Positions 1 through 64,000 of a stretch of DNA of 64,000 nucleotides are shown here, one piece after another. The stretch is taken from contig QPGO01000223.1 in the NCBI GenBank assembly GCA_008632985.1, positions 1-64,000 of the forward strand, read 5' to 3'. The position numbers and the translations under genes were made by a program. The DNA comes from Psammoneis japonica. Lineage: Eukaryota. The notes under the pieces are model-generated. The model was given only the letters and a program-made list of their open reading frames with translations. It searched no databases and had not been told where the DNA came from. Positions within the stretch are counted from its first letter, which is position 1. Every line of letters starts with the position of its first letter.

Positions 1-700
1 TCCAGAGACCTTTGACGAGACCATTGCCGCAAACTAGATGGAGACCTTCGGCGTGACCTCTGCCGTGATTGCGACCGACCGCGGCAACTTGAGTGATGGC
101 AACCCATGGATGGTGACCGACACCGTCGCAGATGCCTGGGATGAGAATGAGACCTAGACCCAGAATGACGAGACCTTGATCGACAAGGAGAACCACGCGA
201 AGAAGTTCCAGAATGACAACGATGGCTGGTCCGATGACGCGATCGAGACCAAGAACTTGACAAAGAGCGAGACCGAGGACTTGACCAAGACCGTGACGGC
301 GATTGACACCTTCGACAAGGAGAGCCATGCGAAGAAGTTCCAGAATGACAACGATGGCTGGTCCGATGACACGATCGAGACCGAGAACTTGACAAAGAGC
401 GAGACCGAGGACTTGACCAAGACCGGGATGGTGATTGACACCTTCGTCGTTGGTGGGAATTCGACCTCGACCTGCATCCGTTTGGACAGTCTGCGTTCCC
501 TGGATCGTCGTTTCGATTTGACCACAACCGACCTGTGGAACTTTGATCAGGCGATTTGGATCTTTGATGAATCAAGCGACCCGGCGGATCTCTTGATGGA
601 CGCGCACTCCTCCTTCTTCCCTCAGGAGCACCGGATCTGCTCCAAGCGGGAGCATCACATTCACCTTTTCTGTGGTGCATGGATGGTTGGAATTTGAGCA
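1..700 (-). pseudogene. Arg/Ser-rich ORF remnant running off the window start
   Basis: My minus-strand translation is open to base 1 and reads ...RSRSNSHQRRRCQSPSRSWSSPRSRSLSSSRSRS...; it has no stop within the window, which probably explains its absence from the ORF track. Confidence 0.35.
181..444. repeat. 132-bp tandem duplication (2 copies, 44 codons)
   Basis: CGACAAGGAG...GACACCTT unit starts at 181 and again at 313, near identical. Confidence 0.9.
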
Positions 701-1361
701 AGCAGGTGCTGCAATGAAAAACAATGAGAGCAGAACAGCTTCACAACTCCTTTGTCATTTGTGCAAGAGAATGTGATTGTGCGATGATGATGTGCCTTAT
801 GTGGTCGTGATTGAGAGATGCATGTTGGGTGAGTCAGAACATCGGAATCCGGAATTTTGCATGTCATCCCCTCATGCGGCCAACTGGTTGTGGCCGCCTG
901 CAGTGCCACAAACAGAACACCACAAAAATTCTGCATTCATCATAGATTTTAACAAGAAAATGAGTCCCCTCTTTTCCACAACATCGCTGCATTTGCCGCA
1001 TGTCACAACAACACAAATGGCGGAAAAGCACGCATCCACAACACCGCCGCTGACACCGCTGTTGTCATCAAACTTTGCTGTTTGTGCAACTGTGTCATTC
1101 ATCCTTCCATTGCATGTTGTCATTTTATCAACTTGTTGACAAGTGTTGAAATGTTGTGACCTTTGTGAAGGTTCATTGCGAGACACCACCAGAACCGAAA
1201 CTCATCGCTGCTGTAAGAACAATGCTGAGCTCACGGTGCAGTCTGTGCATTGTTTCTTTATCTCACATCTCAGACAATTTGGTGTGCATGCTGCACTTCG
1301 TTGACTCTTTACAATCATCATCAGGTGCTGCAACGAAATTGGTTGCAGACAAAGTCAGCAA

Positions 1362-2588
1362 CTTCCCTGCATCTCCCCGTCCACTGCTGACAATTGCACA
1401 GCAACGGACGAGTGGGACTGCCAGTCCGTCGCCCAGTGACATTCCGCCAATCGGTTTTCAACAATGAGACCTGGAGAACTGGCTGGGGCACCCTCGTTGT
1501 GTTGTGCAGTTTGAAGAAAAGAGGACCGGCTGATCTGGGTTGTGTTGGTGGACGGCGCAAGCTCATTTTTCCTTGACATTGGCAAGAACACACACACTCC
1601 AAAGCCACTTGTCGGTGGGTCGTCTTCGTCTGTTACATCTCTTCCCTGCATCTCCGCGTCTGCTGCTGACAATTGTGCAGCAACGGATGAGTGGGGCTGC
1701 CAGTCCGTCGCCCAGTGACATTCCGCCAATCGGTTTTCAACAATGAGACCTGGAGAACTGGCTGGGGCACCCTCGTTGTGTTGTGCAGTTTGAAGAAAAG
1801 AGGACCGGCTGATCTGGGTTGTGTTGGCAGACGGTGCAAGCTCATTTTTCCTTGACATTGGCAAGAACATGCATGTTCCAAAGCCACTTGTCAGTGGGTT
1901 GTCTTCGTCTGTTGCATCTCTTCCCTGCATCTCCGCGTCTGCTGCTGACAATTGTGCAGCAACGGACGAGTGGGGCTGCCAGTCCGTCGCCCAGTGATGT
2001 TCCGCCAATCGGTTTTCAATGACAAGACCTGGAGAACTGGCTGGGGCACCCTCATTGTGTTGTGCAGTTTGAAGAAAAGAGGACTGGCTGATCTGGGTTG
2101 TGTTGGCAGACAGCGCAAGCTCATTTTTCCTTGACATTGGCAAGAACATGCACACTCCAAAGCTGCTTGTCGGTGGGTCGTCTCCGTCTGTTGCATCTCT
2201 TCCCTGCATCTCCGCGTCTCTGCTGACAATTGTGCAGCAACGGACGAGTGGGACTGCCAGTCCGTCGCCCAGTGATGTTCCGCTAATCGGTTTTCAATGA
2301 CAAGACCTGGAGAACTGGCTGGGGCACCCTCGTTGTGTTGTGCAGTTTGAAGAAAAGGGGACCGGCTGATCTGGGTTGTGTTGGTGGACGGCGCAAGCTC
2401 ATTTTTCCTTGACATTGGCAAGAACATGTGTGTTCCAAAGCCGCTGTTGTCAGTGGGTCGTCTCCATGTCTGTCATGTCTCTTCCCTGCATTTCCACGTC
2501 TGTCGCCCACCGACAGTCCGCCAATCGGTTTTCAACAATGAGACCTGGAGAACTGGCTGGGGCACCCTCGTTGTGTGGCACAGTTTGA
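1362..2588. repeat. Tandem repeat, 279-bp unit (93 codons), ~4.3 copies
   Basis: CTTCCCTGCAT anchor at 1362, 1641, 1920, 2199 and 2481; the last copy is internally deleted. Confidence 0.95.
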
Positions 2589-5500
2589 CGCAAACAAGGC
2601 AGCAGCAAAGGGAAGCGAGGATTTGCCTGCAATGTCAGGGGACAATGGAACAAATGCTCTTGCCAAAGCGGCTGTTGTTGCATCCCAAGAAGAGAATGAG
2701 GAAACCCGGTTGTCACAGGAGGAGAATGACCACAATTCCCAGGAAGAAGATGTGGAAGAAGAGGAGGAGGAAATGCAGTCGTCAGAGGAGGAGAAGGAAG
2801 CTGTGAATTCTAAGGAAATGGACAATGATGCTTCTCAGGAGAAGGAAGATGTGGATTCTTTGCCAAAATCATCAAAATCCAAGGAGGGGGACATTCAAAA
2901 CATTCCTCCCAAGCTCCGGCATTTCGTGACTTCAATCAAAAATGACATGTCAAAGCATGTGCGGGACAATGTCCGCTGCACTTGTCCCTTGTTTGCCGTG
3001 GTCAACCCAAGCACAGAACCAAAATCACTGACCAAATTGGCAAATTCTGGACGTGGGCCAAACAATCGCGGGAAGAAATGCATTTTGTTGCATCACAACC
3101 AGAAGGGGTTGTCATCCGACTTCGGCAAAGAAGGAATTAAAAAAGCAAGGGCAGCTGTAAAGGATTTTCTTCTTGGTGAATTTAATCAAGAAAACGAAGG
3201 CGACATTGTCAACTTGTTGAACAACAAACACACTCACATTTTGGGAATTTGTGCATTGCCAAAAAATGAAGAACGCGGCAAACTGGCAACTGATCTTGTA
3301 GCTGTTTTGTTGCATCGGTGCATTGAATTGGTGCCAGCAACAATTGTTGACTGTGTTTGAGTCGACAGAGGAGCCAAAGTCCATGACCATGGGTTGTGCC
3401 CATTCCTGATTAGCCTGGCTCAATCTGTTGGCTGCATGGTTGTTGGCACTTGGGGCACAATGCTGCATTGTCAAGTCAAGCTCAAACAATGCTGCTGTGA
3501 AACTTTGGGTTTCGAGGACATCACAGAGGAAATGAATGAGGAGCCCTCTTGGGAAAGAGTGAGACACCATTGGAATTGGAATGCTTTGATCAAAGAGGAT
3601 GGAGACAACACTCGGGCACTGATGGTGAAGCGCAGAGTCACCACACGTTGTGCAAAAATTACCTTGCCCATCTCTCACACAAACAATGATTTCCAATGCA
3701 ATGTAAAACATTGGCGGGATCGTGTTGGGTTCTGGAGCAGCAAGAAGAGACCCGCCGATCAATGCCAAGATTTGGTGGATCAAGAGAAAGACCTCATCTG
3801 CAAATCGTCAGTGGTGATGGTTGGCAATGCGACACTGGATTCTGTTAAAGATTCCTGGCAAAAGCACATGGAAGGATGCCAATGGTTTGACATTGGAAAG
3901 TGCATTTACGAATCCTACGAACATTGCGTGGGTGCAAGTGACGCCAACCAAGTTAAGTCACATTTCAAGACAACGGCTTTGTTTGCCGCAAGCATCAATT
4001 TCTCCCACCAAACGAGTGAATTGGCAAATGATGAAACATGGAAAAGAGCAGCGTTTCGATCGAGAACTTCTGAGCTGGCTCAAAGAGCAAAATGTGTGAG
4101 GGGCAAGTTTGATGCAACTGCGGAGTCGGGAGCTGATGGCCGGAAGTGTGTTCTCAATCCCAAGCATTGCCAACGGAGTCGGAGCAATTCAGATGATGAC
4201 ATGGAAATGGAAATGCCTTTGGGTGATGATGGAGCCATGTGTCAACTTCTTAAAAGAATCTGTTTGAAGTGCAACATGTGCAACATGGTGTTTCCCATCG
4301 ATTGCAACCAGGAAGATCAAGGTGGACTGTCACCAGCAGCAACTTTGTTTTCAGCGCTTGCGGGACCTCACTGTGATCATGCAATGTGTGTTCCAGGCAA
4401 GCACCCCATTTGCATTGCACAAAGCAAAAGTGCAGTGTACGAACTGCTGGTTGGTGCTGCACAAGAAGACACAGAGAAACTCTGAAGGACCCAGAGAAAC
4501 GCCAAGTGCGGTTGAACAAAAAGGATTTCTTTCTGCCACCTTTGCAACACATTGCAATTTGGTGCAAAGAAGCGGAACAACTGCATTGGCACCAGATCAA
4601 TCGGCCATTCCAACAACATCGTTTTGCAGAGCTGGCGAAGGAGGCAATGCTTGACCAAAAATTCTCTGCCAGGGGAAACAAGAGAGAAAAGAAGGAACCG
4701 AAACCACAAGAGGAGATGGTGACCCAGAGGAAGAGGAGTCCAAATCGGAGCCAGAAGATCAAGGTCTCCTTGTGTCATGAAGAAAAGTGTTGTCTGCCAG
4801 GGACAAGAAATGTCAAGATCTACGTCATGAGGCGAGGATGCACTGTGAGGATGCCAAAGAATTGGCACGGCTGCATGGTTTTGAGTGGGTCGATCGGGCC
4901 ACACGGCCGGATGAAAGTGAGGTGCCAGGTGATGCTGTTGAGCATGAAGGGCCAGTTTTGTGTGGATGGTTCGAAGATCTCAAGCACGGCAGAACATTTG
5001 CTGAAGACTGTTTTGGAGCGACCAATGACAAGGACATTGGAGGAGGGAAGATGAACCTTGTTTGAGACACCATTGAGGAAGCTGAAGAGAAACCTGACAC
5101 AAGAGTGACTCTCAACGCTAGACAAAAGAGGCAAATTGGCAACAGAGCTGATCACGCAACAAACAAAGGTCAGGTTCACAAAGTGAGACGGCTGACAGAG
5201 AAGGAGCTGGCGAAGGAGGGGCTTGTGGCCAATGATGATTTTGAAGGTCCGGAGGGAACGCCAGCATTCGTGGGGGTTGGCACAAGGAAGAAACCATGCC
5301 ATTGCACCATGGAGTGGGCAAGAGCCAATTTTCAGCAGCGATGTCCCGGAGTGTGCAAGGCCATGTGTGATTGGAAACCAGGGAAGAAATGGTGCAGACT
5401 GCCAGAGGGTAACGTGTTGGATAAAAGCGGGCTGGAATTTCCCAGCTCGGGACCCCCAGTCAAACATCAACAAGGGGAGAAAGACACGTGCGTGTTTTCG

Positions 5501-6015
5501 AGCCTGGCCAGTGTCCCAAGTTACATTGGAGATGAAAGGATGGAGCGACATGTTGTGGGTTGCATGGATCATTCTTGCAGGTCAGAGAACACCAACAACA
5601 AACAGTTGGAGTTCACCACCAGCATGTTGTTGGGACAAAAGCAGAAGCTTTGTCCTCCACTGGCTGCATTGATGAAGTGGCACGCATGCAAGAAGCGTCA
5701 GAAAATGGCAGCTGGCAAGAAGGGATTCTTTGATTTGACCACCCACATTGCCAATGACATTGTTCTTTGTCGGTTGACAAACAATCATTGCACTGCTTTG
5801 CATGGTGGTTGGATCTTTGACTCCAATCATGAATTTGCTCTTCCGGCAAAAGACATTCAGTGGTTGAATTGGTGTTTGGGGAATGAAACATTTGAAGTGG
5901 ACGCACTGGTGGAAGATCCAAAATCAGCAGTGGAGGAAGCAGTTTTTTTTGAAATGCCGAAGGCTGTCCAAACAAGGTTGCGCAAACACAAGCGGCAAGA
6001 CAATGCAATTGTGGG
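2575..6015 (+). pseudogene. Decayed large gene: acidic region, GNAT-acetyltransferase-like segment (~3280-3515), C-terminal papain/C39-like cysteine peptidase segment (~5460-5880)
   Basis: ORFs 2575-3360 and 3394-4485 are in frame across a TGA, as are 4787-5065 and 5105-6196. Motifs: ...TIVDCV*VDRGAKVHDHGLCPFLI...MLHC...CCCETLGF (GNAT-like when C/H are read as Y); KHQQGEKDTCVFSSLAS...HCTALHGGWIFDSN (Q-x5-C...H...D). Confidence 0.45.
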
Positions 6016-7389
6016 TCAACTCTTCTTGCTTGGCATCGTTGTCGGGGCCAACAATTTCCAGGCATGCAGGCATTTGCGAGTCACCAATGTTTTGCCAATG
6101 AGCCCGGCCTTTTCTGCAGCATGCAACAGTTGGCACGTTTGCGGCAGTGTGCGAGGCTTTCCACCAAGGACATTCATCATGAGCCCCTTAGTTTGAAAAC
6201 ACGTGCCCGCGGGTTGATCCGCAAAATGACTGAGCAATTTGCAGATGCCACTCATTTCCTCATCCGTGTGCGGGTGCACGTTTAACCAACAGCGGCATCC
6301 ATCAACAATGCATTGGCTCACAAGAGGCTTCGTCCACTGATTGTGCTTTTGGACTTTCACGTTGTCCAATGGGGTGGCGCAAAGCAGGGGAAGGAAACGA
6401 TTCTTGGTCGCTGGCATCAGATCACTTCGTTTCACAGGAGCAAACACAAGCAAGCCGCTGCCCCACGCATCTTGCTCTGTCACTTTGAGTTTCTTTGGGA
6501 CAGATTGTCGACGCTCGGCTGTGAGATGGAACTGTGAAGTTGCAGTCTTCCATGTCATGACAATTTCTTTACAATTCATGCTCGTGGAGGCACCACGATT
6601 GGGAAGAGATGATGTCATGCTGCAAAACTGATTGCAATGATCGGGTTTTGCCAAAACTGTGCCAGCTTGCAGCCATTTGCCCATGGTGACACAGGCAACA
6701 GCATCAACAAAATGCTTGGGTTTGGCCAGGCATGACAGCATGCATCCACTGCGTCCGCCCGTCACAATTTCGTCAACAACAATCTTGAAGGAATGGTGGT
6801 GAGCCAACCGACCGAGAGATTCTAGAAAGTCGTCGGTGAGTGTTGCGCCATTGTTTGCCAGCATTGATTCTAAAAACAATGCAGTGATTGGCGCCTTCTT
6901 TACGGCCTGCATCAAACAACGGAGATGAATGTGGTTGAGACAATCGTTTTCGCACTCACTGAGCTCCGCGGAGCTCAGAGTGCCTGGCACATGATGCGGC
7001 AGCGCAATGGTGTGATTGCGTGCAAAAGAGTCAAACACGTCGTCCGGATGCATTACCGCGCTCGGACCATGTTCTGCACTGAACGTGCTGGCAGTCCAAC
7101 AGTGGATGGGCCCATGATCACCGGCCACATAACTTCCACATGCAATCAAACATCCGTCGTTGTGCCCTCCCGTCACAGAATCAATTGCAAACAAATTTGC
7201 ATCAGAGCCGTTTGGCATCACTTTGTACAGCAGCAATTCACCATCAAAGTGACGAAAAATGACTTCTTCTGACTGCTTGTGATGGCCGATGTCCATGGAA
7301 GAATTCATCAAATCTTCACCATTGCGTTTTAAGCCACGCGGGCTAACGGCAACCAAATTGCACCCCCAATTGTTTGCCATGTCGTCCAT
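6016..7389 (-). pseudogene. Class-III PLP-dependent aminotransferase-like gene, hypermutated
   Basis: ALFLESMLANNG...FLESLGRLAHHHSFKIVVDEIVTGGRSG...VTMGKWLQAG matches the class-III aminotransferase E-P/DEV-TG-GRTG/GK signature. Tyr-poor and TpA-depleted. Confidence 0.65.
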
Positions 7390-8278
7390 GGCGTCGTTTG
7401 GGATTGTTCAATGCGCAAAAGAGCAAGTTGCAAGATTCAAGAAGAGTCCCAAAAGATGATTGGATGGAAAAAAGTGGAGGGATCGCAGTTCTGTTGATGG
7501 ACAAAAGGAGGCTTGCGCAGTGCAGAGGATTTGTGAAAATGAGGTGGAGCAGTGCATGTGCTCTCAATCACCAAAAGCGCAAAACACGTGCATTCTGCCA
7601 CACTGCGCATTTGCAGACAAGCCCTGTGCGCAGGGCCCCACACATGTTCCACACGCTGAAAGAGCAGCACGCGCGTGCGCATGTGCTCCCACCCAATCGT
7701 GTGATTGCACAATGCATTTCATTCAACAACATAGATGAAGCCAGCACTTTAAAAAAGAACACACATGAAAACTCAAACTTTGGTCATGGAAAATCATGCA
7801 TTCAAAAGTGAGCCAATGAGAACCCAATTTTTGTTTGAGGAAAATTTTGTTTCAAATGGGAGGAAAGAACAATCTTCTTAACACAACAGGTCGACATGGT
7901 TGTCAATGTTCATTTGAGAACATTGATGTTTGATTGAAACAATGAAAAACACAGAAAAGAACAAAACTGAATGTAGTTCAAAAACCGTGCAATGAGAACA
8001 TGCAACCGTGACTTTGCAAATTGTGTTGAACAGATTCGGCTCGTCCCGGACCATCCACAAGTGCAAAAAGTGATTGGAAGTCGAAAACACAATGACGAAT
8101 TCATTTCATCAGACACAGGTGTCGGTCGTCAGCCTTGATCTTACAAACACATCGAGGGCAGACACTTCAACAGAGGGAAACACAACCCCGTCAAGGACAG
8201 ATGTTGCAATGGCGGGAAACACAGGTGGGTGCATTTGAAATCGCAGCGTGCATTTGGAAGCTGACATTGTGATCTGAC

Positions 8279-10915
8279 ATGCAGTGGGAAGCTTCTACAA
8301 CAAATCCAGGGGAAAAAATGACAGCACCCAATCGTCCATTGGATCATCCAAGAGACTTTTTCCATCCGACGACAGGGGCTAACCCCGCAAGACCAGAGGA
8401 TGCTGCTCTTTTGTGGTCATGCCGAAAGGCACGTCCACAACTTGGTGAGGTGGAGACGGTGCCGCCCAATGGCAAGAAGATGCTTCAAGAGGTGGCACAA
8501 ACCCGGTCGTCCCTTCGAGGACACGTCATGACTCAACACCTGGAGGGCTGTCGGAAAAATGCAATGGACAAGGGAGTGGCAATGCCATCAACAAACACCA
8601 ATCCCGTCACAACAGAAGACTTCAAGAACATTCTGGCAAGCATGGACAACACAACCGAGAATCAGCAGCTCGTGTGTCAAGTTTTCCACGCCTTTCATCG
8701 CAACAGAGGATGGCTGGCTGCTGCCATTGACAAATGGTTTGCCGCAAACAACATGAAGCTCATGCCGCACGCCACGGATGCTTCCAGCAAACCTCGCAAA
8801 ATGCATCGCGATGACAGAGGCGGGTTTGCTGTTGTGGCACGCCAAGCCAAATGTCAAACAATTAAAACGTTTGTGGAGTTTATGCTGCAAAAAGCAGGCT
8901 GGTGTGTGGCAACTACAATGCACAAGAGCAACAAGGAGAATGGAGGTAAAACACATGTGGCTGTTCCCGCTGCAACCAATGCGGAAACAACAACCAAAGC
9001 AAAGTTTTACGTCGTGTCGATGAAGCCAGTGGCGGTGAGTCAGTCGCACATTGTTTGTTTGTCCTTTTGTTGACAAACTTGTTTGGCTTGCGACTTCATT
9101 CCCATTTCCGGTCATTGACAGCAGGAGGAGAACACCGAAGCATCAAAACAAGTTGCTCACTGAGCATCCAGCAAAGACATTGACATTGCATCCCTTATGG
9201 ACCTTGCGAAAACAGCAAGCATGTTGTCAGAACAAATGGGAGTTCTGCTGTCCAAGGAAGTTTGGCTCCAGTTGATTCGTGGCAGCATGACAGTCACCAG
9301 TTCATCCCAAATGGTCAATGAAGAGATTGTGCTTGATCCGCAACATGAGTCCGAAACTCAGGTGTCAACACTGACCATGGACACTGCGCCAAATTGCCCA
9401 TCCGAACCTGCAGCAAAGTGGAAGTTAACCAAGAAGGAGAAGGAGGCAGAGCCAATTCCTCGTTGGGAACGCAATGATGAACTAGAGCCCCTCACCATGG
9501 ATTTGGATGTCATCGATGGTTGGAACTCCAGTGATGAAGAGTTGGCAGAAATGGTGTCACAGGTGACTGAATGATTTGGTGGTCCAATTGCTGTGGTGTT
9601 GGATGGCTCTAACCAACTTCCGCTTTGATGCCTTGTTTGGCTTGTCAGACACAGTTGTCTGGGTCCCCTTGTTGCAGGATGGAACAAGAGCGCCCGGGAA
9701 TGCTCCAGCGGCAAGAAAAATGCATCATGTCATGCGGCTGAATTGCACGTCACTCACGCCACCATTCTTCATGCGAAAGGTTGATGAGATGGACGAGCCA
9801 ACTGGTGCAAAAGAAAAGGTGAGAGCATTGTTGGTGCTCCAGCTGTCGATTTGGACTGTTGCTCTAACAGCTCTTTGGCGTCATTGGGTTGCTGGATGCC
9901 ACACCAAACCATCCCAGATGGTTGAAACACTGGAGCGAGCACAAAAAAAACAAGTGAGTGAACAGAGTTCTGAGGCAGAGCGCGACACATGGATTGGATT
10001 GACCAATCACACTGCTCCTGCTGTTCTTCATGACCAGGCAAATGAGGTGGTTGACAGTGGCAACAATGAAAAGGTGAGAGCGTTGTCGGTGCTCCAGTTG
10101 CAAATGAAACAATTGCTCTGACCACTTTGGGGCGTCATTGCTGGATGCCAGACTCAACCATCCCCAGTTGCTGAAATGCCAAAGAGAGCACCACAGAAGA
10201 CGGCAAGATCACATTGTCTTGCAGCCAATTGTGCAATTCATCGGACACGTCTCACACAGCCATTGTTGTTTGCAATGAGAAAGGTCGAAGAGACAACGGC
10301 AAATGGTGCAAATGAAAAGGTGAGAGCATTGTTGGTGCTCCGGATTGCCATTGAGAAGTTGATCTAACGGCATTCAATGTGTGTCATGATGGCATTTCTT
10401 TTGCAGACTCAAACAGCCAACCACTCTAAACCATTGTTAAATCCATTGCGAAATGAAACGGTGAGAATGCATGATGAAGTCATGCGGATTGTGTGCAGTG
10501 TCTTGGAAACACCTCTCACTTTGTTGTTTGTTTGTGACAAAGACAAAGACAGCAAACAACAAATGCACACACAAAACTGCAACACTCGTTGTGGCTCAAG
10601 CGGATCAAACAACTGCTTGCAATTCGCAGGTGCAGAGCAAACGTCATTGTTGATTTGGCACACCTGTTGTTGTGTTGTCTTGTTCACACACGCAAACCAA
10701 TTGTGTTTGTTTGTTTGTGTTTGCAGTGCAAGTGCGAGGAGGCTCACTTGTTCCATGCCTTGGTCCATCAAGATGACAGAAAATATTTTGCTCAAGCGCA
10801 CTTCAAAACCAACCCACTGTTCCCTGCAAAGAGTGCTGTGGCGAAAAGTGTGATGTTGTTTTTGGATCAAGCAGTTACAAGGTTGGACAAAGAAAGGCAG
10901 CTTGGGTTTGCATGA
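8279..10915 (+). pseudogene. Multi-exon gene of unknown function, decayed, with tandemly duplicated small exon-intron units
   Basis: ORF 8279-9034, intron GTGAGT(9035)...ACAG(9121), next exon in frame with ORF 9197-9574 across a TGA. Repeated GAAAAG|GTGAGAGC donors near 9815, 10068 and 10314. Last exon ends ...ERQLGFA* at 10915. Confidence 0.4.
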
Positions 10916-11170
10916 ATGCATTGAATGGTTCTTGCAATTGCAGGTTTGCATTGTGTGTGCAGTGTTGTCAAAAGACCATGTCAGCTGCATCTGACAAACA
11001 GCGCCGAAGGACAACCCGAAACAACAACAACAAACAACAAGGCAACGCAACACATGCGCACGATGCAATGATGTGCAATTGCTTGGGATTGATTTCACCG
11101 GCACAGTCAGGGTTCGGCGGATGTGTTTGTTGACAGAGTCAATCGAAGCACAGCTTCGTAAATGACAGTC

Positions 11171-11982
11171 ATTCAGAGCTTCAGCAAATTTGTTCAGAGT
11201 TGTGATCTGTTCAAATGGAGAGGCTGTCGTCGTCCGTTGTTCATTCAGAGCTTTGCTCTAGTTAAATGTCCGTTGTTTATTCAGAGCTTTGCTCCAATTA
11301 AATGGAGATTCCACGGGCATCCAAACATCACTCAGAGTCGTGCTCTGATTGAATGGACACAATCACAGCAGCGCTCTGAATGTCAGCACAATGCTCTAAT
11401 TTACAAATTGATGCTCTGAATGCAATGCTCTAAATAAAATTCTATGGCTCCAAATAACCAAATTTACTCTGATTGTGCTCTGCGTGGGCGTCATCGCCTT
11501 AATTAAGGGTGGTCGGTTGCTACTTTTTTTAGCTCGAATTCGGCCGAATAGCTCGTGTTTTGCATGATTTTTCCTGAATTTCACCGTGCTTCACCGTGGT
11601 GAAAACAACAAGCCATAAGTCTGTGACGGAGGTGGTCCGTCTACCAACTCTCATTTATTTTATGTTTGTTATGTATCAAAGATTGTATATACATGAAAAG
11701 TTGGTAGACGGCAAACTACGTTTTTGAGAAACATCGATGATTGTCATCATCGTCGTGCTTCGATCGCGGTGCTGATGGTTCTCGTTTTCGTGCGCGATCG
11801 GGTGTGACTATGAACAATTCTTGTATTCAAAAATAAACACTATAAAAAACCTTATTCAAATGCAACGGTAATTTTAGGATAAACGCGGGGATGACCCCCC
11901 TTAACTCTTTTTGCTCTGAATGTCCCACATTGTGTCGGGATAATTTAAATAAAGCGTTGCTCAGAATAAAATATTCGGAGCA
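11171..11982. repeat. Subterminal array of short direct and inverted repeats (ATTCAGAGC / GCTCTGAAT and variants)
   Basis: Copies at ~11171, 11193, 11243, 11279, 11342, 11372, 11393, 11413, 11427, 11913 and 11974, including a 36-bp tandem duplication at ~11233-11305. Confidence 0.8.
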
Positions 11983-12327
11983 TAAATGAAGAGAATCTCA
12001 TTTGCAGTGTGAGCTCGTGTGCTTTTACTAAACGCGCATCGCGCGCGCGCGGCACACATTTCATCGTCCCCTGACCCCCGAGCGCTGAGCACGGCCATGG
12101 CGGCTCGAGACAAGGCAAAGTCTGACATAGTGCAAGAATATTACAATGCCGTTTCATGATTGAAAGCATATTGGTGTGAAATTTGGAGGAATGGTGCCAT
12201 AAAACGAGATGGAAGCTGCGCCGAGTAGAATTTGTACCAGGTCTACGCAAGGCCTTGGCGGGAACTTTTTTCTTCGTCCGCTCTCACAAATCCATCAGCA
12301 GCATTTGCATTGCTCTGCTTTTGAACC

Positions 12328-14068
12328 ATGGTGCTTCCAGCCAGGACAACGACACCCCGTCCCACAACGACTACTACTCGTGGAGGTCTCTACTCGTCAT
12401 CCTTGAGTAATGCTACTACGCGGAAACAACCACCCGCCGTGACGCCCGCCGCGGCAACAACAACAACAACAACGCTCCATCGCAAGACGCATCTCAAAAC
12501 AATAATTCCGACGATGCCTTTTTCTTGTGTTGGGGTTCGTCCATCAATGTCAATGAAGATTTACGTCGAAGCATTCGTAACGAAGTGGAAGAAATCAACG
12601 CCAGCATGCAAATCACGTCGGAAAAGATTGGTGCCGCAACGCAAATCCAGAATCAACTCGATCGAGACTTGTTTCTCGCGCTAGAAGAAATGTCTCAGCT
12701 CGGACGTGGCATGGCGGATAACGCGCAAATGGCGAGCGTTCATGAACAGTTGCAGTCGCGATACAATGCCGTGCTGGATGATTTGTCGTAGCGGGAGATT
12801 TGGAGGAGTTGCGAGATACCAAGAATTCAGTCATGAATCGCATCAAGACTCTCTCGGAGCAATGCGCGGAATCCAAACGAGCCGTCGAGGCGGAATCGCG
12901 AGAAATCGAATCTATCGAAGCTCGTATCGAAACGAGGGTTGGAGACCTTGTTGAAGGAGCTTGAAGAGCAGGTGCGTGCGCAAGAGGAGGAGAAACGCAA
13001 GGCGGAGCAGGAGAACTTTGCTAAATCTCAAGCGCTCGATGCTTCCAGGGCACGATGCAACGAGTATCAAGATCAGATTGACAAGAACGTGAGTATCGCA
13101 TGATTGTATTATGTGTTGTATTGTGCATTGCGTCTAACTAGTGTATGTATCGTTGATTTACCTTCTATTCTAGACCGTTCTCTTGAATAAGCAAAAAGCC
13201 GAGCACGAAAAGGCCTTTGCGGCCAAGACCTCGGCAGTAGAATCCAAGAAGCTCGAGGTGGAAAAGGCCCAGCACGAGTTGGTAGCTCTTGAAAAGACCA
13301 GTGACGACCTCTCGTCGAGTACGATTCGTCTCCAAGAGCAACTCGTCCAGGCCGAATCCATGCGTATCGCTAAAACGTCCGCTACTACCAAGCTCCAAGA
13401 GCTCGCCAAGCAGAATAAAGAATTGGAAGCCCAAACCGCCAAGCTCCAACAAGAGGTAGTTGAGGCCCAAGCCAAGGTAGATGCAACCGTTCCGGTTCTC
13501 CAAGAAATTCGTAACCGCCAGGCTCGTGTTGCTGAGCTGAAACAAGAAAACGACGACTTGCCAAACAACGAATCGGAGCTCGACCGTCTCCTGGCGGAAA
13601 AGGAGAAGCTCCAAAAGGACATTGCCGAGTTGGCAAAGGACGACAAGATCGATGCTGCCCACGATGCTATTGCCAAGACCCCAGCAAGAGCTCGAATCTC
13701 TTGAAGTGGAGCATACTCGTCTCCAACAGGAACTACAAGACGTGACGAGGCAACAAGACGAGTTGAAGGAGCAATTGGCGCAAGCACAGCTCCAAGACAA
13801 TACATCCGATAGCGATCTCTTGGAGAGTCTCGAGAATACCATTCAGGACAAGCATCGTCAAGTTGAAATGCTCAAGGCACAAATTACAAAGCAAACAGAG
13901 TTGGCTGCGGCTCGTGCCGAGTTGGATGCCACGCACCAAGTCTATCTCGTGGGCAAGGAGCTTGTGGAAACCACGCACGAAACCGTCAACTACCTTGTTC
14001 ACGAGCCTCTTCAAGTTGACCAAGAGGAAGAAGCAACGGTTCAAGGCGACGACGACGGCGAAGAGTAA
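12328..14068 (+). CDS. Long coiled-coil protein (host gene; one intron ~13090-13172; several apparent frameshifts)
   Basis: Heptad-rich E/K/Q/L segments continue across frames (NVNEDLRRSIRNEVEEI..., KQKAEHEKAFAAK..., QELESLEVEHTRLQQEL...GEE*). GTGAGT...CTAG intron. Normal TpA content. Confidence 0.7.
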
Positions 14069-14925
14069 AATCTTTGCTGTTTTTTTGCATGGTGGTCAAG
14101 AGAACGAAATTCGCATCCACTATATTCGTAGATTGGATTTGCGAAACATTGTGCTGGAGCGATTGGGGTGTGGAACATCTCTGTTGGAGTGTATATGTCT
14201 TGATACTGCTCTCTGTCTAGTTGAGGTTGAAATACGGTATCTAAATGATGGATTCGGCGAACGTGCGCTCATTTATGTTAGTTGGTCTCGACAGATTGGA
14301 TCTGCGGTAGGACAGCCTTTGGAACCGAAACGAGGCAGCGGAATAGCTACGCAGTAGATGAAAGGTTTGACAAGGCTAGAGTAGCAACAACTGTGTCTGC
14401 GCTTCTCTATTATTTGTTTCTTACTGGTATAGTATGCTCTTTTGAAACTCTTTTGCTCGATTGTTTCGTCGGCGAGCGAGGAGCGAGCTGCCTCGTGCTT
14501 TGATCCGTTTGCATGTGTCTTCTATCAGTTGAACAGGGAGAAGATTCTTCTCAACTGAAACTTTCTGGTGAATCCCTTGCGCAAGTTAGACAATACAACT
14601 TTTTTGAGCGGCAAAGACTAATTGCATGTGTCTCTTCCGTTGAACCCTCCCAACTGAAATTCTGAGCAAAGTTCGACGGGATTTCCCAACACTTCAAATT
14701 CTGAGAAGGCGATGTACTTGAGGAGTGCGGCATTCTCAGAGGCTTTGTTTGAAGAGTGTGTTGCATTCAATCGTTGCATCTGTTGGTGATCGCTACGGAC
14801 GAGTTCAGTTCACGGATTGGACGCACCTCACGAGAAAAGGGACTTTCAAGAACGTAAAAGTTCACATTCTTGAGCAGCCTTGGACAAAGTCAGAAATAAC
14901 CAACGTGCTACCAGCTTCACAAGCC

Positions 14926-15878
14926 ATGCTTCCCATCAAAGCCATCGCTGAAGCTGAGGGAAATGCGCAGCCCGCATCTCTGAGATACAAGCTGCGTTTC
15001 AAGGAGTCGAAGAGTCACCTACGACAGGCATCGGTGGCATCCAGGCTTCCTTGCGGGGAAAAAAGAGGAAAGCAAGCGAGCGCGATGCAGTCGATGACCT
15101 CGACTCTGCCACGGCACAAGCGCTGAGTCTCAAACATCACTTTGATAGCGCCACGACATCAACGAGAAGAAAAAAAACTCAATTGACCCGCAAAACGGTC
15201 TTGGACTATCTCAAGAAGGGTAACGCCAAGCAGAAGCAGGGTAAGTATAGCGAGGCCTTGGAAGAATACCGCATTGCACCACTTTCGAGCTGCAAAGATC
15301 AACGATTGATTGCCCGTGTTCACAACAAGATTGGCATGGCTCTTCATCGCCAGCTGAAATACTCTGAAGCTCAGATCGAGTTTCGTGCGGCGCTTAGCAT
15401 GTGTGAGGAGATTTATGGCATGGAGCATCTCAAAACCGCAGGCATTCACACCAACTTGGGCGTTACCTTTTTCAAATCTCGCAACTATGATGAGGCATTG
15501 GTACATTATCGCCGGGCTCTTGGCATTTACGAAGTGGTTCACGGTAAGGAACACGCGCAGACAGCAGGAATGTATCATGAGATTGGTGAAACGCTTGCAT
15601 GTAAGGCAAATTACCGGGAAGCCTTGGAGAATTTCCGTGAGGCTGCCTCGCTTCGCGAAAATGGCTATTGCTGGGACAATCCATATACAGCAACAAGCCT
15701 TTACAGATTTGGCTCGACCCTCGCCAAATTGGGAAGGTGCAAAGAAGCGTTGCTCGAACTTCGGAAGGCTCTATCCATGCGTGAATCTGTTTTTGGCAAA
15801 GATCACGATCAAACGCTGGAAATCCGTGCCGAGATAGACATGACCGAGGCTCGTTTGTCAGGTGCACCTACCGAGTAA
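14926..15878 (+). CDS. Tetratricopeptide-repeat protein (kinesin-light-chain-like TPRs)
   Basis: Repeats such as ARVHNKIGMALHRQLKYSEAQIEFRAAL, AGIHTNLGVTFFKSRNYDEALVHYRRAL and ATSLYRFGSTLAKLGRCKEALLELRKAL. Probable ATG at 14926 with a frameshift in the G/A run at ~15055. Confidence 0.8.
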
Positions 15879-16479
15879 ACCGGCGATTTCATTCGTTGCA
15901 AAAGCTGAAAGATGCTTATAAGCCTCATTAGAAACCATGGTTTGTTTTCGTAACCTTTCTGCTATGGTGCCTGTTGCCTGTTGGCGGGAAATCGCCATCA
16001 CGTTGAGTCGTGTGACAAATCTTCGAGCGCGGTTCGCAGTTACCGGAAGAATGGATACTACTCGTATCTGATAATCATGACACTCACGATATCGCGATTC
16101 CCTTCAGAAGAATACTTGTTCAACAATACGGACAAGTTGGGACGAGCTCAGATGTACAACAAGCTCAAGAACAAGCTTGAAAGTCTTTAAAAGTACTCGT
16201 ACTGTACTCCACAATGCACGGTTACCTTAAGGCCTTCAAAACACCCAGCATTGCAAAGCACGAAGCCTTGTTGATCACAGCCAAACAACGCGCAATTCGA
16301 AACATTTTATGGCGCAAAAAGACTCGAAATGCTTTTGACGAAAGATTCGGAGCAAGTACGCGCATGAAGCTACTGCTATTTTGTCAGATTGGATCTGGTA
16401 ATTTGACAGATATCGCAATACAGTACTCCAGCGGATAGAAAAATGTGATACTACCAGTTACAACTTCTGTCTTGCGCAT

Positions 16480-19400
16480 CTAGTCGTCACTCTTTTGCTT
16501 CTTGGCGGCAGGTTCATTCGATTCTTCTGTCGGTGCACCACTGTTGTTAGACACAGAGGACGCCATTGGAGATCCGTTGCGACTATCCGACGCAATGGAT
16601 TTTGTCTCCACCATCATCTCCTTGACTTTTTCTTCGCGTTTCTGCTTCTCCAAGGCAGCTGCCTTGTGCTCTTCCTCCCACAAGAGCTCGTCTTCCTTGG
16701 TGTACTTTTCCCATCCCTCTGGACGATCACTCTCTTTCAACAAGGGGTAGAACTTTGGCCGCAAGTAAAACATGAACGCCCGACCGGTTCGTTTTTCGGG
16801 TTCCGGAATGCATGCTGGACGGTCTCGGGTTGTAATCTCTGTAAACTTCATGGTCACCTGTCGAACCGAAATGGATGGGTAATCGTCAGCAAACTTGTTG
16901 ATGAGTTGCATGCGTTGGAACGTGCCATTGGCACCAATGGTTTGACAAAACTCTGGGAACAATTCTTCCGGGATGGACATGCGCTTGTTTCCTTGGGACG
17001 TCACCCGAATCTTGGTAACGCCATCCTTCGTCTTGAATTTCCTTTTCTTTGCATTCGCCCCATCTTTCTTCTGCGAGGCGTCAATCTTTCGGGGAGTGGT
17101 ATGGAGCCTTCGTTTTTTGCCCTTATTTCCAGCCTTGGCTTGTTCCGCGTTGATCTTCTTGAGCTCTTTCTGAAGCAGTTTGTTCCTCAACTCCAGTCTT
17201 CTATCGCATAATTTTCGCGACGACGTGTCGAGGCACGAGGCACACACGCCGCATTCCGGCATTCGTAAAATGGCAGGGTTGATGATTTGTTCCACATCAG
17301 CAGTTGCTCTCAGCAAGGCTGCCGCTTCCTCCCCAGTGCCTCCTCCAGGACCACCAGCTTTCAACGTGATTGAGCTGTAGTTCACGTACTGCGTGTTTGA
17401 GAAAATGCAACACGAACGGGCGTTAGCGACATAATTAAACAAGCAACCAAGAGTAAGAATAGGACCCCGCATTTCGTACCTGGTCTCCTCTAAGGATGGA
17501 CTGGCGCGTTTCTTCGGCAAGTGTTCTGCATCCCCGTACTTGCACCTCGATCTCACGCAAGCGATCAAGAGCAACTTTGCGCTCGTCGAATCGTTCGGCT
17601 AATACGTGGCGGGCTTCATCTGACAGCTTCTCTAACGGTGGTGGTTCTTCACCCTTCAGCCGCAAAACCATAGCATCTGCTTCCCATGCATCCATCTCCT
17701 TGATGGCAGCAATTGTCTTTTCTGCAGAAACGACGGCTGCGGGACGTTGGTTCTTGAGCACCTTTTCTCTCGCCTCCAATTCCTTTTCCATTTGTCGAAT
17801 CCTGTAGTCAGCACGCTTCATAATCATGTCTGTACTCATTCCTTGTACCGTGTGCTGAAATAGCAACGTGCTGTCCTTCCGAATATCCTCCCGAACAGGG
17901 TCCCAGTTACCGTAGCCAGCGTCATTCACAGAACAAAGAAGGGCCCGGTCTTGCTGGAGAGCAAAATGCGTCGTACCCTTATTGGCAAAGACCATATCCT
18001 CTCTCGGATTATCGAAGGTACCGACAAATTCTTTGAGCATTCTCGCCAATCGCTTTTGCTTTTCAATCTTCTTTTCCCCCTTTTCAATCGTCGTTCTCAC
18101 GCGTTCCCATTCGTCTTCTTTCAGTTCTGTCGGACCGTACTTCCAAAATGCAGCACTATATCCAGCAACCACTTCTTCTTGCATATCCATGTCAGCCGCA
18201 ATACTCGCAATATCATCCCTGCCGTACTTGGTAGCCGCTTTGATAAAGTGATAATACTGACTCCTCGTCCAATCACCAAAGCCTTCTTCGATGAGTTCCA
18301 GTTTCTCCTGTGCCAACTCTGGTGGTAACAGCGTTTTGTTTTGATCCATAAACTCTCGCGACGGTAGCTGCCCCATTTCACGGAGACTTGCATACGTTTG
18401 AAACTCAGCCTTTCCAAGCTCCAAGAGACGCTCACGATTGTAAAAGTGATGGTCCTCCATCCGAGGCAATCGTAGACTCTTGGGTAGTTTAATTCTTTGA
18501 TTGTTCACCACCATGGATTTCTTCGGTTGCATGATTGGGTTGTAACTGGTCGGGGGTGGACGGCGTTCTCTCTTGCCAATAGAGTCCGCAGCGAGCAGCC
18601 GCAGCTGAGCTCGCAACTCCTTGTCACTGTAGTCAATACCCTCAAAGGTTTGGGCGGACACTCCACCATCCATTCGAAAGTCGAGAAGGTCGCCCTTTTC
18701 AGCCTTTTGGATCTTGTCCGCAAGTTCCTTGGTCTTCGCTTTGCCTCTAGCCAAAATGACATCAATGTCATCATCTGTGATGGTACTTTCCTCAGACCGA
18801 AACACTGTGTCGGCCCCGAACCGTACCGCCGCCATGATTTCCTCCTTGGTCACTTTGTCCTTGTCCTTGAGCCGACCCTGTTGTACCACCATGGCATCGA
18901 GCTTGAGCTTTTGCTGCGCCCGCTCAACAATTTTCTCCTCGACGGTGTTTTCGGAAACGAGGCGGTAAATGCTGACTGGCTTCTTTTGTCCCAAACGATG
19001 GCACTGTAGGAAAAAGAAAAAGTCAGAAATGAGTGAGACGAGTCGGCAGAAATGATTTCCATGCGAATAATCAAGATATACTCACTCGATCTTGCGCCTG
19101 CAAATCGGCTTGAGGATTCCAGTCTGAATCGCTGCGGTAGGGTAAAGGTACATAATATCGCGTGAGTAAGAGGCTCAAAAGCACAATTAGAATACAACGA
19201 TACTCATTCCAATCAAACTTACTACAGGATGCAAGTGTCGGCAGTCTGCAAATTGATTCCAAGTCCACCCGCACGGGTCGACAGCAAGAAGCAAAATTTA
19301 GGACTGTTCTCGGCATTAAACTCATCGATCGACCGTTCGCGATCCTCGTAATTCGTGTTTCCGTCAATGCGGCAGTACTGATATCCACGCATTACCATGA

Positions 19401-21616
19401 AATCTTCCAAGATGTCCAGGATTCGGGTCATTTGTGTAAAGATCAACACACGTGACTCACGTTCCTTCAGCTTCTTCAACAGCTTATCCACCATTGTCAA
19501 CTTGCCACAATTCTCCACCAAATGCTCGCCAAGAGGATCCAACGTGCGATCCTCTACTCCTTCGAACAAGTACGGGTGTCCGCAACACTTACGCAACTGC
19601 ATGACAATGTTGAGAATAGCAGTCCTGTGCTTGCCGGTAGTCTTTCCCGTAATGCTGTCGATATCACGCAACAGAAGTTTCTTGTAGAGCTGCTTTTGCA
19701 TCTTGGACATTCCCACCATGATTAGCGTTTCCGTCTTGGGAGGCAACCCCTTGGCGACATCGCTCTTGAGACGCCGCAGCATAAAGGGTCGCAAAATCTT
19801 GTGAAGCTGCGAAATCATATTCTTCTTGGCATCTTCATCGTCAATTTCCAAATCAAACCATTCGTCGAATTGTTCCGCCGACGAGAAGATATCGGGCAAC
19901 AAAAAGTTGAGCAACGCCCATAATTCATGGAGATTGTTCTGAAGCGGAGTGCCAGTAAGTAAGAGACGGTGTGCCGTGTTGAAGCCACGGACCGTTTTGG
20001 AAAACATGGACGCTTCATTCTTTAAACGGTGCGCTTCATCAATTACTAAATATTTCCACGCAAAACGACTAAGCACCTTCTTTTCGGTGTTGCAAACCTC
20101 ATAGGTTGTCACACAAACATCCCACGCTCGGGGATTATCCGAGTTGTCATCCTCCAATTCACCCGTTTCTGGATTCCGTACTCGATGAAAGGGACGATGG
20201 CCATCGTGTGCGGCAGCCTCATGAGTAAAGTATTCGTCCGCAAGGGCTTCGCGCTCTTCCCGGTTTCCGTGAAATCGAATGGCACGAAGCGACGGACACC
20301 ATCGCTTCAACTCATTCATCCAGTTGGAGAGGGTAGACTTGGGTACGCAAATCAGGTGGGGTCCTTGAACCTTGAGGAACTCGTAATGATAAGCTAGAAT
20401 GGCAATGCTTTGTAGCTGTAGTATAAAGAGAAAGAAGCGGATACGACATATTTGAGTCGGTAAGAGTTGCAACAGCAAGGTCGATAAGTCAAGGGACGAC
20501 GTGACTTACAGTTTTCTAGAAGAGGGTTCAAGAGATTTTTGACAAGTAGTGAAGCAAGCATAAGGTGAGTAAAGGGACTTATGCAACATCTATAAACCAA
20601 AGGCAACAATATAACTCACTCCCAGTCCCATCTCATCGGCAAGAATACCATTCAATCCATTCTCTGCCAAGTGAATCATCCAGTTAAGCCCTTCCAATTG
20701 ATAAGGCTTCAGCGTACCATTCTTAATGATGGATGGCTGCTTGGTTAAAAAGACATGCTCTTCAAGTTCTTCATCATCTTCCGAAGACGAGTTGTTGTCT
20801 TCTTCCGACGAATGCCGTTCATTTTGGTCGGAGTGCGATGATGTGCCATTTTTGAATCACCCTCATCATGATGAGAACCCGCTCCCATTTTGAGTTTGGC
20901 AAAGATGCTCGATTGCTTCAAGAGATACTCGAGCCGCTGTTGCTGCTTCCCGGCAGCAGCCTTGTCGAGCTTCTTGTGCCGATCCGCCACAGCGTCTTCT
21001 TGTCGTTGCCGTTCCGCTTGACGCTGGAGCGTCTGTCGTTTCTTTTCTTGCTTGATGCGTTCTCGTTCCTTGCGTGTTTCTTCGTCGACGGCTTCTTCTC
21101 GCGCCGCTTGGCGTTCGAGACGTTCTATGCGAGCCGCATCGGCCTTGGCACGAGCGCCGCGGCTGCTAGAAACTTCGCCTTCTTGGGCAATGAGGTTGCG
21201 CCGACGGGCTTCTTGTTGTTGCATTTGTTCCAAATCGGCAGCACGAGACTCGTCTTCAAACGAGCGCGATCCGTGTTCTCCAATTCCTCGTACTTGGACT
21301 TGTCCTTGAGGTTCTTCCATTGTTGTGCAAGCTGTGAGAGAACGTGCAACATATAAACGAGCGAAAGAGACAAGAATTAGAATAGGTATGATAAGTTCAG
21401 AACTCGAGTCATTTCAGAACGAGACGCAGAGCACAGCATCTTCCTGTCTCAGAGATCATCTTATATATATAAATACAACAACAACAACAAGGCACTCACC
21501 TCTCGAACGGCATCGCCCATGGAGGCTCCTTCTCCGAGACCTCGCTTGATATCGGCAAGCCGTTCCGCTTGAAAGTATTGATAAGCCGTCTTGGCTCGTT
21601 TGATTTGAGGTGCCAT
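16480..21616 (-). CDS. ISWI: ISWI/SNF2-family chromatin-remodelling ATPase with N-terminal HMG box. Exons ~21616-21500, 21331-20620, 20515-20510, 20415-19223, 19131-19086, 19003-17480, 17388-16480
   Basis: [79 protein letters not shown]-like [24 protein letters not shown] and GYGNWD; HMG-like [10 protein letters not shown]...[15 protein letters not shown]. Canonical GT-AG introns. Confidence 0.93.
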
Positions 21617-23027
21617 GCTGATGGTAATAAGAAAATGCTATGCTGCTATAGCAGAGGAAAGAGTCTGATGCTGCTAAGCTTCTGTATGCACAGAGGAGGT
21701 CGAAGCGTAGAGAATAACAAGTCCAGTCAATTCCAGTACTAAGACTGCGTAGAAGTTCACGCACGAATGTCAACAGCGACAAGAGCGATGAATGTATCAA
21801 ACTACAGCGGCAACAGACGCCAATCACTAAGCAGCTATAACACACAGAGGTACAGAACAGCGGTTGCAGTGGATGAGAGTAAGGATGATGATTGAGTCGT
21901 ATGGATGTCAATCGAAAGTCTTCGCTGCTGAGTTTCTGAAAATAATAATTCAGAGAGATTGATTGTTGGGTCTTCTTCGATACAAGCGTTACGAACAAGA
22001 GGCAAAAGTATGACGAAGGCAAGTCAAACCGAACAACACACGCAACAGCCAACTGCAACCGTGAAAGAAAAATCGTGCTTTCGATCAAAGCAAAGTGACA
22101 TGGGCGGTGATTGAAAGCAAGATTCCTACTTTACGTACCAGATACATACCCAAACATACTGGTTTTGTTTGATGAACAGAATTCTATTTTTCACGTTTTG
22201 TTGCGATCAGTCGCTCCTTTCGGATTGGCTGTTGGCGGACATTCTCTCGGCTAATCTTTTCGAAGCTTCAATCTGATTGGCTGACAGACGGGTCGGCTCG
22301 CGATCTCGCTTGCTCTGTATTATTCATGTTTAGGATGATGTGCTTTTGAATTTCTGACTTCTGTCATTTAGTTTGTTGGTTGCAGCTAGCCTGCGAACGC
22401 CAATGATGCCACCGCGTTTGTTGTCTAGCCTCGATGGCTTGGGTGGCATTCACCACAGCTCTCTGCACAAGCCATCCAAAGAAGTTCTGCTGGTTGACTT
22501 GGAACTTGGAAAAGAAACAGGGACAAACAAGGGGGGGCGTGAGGGCGAGGTGGCTTGCCCCCATGCATGTGCCAGGCGCTGAAAAAGAAGATGTGTTACG
22601 ACTTTGTCGTTGTGAAAATTATGAGCTGGTTTAGAGTAGAGAAAATGGGATCGTGCGAATGGGGAATCTTGCCAAATCCCTGTTCGTTCGCATTTGGATC
22701 GCATCAAATCGATCGTGCGTTCGCATTGTGGATCGTGCGAATCAAGCCATCACGCGCCATGCACGAGTGATGTCATCGTGTGGAATCACGCTGCCATCGT
22801 GGGCCAGACGACGGGCCAGTGTGCTTCACACGGATGCTCTCTTGGCATCCTTCTGGAGTTGCCTGAGACCTGGAGCCACGCCCTCCTGTGGTCGTGCTTC
22901 CCAGGTGCGTGTTAACAACACTGCGTTGCCACGCACAAGAGGCTCATGCACGGTCTCGCCGTGTTGTCCAGCAGCGAGGCACACTGCACACTCCCCCATG
23001 ATCAGGGCCATCAAGTGACAGAATGTC

Positions 23028-26000
23028 TTGCTGGTGACAGGGTGCAATCTGCCGTAGATTGTGCGTGTCCATCAGCGCTCCGTTCTGGATGCGCAACGCG
23101 CCGTTGTCACATGCACAGACAACTCTGGCGGGTCCTGCACAGCTGTCAGAACCGCATTTAGAGGATTGTTCCTGTTTGACAAGCACCAACTGCCCTGCGG
23201 CATGTTGATGCTCCTTGCGTTTCTGATTTTCACGCTTGTTGTTTGGGTGGACAAGCTTCTGCTTTCTGGTTTCTGTGTGCTTCCACTTGGCATGATGGGC
23301 AGCAGATGAAACCGCATCGCGTCCGAAGACCAATTGCATGGGACTTGCACACGTGGTCGTGTGTGCCGCAGCTCTAACAGCGAAGGCTGCTGCGGAGAGG
23401 ATGCCACTCCATGGGTCATCTTCGTCCAGTTCCACATCCTGCACTGAAAAGGAACGCACCATGTCACCAAGTGTCTGGTGTGCACGTTCCACTGTGGCAT
23501 TTGCCTGTGGATTCCGTTTGCTTGTGGGTTTCTTCAAAATCCCACAGTCATTTTTAATCATCTGGCTGAATTCTGCCACAAATTCTGTCCCACGGTCACA
23601 AACCACCTGGGTTGGCCACGGATGTCTGCACAGCCACGTTTGTTCCACTACGTTTGCTGCGACGTCTGCGCGTTTCGCAGACACTTCTTTGGTCTCGAAC
23701 CACCCGGTTGCTGGGTCAATCATTGTGACTGCCCACAATTGCAAGGTGTCCTTTCCGCGTCTTTGAATTTTATGTGGCCCCATCATGTCTGTGCACAGAG
23801 TTTCCCATGGAATTGTCTCTGCGACCTTTTCTGGCAGCTTCCCATGACGCTGCGTTCGGCATTTTGTCTTCTGGCATCGATCGCACTTAACGCACGTAGA
23901 ATGCACCGTAGACCTCATGCCAGGCCAATGGAAGTGCTGGGCAACAGATGTTTCCGCACGTGTCTCACCTGGATGACACAGTGTCTCGTGGTGCCATTCA
24001 GTTGGCGGAACCTGCAATGACTGTGGTGCTGCGATTTTGTCCTTATGACAGATTAACTGTCGTGATGACCCTCCCCCACGATGCGCGCGAATGGAGCAGT
24101 CGGACGAGTCCTCAGCTCTTGAGAGCAGGCGCTTGTCCTTTTGTTGTGCTTTTTGAATGCGCTTGAAGCTGACAGGCAGAGACAGCTCATCTTGAGCGTC
24201 TGCATTAAAGGCTTCATGCAAAGGACGACTCGATGGAGTGTCTTTTACATCCGGATTGGCCTCGGAAGGCAAGCTGGGTGCCAGTCGAAGGCGACTAAGA
24301 GCATCAGCGACTGGGTCATGGGTGCCCTTAACACAGCGTAATTCGGGGCCGCATTCTTCGCATGTCAACCGCCAGCGCATGACGCGCTCGGCATTGAATG
24401 CTTTGCACGCAAGATTTTTATGATCAGCACATGTGATTGTACGATGACCAAGGAGAATCGTTCGAAATTCTTTCAACGTCTCCACAATGGCGAGCAATTC
24501 TCTCTCCGTTGTTGTGTGATTTAATTGCGCACCATTGAGCTTTCTGCTGTAAAAGGCGATGGGTTCATTGTCTTGGGATGTGACTGCTCCCAAATGACAT
24601 TTAGAGGCATCGGCATGCATCTCAAAGGGTTCATTAAAATCAGGATGTGACGACAAAACATCATCCGACATCACCCGTTCAACGGTTTCGAACGCCTCGT
24701 CTTCAACGGACGTCCACTCCCACTTGACAGTCTCGCTTGCGAGTCGTGTCAGCGGAGCCAAGACTTCAGAACGTCTAATCCACGTGTCGCGGCAGTGGTT
24801 TGCCATGCCAACAAATGAACGCAGGTCGCGTTCATTGGTTGGGGACTTGTTCCAGACTTGGGTGCACTCACGCGCGAAAAAATGACCCTTTTTGCATGAA
24901 ACGCGCGGTCCACACTTGCGGCACCATTTTCGACAGTAAAAACATAACAATTTACAAATGTGTTGTTATGGGTACATACAGAATTGTCTTGTGCGTGTAC
25001 CCATGTATTCGAAACTGTTGATGGACTCAGTTGTTAGTCGCTAAATTGTACCGTAAGTTGAGAGCTCGAATTTTCCGATGAGCGATTTATATATGCCTAA
25101 ATGTAACTAGAAACATATAAAATATTATTCATAATTAATATTTTGTTTATATACGCAAATACGAGTTACACTCAACGGATCGAATAAAGCATACGTTGAT
25201 TGATAAGTTTAGGACGACGTGAGAAGAAGTGTAGCTCAGCCTACGCAATGGCGTCGACTTCGGACCATTTTTCACGGTTTAAAAGGCATAAACGATTGAT
25301 ACACTTGAATCAGTCGAATATATTGAGGAAATATACATGGTAATAGAAAAGAAATGGTCCTTAGAGGCAAATTGTGAGTGAATAGAGGCTCAATTGTTGT
25401 TGCTGACAGATTTAGCATTATTGTGCCGCGCTGCAGCCTTCAACAAGCATTTTCACTATTGTTGTTGATGACACAGACTATATCAAATACGTAGATCCTG
25501 GTCATGACATTCAATTTTCCATAAGGCTGAAAAAAAGTGGGCCGTCATGGTCACTGAAAGCCATGGCCGGTTTGGCTGTTTGTTTGTTCGAGTTTATTCT
25601 GTTTATTTTACTTAGAAGCCATTGATATGATCAATTTTATTAAATATGTACGGTGTTCAATAAAGCATTAAAAAATTATTTTTTCTGCGAAAAGGGGCAT
25701 GTGCGCGCCACCTAAGTCTGGAACAAGTCTGGGGTCACGATTCGCTCAATGGCGTCGACTTTGTCAGGTGTTGGTCGCATTCCGTCTCTGTCAACCAGAT
25801 GACCCAAGCATTCTAATTGGGTTTGACAGAAGTGAGATTTAGTTGCGTTGACTTTTAGTCCTGCTTTTCTGGACCCTCAACAAAACTTCTTCAAGTTTGT
25901 TGAGGTGATCTTCACAGGTGCCTTTCGTCACGACGAGAAGGTCATCTAAGTGCGTTCGAACGAACGACAGATCTTCAAATGAGCCTGACATGCGTTCTTG

Positions 26001-27140
26001 GAAAATGTCTGGCAAATTGCATGATCCCATGGGCAACACCTGCATCTCATGCTTGCCCCACGGGAAGATGAGCGTGCAGAGCTTCTTGCTGTCAGTGTCC
26101 AATCGGACATGATGGTGGCCCATGTTTAAATCCAGCGATGTAGCCCACACAAAGCCTTCGAGCTTAAGTGGCATGTCTTGGATGTGAGGAATCGGGTGAG
26201 GCAATCGCTCAATCCGTTTGTTCAGCTCTCTGAAATCATCAACAAAGCGTGCCGTTAAATCTTTCTTCGGTGTGACAAATGATGGAGCTGCCCATTGGGA
26301 TCGGTTGATGCGTTTGAGAACACCGATGCGCGCTGGGCGCTCTACTTCCTTACGCAGCGTAGCTTCGCATGCACGAGGTGCTTTACACGGACGAGCATGG
26401 CATGGTTCTACACCCTCCTTGAGTTGGACATGGTGGGGTTCTCCCTTCCATTCTCCCAGTGTCCCATCAAATGAGGACTCATGGCGTTTCAACAGTGCCA
26501 AAAGGTCGTTTTGTTGAACTGTGGAAAGTCCTGTTGCCCCTCGCGTCATGTCCTCGAGGCAGGCCGGCGCGTGCTCAGCGTCTGAAATGTGCAAAATCCG
26601 GTCGGTTTCCAAAGATGAGGCTTCTGGATCTTGAAGATAGAAGGAGGTTTCCACCGCAGCATCTGCGTGCCTCATTGGTGCTTCTCCATTGACCAATGGC
26701 CACTCTGTCATCTGTTCAGAGAAGACAACATCAATGCCTTGTGTCTCCAGAATGTCACGTCCAACAATCACATCGTGCTTGCCCAACTTTCCGTTGTGCA
26801 CGTGGATGGCATGCTTGAGTTCTGCAGTTTCGGATGATTCTGGCAACCGAAATTTAACGGCACAGTCGTTGGACGCACCAAACGAGCCTGCCACCGTAGC
26901 CCGGTTTGTCTCAGCCGTTGAATGGCTTCGCAGACGTTTGCAGCATCGACTGTCGAGTAGAGTGCTGCCAGCGCCACTGTCTGGCAGTGCCTTGACAGTT
27001 TGAGTCTTGCCCTTGCCATGTTTGGCGTTCACAGCTGTGAACAAGATTGGAGCAAGATGAGTCTTTTTAACTCGTTTGCGGGATTGGCCTGCAACACGTG
27101 TACGATGGCAATTCAGTTGTTCATTCATGCATTCATCCAA
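23028..27140 (-). pseudogene. Gypsy pol (copy 1): protease, RT, RNase H, integrase
   Basis: ALPDSGA, WAAPSFVTPKK, DFRELNK, RTHLDD (from YLDD), ADAS, AFYSRKL, TERELLAIVE, HHETLCHPG, DRGTEF, NPQANATVER. Frameshift at ~25860 and MITE insertion. Confidence 0.9.
24844..25729. mobile_element. Non-autonomous TIR element (MITE), 886 bp
   Basis: 21-bp TIR GACTTGTTCCAGACTT(G/A)GGTG and 4-bp TSD TGGG. The empty site is present in gypsy copy 2 (~56575-56590). AT-rich non-coding interior. Confidence 0.92.
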
Positions 27141-27176
27141 TGCATTAAAACTGCCTGTGTTGTGTCGGCCCCCTTC

Positions 27177-28253
27177 TCAGGCGTCCGAATCTTCGGAATC
27201 ACTTGAGTTGAGGTCGCGGAAGTGATTGAGCTCCTCCTCGCGGGCCTTGCGCTTTTTCTGAGCGTTGGCAAAGTGCTCCTCGACCTTCGATCCGATGAGA
27301 GCATTAATGTCTTCCTCATTCCGAGGTTTTGCACCAGGCTTGCCGCCTCCATCATTGGAATGTCCAGTCTTGACACGTTTCACGCGGTGCTTGAGCTGAC
27401 GGCAATCTTCCGCATCATGTCCACAGTTAGTCCCGTGCAGCATGCACGGCTTCTGGGTGTTCCACTGGGTCGTGATCAATGACTCAGGATTGTCCATTCT
27501 ACGTCCCCGCTTACGTGGAACCTCAGCATGTTGGTCCTGGTTACCTTCGGCAAGCTCGACCTGCTCGATGCGCTCGCAGAACTGTGCAAATTCGGCGACA
27601 GCATGCACCAACGGGTCAAAATTCTGTAGCGTCATGAACTTCTGCCATGCGTTCGGCACACCGCACTCGAACACATCGCATGGTTCGTCATTGGGCAATG
27701 GCGCCAGTGTTTCTCCATCCTCCGTCATGGGTGGAAACTGAGAGATGCAGCCGTTAATTTCAACAGCCCTCGCGATGCAGTCACGAGTAGAAACCTCTGC
27801 GGGCTTGCGCATGAAGCGCCGCAGATGACGTTTCTGCAGCAGTGCCGCCCCATTTGGGAAGATGCTTTCCTTTAGCTTCGCGACGCATGCTGCGTACGCA
27901 GCATTGGTTTGGGACACCTGCTTGTCAGCGGCATTGTCAAATGACGTCAGAGCATCGCCCTGCAGCAAGTCACGCATGAGGGCAAATTTCGCTGGCCCGG
28001 TCGTGATGTTTTGTCCTTCGTGCACGCGATCCACGTTGCGTAGAAAGATTGGGAGTGTCTCGCATGTAGCCGCAGAAAGGTGCGGGATGCCCATCTCGTG
28101 CGTTGGACTGTCCGGATCAGCAGGGTTGTTACGCAGCTTGAACGTCTGGCACTCGCCCTGCTGCAGCTCTTTCTTCTCCGGCCATGCGAACGGAATCGGC
28201 GGCATGATCCGCTTCTTCATGGTCGTTTTGAGATTTGTCGGTCCTGCCAACAT
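27177..28253 (-). pseudogene. Gypsy gag (copy 1)
   Basis: 358-aa ORF directly after the 5' LTR with a C-x2-H-x5-H-x4-C knuckle (CMLHGTNCGHDAEDC); homologous to 54136-55140. Confidence 0.85.
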
Positions 28254-29418
28254 TTCGTAGTTTTGTTTCTGTAGATTTCGTTACCTCGCACAACATGCGG
28301 GAGCAACCTGTGCCCCATGTGTGTGCCAGGTGCTGAAAAAGAAGATGTGTTGCAACTTTGTCGTTGTGAAAATTGTGAGCTGGTTTAGAGCAGAGAAAAT
28401 GGGATCGTGCGAACAGGGAATCTTGCCAAATCCCCATTCGTTCGCATTTGGATCGCATTAAATCGATCATGCGTTTGCATTGTGGATTGTGCGAATCAAG
28501 CCATCACGCGCCATGCACGAGTGATGTCATCGTGTGGAATCACGCTGCCATCGTGGGCCAGACGACGGGCCAGTGTGCTTCACACGGATGCTCTCTTGGC
28601 ATCCTTCTGGAATTGCCCAAGACCTAGAGCCACGCCCTCCTGTGGTTGTGCTTCCCAGGTGCGTGTCAACAATGCTGCGTTGCCACGCACAAGAGGCTTG
28701 TGCACGGTCTTGCCGTGTTGTCCAGTGGCGAGGCATGCTGCAGGCTGCTCTGGACCAGCAAATTGGGGATGACTGCCCAACAGCCACCTGCTTTCTGTGC
28801 AGTCCACATCTCATTGACTTTTTCATTGCAGTTGTGCAGTCACTGTGGTTGGCATTTTCCTGCACCACATCTCTTGCTGCTGGCCTGTTCCAACAGCAGC
28901 TCCAGGTGATGTGCGCGCAGGTTTGGCTCCCACCGCTGGCCCATTTTTGCATTTGGTGCAACAAACTCCTTCAAAATTGGTTTTTTTTCAAGTTGAAGGG
29001 TGACTGCACGCCGAGCAAATCTAGCTGCCGAATGGGCTCAGCCACTCACAGTCTTAGTGCGACAATGCGAATGCAACCGACAAGATGCTTCCAGGCCTGT
29101 TGCAACTACAACGGATGCAACAAGTGAGACCAACCGATGGTCATGGTCACTTTTCCACCGATGCCACGTCACAGTCCCGCCACTTCAACTTGTAGAGCGC
29201 ACTGGACAGACTCTGACACATCGGATTTCACTCGGTCCCCTCGAAATGCACCTGACTCGTAAGGCACAATTCAACCCAATGCTGCATCAGTGATCTAGCT
29301 CAAACATCTTGACTCATTGATCGACGTAAAACCCTTGCCAGGGAAAAGCCGCCAATCCTTTGTGCATGGTGTAAACCCTCACTGGGGAAGAAACTCACCA
29401 CCGCTTCACGCATCCATC

Positions 29419-32400
29419 CCAATGCGTGAACTTGTCTAACAGAAAATTTCGCCTGACAGACGACATGACCTTCGTGAATGGATCGCCAAGGTTTGTCTCC
29501 GTTCCCTCCTTTGCAATCCTGACAGTCCCCGCAGCAACAGCTTCGCGGTCACAGTGACATGCAATGGAGTGATGCTTCTTCTTGAGTGTAGACTCAGGAA
29601 TGGAGCAATTCTTGTGGACGGCCTCATTGTCACAGAAGACATTTGTTGGCCCTTCGATCGGTGCTCCAAACATTCGAAGCTTGTGTCGTAGACTCTCTGC
29701 GAGCTCGATGGCATTCTTGAGTGCAACGATCTCTGCTCCAAATGTGCCAGCCTCCACGGCATTGTGATGCTTCGAGTGCCACACAATGGGTGCCCGGTTG
29801 ACAAACATCAAGATGCCTGCATGGCTGCGGTGATTGGCAACATTTCCGGCATGGTTGGCATCCACAAAACAATGTGTCGATGCTGCATCACCTCGAGCTG
29901 GCGGTGCATTTGTCGGAATGGCTTCTCTTGCATCTCGGCAGAAGTCGCGCCAGTCGCACTTCACGAATCGTGATTCATCGATCTTGGGATGAGCCGGATC
30001 GAATGCTGCTTGATGCTTTGGAACCTGTTCAAGGCATGCAAAGATGTGCAATGCCTGTTCCAGATGACCAATGCGAGGGAGAGCGAGGTGAGCAGACATC
30101 AACGAAACCTCCAAATGGATGTCCACTCTGCCGAGTTCTGCCGCCCAAACCAGCACACCAATCAGCTCTTGATGACAGTGAAGTCCTTCAGCGTCCAACT
30201 CGCCAGTGGCATCTAACTCGGGTTTGTGTCCACTGCTTGATGGGGTTGTTGCCTTGCCAGGCAGACATTTCCCCTCCTTGCCAAGCCTGTCCTCTACATT
30301 TTGGACAGCGGACTTGCAGCACTTCTCCGCAGACATTGCCCAACAGGCAGTCCCATCGGCTAAGGTCATCTTGGAGAGCGCAGCACCGAGGTGGGAATCC
30401 GGTTCGGCTGCCTTGTCACCCTTGAGCTTGAACTTGGACCTGATGCCATCCATCGTCTTCATGGGTTCGTGGCCAATCGACAGCACGTCGTCCACGTAAA
30501 CTAGAACGCATTCGTAGTGCTCGAATCCGTCGGGTTTCACCGCAGGTCTCATCCATGCATCCGGATCAGCCTTGCTCGGTTTGTGCCCCAGATCATAAAG
30601 CGTCTCCGCCAGAAAAGCCCTGAATGCTGCTCCGGAGCTCTTCAATCCATGTGGGGCCCTGACCACAATCATGATGCAACCTTCATCTTCGCCAAACTCG
30701 GACCCTGCTCTGGTCCAAATCTTCTCCCTGCAAGGGGCAGTGAGGCAGGCGTTCTGGATGTCACATGCAAAGACTTGCAAGTCATTGAGCGCAGCAAGCG
30801 TCAGTGCAATTCTCACCAAATCCCGAGAGACGACAGAGGAGCAAGTGATGTGTGCGGGGGTTTCAGTGGTGTGGCCTCCAGCCACCGTGCGAGCTTTGTG
30901 GCGGAAGTTTTCTCCCAACTTGACATCAAAAATCATGTGGCACTTCACTTCCTGGAAACCAGGCGCCATGTCTTTAAGCTCCCCTTCATGCTTGTCAAAA
31001 GCAACCCATGCGTTCTTCATCTCCATGCAAATGGCGTCCCACCACAGTGTGTTGCCATTTGCGCGATCGATCTGGATCGCCTCCTTGACACTCTTTGGGA
31101 TCCGCATGCCAAATTTGTGTGTTCGTAGCCAGCACTTCGACTTGACCTTCGCAATGGAACGCTTGCGGGTTTTCATGACATGAGGAACCCACCAAGCAAA
31201 CGCTGCCTCACCCGAGATCTTGCGCTGAATGGCGAACTCGGCAACTTGGACTGGGAAGCTCTCCTTCGCAATCTTCAAGTCGATCCAAGTCGTGCTTCCA
31301 TCCTTCCATTGGAATAAAAGTTCCCATCCTTTGGTGGTCTTGCGCCTCTTCCGAACGCCTCGCTCGGTCTCAAAGAATTCGGATTCAGGAACGTCCCCGT
31401 TGGTGCGGCAATCAATGATCTCATCGAATGAGACGTGCCGGTTTCCATCCTCGTCGATCTGAGCAAACATGTTCATGGCGATGGAGTTAGCAGAGAGCGC
31501 AGCATGGTGCCCATCAGGGTGCTCCACCTCATGCATCCTTGTGTCAAGGATGGGATTGTCATCAGCCGTTCCTGTCGGAACACCATTGGCATCTCTCAAC
31601 CTCTTCGTGACACGAGCAAACTCAGGACCATTGTCATCTTGTGGAAGCGCAACCTCCATGTTAATGTGTCCCCAGTCCGCCGCCTCCGGTGAGGCTTCCT
31701 CGTCTTTCTTATCGTCGTCGTCATTTGCTGCCTCCTCTGAGGATGTGACACGATCACGCTCATCGAGGAATTCATCGTCGTATCCAAGGTAGTCTTTCCA
31801 GTCTTCGGGACTGATCTTACGATCCTCGTCATCGGGGAAATCTTGCTCCTTCAACCGTCGCTTGATCTCCTCGTCAAAACTGTCGAACTCTGCCTTTTTC
31901 TCTTGAGTGGCGGCTTCCAAATTGGTGACTCGTTGGACGGAAGTTCTCGAAATGACACTGCCTGTCTGTGTCAGAACGTAATGCGACATGAGACTCCCTG
32001 TTCTGTGAGACACACCAAGCCACCCACCAAGCTTCTCGTCCCCTGGACCGGCATTCTCCCTGTGCCAGACCCAATCGTAAAATCCAAAGTCGAGGCACTC
32101 CGAGATGTCCACGGTCTCTCCGAGAACGTTCTCCAGTGGCACTCCTGCATCCAAATGATGTGCTCGAAGGAACGTGCGAGACATGGTCTCACATGTCCAT
32201 GTAAATCCGCAGTCCCACAGTCGCCGCGGTGCTTGCTTCTTGACCATGATGCGGAACCACTTACGCCCAACCTCGCGCACAACTCCTTCTGCAGGATTCT
32301 GGTTGTGTCGATCAGGTTCGATGATGTGATGATCCATGCCCTCCTCACGCACGGTCTTCATGAACTCCGTGCCAGGTTTTGTTTGCTCCTTAGATCCGTC

Positions 32401-33681
32401 CATCAGGAGTTTCTCTGGCACGCCAAATTCCTGGCAAAACGTCTTGAGAGCCTCGCCAGCCTCACTCTTCTTGTCCATGGGATAGATCGCAGCGAAGCAT
32501 TGCTTGTTTGTAAAGATCTGGGCATGTCGATTGCCCTCCAGCGAAACCACCTTGCCGTCTGCCGTGTCGGTTGCCCATTCACCCCGTAACCTGGGCTTTG
32601 TGAACATCCGATCGGCCCGACAGCGCCGACCCACAGGCATCAACGCTGACCTGATGAGCTTTTGTGCAGTCTTCTTGAGCGTGCTTGCTGCTTGCTTGAG
32701 TCCTGTGCACCATCGTTCACTCAAGTCAGCAGCCAACACGTCACTGTGTCTCTCCTCAGACATGAATGTCTTCGGGAGTGCCAAGTCTTCAGGTCCTTCG
32801 CCGATTGTTTCCGTGGCGGAGAACTGGACTGTTGGCTCCATTTCCACATCAACGGCAGCTGTGAGCCTTGATTGGACTTGGTCGACTCCACAAATGAATC
32901 GCTCATTGCAACAGTCCCCGGATTGGGGGTTGCTGCAGGCAGGATCAGCTTTGAACTCGTGTGTTGGATTGGTGTGGATCGTCGCAATTGACCGAACTAG
33001 CTCCATTTCCTCCTCCGCAGATTGTCGAGTTCCAACAGATTTGAACTTGACTGTCTGTGGATCCCAAGGTTGTTGGGAGGTCATCTGGATCTTGGGGCAT
33101 TCGTGCAATTCCTGCTCTGCAGGAGTGCGAGTTGCCACAACGACATTGGTCCCCATGGCTTCAAGCGGCATCATGAAAGATCTGTCCTCAGTGAGGATGT
33201 GCAGTGGCGAATCGGAGCAGGGGTTGTCCTGAACCTTAACACCAAAGTGCCGCAGCTGGTTTGGGTTAACCAGCGAGTGCTCCATGGACTCCGGCATCCA
33301 TGAGCCCTCGTGGAAGACCAGAGTGAAAGTTGCTCCCGATGTCAGTGAAGTCCACGCCGTGGCTGCCGAGACAATTGGGACACTCTTGATGGACTCGCAT
33401 CCCTCGTTAAAAGGCGACACGTCACACTCTCGTCCAGAATGACCCAAGAGGGTAAAGTTCTGACCAAAAACAGTGGTGTCAGCATGCGAATCCATTTCAA
33501 GATGCCCATGCTGCACCTTGCTCATGTCACGGATGTGGGTGATTCGTGTGGTGTCAGACCACGTTGCCGACACACGTCTCGTCGAGGTAACAACCTCACA
33601 GATGCGTTTGACACAGGCACGTGGATGCTGCTCCTTTGATCGATGCGGCTGTCCCCCACCCCATTGTGGCAACCACAACAA
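29419..33681 (-). pseudogene. Copia pol (protease, integrase, chromo-like insert, RT, RNase H)
   Basis: EMDSHADT, DGSKEQ...HNQNPAEG, HMIFDVK...RHKARTVAGG, DIQNACL, APHGLKSSG, VLVYVDD, FVDANHAG, CDNEAV, KKKHHSIACH. The probable original stop is erased at 29419-29421. Confidence 0.92.
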
Positions 33682-33720
33682 GAAGTTTATGATGCAACCA
33701 AGCAGGGTCCAGCTTGGCAG

Positions 33721-35067
33721 TCATTTCTGCTTTCCTCGGCGCTTTTCGCTGCGACCACCGAGTGCGTCTCCGGCATTGTCTCTGTCTCTGCCGCCAGCCC
33801 CTGATTCATCATCGCCAGAATCGGCGCTGACATTGGTGTTCAGGGCGGAGATTTTGCGGTTCGCTTCTTTAAGCTGCAACGACAGCTTCCGATTCTTCTT
33901 CTTGAGCGACTTGATGGATGCAGCACGGCGTTTGGTTGGTTTGGGTTGTTTGGCGACACCCAGACGCACGCGCTCGTCGACAACCTTCTGTTTGTCCTCC
34001 TTGCTCAACTGGTGCCAGTTTTTGTGGTGTCCAGTGTCAATGGATCCATCCTCATTGTAAATGGTGCCACCCTCTCTTCCCCCTCCAGAGGCAACTGCGG
34101 CAATCGCACGACGATGCGCAATCGTCTCTGGAAGGGTGGCGACTTTGGCGGCAAGATGATTGGCCGCCGTGGTGAACGTGATGCCTCCTCCAAACTCATT
34201 CTGCGCCTTCAAGGTTTCAACCACTGCTTGTGGTGATTGGTGCTGCGTCTTCTCAAAAAGGATCCGCAACTTCTGGGCCTCCGTTTTCGGTTCGTCGTTC
34301 TCGTCAAAAATGTCGAACATTTCTTGGAGCTTGTTTACAAACGACTCAAACGGCATGGCGCGTTCACTCTTGCAATGAAGGGTGTTCTCCATGCGCTCGG
34401 CTTCAGAGACACGGCAGGAGGTGTTGCCTTCTCCCTGGCAATGGTCGCACAATGCCCCAAAGTCAACTCGTCCGTTCTGTTCATTCTTGTGGTCCTTCAA
34501 CCATTGCTCACCAGGTGTGCCCATGGTCAGGGACTCGATGAGTAGATGAGCCGTACGAGCGTCAGCCTCGAAAGCTGGGCCTTGGAGGGGTGCACATGCG
34601 GTGCACTTCTGGACGAAAGTGTTGTGGCCTTGAGGTTCGGGTGCATCGTTTTGACGAATGCAACACACTGACGGCACGCCAGAAACTCCCAGCACAATGC
34701 CAAGCATGTTCGTCAAACCGGTGCTCCACTTGACCCAATCCTTTTCGCTCTCTGACATTCCGGGCAACGCCTCTTTGCCAAGAGAGTCAGCAGTGGCCTT
34801 GGTCTGGGAGCGGATCTCGGCACGACTGAGTGCCGTCTGGAGAGCAGCACAGAAAGTGGCTTGATCAAGCCCATCCAGAGTAGGATTCTCGCTCACGCGA
34901 CCAAAGTCCTGAACCCAATGTACAAGAGCTTTGAGTCGACGACTGCGGGCCAAACCAAAATGAATGCACCCTTCAGCAACCGTCCTCCCAGCGTGTGAAG
35001 ACGCAAGAGAATCGACATCCTCTTCCTTGAGGTCTTCTAAATCGTCAAAAGACGCAAAGTCCGCCAT
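33721..35067 (-). pseudogene. Copia gag
   Basis: 448-aa ORF upstream of pol with GVSGVPSVCCIR, NGRVDFGALCDHCQGEG and LHCKSERAMPFESFVNKLQEMF, resembling diatom copia gag with Y->C/H. Confidence 0.75.
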
Positions 35068-35842
35068 GAGCGGGACTCATTGAGCTGGATCAACAAATCC
35101 AATCCATTCGAGCGCTGTCTCGACAGGATCCGGAGGAGCAGCCGCCATGGTGGTGCCCATGCCAGCAGGAAAACAGAGTTGTGTGAGAAATCATAAATTC
35201 AAAAGGATGTCTCAGTTTGTGTTGACGACAACACATGGCCATTAGAAGCATGGAGACTGGCCATGTCTCCTCACTGCTCGTGCATTCACTGATGCCAGGC
35301 GATGACAATCATCATGCACCCTTCGATCGACTGGCATTCGTCGCCACAACCCTGCCACAATGGTGCGACCGTCTCTTTGCAGTTGTTCAATGCTTTTCGT
35401 CAAACTAAACTTGAGTTGACGACTTGGCTCTGACAAAGCGAGTAAATCTAGCTGCCGAACAGGCTCAGCCACTCACAGTCTTAGTGCGACAACGCGAATG
35501 CAACCGATGAGATGCTTCTGGGCCTGTTGCAACTACAGCGGATGCAACAAGTGAGACCAACCGATGGTCATGGTCACTTTTCCACCGATGCCACGTCACA
35601 GTCCCGCCACTTCAACTTGTAGAGCGCACTGGACAGACTCTGATGCATCGGATTTCACTCGACGCAAAACTTGTCTTTTTTGTGTGCACTCACCTTTTGA
35701 TTTTCAAAACGATCAAATTTGTGGGAGTTTGGTGCGCCAAACTGCACAGAAAATCGGCCTCCTCTCGCCGTGATGGATTTCTCATCACCTGGGGCTGGAA
35801 CAGGCCTGCTGGGAACAAAGCACTTTTAAAACAAGCTCTTCT

Positions 35843-35844
<2 letters not shown>

Positions 35845-35872
<28 letters not shown>
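35845..35872. repeat. (AG)n microsatellite
   Basis: About 14 uninterrupted AG units. Confidence 0.95.
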
Positions 35873-35878
<6 letters not shown>

Positions 35879-36922
35879 TCCACTTGCTGAGAAACAACAT
35901 GTGCTGTTGAGCGAGATGGTCTTTTTCACAATTTTTGTGCACTCTTGGTGGGCATCATTCAGCATGGTGGTTGGCCTCTTAGAGTGCTGTCCACAGGTGG
36001 TGAGCTTGGTTTCAGTGTGGACAATGCACAGACACCACAAGGAGGAAGGGCAGCTGCTCTGATTCATTTGGGCACAGATTTGGAATGAGCTCAAGGAGCT
36101 GATCACAGATCTGATCACCAGTGGTTTAGAGCTTCCATCCATTGCAGAGTTTGGTTTCCTGCATTGTCCCGCAATGAAGCATGAAGCAGCCACATTGCAT
36201 TGTCCATGCCATGCAGTCAGCAGAGGAACAAAAATTCAGCTGTGGTGTTGGTTGAAAAAGCAACAAGCACGGGGCTTCTGAAGTGATGAGCAATGATGCA
36301 ATGGACCACCAGTTTAACATGACAGATCCAATGATGGTGTGGCTGTCTCAGGCATGTGTCAACCAGCAGGACATGCCATCACTCCTCACTGAAAGTCATG
36401 GGCTGCACAGTGTGTGTTGTCAACAAGACTGTTGACTTGTTTGGAAACCAAAATGTCATTTTAGAAAAAGACCATGATGCAAACAGCACCTGGCCAGTTG
36501 CTCACCTCCTGGGTGGACTGTGGTGGCAAACAGCAAATGCGCTGTGTGCCCACGGTGCAACAAGAAACTCAAAAAAGCTGGGCAGCAAAGAAGAGCAGAT
36601 GCTGCAAGCACATGCAACAACTTGCGTGTTTTGGATTCCACATTTAGTTTCATCGTCAAGTCTGTACAAGTGTGCGCAGAGATCGTTTCACCACCGACAG
36701 GAGGGACTGTTTTGGCATAAAAAAATCAGAATGTAGGTTTGCCATGGGAACGCCAATGTTCGGCATGCTCTTGATCAGAGTCCTGTCCGGTTTGGTGCTC
36801 GAGATCCGCACCAAGGCAGGGTAATCATCATGTGTGTTGCTGGACCGAAAACTGCCAGGAACATTGACAGGAAATCCGAACCGTTTATAGCTATGTTGAG
36901 TTTATTGCAATTTCTTAGTGTT

Positions 36923-37918
36923 CTACAGCAAGGCACGCAACGGTGAAAGGCCCGACATTTGTCCAACGAACGGTGGGTGGATGGAATATCCCAACATCGA
37001 TTTCATGATTGGGCTGCGACAAGCCGCCATTTCTTTGGAAACGCCTAAAAACTGATTTTCTTGTGTCCGTAAGTACGGCTCGCAATATTGTGCAGTGAAC
37101 GCATTTCGCGGCTTATCACTTGAATTACAACCGCCGCCGTGCCATAACGTCCCCAAAAAGAAGACACAACTCCCTTGCGACATTGTTACGGACAACGGTT
37201 GTGGATCGACATCTGGTGGGACGTTGTTGGGACATGAATATTCATCGGACCAGGTGTGACTTTGCGGCCAAACAACTGTCGCACCATTGGTGTCGGTGAA
37301 TTCATCCAATGCCCATATCGTTGCTGCCGACAAGGCGTTTCGTGGACGTGCAAAGGGATAAAATCCATCATCGGTGTGCGGAATCTGTGCTTTTTCACCT
37401 GGTAGTATCCGTATCAGTTGTGACATACTCAACAGAAAGTTGGGCATTAGGAAATAACTCAACAGAGCCAACACCCGTGAATGTTCAATCAACGGATCAA
37501 ACGACATTGTTTTTCCAGCAACAGTATACACTCGTCGTGTTTTCAATCCTTCAAAGTTATTTCGACCATCATACTTCAGATGAGGTTCCAATTCTTCTAT
37601 CAGCTGTTGACACAGGTCGGGTTCAATCAGATCCTGCAATATAACATATCCTTGCTTCTGGACTGCCTCGACATCTCGACGAAACTGTTGTGGATCGATT
37701 TGTGCCATGATCCCTTCCATGATCGTTGGATCCATTGCGTTACGCTTTCCCAAGTCACATGACAGTAATTGTTCAACCGTCGTGATATCTCTCGTTGATT
37801 TGTGCTGCTTCGACTTGACGGCTGATAACACCGTTTGATCCTGGTCATGATTCGAAGATTCAGAAATCGAGGACGACTTCCGCGACAGACACAGCATAGC
37901 ATTCGATTGTCGGCACAT
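36923..37918 (-). CDS. Phytanoyl-CoA dioxygenase (PhyH)-family Fe(II)/2-oxoglutarate dioxygenase
   Basis: GYVILQDLI, PGEKAQIPHTDD (HxD), IWALDEFTDTNGATVVWPQSH, GSCVFFLGTLWHGGGCN...R, QYCEPYLRTQEN. Intronless, normal TpA. Start codon uncertain. Confidence 0.88.
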   Translation of the reverse strand: MCRQSNAMLCLSRKSSSISESSNHDQDQTVLSAVKSKQHKSTRDITTVEQLLSCDLGKRNAMDPTIMEGIMAQIDPQQFRRDVEAVQKQGYVILQDLIEPDLCQQLIEELEPHLKYDGRNNFEGLKTRRVYTVAGKTMSFDPLIEHSRVLALLSYFLMPNFLLSMSQLIRILPGEKAQIPHTDDGFYPFARPRNALSAATIWALDEFTDTNGATVVWPQSHTWSDEYSCPNNVPPDVDPQPLSVTMSQGSCVFFLGTLWHGGGCNSSDKPRNAFTAQYCEPYLRTQENQFLGVSKEMAACRSPIMKSMLGYSIHPPFVGQMSGLSPLRALL

Positions 37919-38699
37919 TGAAAAAAATCAGTGAGTGAGATTTCACAAGACAGAAGAATGAAAGTGAAGGAAAGAAGCTTTTACAAGAAGACGTACAAAG
38001 GATCGTACTGGGACGGCACCATCACTACCGTTGCGCTGAAATCGTCCATCATTTCGAGTAAATTCGGACACAATCGCCCGATTCCTGACGATGCGACAAG
38101 AGGACACACCCGTTGACATTAACATATTGTGTAGCCTAGTAGAACAGGTAGATGAGAGCCGCAAACACAAGGCCATATATGCCTCTTTGATCTGCGACTT
38201 GCTATTGCTAGTTACTTGTTACTGTACTTGTATTGCGATCTTGAATCTTGAGCGGTGTCGTCGTGTCACGTTGTCCCGAATCCACGATCAACTCGACGAC
38301 GACGACTCAGCTATGAGACCCCCAGGCCTTAAGTAACTTAAGTGGGCGTACCGGAGTTTTCGGCCCGTTCATTTTCTACGTGGCCTGGTACAACCCAAAT
38401 CTGTGTAGATTCAGTACATTTCGCCCTGTAGAACAGTTTTTGGGAGTGTTTTCTGGCTCGCGGCTCAAAATAATGCGCAAAATAACACGGACAATGGCGT
38501 TTCACCGATTTGAAAAATACGATCGTCTCTGAGGTCGGAACCTGGATACTCTCAACGGAATTTGGTACGTCACATCATAAGATACGAGATAAGCTTGAGA
38601 ACATCCAGGTTCATATGGGTGGATCATGGTGAAATTTTGAACTGAAGTTTGGCATTGACACCGCCGATTTTGTTGCATCAACACGCAACTTGTGCATCA

Positions 38700-41600
38700 C
38701 CATTCATGCTGTGCTTTTTGTTGAGCACTTATATGTTCAAATTCTTTCAACTTACACACTTTTCTACGTAAGCACACATCAGTCGTTTCTACGTGGAATT
38801 CTACGAGCTTTTTGCACCAAGCAGCCGTCACCATGACGACCCCTCCTCCACCGCAGGCTGGCCCTGCCGGTGTTCCTCCCCCGGATCCTCCCCCCATTAT
38901 GGATCACACCCCATCGACTCCAACAAGAACTGGGTCCAAAAAGTCCAACGCGATTGGCCCCAACGAAATCACGATCCGTTTTGAGTTAACGTTGGCAGAG
39001 GATGATGCCTCTGCGGTGCTGGCCATGGGTCACACTGCTGTCCTCCACACCCTGCAACAAAAAGCATCTCAAGATCCTTTGACCCACAAAATCTCCATTA
39101 TGTCGAATCGAGGAATTGACATTCCCGACATCAACGTCGTCGAATGGAATTCTGGACTAACTCATTCGCAACACTTCGTGGTTCACCGCGTCGGAGGTGC
39201 CCGCCGCCGCCCTCCTGCTTGCATCATCGCCCACCGCATCCGCACTGCTTTGACTCTTGCCGAAATCAGGAACATTCCCTTTGTTCACAAAGTTCTCAAA
39301 GACAACGGCATTTACATGCGACGTCATGAATGGGACGAAACTGCCGTCGATTCATCTCGTGTTGCCCTTGTTCTCGATTTCGCGCCAAAGTGTTGCCCTG
39401 CGGACATTGTTCAGAAACGACTTGTGTCAATTCTACCACCCCGCAGTCGCTCCAAGGTTCCCTTCCGGTTGATTGTTCAATCGGCAACATCCCCACTCGA
39501 CAAGGATGTCAAAGCAACTTTCCACACAATCGAGACTCCTCGAGACTGAGCCAAAGATGTGATTGCTGCTTTAATGGAAGTGCTGAAGGATCATCCTTTG
39601 GCGGTTGTCTTTACTCGCTGGCGGCACACACAACCAGAACAATTCGACAAGGCAGTTCGGAAGCAACGTAAAACCGCAGCGACACTCCACGTGATTCCAT
39701 TGTTGCGCTGCACTGATGGGGTGCATTTTTGCATGTCTGACAAAATTGCAACGATCCCCGGAGTGGTGGACGTCGTTCCAGCAAAGAAGCAAACCTTGAT
39801 TCCCCGTTGCAACATTCTCGTGGACAAACTGCACTTTCACAAAGCCAAAGAACAAATCACTGTAAACTTGTCGGAATGGACAAACGATCTTCCGGATGAT
39901 GAGCTGCCGTTCATTCACCAACCACGTCCCATGATTCCGGGTCTCAACGACGACATCTCCGATGCAGCTCAGTCCATTGCCTCGGCGACCACCCAAAGCT
40001 GGAAGTCGTTAGATGTTTCTGACATCTCGCCTTCTGACTCCCATGCCACCAAACCTGCTCCACAGCCATCCCCCCCACCGGTTCCACGAAACGTCGGGAT
40101 TCACGGAGGTTTTCAGACCTTTGCCCAAGTGCTGGAAAGTTCCACAAGCGCGGCAGTGCCAAGAGCAACCCCAACTTCGGAGTTGACATCTCGGACTGAC
40201 GACATCGCAGAACTCAAACAAATGGTCTTACAGCACCATCAGGAACAGGATCGTCGGTTAGAGCAGCCAGAACAGCAACATCAGGCATCTCTCAAGCAAC
40301 TTGCATTAAAGTTTCAATCTCTGATTCAAGAAACAATTTCAACCATGTCTCAAGGTGCAGCATCTCCTCAGAGGAAGAAACCTGCACTTTCCGCTCCAGC
40401 AGGGTCTTCATCTCATCATCCTCCCAACGACGCCACTGTGGACAATGCCGAACAAGATGACTCGGTTTTTTCTTAGGGCAGGACCAGTCGTCTCACCTGC
40501 CTGGCTCCCATGACGCATGCGCCAGTCGCACTTCTCAGTCTTTCTTCAAGAAAGCACGGCATCACACCCGGGGGTGACATCCCTTCGGCAGCACTTGATC
40601 CCGCTGCCCAGCAGTGGTCCCAGACATTGTCAGGCAGAAGTTTTGCACCTCTCTCCAGCACCATTGATTGCACTGCTTTGCAACAGAATGACCCGATCGG
40701 AGATCAGTTAGGCCCCAAATCTCCTGAACATGCACGACTGCACGCGTTCAACGCAAACGGATGCGCTTGCGACCTCCAAGGCGGCGACTTCAACACACGT
40801 TCTCAAGTTGCCATGGAAGTGCAGGCAGATGTCGTTGGAATGTCCGAAACTTGCTTGGACACTGTGCAGTTCAAAGTCCGACAGAGTTGCTCCAATGCAG
40901 TTCGCCAGTCTCTTCATCACAGCCGTTTGACGTTGTCATCCTCCAAGACCACCTTTTCTGCTGCTTGCAAACCAGGGGGTGCCACCTTGTTTTCATGCAA
41001 CTCCCTGTCTTCACGTTGCCGTGCCCAGTGTGAGGATCCCCTTGGAAGATGGTCCATTCAAATTTTCGATGGACGCCACGGACGGCAAGTGATGTTTGTG
41101 TCTTGTCATCGAGTTTGCTCCAACTCATCAGTTGCAGGAAAAACAACAGCCTGTGCTCAACAGGTGGCACTGCTGTGACAACAAGGGCGAGCGAACCTAG
41201 ACCCAAGACAATCCTTTTGCACTGACCTGACTCAGATCTTAGAGAGGTTTCTCGATGACACCAACCGAGAGGTCATTCTGTTTGGAGACTTCAACACAGA
41301 CTTCCGAACTGACAACGACACCCTCGCTTCCATGGCGCAACGGTTCAACATGTCTGATGCAATGCATTGCCATCAAGAAGACCTTGAATTTTCCACTTGC
41401 ATGAGAGGATCTCGTCGGTTAGACTTCGTTTTGGCAACCCCAGGGGCTTTGGCAGCCTCTAGAAAGTGTGGGTGCGAATCTTTCGGATGTCGCATGTCTT
41501 CGGATCACCGAGCGTATTTTGTCGATTTTGATGCAGTGGCATTGTTTGGCAACCCCCACCGTCGACCTGCCACGTGCCGAACACCGTGACCTGCAAGCAA

Positions 41601-44600
41601 ATTCTCCCAAACACATCACCACACACCTGGAGACAATGGCTTCACTGTCACACAGCCGAAACGTTGCGGCGCGAACCGAAGCCTTGATCCAGTCCTCGAC
41701 TCCAGACCACAGACTCGCAGAGAGACTTGACCGGGACATCCCACAGTTTTCCATGTCGTCTGCGAAGCATTGCCGACGACACAAAGAACCAGCATGGTCT
41801 GTTGAACTGGCCAGTCTCCGTCGACAGATTTTTGCATTGTCCAGGATGATGTCGATGTTTCGTGCCAAGGTCGACATGGCACCTTCAATTCTGCGCGCTA
41901 AGTTTGACCTCAAAGATTCCTTTGTTCTCCCAATTGCCCTGCAGGAATGTGCGATTGCTCTTCGAAAAGCTCAGTCAGAGTGCCGTCAGGTGGCACGCGA
42001 AAGTCAGCAACATCGAGACAAAGAACGAGATGCCCGCATTGCTGAACTCGAACTGGATGGTGCCAAACAATCGAAGGCCACTGCACGAATTTTACGGAAT
42101 CAACGTTGTGCGGAAGAAACCAAGAGGGTGTTCAGGAAGATTAACGCGTGCAAGAGAGCGGAAGGAGCCAGCGTCCAAACCATTCAGATTCCTGAAGATC
42201 CCAGAGATGATCCCAAAACTTGCGAGAATTGGATGACGATCGACGCTCCAGACGATGTGGAATCAGCTCTCCAACACAGAAACCAACGGCACTTCGGCCA
42301 GGCACAAGGCACTCCCCCCACAGCTCCACCTCTGTCAGTCGACTTGGGCTGTGAAGGTGACACAGCAATGGCGGATCTAATCCTAGACGGAGAATGCAAA
42401 ACCAGTCACCTGAACCGTGCTGCTTCGTCATTGACACAACACCTTCGACGAAGGACTCCATCAGCAGTTTCAAATTCCCTTGCCCCAGAGGCACTTCGCT
42501 CAAAGACAAAACTGTGGTCAGAGTCAACGTCCACCTCCTTGAAGTCAGGGCTGCATTTGGGACACTGGAAAGCGATGCATGCTCCACACTCCCATTCCAA
42601 TGATTGTGATGAAGACGGCAACCCTTCAGATCGGAAAGAGTCATCAGACTCAGTTCAGCAGTCACTGGCGTCAATGCGACTCAATCTGATCAACTGCGCA
42701 CTAAAGTGGGGACACTCACACGAACGGTGGAAGGACATGGTCAATGTTGTGATCTTCAAAGAACCAGGCAATGACAAAATGCACCGACTGCAAGTGATTC
42801 ACATTTACGATGCGGACTTTCAACTCATTGCAAGCGTGAAGTGGCGTGAGTTAGCCCAGCACATGGAACATCATCGAATGTACAATCCCGGCATTTGCGG
42901 ATGTCGCTCCTTCCTCTCTGCTCAAACTCCTGTGTTTCTCGAAAACATGATGCTGGAGATGTCGCGCGCCTCACGGAAAACCTTGCTCACAAGTGACGAT
43001 GACTGTGCCTCTTGCTGCGACAGGAATGTTCCAGCGACAGCAGGTCTCTGCGCAAAGAGTGATGGGATGCATGAGAAAGTTGTGAAAGTGAACATGGCAA
43101 CTCTGCACCACGCACGGTGTTGGTTACGCACTTTGTTGGGACTCGCCCAAAAAAGTCATTCTCATTCCCCCGAGCACCCGTTGCATGGAACAGGACAAGG
43201 CAGCGGCAACTCTCCCTGGTGCTGGAACACTCTGTTCAGCAGACTGTTTGACATCTTTGACGCAGAAGCTGTCGGCTCATTTTTCGAAACTCCGGATGGA
43301 CAGTTTTACATCCATGCACACAACAGAGGTCATGTTGATGACATGTCTAAACAGGTGAACGACTTTAGAGCTGGCCCTCAGCCCTCAGCACTCGAGCCAT
43401 CTCAGGCACTTCAATCAGACAACCAGTTGTGGTGTGACTTGCTGGACGCAGCTGGACACGAACTGTAATTGCCGAAGTGTTCTTTCCACGCCATTGAATG
43501 GGATTTTACCGAATGCGGCGAACCGTGTGTTCGACCTCATCACGACGACATCGAGGTGGAGATTTTTTTCCGCCGACCGTTCCACTTCACGTTGCAGCAA
43601 GCAATTGTCAGCTTGCACTCCCCATAAAACTCTGGGACATTACATGGCTCCCCATTGGCACGCAGAAGACTCAGCTGCAGAAATTGCAACACAAGAGCGA
43701 CACCGTTTCGTTGTTTCTTTGGTCATGTCCTTTGGATCGCACAGAAACCTGGCGACATCACCATGCCTGTTACCTCGCATCGATGACATGTGTTCTGGCT
43801 AACTCTAATTTTCTCCCGAAAGAATTGCAACAGGCACAACAGAAGGCCATGCGAACGATTTTTGCGAAATGCGGCTACAACAGAAACACGAAATGTCTTG
43901 TTCTTTACGGTCCCCAGGCTTTAGGAGGAGGAGGGTTTCGATCGCTCGACACAGAACAAGGAGTCGCCCAATTGCTGCAACTGCTTGAGCACTCAAGAGG
44001 AGTTGCCCATCTTCAACTTGGGGAAGATCAACCACACAAGTTACTTCACATTGCCGTCGCATGGATTCAGTTAAACTTGGGGACAGGCGACAGTTTTTTG
44101 TGGGACGTGGAGACAGAGTTGCCACACATGGAATCGCGATGGTTCGCGTCAGTCCGAGCATTTCTGCAACGGATCAACGGCCGAGTGTTCCCAACTCACA
44201 ATGGAACACTTCCGCTACAACGAGACAACGACCAGCATCTGATGGATGTCATTTTGAGATCCAAAACCTTCTCTGCACGAGAGATTTGGTGGATCAATTG
44301 TTGCCGATTGCACCTTTGGGTCTTGTCTGTCTCGGATGTCACTCTTTCAGATGGTGTTGCAATTGATGGTTCAAAAGTGAAAGGGGAACCCTCCCTGCGC
44401 AGCAGCACAAGCACCCTTGACAACGTCGAACAATGCAAACCGTGCAAGCGAGCTTGGACAGCGTGGGGGAAATTCTGTGCAAGTTTGTGTCGTCCGAAAT
44501 CACTTCAACTGAAGGAACCTCTAGGCGATTGGCTGTTTCCTCCGTCAAAAATGAGGATGCAATCTACCGCTTGCTGCTCCCCGTCTGAAGAGCACTTGTG

Positions 44601-46600
44601 CGTTCGTTCATTGGAAGGTCATGACATTTTCCAGGCGAACGGAACTACAACTGATTCAATTGTCGAGATCGAGACCGTTCCAACCCCCTCCGAAGAGTCT
44701 TGTCCAGCAGAGGTTTCTACACTCGAGGATGGACGATGGCGATTTGAAATTCCGCGTACATCACTCACACCTCCATCAATTCCGGATGCACCAGACTCCT
44801 TTTTCGAGAGCCTGCAACGATTGGAACTTTGGGAGTCTACATTGTTTGATGCTTTGGAACTGCGGTGTCCTCTCAAGCTTGGTTCAACACTTTCTTTCTT
44901 CAACTCTCACTGCAGGCAGTGACGGCTCTGCACGCGAGGGAGCCACGTTCGGCTGGACGATTGCCTTGAACGGCACTCCACCAGTCGATTGTGCTGGCCC
45001 TGTGTTCGGGAAGAAACCTTCCTCGCATCGCGCGGAAGCCTGCGGCATTCTTTCAATCGCTTGGTTCATTTGCCGATTGTGTGAATGTCATCGGATTTCT
45101 GCTCCATTGGATGCGGTGATTCACTGTGACAATGAAGCTTTGGTCGAATGCCTGTCTCGGTTGACATCTGCTCCACCTGTGATCGACCCAGGAGACGAAG
45201 CACACACCATGCATGATTTTCACATTCGGCATCACGGCGCCAATGCCATGTCCTCAGACTGGGATGTCTTGAACGAAATTCTTCATGCCCAGCGAACGTT
45301 GAAGCTGCTCTCGGAGTCGACGGACATGACTCTTCCTGCAGTTTCTTGGGTGAAAGGACATCAAGACAGGCACACTCCAGTTCATGCCTTGCCCTCAAAT
45401 GCAAGAGTCAACATCCGGGTGGACAGATTGGCAGGATCATGTCAAGGCCACCACCTGTGTGACACCGATCAAGTCAAGCATCTTCCTCATTGCCATTCTC
45501 ATTTCGAGACAGAGGGTGGTCCGGTGACTTCCAATTGCAAGAAACAAATCAGATGCGCTGCCACAGCTCCCCACTGCAGAGTGCATCGTCGAACTAAACA
45601 ATGGACTGGTGCGGTGATCGAGCAAGTTGACTTGAATGCACACGCAATCCCAGTGAAACGCCATTCAAAGCAGCACGTGAACACGGTCAAATTGGTTCAC
45701 GATTTGCCACCCACGAATGAAATCGTCCACAGACACAACCCGGCACGTCCCCACCAGTGCATTGCGTGTGATCATCCAATGGAAGACAGGGATCACATTC
45801 TACGATGCCCCAACAACGAGCAGTGGAGGAGGAAGTTTTTACAAGGATTGCGCCGCTGTTGTGATGAGGTGGACACCATGCCTGTCCTGCGTGACTTTCT
45901 TCTGGACATGTTGCAGGCTTGGTTTAACGAGGAAATCACTTGTCTTGCGGATGTGGATTACAGACTCAAAGAGTTGTGGAAAGCCCAGACTGACATTGGC
46001 TGGAGACAGATTTTTAACGGTCGACATTCGTTCATGTGGAACCTGCTGCAATCCGGCCACCTTCGTGATTCAGGTGTCTTGAGGCAATGTCAAGAAGAGA
46101 ACAAGCAGCCACCGGATTGGACCATCCAGGTCGGATCACACACATGGAGAAGTTGGTGGGAACTGTGGGAGGAACACAACAAGCTCGTCCACGGGCACGA
46201 CGTGGAATCTCGTAAGTCTTCCCAGCGGCGAAGGGCAGACGCCGAATTAACTGCGATTTGCAACAAACGTCAGGAGCATTTGGCGAAAGATGGAGGCACA
46301 CTGCTTGACTCGGTCGAGGAACACCGTACATTTTCGACGACGAGGATTCAAAATTGGATTTCAATGGTGCGACCACGCCTCCAAGACAGCTTGAAAGAAG
46401 CCAAACGCCCAGCCAAACGTGGCACTTGCACCATTCGTAGCTGCTTCCGTCGGGCGCCCCCTGCTGGGGGCGCCGGGTCAGGCCAATTGCACACAATTTC
46501 TGCCGCATCCCTTTAGGGTGCACTGGAAGTGTGGGTTGGCCGGCGCCGGTGTTGCTGGGCAAAGGTGCAGCAGCACTTAAAATTAGAGTTTGGTTTTTTT
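38700..46600 (+). mobile_element. Non-LTR retrotransposon (LINE, Ambal-like: APE + RT + RNase H + Cys/His finger), decayed; ends approximate
   Basis: ORF1 38833-40476 with one internal TGA. ORF2 40510-46516: GMSETCLD, FGDFN, RLDFVL, SDHRAYFVDF (APE); GTGQGSGNSP, GHVDD (RT); GSDGSA, SSHRAEACG, HCDNEA, WVKGHQD (RNase H); CIAC...EDRDHILRC. Confidence 0.9.
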
Positions 46601-49050
46601 TTTCTTTCAACTTACACATGTGTTGTCTTTCCTCATTGTTGTTTTGTTCTGCAGGGTCTCCCTTGCCATGAGCCATCCCTGAGAGAGAAATGCTGGCTTT
46701 TGATGTCACTTCTACCTTGCAATGGCCACGGCAGTCTGACGACAAGTCCAAGTCACAGATGCAGCATCAGGATGAATTCATGACAAACACAGAAGCTTGG
46801 GTCTGTGGTGTCTGAAGATGTTCAAGCTCTCAACAGCTCAGATTTGTCGTCGAGCAATTTTGCCGCGCATTTGACGTGCATCCAGAAGGTGATGCGGAGT
46901 TTCATTCGACAGAGAAATGCACCATGGCAATTGTGAAGGGGTGGATTGTTTCTTTGTTCTACAAGGCAGTTTACAAGCTAGAAATGTGTGACTCATTTGC
47001 CTGCATTGTCAGCCAGTGCAATGAATTTAGAGGGTGAAAGGGAGAACAGCCAATGCACCGTGCACAAACAGCAAACCAAGCCTCAAAAGTGCAGCGGGCC
47101 AGCTAGAGAGTTTGCGCCAATGGGAAGAACCAGCTTTGCTGTTTATCATGGGACAGTGGATTTTATTTCATTGGGGCAACAAGTCTCCATTGCTGTTCTA
47201 GAGTGACTGGCATTGGTTTGGCCGTTGCAGCCTTCATGCATGCGCGCCTCTTGACAATCTGTTTTGTTCTGAGATTGTGCAATGAAAAAAAACCTTTGCT
47301 TGAAACACTCCATCACAAGAGAGAGCTCATGAGCTTTCCTTGGCCCTTTGGAGCAATCAGGCAAGTGAAAGAGGAGCCAACAGAAAGACACCAACGACGA
47401 CAACGAACGACGCCATTTTGATGCACTCTCGTCTGTCGTCTGGTGGTGTCGTTGATGGAGTGCCATGTTTTCTGTTTTGTGCTGCTGCTGTGTGGGAATG
47501 CACGTGCTTGGCTCTCGTGCAGTTTCTGCGTAAAAAGTGCACCAGGCTATCTCCGGACCGCCCTCTTAAAACTGGCATGGCAGGCGCGCTCCAGATGAGC
47601 GTGCAGACCATCACCGCGGTGACAACATGCATGACGAACATGGAGAACTTGTCAAAAAACCGCCGGAGCCGACGATGACATTGACGTGGCAGATGAGGTG
47701 TCCAAACAATCGTTGTTTTTAGTCCCATTGCTGCAGCAGGTTTGTTGCACTGTCTTTTGTTTGGGGTTGCAAAGGGACCATCGGAGACAAACATGCCGTT
47801 GCACCCGTTTGTGCCGCCACGTTGCATGCAGACGACACATCAACTCACCATTTGCCGGATTTTTGGCACCCACTGAGCCAAAGTCCGAGTTTGTTAAAAG
47901 GCAAGCAAGTTGAAAATCAAAATGATGTCATCAGTGCATCCGAGGCTCACCACTTGTTGTCTCGCTCAACTTTCTTGCCACCGCAGCCAATTCTCACTGT
48001 CTTTCCCAGCATGAGCACACATCGACAAATCCAACGTCGTCGTCACATCATCAAACCCATTCAAGCAATGGCATTGACCAGACAAATGTTTTTAAGTCTT
48101 TGATGAAGCAACTGCAGTGCATTCAGCCAAGTGTTCTTGAATGGGAGAGAGTCGGGCGGATGGGAGTGAAAATGCAGAACGAAGTTGGCGTGCGGTTCAA
48201 GAAAAAAAAACAGTCAAACAACGTTGGCAATGTCATTCTGATGCTGCTGTTCTATAGAATGACAAATGGCAGTGAATGGAGCTCCTCCCTGGCTCGCATC
48301 CACTCTAGATTCATCGCAAAGACACAAATGTCAAATCTCAAAATAGAAAAGTGTGGCTTGCAAATGAGCGTCCATGGATTGCTTTGCCAATTTGTGGCAT
48401 TAAAGAGGTTGCACACAGTTGTCAGGAGGCTGGCCATGGATTAGAGAATGGAACATGGCTGTGAAACAGGCCTTTTGTTGATGTTGTCATCCAATCTCGG
48501 TGACAGGATTTGAACAGGATTTGGGTGCGCGCGAAATGTCGCGCGCTGTTCAGTTTGCCGTGCACAGTTTTGTGTGCTTTAGTTCCGCACGTTCGCGCGC
48601 GATGCAGTTTGCTTTCGAGCCACAAGGCTCACAAGAATGACAACAGCAGCCCGATTGTGCCAACTTGCACGTCTTTCGGCTCCTGTGGCGGTCTCTGAGC
48701 GGAGACTCATCTGCTGTTTAGACAGCAGCAAGGAGTTGTTGTTTGAATTCTTGCCATTTGCCTTCAATTTCTGTCAGATCAACAGTCTTGCTCATTGTCA
48801 ACCCATTGAGCAACCGCCATTGTCGTCGTTGATTTGCCGACGACGCCACTTCAATTCTGTGTGGACCTCCATGTGTGTTCTACATGCATCGGCAAGTCTG
48901 TGCGCGTTCAATGCCAGGCATCGGCAGGAATTTAACGTCACCGTCAAGCCTCCTTGCCGCTGGACATCTGGATTGATTGTGCCACCTTTGATCGCTGAAG
49001 ACATGCACCAACAGTCGTGTCCAAGTCCATCCTTGATCCTCATCCCTTGA
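46600..49050. other. Unclassified decayed repeat-like DNA (TpA-depleted)
   Basis: Same dinucleotide signature as the recognisable transposons; no recognisable domain. Confidence 0.4.
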
Positions 49051-50764
49051 CACACCCATTCATCGGTTAATGGTCAAGAACCCTGCACATTCAAGGATCT
49101 TCGTCGCTGAAGACACACACACATGTGCGTGTCTTCACGGCTGAGAACTTGCACCCACTCTTCGGACTGCGGTTTTGCTGCCACTCTGCGAGCACACCGA
49201 GTCTGTTGCACCTGATCTGCCCCGGACCGCTGGTGCTCTGCAGTTCTGCTGGGTCCACGAGGATGACTGTGAGAGCAAGCAGCCGTGATTGCAGCCTGCG
49301 TTGGGGCGAGGGTGTTTTCCCACGTTTGTTCGTTCGTCCACAGTGCCCAACGCCTGCATCAACTGGCCAGCCTGATCGGGAAATCCAACCGACAAAAAAC
49401 ATGAACGGTTCGGGGGGTCTTGTCCACCTCCAGTCAGCTCACCTGCAGGGGTTTACAACCCGCCACTCCGCTCGCAAGCAACCCAAAAGCGCCGCTGGCT
49501 GCAGGTTCGGACGTGCCGGCACAACTCTGCGGACCAGATGGGAGGTTTGGCACTTGACAACGAACGGGATGGCACAGCCCGGCGACTTCTGAATTTAAGG
49601 TGGTTCAAGATTTCAAGTCAAGTCCATTTCAAGTCAAGTCCATTCTCACCCAAGTTTCAAGTCTGCCTTTGCTTCACAACAAGAATTGCTTGTCCTGACA
49701 CCACTTTTGTCCACCATGGTTCTCACTCGTCAGCAACAAACCGATGGTTTCGAGCACGTTGTTGGAACCGTGCTTGCCCAAGGTGCTGGGAGCCCTCTTC
49801 GTTTGGCTTTGACCCAAGACGGCACAGACTCGCATCAAGAACTGTTCACGTTCATGCCGTCCCAAATCGACTCGCTTGAGTGCGACAACGGCGCCAATGT
49901 GATCCCTTTGCCCCGCGGTTGTAAGAACATGTCAGCAGCTCTAATCAGTCTGTACATTGTCAAAGCACACGAAGGTCTTGACGTTGCCAATGACTCCTCA
50001 TTGTTCGTGCATGATGAGTTCCTTGCCTGCCGCCTCAGTCCCGACTGCATGTCTTCTGTGTCTGTCGGCAGCTCACCCCTCGCACCTCCGCATGTCACCA
50101 ACCCGACCAAGACACACGACCCGGTGCGAGACTTCAAGCGAGGCATCAAGCGTGACTCCACCGCTTTCACGGCTCTCAAATCCGACAAGCAGTGGCACAC
50201 TTGGCACACCTCACTTGTGGCACAAGCCCGTGCCCAAGACGTCAAGTGCACTCTAGACTCGTCGTACAAACCGACCAGCCCCGAAGACAAACTGCTCTTT
50301 GCTGAACAGCAAAAGCACATGTTCGCTGTCTTCGAACGCATCCTTCTCACCGACAAGGGCAAGGCTCTCATTCGCGAAAATGTGGGGTCTTCTGATGCCC
50401 AGACCATCTGCCGCGCCTTGTCTGAGCATGCGCTCACCTCCACCCACGCATCTGTCGAGTCCTCCACCTTGCTCACGCACCTCACCACCGCACGTCTTGG
50501 TGATGGCACTTGGAAAGGTCCGACCCACGGGTTCATCCTTCATTGGCAAGATCAGTTGCGCAAGTGCGAGGCACTCATCCCGGCCAGTGACCACTTCTCT
50601 GAAGGACAGAAGCGCGTCATGCTCGAGAATGCCGCACACCCTGTCGAGGAACTCCGTGCTGTCAAGAACCAAGCTGATCAGCATCGTGCACAGAGTGGCA
50701 AGAGCCTCACATGCGATCAATGCTGTGGCTTGCTCCTCTCTGCGGCTGCTCAATGCAACAGCAT

Positions 50765-51260
50765 GGGGCTTCGACCAGCATAAAATGCAATGTGACACAA
50801 TCATTGACATGTAAAAAACATTGATGTGATTTGTTGATGACGTGCATGCAAGAATGTTGAATGACTGCGTGTGACTTTTTGCGCAAGATTTGCACTGTTC
50901 TATGCACTTAACGAAGAAAATGCTGAGGCAATGCATGGAATGTCTCTCTTTAAGTACGAATTCAAATGAAGGTCATGCCCACGCCTGCCACGCAATTCAA
51001 TCAAACACACGAGCATGTGTGAAGCATTTTTCAAAGACGGAGTTGACAAACGGAGTGTCGACGGTTGAATGTGTGACATCTACAAAAACATCTAAATGGT
51101 TGAAAAGTGTGGACTTTTGTGAGACATTTGTGCATGTAACACATGCAAAACCTGCCATTTGTTTTGGCAATGACCGTCATCGTCAAACAAAGGGGCACAT
51201 AAAATCCAATGCAAAATGTCTGACCGGTGCAACAGGTGCGTTTCTGCCAGTCGTAGCCTC
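50765..51260. mobile_element. Old non-autonomous TIR element (~496 bp, possibly Sola-like) inserted in copia gag
   Basis: Imperfect TIRs: GGGGCTTCGACCAGCATAAAATGCA versus reverse complement GAGGCTACGACTGGCAGAAACGCA. Gag-like sequence resumes after it. Confidence 0.65.
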
Positions 51261-53642
51261 ACACGTTTCAACCCAAGATGACACCTCGAGCTCCCCGACG
51301 TGCCATGTGCGCACACGACGTCTGCTCCGAGGAACCGTCCGACGATGTGTTCTGCAACATTGACAGCGACATTGACGTCCTTCAGGCCAATGCTGCCTGC
51401 ACCCGTGGTCCCAGCCTCGCCGGTGACCAATGGAAATGTCTCCCTCCCGACCACCAACAGATTTGGGATTCGTTGCCCCATTCCTCCAAGGCGATCATCC
51501 TTGAGCATTCTCGTCCGCCTCCCCACAACCCGCGAGCCAGCAACTGCCATGAGTCCGTTGCGGCCAACCTTCACGACCAACGCCTTGGGAGTGACGGTGA
51601 TGTCAACTTGTCCAACACGACTCCTGCTGACTCTGGTGACCCCGCTCCAAATGTGGGTGCCACTTCGGACAATCCCATCCTGGCGCACCTCACCAAGCGC
51701 AAGCCACTGCCACCCGGTGATCTGCAATGTCTGTTGTCTCCTAACCAAGCCCCCAACGCCAGTCAACCGGGGCCATCCGCCGCTCCCTCTACTCCGCCAG
51801 CTGCTGCCGATGACATGGAACTTAACGGCCGCACTTGCCGCCGCGTTGATGACCACAATGTCATTTGCTCTGCCTCTGCTCATCGCTCCACACGCACTGG
51901 TGCTCCAGTCGATCGTGGGGCCAATGGCGGCATTGCTGGCAACAACGTTTGCATCATTGCACGCACCTCTTGCCAAGTCGACGTTCAGGGCATTGACGAC
52001 CATCAATTGGTGGACATCCCCATTGTCGCCGCTGGTGCCGTCATTGAGACCCAGCGTGGTCCCGTCATTGCCATCCTCCATCAGTGCGCATGCACGGGCA
52101 AGGGCAAGACCATCCATTCCTGCGGCCAGCTCGAATGGCACAAACAGGATGTCAACGATCGCTCTGTCAAGGTGCCCAACGGCTTGCAACGTGTTGCCAC
52201 TCCTGATGGCTGTGTCATCCCCATTGACATCAAGGGCGGCCTGCCTTGTGTTGCCATGCGACCTTGCACTGATGCCGAATGGGACACCCTGCCCCATGTC
52301 ATCCTCACCGGTGATGACACATGGGATCCTTCCGTCCTCGATCACTCTGTCACTGACGACGACCAGTGGTGCGACGCGATCTCTGACCTGCAGGACGATC
52401 CCACTGCCAACCCATTTGACGAATGCGGCAACTGCCGTCATCGTGTTGTTGTCAACGAGACCATCATGTCCGCTTCCTTGTCTGCCGATCACGCGTCCGC
52501 CCTCGATGATCACCTCATTCCAAATGACGACGTGTTCTGTGAGTGTCATCCACACGCGATTGACCCCAAGGATGACAACGTTCCGCCCCCGGAGTGCACT
52601 GTGCAGCCCAAGGACCCCCCCTTCGAGTCTCTTCGGCCTTGCTTTGGCTTCCTCCCTGCCGATGCGGTCCGTCGCACTTTTGACTGCACCACGCAGTGCG
52701 TCCGCATGCCCGCCGGCACACACCTTAGGAAGGCCTGCAAATCACCCAACCCCGCCCTTAATGTGCACCGCCGCAACGAGCCTGTCGCCACTGACACCGT
52801 TTGTGCCGACACCCCGGCCGTCGACTCTGGTTGCGCCAGCGCCCAACTGTTTGTTGGCACCAAGTCTACCGTCACTGACGTCTGCGGCACCAAGACGGAC
52901 AAAGAGTTTGTCAACACACTCGAGGATCAGATCCGGGAGCGTGGTGCCCCATCCAAACTCATCAGCGACCGTGCTCAAGTTGAGATCAGCAACAAGGTGC
53001 TCGGGATCCTACGAGCCCTCTTCATCTCCAGCTGGCAAAGTGAGCCTCACCAGCAACACCAAAACTTTGCCGAGCATCAACACCAGACCGTGAAGCGCAT
53101 GGCGAACACTGCAATGGATCGTTTTGGTTTGCCCGCCCACACATGGCTGCTGGCGCTCATGCATGTGTGCTTCACACTCAACCACACAGCATCCCCACAT
53201 CTCCACTGGCGCACGCCCCTCGAGACTCTCACTGGCTCCACCCCGGACATCAGCCCATTGCTTCGCTTTCACTGGTGGGAACCTGTGTGCTTCCACCTCG
53301 ATGACTCCGATTGGCCGTCCGAATCCCGTGAGTTGCGTGGATGCTTTGTTGGCATTGCTGAGCACGTTGGCCACCAGATGACCTTCAAGATTCTCTCTGA
53401 CGAGACTCAGAAGATCCTCTGCCGGTCCAACGTACGATCCGCTGCCACCGATCCTGCCATTCGAAACCTGCGTCTTGATCCTCCTGATGGGGAGCCACCT
53501 GAACCCATCATCAAATCTCGCCATGACGACAACCCCGTCGATTCTCCTGATGGGGAGATCAGGACACCCAAGATGCCAGTTTTCGATCCGCAAGACATCA
53601 TTGGACGCACCTTCCTCATGCAGCCACAAGAGGACAGACAAC

Positions 53643-56600
53643 TGCAGTGTGCCTCGCTGCTGGACAACACGGCGAGACCGTGCGTGAGCCTCTTGTACGT
53701 GGCAACGCAGTGTTGTTAACACGCACCTGGGAAGCACGACCACAGGAGGGCGTGGCTCTAGGTCTCAGGCAATTCCAGAAGGATGCCAAGAGAGCATCCG
53801 TGTGAAGCACACTGGCCCGTCGTCTGGCCCACGATGGCAGCGTGATTCCACACGATGACATCACTCGTGCATGGCGTGTGATGGCTTGATTCGCACGATC
53901 CACAATGCGAACGCACGATCGATCCAATGCGATCCAAATGCGAACGAATGCGGATTTGGCAAGATGCCCTGTTCGCACAATCCCATTTTCTCTACTCCAA
54001 ACTAGCTCACAATTTTCGCAACGACAAAGTCGCAACACATCTTCTTTTTCAGCGCCTGGTGCACACACAGGGCACAGCAATGTCACTCCCGCATGTTGTG
54101 CGAGGCAACGAAATCTACAGAAACGAAACTACGAAATGTTGGCAGGACCGACAAATCTTAAAACGACCATGAAGAAGCGGATTAAGCCGCCGATTCCGTT
54201 CGCACGGCCGGAGAAGAAAGAGCTGCAGCAGGGCGAGCACCAGACGTTCAAGCTACGTAACAACCCTGCTGATCCGGACAGTCCAACGCACGAGATGGGC
54301 ATTCCGTGCCTTTCTACGGCTACATGCGAGACACTCCCAATCTTTCTACGCAACGTGGATCGCGTGCACGAAGGACAAAACATCACGACCGGGCCAGCGA
54401 AATTTGCCCTTGTGCGTGACCTGCCACAGGGCGATGCTCTGACGTCATTCAATGATGCCGCTGACAAGCAGGCATCCCAAACCAACACTGCGTGCGCAGC
54501 ATGCGTCGCGAAGCTAAAGGAAAGTGTCTTGCCACACAGGGCAGCACTGTTGCAGAAGCGTCATCTGCGGCGCTTCATGCGCAAGCCCGCAGAGGTTTCT
54601 GCTCGTGACTGCGTCACGAGGGCTGTTGAAATTAACGGCTGTGTCTCTCAGTTTCCACCCGTGACAGAGGATGGAGAAACACCGGCACCATCACCTGATG
54701 ACGAACTGTGTGACATGTTTGAGTGCGGTGTGCCGAACGCATGGCAGAAGTTCATGACGCCACAGAATTTTGACCCGTTGGCACATGCTGTTGCCGAATT
54801 TGCACAGTTCTGCGAGTGCACCGAGCAGGTCGAGCTCACCGAAGGTAACCGCGACCAACATGCTGGGGTCCCACGTGAGCGGGGACGTAGAACGGACAGT
54901 TCTGAGTCGTTGATCACGACCCAACCGAACACCCACGTGAAATGTGTCAAGACTGGACATTCCAGCAATGGAGGCAGCAAGCCTGACACAAAACCTCGGA
55001 ATGAGGAAGATGTCAACACTCTCATCGAATCGAAGGTCGAGGAGTTCTTTGCCAACGCTCAGAAAAAGTGCAAGGCACGCGAGGAGGAGCTCAATCACTT
55101 CCGCGACCTCAACTTAAGTGATTCCAAAGACTCGGACACTTGCCGACACGACACAGGTGGTTTTAACACATTGGATGAATGCATTGATGAACAACTGAAC
55201 TACCATCGTACACGTGTTGCAGGCCAATCCCGCAAACAAGTTAAAAAGACTCATCTCACTCCAATCTTGTTTGTGGCTGTGAATGCCAAACATGGCAAGG
55301 GCAAGACTCAAACTGTTGAGGCACTGCTGGATGGTGGCGCCAGCAGCACTCTACTCGACAGTCGACACTGCAAACGTCTGCGAAGCCATTCAACGGCTGA
55401 GACAAATTGGACCACGGTGGCAGGCTCGTTCAGTGCGTCTGACGACTGCACCGTTAAATTTCGGTCACCAGAATTGTCCGAAACTGCAGAACTCAAGCAT
55501 GCCGTCCATGCACACAACGGAAAGTTGGGCAAGTGCGATGTGATTGTTGGGGTGTGACATTCTGGAGACACAAGGCATTGATGTTGTCTTCTCCAAACAG
55601 ATGACAGAGTGGCCATTGGTCAATGGAGAAGTGCCAATGAGGCACGCAGATGCTACGGTGGAAAACCTCCTTCTATCTTCAAGATCCAGAAGCCTCATCT
55701 TCGGAAACCGACCGGATTTTGCGCATTTCAGACGCCAAGCACGTGCCGGCCTGCCTCAAGGACATGACGCGAGGGGCAATGGGACTTTCCACAGTTCAAC
55801 AAAACGACCTTTTGGCACTGTTGAAACGCCATGAGTCCTCATTTGATGGGACATTGGGAGAATGGAAGGGAGAACCCTGCCACATCCAACTCAAGGAGGG
55901 TGCAGAACCATGCCACGCTCGTCCATGTAAAGTGCCTCGTGCGTACGAAGCTGCGCCACGTAAAGAAGTAGAACGCCTGGCACGTGTCGGTGTTCTCAAA
56001 CGCGTCAACCGATCCCAATGGGCAGCTCCATCATTTGTCACACCGAAGAAAGATTTAATGGCACGCTTTGTCAATGATTTCAGAGAGCTGAACAAACGGA
56101 TCAAGCGATTGCCTTGTCTGATTCCTCATGTCCAAGATGTGCCACTTGAGCTCGAAGGCTTTGTGTGGGCTACATCGCTGGATTTAAACATGGGCCATCA
56201 TCACATCCGATTGGATGCTGACAGCAAAAAAGCTCTGCACGCTCATCTTCCCGTGGGGCAAGCATGAGATGCAGGCATTGCCCATGGGACTGTGCAACTC
56301 GCCAGACATTTTCCAAGAACGCATGTCAGGCTCATTTGAAGATCTGTCGTTCGTTCGAACGCACTCAGATGACCTTCTCGTCGTGACGAAAGGCACCCAC
56401 GAAGATCACCTCAACAAACTTGAAGAAGTTTTGTTGAGGGTCCAGAAAGCAGGACTAAAAGTCAACGCAACTAAATCTCACTTCTGTCAAACCCAATTAG
56501 AGTGCTTGGGTCATCTGGTCAACAGAGACGGAATGCGACCAACACCTGATAAAGTCGACGCCATCAAGCGAATCGCGACCCCAACCAACAAACGTGACCT

Positions 56601-58851
56601 CCGTTCATTTGTTGGCATGGCGAGCTGCTGCCGCGACACATGGATCAGATGTTCTGAAGTCTTGGCTCTGCTGACACGACTCGCAAGCGAGACTGTCAAG
56701 TGGGAGTGGACGTCCGTTGAAGACGAGGCGTTCGAAACCGTCAAACGGGTGACATCGGATGATGTTTCACCGTCACAACCTGATTTTAACAAACCCTTTG
56801 AGACACATGCCGATGCCTCTAAATGTCAATTGGGAGCAGTCACATCCCAAGACAATAAACCCATCGCCTTTTACAGCAGAAAGCTTGACAGTGCGCAATT
56901 AAATTGCACAACAACGGAGAGAGAATTGCTCGCCATTGTGGAGACGTTGAAAGAATTTCGAACGATTCTCCCTGGTCATCGTGTGATCATGTGTGCTGAT
57001 CATAAAAATCTTACGTACAAAGTGTTCAATGCTGAGCGCGTTATGCACTGGCGGTTAACATGCGAAGAATGCGGTCCCGAATTGCGCCATGTCAAGGGTG
57101 CCCACAACCCAGTCGCTGACGCTCTTGGTCGCCTTCGACTGGCACCCAGCTTGCCTTCCGAGGCTAATCCGGATGTAAAAGACACTCCATCGAGTCGTCC
57201 TTTGCATGAAGCCTTTAATGCAGACGCTCAAGATGAGCCATCTCTGCCTGTTAGCTTCAAGCGCATTCAAAAAGCACAACAAAAGGACAAGCGCCTACTC
57301 TCACGAGCTAAGGACTCGTCCGACTACTCCATTCGCGCGTATCGTGGGGGAGGGTCATCACGACAGTTAATCTGTCATAAGGACAAAATCGTAGTACCAC
57401 AGTCATTGCAGGTTCCGCTAACTGAATGGTGCCACGAGACACTGTGTCATCCAGGTGAGACACGTACGGAAATATCTATTGCCCAGCACTTCCATTGGCC
57501 TAGCATGAGGTCTACGGTGCATTCTACGTGCGTTAAGTGCGATCGATGCCAGAAGACAAAACGCCGAACGCAGCGTTATGGGAAGCTACCAGAAAAGGTC
57601 ACAGAGATAATTCCATGGGAGACTCTATGCATAGATATGATAGGGCCATATAAAATTCAAAGACGCGGAAAGGACACCTTGCAATTATGGGCAGTCACAA
57701 TGATTGACCCAGCAACCGGGTGGTTCGAGATTAAAGAAGTGTCTACGAAACGCGCAGACGTCGTAGCAAACGTCGTGGAACAAACGTGGCTATGCAGATA
57801 TCCGTGGCCAACCCAGGTAGTTTATGACCGTGGGACAGAATTTATGGCAGAATTTAGCCAGATGATTAAAAATGACTATGGGATTTTGAAGAAACCCATA
57901 AGTAAACGGAATCCACAGGCAAATGCCATAGTGGAACGTGTACACCAGACACTTGGTAACATGGTACGTTCCTTTTCAGTACAGGATATGGAACTGGACG
58001 AAGATGACCCATGGAGTGGCATCCTCTCCGCAGTAGCCTTCGCTATTAGAGCTACGGTACACACGACCACGCGTGCAAGTCCCATGCAATTGGTCTTCGG
58101 ACGCGATGCGGTTTTATCTATTGCCTATTTCGCTAAGTGGAAGTGCATAGAAACCAGAAAGCAGAAGCTTATCCACTTAAACAACAAGCGTGAAAATCAG
58201 AAACGCAAGGAGTATCAATATACCGTAGGGCAATTGGTACTTATCAAACAGGAACAATCCTCTAAATACGGTTCTGACAGCTATGCAGGACCCGCCAGAG
58301 TTGTCGGCACGTTGCGTGTCCAGAACGGAGCGCTGATAGATACGTACAATCTACGGCAGATTGTACCCTATCACCAGTAAGACATTCTGTCACTTAACGG
58401 CCCTGATCATGGGGGAGTGTGCAGTATGCCTCGCTACTGGACAACACGGCGAGACCGTGCATAAGCCTCTTGTACGTGGCAACGTAGCATTGTTAACACG
58501 TACCTGGGAAGCACGACCACAGGAGGGCGTGGCTCTAGGTCTTAGGCAATTCCAGAAGGATGCTAAGAGAGCATCCGTGTGAAGCACACTAGCCCGTCGT
58601 CTGGCCCACGATGGTGGCGTGATTCCACACGATGACATCACTCGTGCATGGCGCGCGATGGCTTGATTCGCACGATCCACAATGCGAACGCACGATCGAT
58701 TTAATGCGATCCAAATGCGAGCGAATGGGGATTTGGCAAGATCCCCTGTTCGCACGATCCCATTTTCTCTACTCTAAACTAGCTCACAATTTTCACAACG
58801 ACAAAGTCGCAACACATCTTCTTTTTCAGCGCCTGGCACATGCACAGGGCA
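53643..58851 (+). mobile_element. Ty3/gypsy LTR retrotransposon, copy 2 (same family as copy 1), nested in copia pol
   Basis: 432-bp LTRs at 53643-54074 and 58420-58851, TSD CAAC (53639-53642 / 58852-58855), PPT at 58411-58417. Gag from 54136; pol ends at TAA 58378-58380. Confidence 0.96.
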
Positions 58852-60625
58852 CAACGCCACAGAGCTCGCATCGTCAAGGCCGTCGAAGACCATGAATGGA
58901 AAGTGAGTGGCAATCCCAAGCTCACCAAGTTCGTCTGCTCTGTCAACAACGACAAATGCGAGGAAGTCCTTGCCTGCGACGACATCATGAATCACATTGA
59001 GCAAGAAGACGAAGACACTGCTGTTTGGAAATTTCGATGCATCGTGTCACACGAAGGACCTCTGAAGCCTCATGACCCAACCTGGAAAGGCACAAGCTAC
59101 AACATCATGCTTGAATGGGAAAGTGGGGAGATCACGTCCGAGCCTCTTGCCATCATCGCCAAGGATGACCCCATCACCTGCGCCATCTGTGCACAAGAGA
59201 ACGGACTTCTCGACACTGATGGCTGGAAGCAGTTCCGCACCATTGCGAGGTGCCAAAAGAAGCCATTTCGCATGGCCAACCAAGCCAAGCTTCACTCCTT
59301 CCGCACTGCACCTCGCTGCAAGTGCGGATGCGAAGTTCCCCGGAACTGCAAACACGCCATGTCACTGGACGAACGCAACGGCAACCGCAAATGGGGAGAC
59401 GCAACTAATCTCAAGATGGACCAACTCAAGGAATACGAAGTCTTCCATGACTGTGGGCCCTTCAAGTCTTCCACTCCTCCTGCGGGACACAAGAAGATCC
59501 GAGTGCACCTGGTGTACGACGTGAAACACGACGGTCGCCACAAGGCACGACTCGCAGCCGATGGGCACCTCACGGACGCACCCATCGACAGTGTCTGCTC
59601 CAGAGCAGTCTCCCTCCGTGGCCTTCGGCTGATGATTTTCCTGGCCAAACTCAACGAGTTGGAGACATGGGCCACTGACATTGGCAATGCCTGCCTTGAA
59701 GCCACCACCAAGGAGAAGCTCTGCATTGCAGCCGGACCCGAATTTGGCAAACTCGAAGGACACATCCTTGTCATCCACAAGGCCCTGCATGGACTGCGCA
59801 GCTCTGGTCTCCACTGGAGAAGGGTGACCACCCCGAACTGGACACTTCCGAACTGCTGGGGCCCGATGGCATTCACAAGTTCCAGCCTCTTGTTGGTTCA
59901 CTCCAATGGGCAGTGTCCCTTGGTCGAATTGACATTGCCACGGCCATCATGTCACTCTCTAGCTTCCGAGCTGCGCCCCGTCAAGGCCACTTGGATCATG
60001 CCAAACGCGTCTGTGGGTGCCTCTCCAAGATGCGACACGGCGCTCTCCACCTTCGCACGGAAGAGCCCGACCACTCGGATCTCCCTGCTCTGGCCTGTGA
60101 GTGGATGCATTCCGTGTGCGGCGAAGCAGAAGAGAAGATCCCGAAGGACGCTCCACCGCCCCTTGGCAAGTTCGTCACTGCCACCCACTGCGTCGATGCA
60201 AACTTGTGCCATTGCATGCTCACCGGACGCTCTGTCATGGGAGTGCTCCACTTCCTCAACAAATTCCCGGCTGATTGGTGTCAGTGGGATCGGCGTCCTG
60301 GGAAGGCGATGGGGAAGAACCACGAGGCATCATCATGGTCGAGTCGACAAAACGCGTGTTTTTTGTGCGGAGAAAAAGAGCTCCCGAAAGTGCGCTTCCG
60401 ACCCCTCGGTTTTTGGTGGTTAGAGTTTTAGGGGAGCTGTGGAATAGGAATTTTTACTTATGGAATATACACATTCGTGTGAATGTTAACATTAAAACTC
60501 AACGCACGGCGAAGCCGTGCGCGCACAACCACGCACACACACACAGCTCCCCTACCACAGGGGTGGGACAAAATATCCGGCATTGTCGAATTTTTACATC
60601 AGCATAAATCATAAAATTCAGAACG

Positions 60626-62936
60626 ATGAAGCTTTTTCATGCTGTTGCTTCACTTTTCGTCATTGTTGCGACGAACGTTGGTGTCGTGGCTCTTGGAGAG
60701 CAAATCATGTCGGTAAGTCTTTCAATGTCATGTTTTCTGTAGGATACCAGTATCATATGCAATTGAAATGCATGCATCCCTTGAGATCGTTTATGTACTA
60801 TTTCCAACATTATTTCGTTTTGAAGTGCGCCAGTGAAGAGGACGCTTGTCTTCCCGTAATACCCCGCCGAAGTCCTTCCGAGCTTGAAGCTTGCTTTTCT
60901 ACTGACTTTCCAGGTGGGAAGGAGAAGCTCGTGACGCATGTGGAGGGACAGGTCCAAGTTCGAAAGATTACGTATCCCCAAGATGGAAAGGCATACTTTG
61001 ATGCCCGTGGATACCATCAGTTCCAGGACCGATACCCCGCGGCCATCTTTATGGCGGAGAACGAGGACGAAATCGTTAAAGCCGTCAAATGTGCCACGAG
61101 GGCAGGTTACCAAATCTCTCCTAGAGGCAGAGGACATCACTACCAGGGTTTATCCAGCATGGACGGATACGTTGTCATTGACTGCAGCCTTCTCTGCGAT
61201 CCCGAAAACTTTGTTCTCGAACGAACCAATGACGATTGGCTACTCCCAGGACAAAAGGTGATTGGTACGGTCCAAGGTGGATCCGGTTGTACCAATGCCG
61301 TTATGCTTGCATACGCACACAAGAACTTTGCTGCGGAGGAAGGTGCTGTGTATGCCATAGGAACTTGCCCATCTGTAGGGATTACTGGTATGTATTGGAC
61401 TCGTGTGTTCTCTCTCTCTCCGCCCCTCTTGATAATTCTGCATGCACATTTTGACATGTCGTTATCAAATGTGTATCATATCCATTCTCTGCCTTGGTAG
61501 GCTACACGACTGGAGGAGGCGCTGGTGACGCTACGCCATACGTTGGCTGGGGCGCAGATGACATCGTGGAGGTCAAGATGGTCCTGTACGATGGCACGCA
61601 GATCACAGCAAACAAGGATGAAAATCCTGACCTTTTCTGGGCTACACAAGGTGGCGGAAGTGGGGTCGGAGTTATCACCTCCCTCAAGACTGTGATCGTC
61701 CAGTCCCCCCAGCCACCACAGAGATCTACAAGGAAATTCACTTTCTTAGAGCGATTGGTGCTTGGTACTCCAGACGATACCACCCGTAAAGAAACACTGA
61801 AGTCATTGCAAAATTTCTTGTATGAAGCTGATCCAATCGAAAGCAGCAGATTCGGTGGGGGGGTTGAGATCCAGGAAGGTTTTCTGGGCTTTTCAGGCAT
61901 ATTCTTAGGAAGTGTCGAAGAGCTCACTGCTATCTTTGCCAAGCATGGGCTGCTAAACGAGCCTTTGGTTGGTGGACCCACTGTTTTCTTCAAGAATTAC
62001 AGCGCAGTATCTTCCAACGACTTCCCGGACGGTCTCCCAGCTTCTGGTTTCGTAGTAGACGGTGGCCCACCTTCTGCTATCGCAGTACATGAATTTAACT
62101 CCTACGGAGAAGCAATGTTATCCAAAATTTGTACTGATGTGGCAAATACGGACAATATGGTCATAATGACACACACAACTGGTGATTGGTGTGCCGATTT
62201 GAACATCACCACTGAGAAGTGTTCTGAATCATTTGTTATGGACGTAGTACCTGTACGAAAGCCGAGCTGTATTGATCCTGAGGTCATCGGCGCCATTGTT
62301 GAAGCTGCTTATAACCCCCTCAGCTTCCTTAACCGCGCTCCTGTGTCTGTGGAGACTATGATACGCCTTGGCCTTGACAATGAGACTGCACTTGGATTTT
62401 CCAGGCGCCTACAGAGTTCTGCAAACGGAGGTCTTCTCATCCCAAAAGTAGACATCGATACGTTGAATGAAATTGCAAAGATTGGCATTATGGTGAACCA
62501 TTTCCAACATGGCGCACCTATGGCAAGAGCAAGCAACGCAACTGCCTTTCCTTGGCGGGATGTGGCTATAATGACAGAATTCAATTTCGGTGAGGAGCAT
62601 AGGAACAAATTAACAGCTCTTCTCTCTGATTTCTACGGCGACAAGACGAAACTCCAGGGATACTACAACTATATGAATCCTATTGGCAATCCCAACTGGC
62701 GGTATTACTACTTTGGAGACAACTACGCACGCCTTTCCGAGATCAAGGCCAAGTACGATCCTTTTAACTTTTTCGGCAACCCTCAGCAAGTCGAGCCCTC
62801 TGTTCCCAACCAGGTCACTACTGCTCGTGGTACCAACTTTGGAGCATCTAGCGCCATTCACTCTACTGCAATGTTTGGCATGTATCGTTCAGTCATGGCT
62901 GTCTTCGTGGCAGCTTTGATCAACGGTATCGCCTGA
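60626..62936 (+). CDS. Secreted FAD-linked oxidase, berberine-bridge-enzyme-like. Exons 60626-60712, 60826-61387, 61501-62936
   Basis: Signal peptide MKLFHAVASLFVIVATNVGVVA; RGRGHHYQG flavinylation motif; GTCPSVGITGYTTGGG; ENPDLFWATQGGG; C-terminal YYNY...YFGDNYARLSEIKAKYDPFNFF; hydrophobic tail. Confidence 0.9.
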
Positions 62937-63269
62937 AACTTCGAAGTTCGAACGTATGCGGGGGAATTGGCCCTATTCCTCTAGGCATTCTTTTCGGGCA
63001 AGACCTGTTCTTGCTATCGATAGTGACTTTCTTTTCAGTACAAGTAAATTAATGTTGCTTTGGTCAAGCGTACTGCATTCCCCAAAACAGAAAATGAGTT
63101 CGCATTAGTTTTTTCTTCATACATTTCTCCGATAAGAACAAGAGCTGGGCTATGGTTTTCTGTAAAAGAAGAAAAGTGATTGCTGCTATTTTGCTTTCCT
63201 CGCACTATTCTCCAGAGCGATGTGGATAATTGAATTGGAGACAAACAGAAGAACGACGATTCCATCGCC

Positions 63270-64000
63270 CGCCCCTGCATAGATTCATCACAATGCAAAA
63301 TCCATGCATGCCCATCCTCATTGACCAAGAATTCATCTGCCGGTTCTTTTAGAAAAAAAGCATGTCAAGCAAAAATGGATTTCTTTGCACTGGAAGGCAA
63401 GAGACATTGAATCTTTTTGCCTTTGGGTTTTGTCAGTGCTAGTGCCATTTTTGTTGCCATGGCTCCTGCCCTTTGCAAAAAGGAGCATTTTTGTTTTCTT
63501 GTGGTTTGAGCATCACCCTGCCTGATGAGATGATTGCAAAGTCATGCAACATGTTGTGAAGATGTGAGCTGCAGTGCTGCTGCATGGAGAGACACCAGCT
63601 TGCAACAAGCTTTAGTTGTTTTGGTTTTGTTGGTGCCACCCAGTGCCAAGAAAACACACACCTGCTGGTTGCACCAGGGTCAAGTTCTTCCATGAATTTG
63701 CTTCTCATCTTGTGACTTGAGATGATGCCTTGGGGCATTGTTTTGTGACACATGTGGCCCCCTGTTTAGCTCCAGCTGCAGAAGCTTTTTCTTGGGCATT
63801 TCTCAGTGTGCCAGACCTGTTGTGTCAGACCTTGAAGTCTGTCACCAAATGCTTGTCCTGAGCTGAGGTCATCAGGTCGTGCACATCATTTTTTTTGCAG
63901 CGGAGCTCTGCACTCAGCCTCTTCTTGGCAAGCAGTGGACTGGCTCATGACAGTGTTGCCTCTCAGGCACAACACTCGAACTCTAAAGACAGCACAGATG
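63270..64000. other. Start of another decayed repeat block (TpA- and CpG-depleted)
   Basis: Abrupt loss of TA and CG dinucleotides after ~63290; no recognisable domain. Confidence 0.45.

Follow-up and report, generated by a model that had tools for sequence, protein, structure and literature searches.

Hypermutation of TpA to TpG or CpA in transposon-derived DNA of a diatom

Precedents for TpA-directed mutation

The closest described system is that of the alga Bigelowiella natans, for which a 2026 preprint reports A/T-to-G/C hypermutation of integrated viral DNA on TpA only (bioRxiv 10.64898/2026.01.13.699255). According to the preprint, two viral regions gained 231 de novo mutations, of which 230 were A to G or T to C; the GC-biased ones all fell on TpA, their rate exceeded background about 1000-fold, and RT- and DDE-type coding sequences were depleted in TpA. 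The signature was measured there in mutation-accumulation lines with Illumina reads, the hypermutated region is single-copy, and the authors propose adenine deamination with ADAT2 as the candidate (bioRxiv 10.64898/2026.01.13.699255). A preliminary description of the diatom locus analyzed here had taken its signature to be undescribed, a claim that this precedent overturns. The diatom locus resembles B. natans in its TpA-only A:T-to-G:C signature, on which we base the link between the two. In contrast, RIP runs in the opposite direction from the change in the diatom transposable elements (TEs), which is TA to TG or CA.

TpA loss in transposon-derived and host DNA

Across the window, i.e., the whole stretch of 64,000 nt, the observed/expected ratio (O/E) of TpA is 0.29, with TG at 1.41 and CA at 1.40. 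TpA O/E is 0.07 to 0.24 in transposon-derived blocks versus 0.52 to 0.68 in host genes, and the parts of the window are as follows.

1-11350, no strand assigned: unclassified TpA-depleted block; TpA O/E 0.09 (68 seen, 740 expected), CpG 0.62, TG/CA 1.62
11600-22555: host control block with a TPR gene and an ISWI-type SNF2 ATPase gene; TpA O/E 0.52, CpG 1.07
22556-28742, minus strand: gypsy copy 1; LTRs 22556-22988 and 28313-28742, 4-bp target-site duplication (TSD) AGCC, RT motif HLDD; TpA O/E 0.22-0.24
24844-25729: MITE-like insert within gypsy copy 1, with 21-nt terminal inverted repeats and TGGGG on each side; TpA O/E 0.80, spared
28743-29011: spacer between gypsy copy 1 and copia 1; TpA 0 seen, 15 expected; CpG O/E 0.23
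29012-35661, minus strand: copia 1; LTRs 29012-29234 and 35439-35661, RVT_2 domain, APHGL, one YVDD kept; TpA O/E 0.16
35662-36600: TpA- and CpG-poor flank; TpA O/E 0.08, CpG 0.21
36601-38650, minus strand: host control block, flanked by TE blocks, with a PhyH-family dioxygenase gene (36923-37927); TpA O/E 0.54
38900-46516, plus strand: LINE-like element, TpA-depleted; endonuclease domain 41179-41586 (E 2.3e-5), HVDD 43331-43342, weak zf-RVT match within 44555-46513
46517-53642: unclassified TpA-depleted DNA; TpA O/E 0.14 for the whole block 38900-53642
53643-56999, plus strand: gypsy copy 2, 5' LTR and 5' two thirds; HSDD, NCTTTERE; TpA O/E 0.23, hypermutated
57000-58853, plus strand: gypsy copy 2, 3' third and 3' LTR; 57000-58560 near-unmutated, TpA O/E 0.92, CpG 0.99
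58854-60399, plus strand: copia 2 fragment; RVT_2 domain, ALHGL; TpA O/E 0.07
60400-63250, plus strand: host control, FAD-binding/berberine-bridge-type oxidase (BBE) gene; TpA O/E 0.68
63300-64000: TpA- and CpG-poor stretch at the window end; TpA O/E 0.10, CpG 0.10

The transposon-derived DNA of the window (gypsy, copia, LINE-like, and unclassified) is hypermutated from TpA to TpG or CpA, an A:T-to-G:C change. These per-block ratios match the earlier assignment of the signature to gypsy, both copia elements, the LINE, and the first 11.4 kb, with the host genes free of it. The label CACTA-like for the first 11.4 kb is unsupported, as the 25 open reading frames (ORFs) scanned in that block contained neither a transposase nor any other TE domain; the block holds tandem repeats of about 280 bp (1362-2594) and a weak class-III aminotransferase relic (6019-7407, minus strand). 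The host genes, among them the TPR gene (14958-15878, plus strand) and the ISWI-type gene (about 16451-20620, minus strand), whose spliced form is present in the RNA-like run X2, were spared as claimed. The borders of hypermutation are sharp at a scale of about 100 bp, and at the border between copia 2 and the adjacent host gene the TpA count goes from 0 in 60300-60399 to 9 in 60400-60499. We consider it very likely that the phenomenon is as described, with TpA changed in TE-derived DNA and host genes left alone. CpG decay accompanies TpA loss in the same blocks: CpG O/E is 0.1-0.9 in the TpA-poor blocks, compared with 1.07-1.10 for the two host blocks that lie upstream and 0.81 for the BBE block. 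The spacer at 28743-29011 is probably the remnant of an older element, and the flank at 35662-36600 probably belongs to that same remnant.

The mutation has spared two kinds of multi-copy sequence. The MITE-like insert is absent from five contigs built from the DNA run X1, which run from 24839 straight to 25730, and gypsy copy 2 combines a hypermutated and a near-unmutated part. As the 4-5 bp on either flank of copy 2 are mismatched, it is probably a recombinant between an old and a young copy. Because the multi-copy MITE-like insert and the 1.5-kb gypsy segment 57000-58560 are unmutated, and the hypermutated region of B. natans is single-copy according to the preprint, the description of the process as repeat-restricted is not borne out. 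Given these two unmutated kinds of sequence, the process may now be inactive.

A sequencing or assembly artefact, with TA as the true sequence and miscalls due to a TE-specific base modification, is highly improbable. The only runs found share their sample with the assembly and carry no record of library type, so that X1 is not an independent check, but 77% of the 31-mers from 17001-27000, where TE sequence makes up 45%, occur in X1. The k-mer depth of X1 is about 62 on host genes, the host region was rebuilt from this run over 4360 bp with 0 differences, and a 215-bp contig of depth 52 covers the TpA-free spacer (28743-28956) with no mismatched letter and a single gap. Moreover, the MITE-like insert and one gypsy segment have normal TpA in the same assembly, and the preprint reports the same signature in B. 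natans with Illumina reads.

Direction, timing, and strands of the changes

When 57781-57910 (plus strand) of gypsy copy 2 is compared with the reverse complement of 23513-23642 in copy 1, 9 of 130 columns differ. As the preliminary description had it, all nine lie inside a TpA of copy 2 (5 TA/TG and 4 TA/CA) and 9 of its 10 TpA are changed, the sole unchanged one being within TTAA; were the differences scattered randomly along the 130 positions, the probability of 9 of 9 on the 20 TpA positions would be 4.8e-8. The enrichment at TpA extends to the whole elements: of their 431 mismatches, 305 set TA against TG or CA, the others being 68 CpG versus TpG or CpA, 42 other transitions, and 16 transversions. 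Opposite the unmutated segment of copy 2, 78 of 92 TpA are converted in copy 1 versus 30 of 1185 other positions; none of the 141 TA dinucleotides of copy 2 stands opposite CG. Between the gypsy parts, TpA O/E drops from 0.92 to about 0.23, CpG O/E merely from 0.99 to 0.89-0.95. The rate of hypermutation was far above that of background mutation and also above that of CpG decay.

The direction of the change is seen in the encoded proteins. Of the columns in which 80% or more of 60 outside homologs carry Tyr, copy 1 shows His or Cys at 15 of 16 in the integrase part and 5 of 5 in the RT part, and copy 2 at 10 of 19, while conserved His (17/17) and conserved Cys (14/14) are unchanged and none has become Tyr. 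Relative to Ty3 RT, GYHQI has become GHHHV, GKYEY has become GKHEM, and YLDD has become HLDD. The Tyr content is 0.1-0.8% in the mutated TE ORFs, 2.2% in the largely spared ORF of gypsy copy 2 (gypsy2_b), 2.3-5.7% in host ORFs, and 2.9-4.9% in 120 homologs. The altered motifs reported earlier are all present, namely, HLDD (25941-25952, minus) and HSDD (56362-56373, plus), NHTTTERE (24498-24521, minus) and NCTTTERE (56902-56925, plus), APHGL (30643-30657, minus) and ALHGL (59782-59796, plus), and HVDD (43331-43342, plus). TA, TG, and CA alternate among copies at many LTR sites, and this agrees with the Tyr columns and the Ty3 motifs on the polarity originally proposed, TA to TG or CA, the reverse of RIP. 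Ordinary RIP or CpA deamination with CA/TG ancestral and TA derived, to which the initially fungal-looking host genes (TPR_10/12, BBE, PhyH) lent some appeal, has almost no chance of being right, as every polarity test points the opposite way, TpA is depleted (0.07-0.24) rather than enriched, and the host is a diatom. This reading is refuted by the Tyr-column polarity and the TpA depletion.

The LTRs of gypsy copy 1 differ by 14 TpA events (8 TG/CA doublets and 6 TA-versus-TG/CA sites), along with 7 CpG events and a single change of another kind. Because this copy, with its matching 4-bp AGCC duplications intact, has LTRs differing by 14 TpA events, the changes arose on DNA, later than LTR synthesis, in keeping with the DNA-level action claimed before. 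The strands were struck independently and equally often, so that the outcome at a site, TG or CA, is random: the TG:CA counts are 54:59 for copy 2 and 97:92 for copy 1, an equality that bears out the earlier claim of action on both strands, and runs tests found no strand runs in gypsy copies 2 and 1 (p = 0.42 and 0.97). A-to-I editing of TE transcripts by an ADAR- or ADAT-like enzyme, then fixed by reverse transcription, would suit the ADAR preference for U preceding the edited A given in the Discussion of bioRxiv 10.64898/2026.01.13.699255, the fact that most of the affected elements are retroelements, and the presence of a gypsy paralog in run X2. It is nonetheless scarcely plausible: sense-RNA editing yields a single type of change, whereas both occur here in equal numbers, and a single insertion whose TSD is intact has LTRs that differ at 14 TpA sites. 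NYTTTERE became NH.. in one gypsy copy and NC.. in the other, the strongest depletion is in unclassified non-retroelement DNA and old remnants, and in B. natans, as the preprint reports, integrated DNA present in one copy acquires the mutations de novo. The hypermutation is real, acts at the DNA level, and follows integration.

Sequence preference and candidate chemistry

The target is 5'-T-A*-Y, where A* is the adenine that becomes G and the +1 preference is T or C over G over A. At YTAY/RTAR sites, the adenine of the Y-T-A-Y strand was changed 45 times versus 13 (binomial p = 3e-5), the +1 rule being based on these 58 informative conversions, all from a single element family, and on composition relative to a host baseline instead of the true TE ancestor. 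Tetranucleotide O/E in TE blocks is 0.01 for ATAT and ATAC, 0.03 for ATAG, 0.08 for ATAA and GTAC, 0.13 for CTAC, 0.15 for CTAG, 0.20 for CTAA, 0.23 for GTAA, and 0.35 for TTAA; relative to host frequency, ATA/TAT stands at 4% and TAA/TTA at 40%. TAT is the most depleted trinucleotide. From the letters, the altered base may be read as A* in Y-T-A*-Y or as T* in R-T*-A-R, which are opposite strands of one site.

Among the mechanisms put forward in the preliminary description, a TadA/ADAT-like deaminase is still the best fitting, whereas Pol eta with its WA motif fits poorly. Pol eta errors favor A:T to G:C at WA, and CpG decay in TE blocks could attract repair, so error-prone patch repair or translesion synthesis in heterochromatin might misinsert G opposite T at TpA. 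However, the ApA half of WA is untouched (12 A/G differences after A versus 152 after T in the gypsy comparison; AA/TT O/E 1.18-1.19), neither strand runs nor patches are seen, and the near-total loss of ATAT and ATAC would be hard to attain via misincorporation, all of which makes this route very unlikely.

The agent would instead be an enzyme that converts adenine in DNA to hypoxanthine by deamination, a polynucleotide deaminase of the TadA/ADAT2 type being the most likely candidate; chromatin marks or small RNA might direct it to silenced or foreign DNA. In natural tRNA substrates of TadA/ADAT2-type enzymes, U likewise precedes the edited A. At +1, known ADAT substrates carry G, A, or C and not T, a poor fit to the TEs of this window, in which TAT is most depleted. 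In favor of such an enzyme, ABE3.1, an early DNA-acting TadA variant, is described as preferring YAC (PMC12703980). We give this chemistry close to an even chance, if not slightly less, and the full explanation, TE hypermutation by a DNA adenine deaminase, an even one.

Alternatively, a TET/JBP-type dioxygenase would oxidize the T of TpA in silenced DNA to 5-hydroxymethyl- or 5-formyluracil; the oxidized T would mispair with G, giving T to C, read as TA to CA or, from the other strand, as TA to TG. The 45:13 preference is equally readable as T* in R-T*-A-R, and a mark on duplex DNA would suit a palindromic target at which TG and CA outcomes are equal and strand runs are absent. 5-Formyluracil yields A:T to G:C, and dinoflagellate 5hmU is enriched at TpA, both favoring this route. 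We consider it unlikely, as the sole published case, per the preprint, proposes adenine deamination instead, and the strict T on the 5' side of A, together with the C or T on its 3' side, is like TadA-type substrates. Improbable to the same degree is the decay of N6-methyladenine (6mA) that would be maintained on both strands at palindromic TpA of TEs and deaminated to hypoxanthine, spontaneously or by a 6mA-specific deaminase, as the A:T counterpart of 5mC decay. It would accommodate the palindromic target, the equal and independent strands, the additive half-site effects (tetranucleotide O/E, multiplicative fit), the seemingly gradual loss, with younger copies retaining more TpA than older remnants, and the coincidence of TpA loss and CpG decay. 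However, eukaryotic 6mA is known from the motif ApT, no adenine methyltransferase specific for TpA is known to us from eukaryotes, and a strand choice set by the base after A (45:13) suggests a strand-reading enzyme over a symmetric mark.

Returning to adenine deamination in DNA, the shared signature suggests that hypermutation in the diatom and in B. natans is the same system. The signature is barely described: it is so far in print for B. natans only, an alga unrelated to diatoms.

Elements, host genes and TpA content

The elements of the window, delimited by self-comparison and Pfam, are listed below with the observed/expected (O/E) ratio of TpA.

Features of the window and their TpA content
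1-11350: unclassified block; TpA O/E 0.09 (68 seen, 740 expected)
22556-28742, minus strand: gypsy copy 1, LTRs of ~430 bp; TpA O/E 0.22-0.24
24844-25729: MITE-like insert of 886 bp inside gypsy copy 1; its terminal inverted repeats are 21 nt long and 95% complementary, and TGGGG lies on either side
29012-35661: copia 1, 223-bp LTRs; TpA O/E 0.16
~38.9-46.5 kb: LINE-like element, endonuclease domain at 41179-41586, HVDD at 43331-43342
46.5-53.6 kb: second unclassified block
38900-53642: LINE-like element plus unknown sequence taken together; TpA O/E 0.14
53643-58853, plus strand: gypsy copy 2
58854-60399: fragment of copia 2; TpA O/E 0.07
11600-22555 (TPR protein, ISWI ATPase), 36601-38650 (PhyH-type dioxygenase) and 60400-63250 (BBE/FAD oxidase): host gene blocks, assigned with Pfam; TpA O/E 0.52, 0.54 and 0.68

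Over the whole window, TpA has an O/E of 0.29, with TG at 1.41 and CA at 1.40. Within these 64 kb the depletion is limited to the transposable element (TE) blocks (TpA O/E 0.07-0.24, G+C 0.49-0.56), versus 0.52-0.68 in the host blocks. The borders are sharp at 100 bp, with 0 TpA in 60300-60399 and 9 in 60400-60499, and the PhyH gene, located between TE blocks, has normal TpA. Since TAA and TAG are destroyed, frames without stops run long on either strand of the hypermutated DNA. We counted 91 such stretches with 150 codons or more in the window, among them a copia 1 frame that spans 1441 codons; such frames will mislead gene finders.

The preliminary description had called the first 11.4 kb CACTA-like, a label that we could not support, as neither of the two large unclassified blocks shows a TE domain in Pfam. 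A Pfam search of 49 ORFs from the unclassified and LINE-like blocks returned only the endonuclease domain, a weak zf-RVT match and a weak aminotransferase match, and no deaminase gene (HxE...PCxxC) was found by Pfam to be encoded within the 64-kb window. The aminotransferase match, at 6019-7407 (minus strand) in the TpA-depleted unclassified block, represents a weak class-III (BioA-like) relic (Pfam Aminotran_3, E 1e-5, under the curated cut-off), in which a DEIVTG.GRSG stretch aligned to 3dod; because of this relic, hypermutation may also have reached a non-TE gene copy or a foreign gene. The same block contains a tandem array (1362-2594) with units of ~280 bp, the shifted copies of which are 81-88% identical and differ mostly by TG/CA doublets (19) and CpG events (18).

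The SNF2 part of the ISWI protein is 84-88% identical to diatom ISWI (with Cyclostephanos, Skeletonema, Odontella, Phaeodactylum and Seminavis among the named matches) and ~66% identical to oomycete sequences, and from these identity levels we conclude that the source of the window is a diatom whose genome is large and TE-rich. The diatom ISWI homologs have an HMG box beside the SNF2 and SLIDE domains.

Direction, target site and timing of the changes

Nine differences had been noted between the two gypsy copies over 130 bp, and we recovered exactly these, all of them in TpA of copy 2 (five TA/TG and four TA/CA). Nine of the ten TpA are altered, the remaining one lying in TTAA, and the chance that nine random differences would all fall on TpA positions is 4.8e-8. 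Across the full elements, TA stands against TG/CA in 305 of 431 mismatches, the others being CpG versus TpG/CpA (68), other transitions (42) and transversions (16).

Comparison with outside sequences indicates that the change ran from TA to TG/CA. The copies of the window were placed in an alignment with 60 gypsy homologs taken from public collections, and we considered columns with Tyr in at least 80% of the homologs. At these columns copy 1 has His or Cys at 15 of 16 in the integrase part and at all 5 in the RT part, and copy 2 does so at 10 of 19, giving 30 of 40 cells for both copies pooled, versus no change to Tyr in 17 cells with conserved His and 14 with conserved Cys. Against the sequence of the Ty3 RT structure, GYHQI appears as GHHHV, GKYEY as GKHEM and YLDD as HLDD, and every protein motif cited in the preliminary description was indeed found at its position. 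The Tyr content is 0.1-0.8% in mutated TE ORFs and 2.3-5.7% in host ORFs; the ORF of copy 2 that was largely spared has 2.2%. Further, many sites in an alignment of the four LTRs show TA, TG and CA in different copies, and a TA ancestor alone accounts for them by one type of change. TA was never found opposite CG in the comparison of the gypsy copies, nor were there TA-to-CG double changes, as expected if the target is destroyed by the first hit.

Public proteins contained no hypermutated relatives among the best 120 gypsy pol homologs, all of which have a normal Tyr content (2.9-4.9%), and searching with mutated copy 1 retrieved mostly the same homologs, with at most 58% identity among the matches listed (best 120 of 1801 and best 120 of 2488). 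Given these two results, the gypsy copies of the species itself are absent from the protein collection as far as the best matches listed are concerned. A scan of metagenome DNA yielded only one weak locus (L001, 30% identity).

This direction bears on RIP (repeat-induced point mutation), a process that changes C to T at CpA, thereby making TpA and lowering the G+C content of repeats, and that is triggered by duplication before meiosis in fungal hosts with RID/DIM-2. In outcome the two are alike: each destroys mobile elements where they lie, by transitions at a specific dinucleotide on both strands, has sharp borders and spares host genes. However, RIP makes TpA, whereas here TpA is destroyed, G+C rises and a multi-copy MITE is spared; with the opposite direction (conserved Tyr lost, TpA O/E 0.07-0.24) and a diatom host, we reject fungal RIP.

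The fate of TpA depends on its neighbors. Relative to host-block frequencies, the trinucleotides ATA/TAT remain at 4%, GTA/TAC at 15%, CTA/TAG at 29% and TAA/TTA at 40%, and the tetranucleotide values agree, by our own arithmetic, with independent half-sites.

O/E of surviving TpA in the TE blocks, by tetranucleotide
ATAT: 0.01
ATAC/GTAT: 0.01
ATAG/CTAT: 0.03
ATAA/TTAT: 0.08
GTAC: 0.08
CTAC/GTAG: 0.13
CTAG: 0.15
CTAA/TTAG: 0.20
GTAA/TTAC: 0.23
TTAA: 0.35

We scored direction at YTAY/RTAR sites, where a pyrimidine follows A on one strand only: the adenine of the Y-T-A-Y strand is altered 45 times and the opposite adenine 13 times (p 3e-5), so that the target is 5'-T-A*-Y, read per strand (A* being the adenine that becomes G). 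The T at -1 is strict, and on the mutated strand A* is followed most often by C (45 cases), then by T (28), A (26) and G (17); at the site level, the loss of TAT exceeds that of TAC. The evidence for the +1 preference consists of 58 oriented events and of composition. ApA goes untargeted: only 12 A/G differences follow A versus 152 that follow T. Mutagenesis of the Pol eta type at WA motifs would also mutate A in ApA, and was rejected because ApA is spared and AA/TT is undepleted.

Both strands are hit equally, with TG:CA outcomes of 54:59 in copy 2 and 97:92 in copy 1. The two outcomes alternate at chance level (runs test, p 0.42 and 0.97), with no strand-coordinated clusters in the gypsy copies by this test, so that the hits are single-site events and do not form long single-strand tracts.

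The hypermutation acted on DNA and later than LTR synthesis. Copy 1 is a single insertion, since matching 4-bp duplications (AGCC) lie on both of its flanks, and yet its LTR pair (433 columns) differs by 8 TG/CA doublets, 6 sites with TA versus TG/CA, 7 CpG events and 1 other change, which places 14 of 22 LTR-LTR events on TpA. Of the motif NYTTTERE, copy 1 has the altered form NH.. and copy 2 the form NC.., so the two copies were altered independently. If RNA editing had been fixed by retrotransposition, changes on one strand and alike in both LTRs would be needed, but both strands are equally used and the LTRs differ at 14 TpA; sense-RNA editing is rejected because it cannot produce the LTR differences, the NH../NC.. 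split and the equal strand use. Deaminase-based innate defense by AID/APOBEC and ADAR likewise leaves context-specific clusters of transitions in mobile elements. APOBEC changes C to U on single-stranded cDNA with a strand bias, yielding G to A, and ADAR acts on RNA, whereas the changes here are A:T to G:C, strand symmetric and later than LTR synthesis.

Rate, spared DNA and sequencing reads

Copy 2 has a segment, 57000-58560, that is practically free of mutations (TpA O/E 0.92, CpG 0.99) and served as a proxy for the ancestor. Copy 1 has converted 78 of the 92 TpA of the proxy (85%) but differs at 30 of 1185 other positions (2.5%) and at 11 of 192 CpG positions. The excess in the TpA rate is at least 70-fold, a conservative value because the other positions include divergence older than the insertion; judged from the LTR pair of copy 1, with its single background change, the ratio would come closer to 1000-fold.

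Decay of 5-methylcytosine at CpG is similar in that it affects a palindromic dinucleotide, the strands of which decay independently to TG/CA, and is TE specific. Its target is CpG, however, whereas TpA is the site lost here, and much faster in the same gypsy copies. CpG decay is present as a slower second component, accounting for 68 of 431 differences and for CpG O/E of 0.1-0.2 in the oldest remnants. Three such remnants (28743-29011, 35662-36600 and 63300-64000) have TpA O/E of 0-0.10, CpG O/E of 0.10-0.23 and TG/CA O/E of 1.8-1.9, and are probably older elements into which copia 1 and gypsy copy 1 inserted. Together they form an age series for TpA and CpG decay.

Some mobile DNA escaped. 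The MITE-like insert, a non-autonomous DNA transposon, has a G+C content of 0.38 and a TpA O/E of 0.80; it is absent from five contigs of gypsy copies in X1 (a DNA run of the same sample as the assembly), and its summed depth marks it as multi-copy. In copy 2 the 5' two thirds are hypermutated and the 3' third is almost pristine, which makes the element a mosaic, and its flanks (CAAC/ACGC) form no matching target-site duplication, for which reasons it is probably a recombinant of an old and a young element; LTR-divergence dating would be meaningless for it. Since the multi-copy MITE and the 3' part of copy 2 are spared, repetition is insufficient for mutation, and the deciding factor may be age, length, class or chromatin state.

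The public runs that we found come from one sample only. X1 has a depth of ~62 on host genes, reproduces 4360 bp of host sequence with 0 differences and, at a depth of 52, matches the TpA-free spacer at 28743-28956 except for 1 gap, with 0 other letters. An artefact fits poorly with this reproduction by a same-sample run, which provides no independent support because X1 is a possible source of the assembly and its library type is without record. For a stretch with a TE share of 45%, 77% of the 31-mers occur in X1, and the summed depth of gypsy in this run is 10^4, indicating a family of very many copies.

Another run of the sample, X2, behaves as RNA, as judged from spliced contigs over the ISWI gene (16451-20620, minus strand): a 3746-nt contig has joints that skip 17389-17479, 19004-19085, 19132-19222 and 20416-20619, with GT..AG on the gene strand. 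Some copy of the gypsy family seems to be transcribed, since an X2 contig over 27120-27545 with a joint from 27545 to 28254 (708 nt skipped) is from a gypsy paralog, with 28 differences in 426 nt.

A second lineage and candidate agents

Full-text literature searches yielded one description of the signature, a 2026 preprint by Mettrop et al. on Bigelowiella natans (bioRxiv 10.64898/2026.01.13.699255). According to its main text, 231 of 302 nuclear mutations in mutation-accumulation lines lay in two integrated viral regions, 230 of these 231 were A to G or T to C, with the GC-biased ones all on TpA, and the viral-region rate was ~6e-7 per site per generation; RT and DDE domains are enriched in TpA-depleted coding sequences, and as agent its authors suggest an ADAT2 homolog, citing DNA activity of amphioxus and trypanosome ADAT2 (bioRxiv 10.64898/2026.01.13.699255). 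The two cases share changes from TpA to TpG and CpA only, on both strands of foreign or mobile DNA with the rest of the genome (in the diatom, of the 64-kb window) normal, a rate orders of magnitude above background, and TpA depletion with CpA/TpG enrichment that includes RT and DDE coding sequences. B. natans is a chlorarachniophyte (rhizarian) in which the mutations arise de novo in culture at about 1e-7 to 1e-6 per site per generation, whereas our host is a diatom (stramenopile) with a long-term footprint. That footprint is near saturation, with O/E of 0.07-0.24 in LTR, LINE-like and unclassified elements versus a Rho TpA of 0.45 in the NCLDV region of B. natans (bioRxiv 10.64898/2026.01.13.699255). 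Relative to the main text of the preprint, which mentions neither flanking or trinucleotide context nor diatoms, we add that a pyrimidine is preferred at +1, that the strands are hit independently and that the borders are sharp at 100 bp. The main texts of some diatom genome and TE papers did not mention TpA, dinucleotides, hypermutation or deamination.

Applying the 5% cut-offs of the preprint, we found that every TE block reaches Rho TpA of ≤0.43. Rho CpA+TpG reaches its cut-off (≥1.52) in the old remnants, at 1.77-1.93, in block 1-11350, at 1.62, and in the left-hand portion of gypsy copy 1, at 1.53; the remaining TE blocks lie below it at 1.42-1.48. Judged by the sequence of a single 64-kb window with its two gypsy copies, all of one sample, the diatom thus appears to be a second lineage for a process described once, with a much heavier footprint and a newly resolved specificity.

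As to what makes these A:T-to-G:C changes, which strike T-A*-Y independently on each strand of DNA after LTR synthesis and are confined to elements, we hypothesize that a TadA/ADAT2-like enzyme deaminates adenine to hypoxanthine in DNA. TadA and ADAT2-3 convert A to I, which is read as G, and the edited A follows U; to our knowledge, no natural TadA/ADAT is established as a genome-defense DNA mutator. We favor such an agent because of this preference for A after U and because ABE3.1, an early DNA-acting TadA variant, prefers YAC (PMC12703980, a review); TadA-derived adenine base editors share U/T before the edited A with the enzymes, and the site here is T-A*-Y, with TAT lost even more than TAC. 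Alternatively, the paired thymine may be a modified base, or the decay may depend on 6mA. Deaminase-SAM-Tudor proteins specific to stramenopiles exist (PMC3239186) and are a further lead to candidate agents, because Tudor domains could read chromatin marks. Rossmann-deaminase proteins (PMC3239186), TET/JBP and MT-A70 are other candidate families.

The T-A*-Y site, the strand-by-strand action and the sharp borders offer a guide for enzyme hunting among ADAT2 paralogs and deaminase-SAM-Tudor proteins, and a natural DNA adenine deaminase, if true, would be of direct interest for base editing. Without masking of TpA and CpG sites, a severe bias will affect both TE annotation and LTR-divergence dating in diatoms. 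As the signature is nearly saturated in every class of transposon in a diatom, the process is no quirk of one alga, and TpA hypermutation may be old or widespread in SAR lineages. We tentatively propose, as a possibility that we rate somewhat below an even chance, that diatoms and chlorarachniophytes have in common a dedicated chromatin- or RNA-guided defense enzyme that deaminates adenine or otherwise converts A:T at 5'-TAY-3'; such a natural DNA adenine editor, an A:T mirror of RIP, would be widespread in SAR, and in major ocean phytoplankton it would influence how fast transposons decay, how much they can encode and what G+C content they have.

What the first reader, a model, noticed from the sequence alone, without database searches (positions are those of the whole stretch)
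57250..58600. A ~1.35 kb tract of gypsy copy 2 escaped the hypermutation
Seen: within one element TpA reappears from ~57250 into the first part of the 3' LTR. The integrase reads canonically (CRYPWPTQVVYDRGTEFMAEF...EYQYTVG...VPYHQ*), while the upstream RT/RNase H of the same copy and the same region of copy 1 (CRHPWPTQVVCDRGTEFVAEF...EHQHAAG...APCHQQ) are converted. A few sites inside are still edited (WCHE at ~57430). Inference: the mutator works in kb-scale patches, or the tract was repaired by gene conversion from an unedited active copy. Either way it preserves near-ancestral sequence.
Basis: partly seen in the sequence, partly recalled or inferred. Interest (0 to 1): 0.75.

Follow-up and report, generated by a model that had tools for sequence, protein, structure and literature searches.

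The report
Unedited patch in hypermutated diatom retrotransposon
A 1.3-kb piece of a dead jumping gene in a diatom genome kept its original spelling while nearly every 'TA' around it was rewritten to 'CA' or 'TG', most likely because that piece was later recopied from an unmutated relative; it gives a clean before-and-after view of a rare DNA-mutating defence.

Summary
Gypsy copy 2 (53643-58851) keeps TpA at 86 of 90 inferable ancestral TpA sites between 57252 and 58590. Elsewhere it keeps 55 of 164 (p=2e-24). Copy 1 (22556-28742, inverted) has CA (38) or TG (37) at 75 of those 86 sites.

Thirty outgroup integrases show the TA-rich state is ancestral: 46 of 56 differing residues match copy 2.

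The background process is a strand-symmetric TpA->CpA/TpG hypermutation acting on DNA after integration. It hits the repeats in this window and spares the host genes. The host is a diatom. The only description I found is a 2026 preprint on Bigelowiella natans.

Why the tract is unedited cannot be settled with two copies and no reads. I favour homologous replacement after editing, by gene conversion from an unedited copy or its cDNA (0.45). My reasons:
- It is the only island of its kind in about 41 kb of edited repeats.
- Its left edge is a mosaic.
- The homologous 5' LTR part is edited.
- The LTRs show an independent exchange.

Local escape (0.2) and an assembly or haplotype chimera (0.18) remain open.

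The parts
53643..58851 (+). Ty3/gypsy LTR retrotransposon, copy 2. It is nested in a copia-like element. The target-site duplication CAAC lies at 53639-53642 and 58852-58855.
   Evidence: LTR pair (D3). TG..CA ends and the TSD were read. Removing copy 2 plus one TSD makes the host copia ORF continuous. Pfam finds RVT_1, RT_RNaseH, Integrase_H2C2 and rve in that order.
53643..54074 (+). 5' LTR of copy 2. It is edited throughout, including the part homologous to the unedited start of the 3' LTR.
   Evidence: at the 12 TA sites that the 3' LTR keeps in columns 14-215, the 5' LTR has CA or TG at 9.
57252..58590 (+). The unedited tract. It covers the integrase part of pol, the stop at 58378-58380, the polypurine tract and the first ~170 bp of the 3' LTR.
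   Evidence: 86 of 90 inferable TA sites are unedited. TA/(TA+CA+TG) is 0.30, as in host genes.
57003..57251 (+). Mosaic left edge: 57003-57056 unedited (one edit at 57023), 57083-57126 heavily edited, 57165-57216 unedited, 57239 edited.
   Evidence: The heavy patch includes edits in contexts that resist editing elsewhere (T-TA-A, T-TA-G).
57430..57431 (+). One of four edited sites inside the tract (the others are 58144, 58317 and 58488). All four are in the G-TA-Y context.
   Evidence: 4 of 18 G-TA-Y sites are edited against 0 of 72 other sites (Fisher p=0.0012). Outgroups have Tyr at this codon in 29 of 29.
58304..58305 (+). Site of a private 15-bp in-frame deletion in the copy 2 integrase C-terminus.
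   Evidence: copy 1 and 12 of 12 outgroups shown keep 5-6 residues here.
58420..58851 (+). 3' LTR of copy 2. It is unedited up to 58590 and edited from 58615.
22556..28742 (-). Gypsy copy 1, inverted relative to copy 2, with TSD AGCC. The stretch homologous to the tract is 22818-24171 and is edited at 79 of 90 sites.
24845..25734 (-). An 890-bp AT-rich insertion with ~20-bp terminal inverted repeats, MITE-like, inside the copy 1 pol gene. It is not TpA-depleted.
   Evidence: Gap in the alignment. TIRs read by eye. TA o/e is 0.94 at 25001-25500. It splits the outgroup match at one residue.

Best explanation
Both gypsy copies integrated largely unedited. A DNA-level mutator then rewrote them, converting TpA to CpA or TpG one site at a time on either strand. 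It prefers T-A-pyrimidine and stops at the ends of repeats.

The 57252-58590 tract of copy 2 has a different history from its flanks. After most of the editing, it was replaced by homologous recombination with an unedited member of the same family. The donor was either a chromosomal copy (non-allelic or allelic gene conversion) or a cDNA from a still-active element. Patchy repair of the heteroduplex left the mosaic left edge. Afterwards the tract received only a low dose of the mutator, at its four most susceptible sites.

Shown: the tract, the polarity of the change, editing after integration, the context preference, and the exchange signal between LTRs.
Inferred: the replacement event itself, its donor and its timing.
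For: (1) Editing happened on DNA after integration. The two LTRs of copy 1, identical at integration, carry opposite edits at 8 of 17 sites edited in both. The copy 2 LTRs do so at 4 of 9.

(2) The copies were edited independently. There are 85 CA/TG discordant sites upstream of the tract, spread evenly: the longest gap is 294 bp against a simulated 95% limit of 302. At conserved Tyr codons, 11 of 16 are concordant, which is not above a context-bias expectation (p=0.2).

(3) Editing is otherwise thorough. The only TA-normal segments in the window are host genes, a later MITE-like insertion, and this tract. That MITE shows that DNA arriving after the editing stays unedited.

(4) The first ~170 bp of the 3' LTR are unedited, while the homologous part of the 5' LTR is edited at 9 of 12 sites. 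The rest of the same 3' LTR is edited. The two LTRs are each other's partners, so lack of a homologous partner cannot explain this.

(5) The left edge alternates unedited and heavily edited patches of 50-100 bp. Patchy mismatch repair of heteroduplex DNA gives such a pattern; this step rests on general knowledge.

(6) An independent sign of exchange in this family. The copy 2 5' LTR and the copy 1 3' LTR share the edit direction at 10 of 10 sites in columns 14-215 and at 0 of 6 beyond. P=0.002 under the context model. The contrast gives p=0.00012. The test is post hoc; Bonferroni over 12 comparisons gives about 0.02.

(7) All four in-tract edits sit in the most susceptible context. G-TA-Y sites are edited at 4 of 18 in the tract, against 18 of 18 in copy 1. 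This fits a short, recent exposure.

(8) A 1.3-kb length is ordinary for a conversion tract (general knowledge). Ty1 cDNA is known to enter genomic Ty1 copies by RAD52-dependent homologous recombination (PMC3002893, abstract and passages read).
Against: No donor was found. There is no other family copy in the window. No protein above 69% identity turned up among 1717 and 915 hits. The exact 40-mer is absent from metagenome contigs. No whole genome is held.

A 'younger tract' test was inconclusive. Non-TpA divergence from copy 1 is lower in the tract (16/1339) than upstream (106/3354, p=6e-5). But the adjoining, fully edited 56657-57326 is also low, at 10/670.

Only about seven of the 16 non-TpA differences in the tract could be polarised: 6 are derived in copy 1 and 1 in copy 2. 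Three of the six look like off-target changes next to edited TA sites. This has no power.

The model needs an unedited donor that survived, or arrived, after copy 2 was edited. It also needs a second, separate exchange to explain the 5' LTR pattern.

Which segment is resident and which is imported cannot be told from two copies.
Confidence: 0.45

Rival explanations
1. Local escape. Copy 2 has always carried this sequence, and the mutator was kept off this 1.3 kb, about 40-fold, by something local such as chromatin state, lack of a guide RNA, or a transcript-defined domain.
For: The mutator draws sharp borders elsewhere. There is no TA for 460 bp up to 60421, then 9 in the next 75 bp. A sharp edge is therefore within its repertoire.

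In Bigelowiella natans the same signature is confined to defined regions and is active in only some lines, so targeting is regional and regulated.

The four in-tract edits at the most susceptible context fit a reduced dose as well as a short exposure.

The right edge lies ~170-195 bp into the LTR. That could be the U3/R border, which would make the tract the 3'-terminal part of the element's transcript. This is speculation; the border was not mapped.
Against: It is the only such hole in about 41 kb of edited repeats.

Edit directions show no runs: 40 runs against 38.5 expected. Editing is therefore many independent single-site events, and protection would have to last through all of them.

The 50-100 bp alternation at the left edge includes heavy editing of resistant contexts at 57083-57126. 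That is hard to get from a domain.

The homologous part of the 5' LTR and the same region of copy 1 were both edited.
Confidence: 0.2
2. Assembly, polishing or haplotype-switch chimera. The tract belongs to another copy or to the other homologue (diatoms are diploid; general knowledge) and was written into this locus by the assembler or polisher.
For: Repeats of 90-95% identity are where such errors occur. Patchiness at the 50-100 bp scale on the left edge is about the length of a short read. All 4 single-base indels between the copies lie in homopolymer runs, as expected of long-read errors, though also of natural slippage. The shared edit pattern between two LTRs could also be cross-talk.
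Against: Matching 4-bp TSDs and a continuous host ORF show the element as a whole is correctly placed.

The chimera would still need an unedited source that is absent from, or collapsed in, the assembly, and only for the 3' 1.3 kb.

The tract carries its own 4 edits, opposite in direction to those of copy 1.

Confidence: 0.18
3. Reverse import. Copy 2 is a young element that integrated after the editing episode, as the MITE did, and most of it was later overwritten by gene conversion from old edited copies. The tract is what remains of the original.
For: The U3 part of the copy 2 5' LTR carries exactly the edit pattern of the copy 1 3' LTR, 10 of 10 sites, as if copied from it. Edited copies should outnumber unedited ones as donors.
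Against: Conversions covering about 75% of the element would be needed. The internal edited part is not copied from copy 1: there are 85 discordant sites, evenly spread. The R-U5 parts of the two copy 2 LTRs carry opposite edits at 2 of 7 sites.
Confidence: 0.08
4. The whole 'editing' is a base-calling artefact at a modified base in TpA within silenced repeats, and the tract is simply unmodified.
For: If reads of each strand miscalled one base of a modified TpA, a consensus would give TG or CA. The homopolymer indels hint at long-read data.
Against: Strand-majority calling would give long runs of one direction. Observed are 40 runs against 38.5 expected.

Purely context-driven miscalls would make the two copies agree, yet 85 sites disagree.

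None of the 86 sites reads CG in copy 1.

The copies also differ by about 3% non-TpA changes, indels and a transposon insertion.

The same signature was found by Illumina mutation-accumulation in B. natans, and in one unrelated metagenomic contig, L059.
Confidence: 0.04
5. Selection kept a domesticated integrase gene intact.
For: The ORF 56188-58380 is open.
Against: The non-coding TA sites from 58395 to 58590 are as unedited as the coding ones, at 12 of 13. The ORF's upstream half is edited. The ORF is open because this mutator removes TAA and TAG and creates no new stops.
Confidence: 0.01

Closest known systems
TpA-specific T/A->C/G hypermutation of integrated viral DNA in Bigelowiella natans (Mettrop et al., bioRxiv 10.64898/2026.01.13.699255; abstract, Results and Discussion read)
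   Same: The changes are only TpA->CpA or TpG, on either strand. They are confined to foreign or mobile DNA, and host genes keep normal TpA. The long-term signature is TpA loss with CpA+TpG gain. That paper also lists TpA-depleted reverse-transcriptase and DDE coding sequences.
   Different: The host here is a diatom (stramenopile), not a chlorarachniophyte. The targets are LTR retrotransposons edited to near saturation: about 80-88% of TpA sites, with window o/e of 0.03-0.2, against 0.45 for their NCLDV region. A 3' pyrimidine preference is measurable here.
Repeat-induced point mutation (RIP) of Neurospora and other fungi
   Same: It acts on DNA after integration, marks repeats, spares single-copy genes, affects both strands, is dinucleotide-specific and has sharp limits at repeat ends.
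   Different: The chemistry runs the opposite way. RIP makes TpA from CpA, lowers GC and creates stop codons. Here TpA is destroyed, GC rises and TAA/TAG stops are removed. Dependence on repeats is not shown here: the multi-copy status of the unedited MITE is unknown, and the B. natans target is single-copy.
Recombination of retrotransposon cDNA or ectopic copies with resident elements (Ty1 in yeast; PMC3002893, abstract and passages read)
   Same: Replacement of part of a resident LTR element by sequence from another family member, without a new integration, would leave the TSDs and flanks intact, as seen here.
   Different: No donor or cDNA is observed here. The process has not been documented in diatoms, as far as my searches went.
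ADAR hyper-editing of repeat-derived double-stranded RNA
   Same: A->G changes with a 5' U preference. The preprint itself notes this.
   Different: Both DNA strands are hit equally (38:37). The two LTRs of one element differ, so the change is made after integration. The 3' neighbour preference is pyrimidine (54/90 against 21/82). My recollection is that ADAR favours a 3' G.
APOBEC editing of LTR retrotransposons in vertebrates (PMC4866542; search listing and abstract start only)
   Same: Deaminase-type hypermutation fixed in genomic copies of LTR elements.
   Different: APOBEC gives C->U on minus-strand cDNA before integration, hence strand-biased G->A. Here the change is A/T->G/C, symmetric and after integration.

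Membership tests
Ty3/gypsy (Metaviridae) LTR retrotransposon | Two direct LTRs ending TG...CA, flanked by a short target-site duplication | tested here: met
   The LTRs are 432 bp and 94% alike. TGCAG...GGGCA is flanked by CAAC/CAAC in copy 2 and AGCC/AGCC in copy 1.
Ty3/gypsy (Metaviridae) LTR retrotransposon | Pol domain order protease-RT-RNase H-integrase (integrase last) | tested here: met
   In copy 2: RVT_1 at residues 28-109, RT_RNaseH at 199-291, Integrase_H2C2 at 403-460 and rve at 478-576 of one ORF. rve scores 28.2 bits, below its 32.6 cut-off. An aspartyl-protease match in copy 1 is weak, E=0.003.
Ty3/gypsy (Metaviridae) LTR retrotransposon | Polypurine tract directly upstream of the 3' LTR | tested here: met
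   ATGGGGGAG lies at 58409-58417, three bases before the LTR start at 58420. The primer-binding site was not identified.
TpA-directed hypermutation as in B. natans | Changes are T->C or A->G and fall on TpA only | tested here: met
   In the tract, 75 of 75 copy 1 changes at copy 2 TA sites give CA or TG. Only 16 other differences occur in 1339 bp, a few of them T->C right next to an edited TA.
TpA-directed hypermutation as in B. natans | Polarity is loss of TpA, not gain | tested here: met
   Outgroups agree with the TA-rich copy at 46 of 53 decided residues (p=4e-8). CA/TG discordance at the same site needs a TA ancestor. Related elements have a median TA o/e of 0.79.
TpA-directed hypermutation as in B. 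natans | Confined to foreign or mobile DNA; host genes spared | tested here: met
   TA-normal segments hold an ISWI ATPase, a TPR protein, a PhyH-like gene and an FAD-oxidase-like gene (names by eye and). Depleted segments hold gypsy and copia elements and other repeats.
TpA-directed hypermutation as in B. natans | Ongoing, measurable de novo mutation; enzyme identified | not testable with these tools
   No reads, strains or whole genome are available. The enzyme is unknown in B. natans too; an ADAT2 homologue is only a candidate.
RIP (fungal repeat-induced point mutation) | C->T at CpA producing TpA excess and lower GC | tested here: not met
   The direction is the reverse: TpA o/e is 0.03-0.2 and CpA+TpG o/e is 1.4-2.0 in repeats.
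ADAR-type RNA hyper-editing copied back into DNA | A->G on the transcribed strand only, present before integration (both LTRs alike) | tested here: not met
   The strands are hit 38:37. The LTRs of one element carry opposite edits.
Gene-conversion tract | A donor sequence identical to the tract exists elsewhere | not testable with these tools
   There is no copy in the window, no genome, and no close relative in the protein or metagenome collections.
Gene-conversion tract | Flanks and insertion site unchanged; kb-scale length; patchy end | tested here: met
   The TSDs are intact, the tract is 1339 bp, and the left edge is a mosaic. These features are compatible with conversion but not exclusive to it.

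The most novel reading that the evidence does not exclude
The tract is a true protected domain, and it shows that the diatom's TpA mutator is aimed by a guide with sharp ends. The guide could be, for example, an RNA or chromatin mark that covers the element except the 3'-terminal ~1.3 kb of its transcript up to the U3/R border. Editing would then be programmable in kb-scale units. This would be an adenine-deaminating, RIP-like genome defence in a second eukaryotic supergroup, with a readable targeting rule.
Probability: 0.15. Interest if true: 0.85.

Novelty: new member of a known kind. Interest (0 to 1): 0.6.

Why it matters
The tract preserves the pre-mutation sequence next to two independently mutated versions of it, so it works as an internal standard for a barely described mutator. 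From this one locus the following can be read:
- The mutator hits only TpA, on both strands equally (38:37).
- It acts as independent single-site events, with no runs.
- It prefers a 3' pyrimidine (54/90 against 21/82).
- It saturates G-TA-Y sites (18/18) and spares T-TA-A sites.
- It acts after integration and stops sharply at repeat ends.
- It cripples proteins by missense changes (Tyr->His/Cys and others) while erasing stop codons.

The host is a diatom. My searches found the signature described only for a chlorarachniophyte. If it is real, it extends a candidate adenine-deamination genome defence to a major algal group.

If the tract was imported, an unedited and possibly active family member exists or existed, and edited elements can be partly restored by recombination.

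Tried and rejected
No whole genome is held.

Search for an unedited or sister copy, all negative:
- The search for homologous proteins, near and longer lengths: best identity 69%.
- An exact 40-mer in metagenome contigs: 0 hits.
- blastn of copy 2 against the window: only copy 1.

'Is the tract younger?' from non-TpA divergence. It is significant against the element-wide rate, but the neighbouring edited 670 bp are equally low, so I set this test aside. Polarising the 16 non-TpA differences gave too few decided sites.

Shared edits between the copies, which would mean editing before their divergence. Eleven of 16 conserved-Tyr codons are concordant, not above expectation. No long block free of discordant sites lies outside the tract.

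Reverse-transcription recombinant made from one edited and one unedited RNA. Rejected: it would give both LTRs the same unedited U3, but the 5' LTR U3 is edited.

Unequal crossover between two elements. Rejected by the matching TSDs and the continuous host ORF.

Strand-coordinated, processive editing. Rejected by the runs test.

Earlier notes of this scan held nothing on this genome or this signature.

Full report
WHAT IS THERE.

The window holds two copies of one Ty3/gypsy LTR retrotransposon in inverted orientation. Copy 1 is at 22556-28742 on the minus strand and copy 2 at 53643-58851 on the plus strand. Each has 432-bp LTRs ending TG...CA and its own 4-bp target-site duplication: AGCC for copy 1 and CAAC for copy 2. 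Copy 2 sits inside a copia-like element. Removing copy 2 and one duplication makes that element's reading frame continuous.

Pfam finds RVT_1, RT_RNaseH, Integrase_H2C2 and rve in that order. rve is just under its cut-off.

The host is a diatom. An ISWI-type ATPase ORF in the TA-normal part of the window is 70-76% identical to proteins named for pennate and other diatoms, and under 50% identical to proteins of other stramenopiles.

THE BACKGROUND SIGNAL.

About two thirds of the window is almost free of TpA (o/e 0.03-0.2) and enriched in CpA+TpG (o/e 1.4-2.0).

A simple segmentation leaves only these TA-normal stretches:
- 11.4-22.4 kb, 36.9-38.6 kb and 60.3-63.3 kb. These carry ordinary host genes: the ISWI ATPase, a TPR protein, a PhyH-like gene and an FAD-oxidase-like gene (names partly by eye).
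- 24.8-25.9 kb.
- 57.1-58.6 kb, the finding.

The shifts are abrupt. For example, there is no TA for 460 bp up to 60421, then nine in the next 75 bp.

The two gypsy copies differ almost only by transitions. Upstream of the tract, 85 sites read CA in one copy and TG in the other. That pattern needs a TA ancestor edited independently in each copy. A second repeat pair (29012/35439) shows four such sites in 223 bp.

CHECK OF THE OBSERVATION.

Between 57252 and 58590, copy 2 has TA at 86 of the 90 sites where an ancestral TA can be inferred. Copy 1 has CA at 38, TG at 37 and TA at 11 of those 86. In the rest of copy 2, 109 of 164 inferable sites are edited (odds ratio 42.6, p=2e-24). Sites edited the same way in both copies are invisible to this count, in and out of the tract alike.

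Four sites in the tract are edited in both copies, in opposite directions: 57430, 58144, 58317 and 58488.

The right edge lies between 58590 and 58615, inside the 3' LTR. The left edge is a mosaic:
- 57003-57056: unedited, apart from 57023
- 57083-57126: edited at 6 of 6 sites, including contexts that usually resist
- 57165-57216: unedited
- 57239: edited
- from 57252: unedited

The site map shows no comparable run anywhere else in either copy.

POLARITY.

Thirty integrases of related elements (54-70% identical, mostly from metagenomes) agree with copy 2 at 46 of the 56 residues where the copies differ. They agree with copy 1 at 7, and 3 are ties (p=4e-8).

I then looked at codons where at least 60% of 29 outgroup polyproteins have tyrosine.
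- Inside the tract, copy 2 keeps Tyr at 9 of 11 and copy 1 at 0 of 11.
- Outside, copy 2 keeps 3 of 20 and copy 1 keeps 1 of 20. The rest read His or Cys.

Seventy-seven of 78 related metagenomic loci have TpA o/e of 0.56-1.17, with a median of 0.79. The TA-rich state is therefore ancestral, and the process is TpA->CpA/TpG.

The tract is near-ancestral but not pristine. It has a private 15-bp in-frame deletion at 58304 and a derived CpG->CpA at 57601.

WHAT THE TRACT REVEALS ABOUT THE MUTATOR.

Taking copy 2 as the 'before' state and copy 1 as the 'after' state over 86 sites:
- The two strands are hit equally (38 CA, 37 TG).
- Directions show no runs (40 runs against 38.5 expected), so the edits are independent single-site events.
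- The edited A prefers a 3' pyrimidine: C 28/46 and T 26/44, against A 11/38 and G 10/44 (Y against R p=7e-6).
- G-TA-Y sites are saturated (18/18 in copy 1). T-TA-A sites often survive (4 of 7).
- None of the 86 sites became CG, as expected if one edit destroys the target on both strands.

The two LTRs of one element, identical at integration, carry opposite edits at 8 of 17 (copy 1) and 4 of 9 (copy 2) of the sites edited in both. The editing therefore acts on integrated DNA, not on the RNA intermediate.

The mutator removes TAA and TAG and creates no new stops. That is why edited elements keep very long open frames, and why the copy 1 stop now reads Gln.

From memory, not from a call: a U-A-C context recalls the anticodon-loop target of TadA/ADAT-type tRNA adenosine deaminases, more than it recalls the 3'-G preference of ADAR. 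The B. natans authors propose an ADAT2 homologue as a candidate.

WHY IS THE TRACT UNEDITED?

Five facts bear on this.

(a) It is the only hole of its kind in about 41 kb of edited repeats. The other island inside a gypsy copy, 24845-25734 in copy 1, is an 890-bp AT-rich insertion with ~20-bp terminal inverted repeats that is absent from copy 2. It is DNA that arrived later and stayed unedited.

(b) The first ~170 bp of the copy 2 3' LTR are unedited. The homologous part of its 5' LTR is edited at 9 of 12 sites, and the rest of the same 3' LTR is edited.

(c) The left edge alternates between unedited and heavily edited patches of 50-100 bp.

(d) The copy 2 5' LTR and the copy 1 3' LTR share the direction of editing at 10 of 10 sites in alignment columns 14-215 and at 0 of 6 beyond. 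P=0.002 allowing for context bias, and the contrast gives p=0.00012. The test is post hoc; about 0.02 after correcting for 12 comparisons. Edited sequence seems to have been exchanged between LTRs of this family.

(e) The four edits inside the tract all sit in the most susceptible context: 4 of 18 G-TA-Y sites against 0 of 72 others (p=0.0012). This is the mark of a small dose of the same mutator.

Together these favour a tract that was replaced after the bulk of the editing, by recombination with an unedited family member or with its cDNA. This is known for Ty1 (PMC3002893). I put this at 0.45.

A locally protected domain (0.2) would need stable and very sharp protection through many independent events. 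It does not explain (b) or (c) easily.

An assembly, polishing or haplotype-switch chimera (0.18) explains (c) and perhaps (d). All four single-base indels between the copies lie in homopolymers, so some long-read error cannot be excluded.

The mirror-image history is a young copy 2 largely overwritten from edited copies (0.08). It is not excluded but needs many events.

A base-modification calling artefact (0.04) is contradicted by four observations: the lack of runs, the disagreement between the copies, the absence of CG calls, and the Illumina-based precedent.

Selection on a domesticated integrase (0.01) is contradicted by the equally unedited non-coding sites, 12 of 13 from 58395 to 58590.

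TESTS THAT DID NOT DISCRIMINATE.

Non-TpA divergence from copy 1 is lower in the tract (16/1339) than upstream (106/3354, p=6e-5). But the adjoining, fully edited 56657-57326 is equally low (10/670).

Edits do not appear to be shared by descent between the internal parts of the two copies. Both copies were therefore inserted essentially unedited.

No donor or sister copy was found in any collection.

COMPARISON WITH WHAT IS KNOWN.

The mutational signature matches the one reported in 2026 for two integrated viral regions of Bigelowiella natans. That report also notes TpA-depleted reverse-transcriptase and DDE coding sequences.

Six full-text searches found no other description, and none for diatoms:
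- General searches.
- Searches with 'diatom'.

The library lacks most subscription journals, so this is not proof of absence.

Compared with fungal RIP, the logic is alike but the chemistry is reversed. ADAR and APOBEC models fail on strand symmetry and on timing.

An unedited island inside an edited element is what one gene-conversion event would leave. I did not find such a case described for this mutator.

VERDICT.

The claim that the tract is near-ancestral is supported. The choice between a patchy mutator and conversion leans towards conversion but stays open.

I rate the finding 0.6. Its mechanism is probably ordinary recombination. Its value is as a calibration standard for a barely known, probably adenine-deaminating, genome defence, seen here in a diatom.

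Noticed in passing
window 1-11400, 22556-24844, 25735-36900, 38600-57000, 58615-60420, 63300-64000: Nearly all repeats in the window have lost TpA (o/e 0.03-0.2) with CpA+TpG gain, while host genes keep normal TpA. This TpA->CpA/TpG hypermutation in a diatom was found in print only for Bigelowiella natans. The target A prefers a 3' pyrimidine.
   Followed up: partly
window 24845-25734: An 890-bp AT-rich (GC ~0.37) element with ~20-bp terminal inverted repeats is inserted in the pol gene of gypsy copy 1 and absent from copy 2. It has normal TpA, so it arrived after the editing or is not a target.
   Followed up: partly
window 53643-53850 and 22780-22988: The first ~200 bp of the copy 2 5' LTR and of the copy 1 3' LTR share the same edit direction at 10 of 10 sites, then at 0 of 6 further on. 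This looks like an exchange of already-edited sequence between LTRs about 30 kb apart in inverted orientation.
   Followed up: partly
window 51257-53642 and 58856-60423: A copia-like element, also TpA-depleted, is split by gypsy copy 2. Its ORF reads through once copy 2 and one CAAC are removed. Its TpA-free state ends abruptly at about 60421.
   Followed up: partly
locus L059 (1518 bp metagenome contig): One of 78 related gypsy loci from metagenomes is TpA-depleted (o/e 0.19, against 0.56 for the next lowest). It reads His or Cys at four conserved tyrosines of the integrase, so the same signature occurs in at least one other, unidentified organism.
   Followed up: partly
window 28309-28742 (copy 1 5' LTR): This LTR alone carries 7 private CpG->TpG/CpA changes, against 0-2 in the other three LTRs. 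Cytosine-methylation decay seems to be patchy among copies.
   Followed up: no
window 29012-29234 and 35439-35661: A second direct repeat pair 6.4 kb apart, possibly the LTRs of another element, shows four CA/TG discordant sites in 223 bp. This is the same independent editing of two repeats.
   Followed up: partly
window 1362-2497 and 180-443: Tandem repeats of 279 bp (4 copies, 76-94% alike) and 132 bp (2 copies) lie in TpA-depleted sequence.
   Followed up: no
c1/c2 alignment at 55549, 55662, 56226, 56445: All four single-base indels between the two gypsy copies lie in homopolymer runs of 3-6 bases. They are either natural slippage or long-read consensus errors, which bears on how far the assembly can be trusted in repeats.
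   Followed up: no
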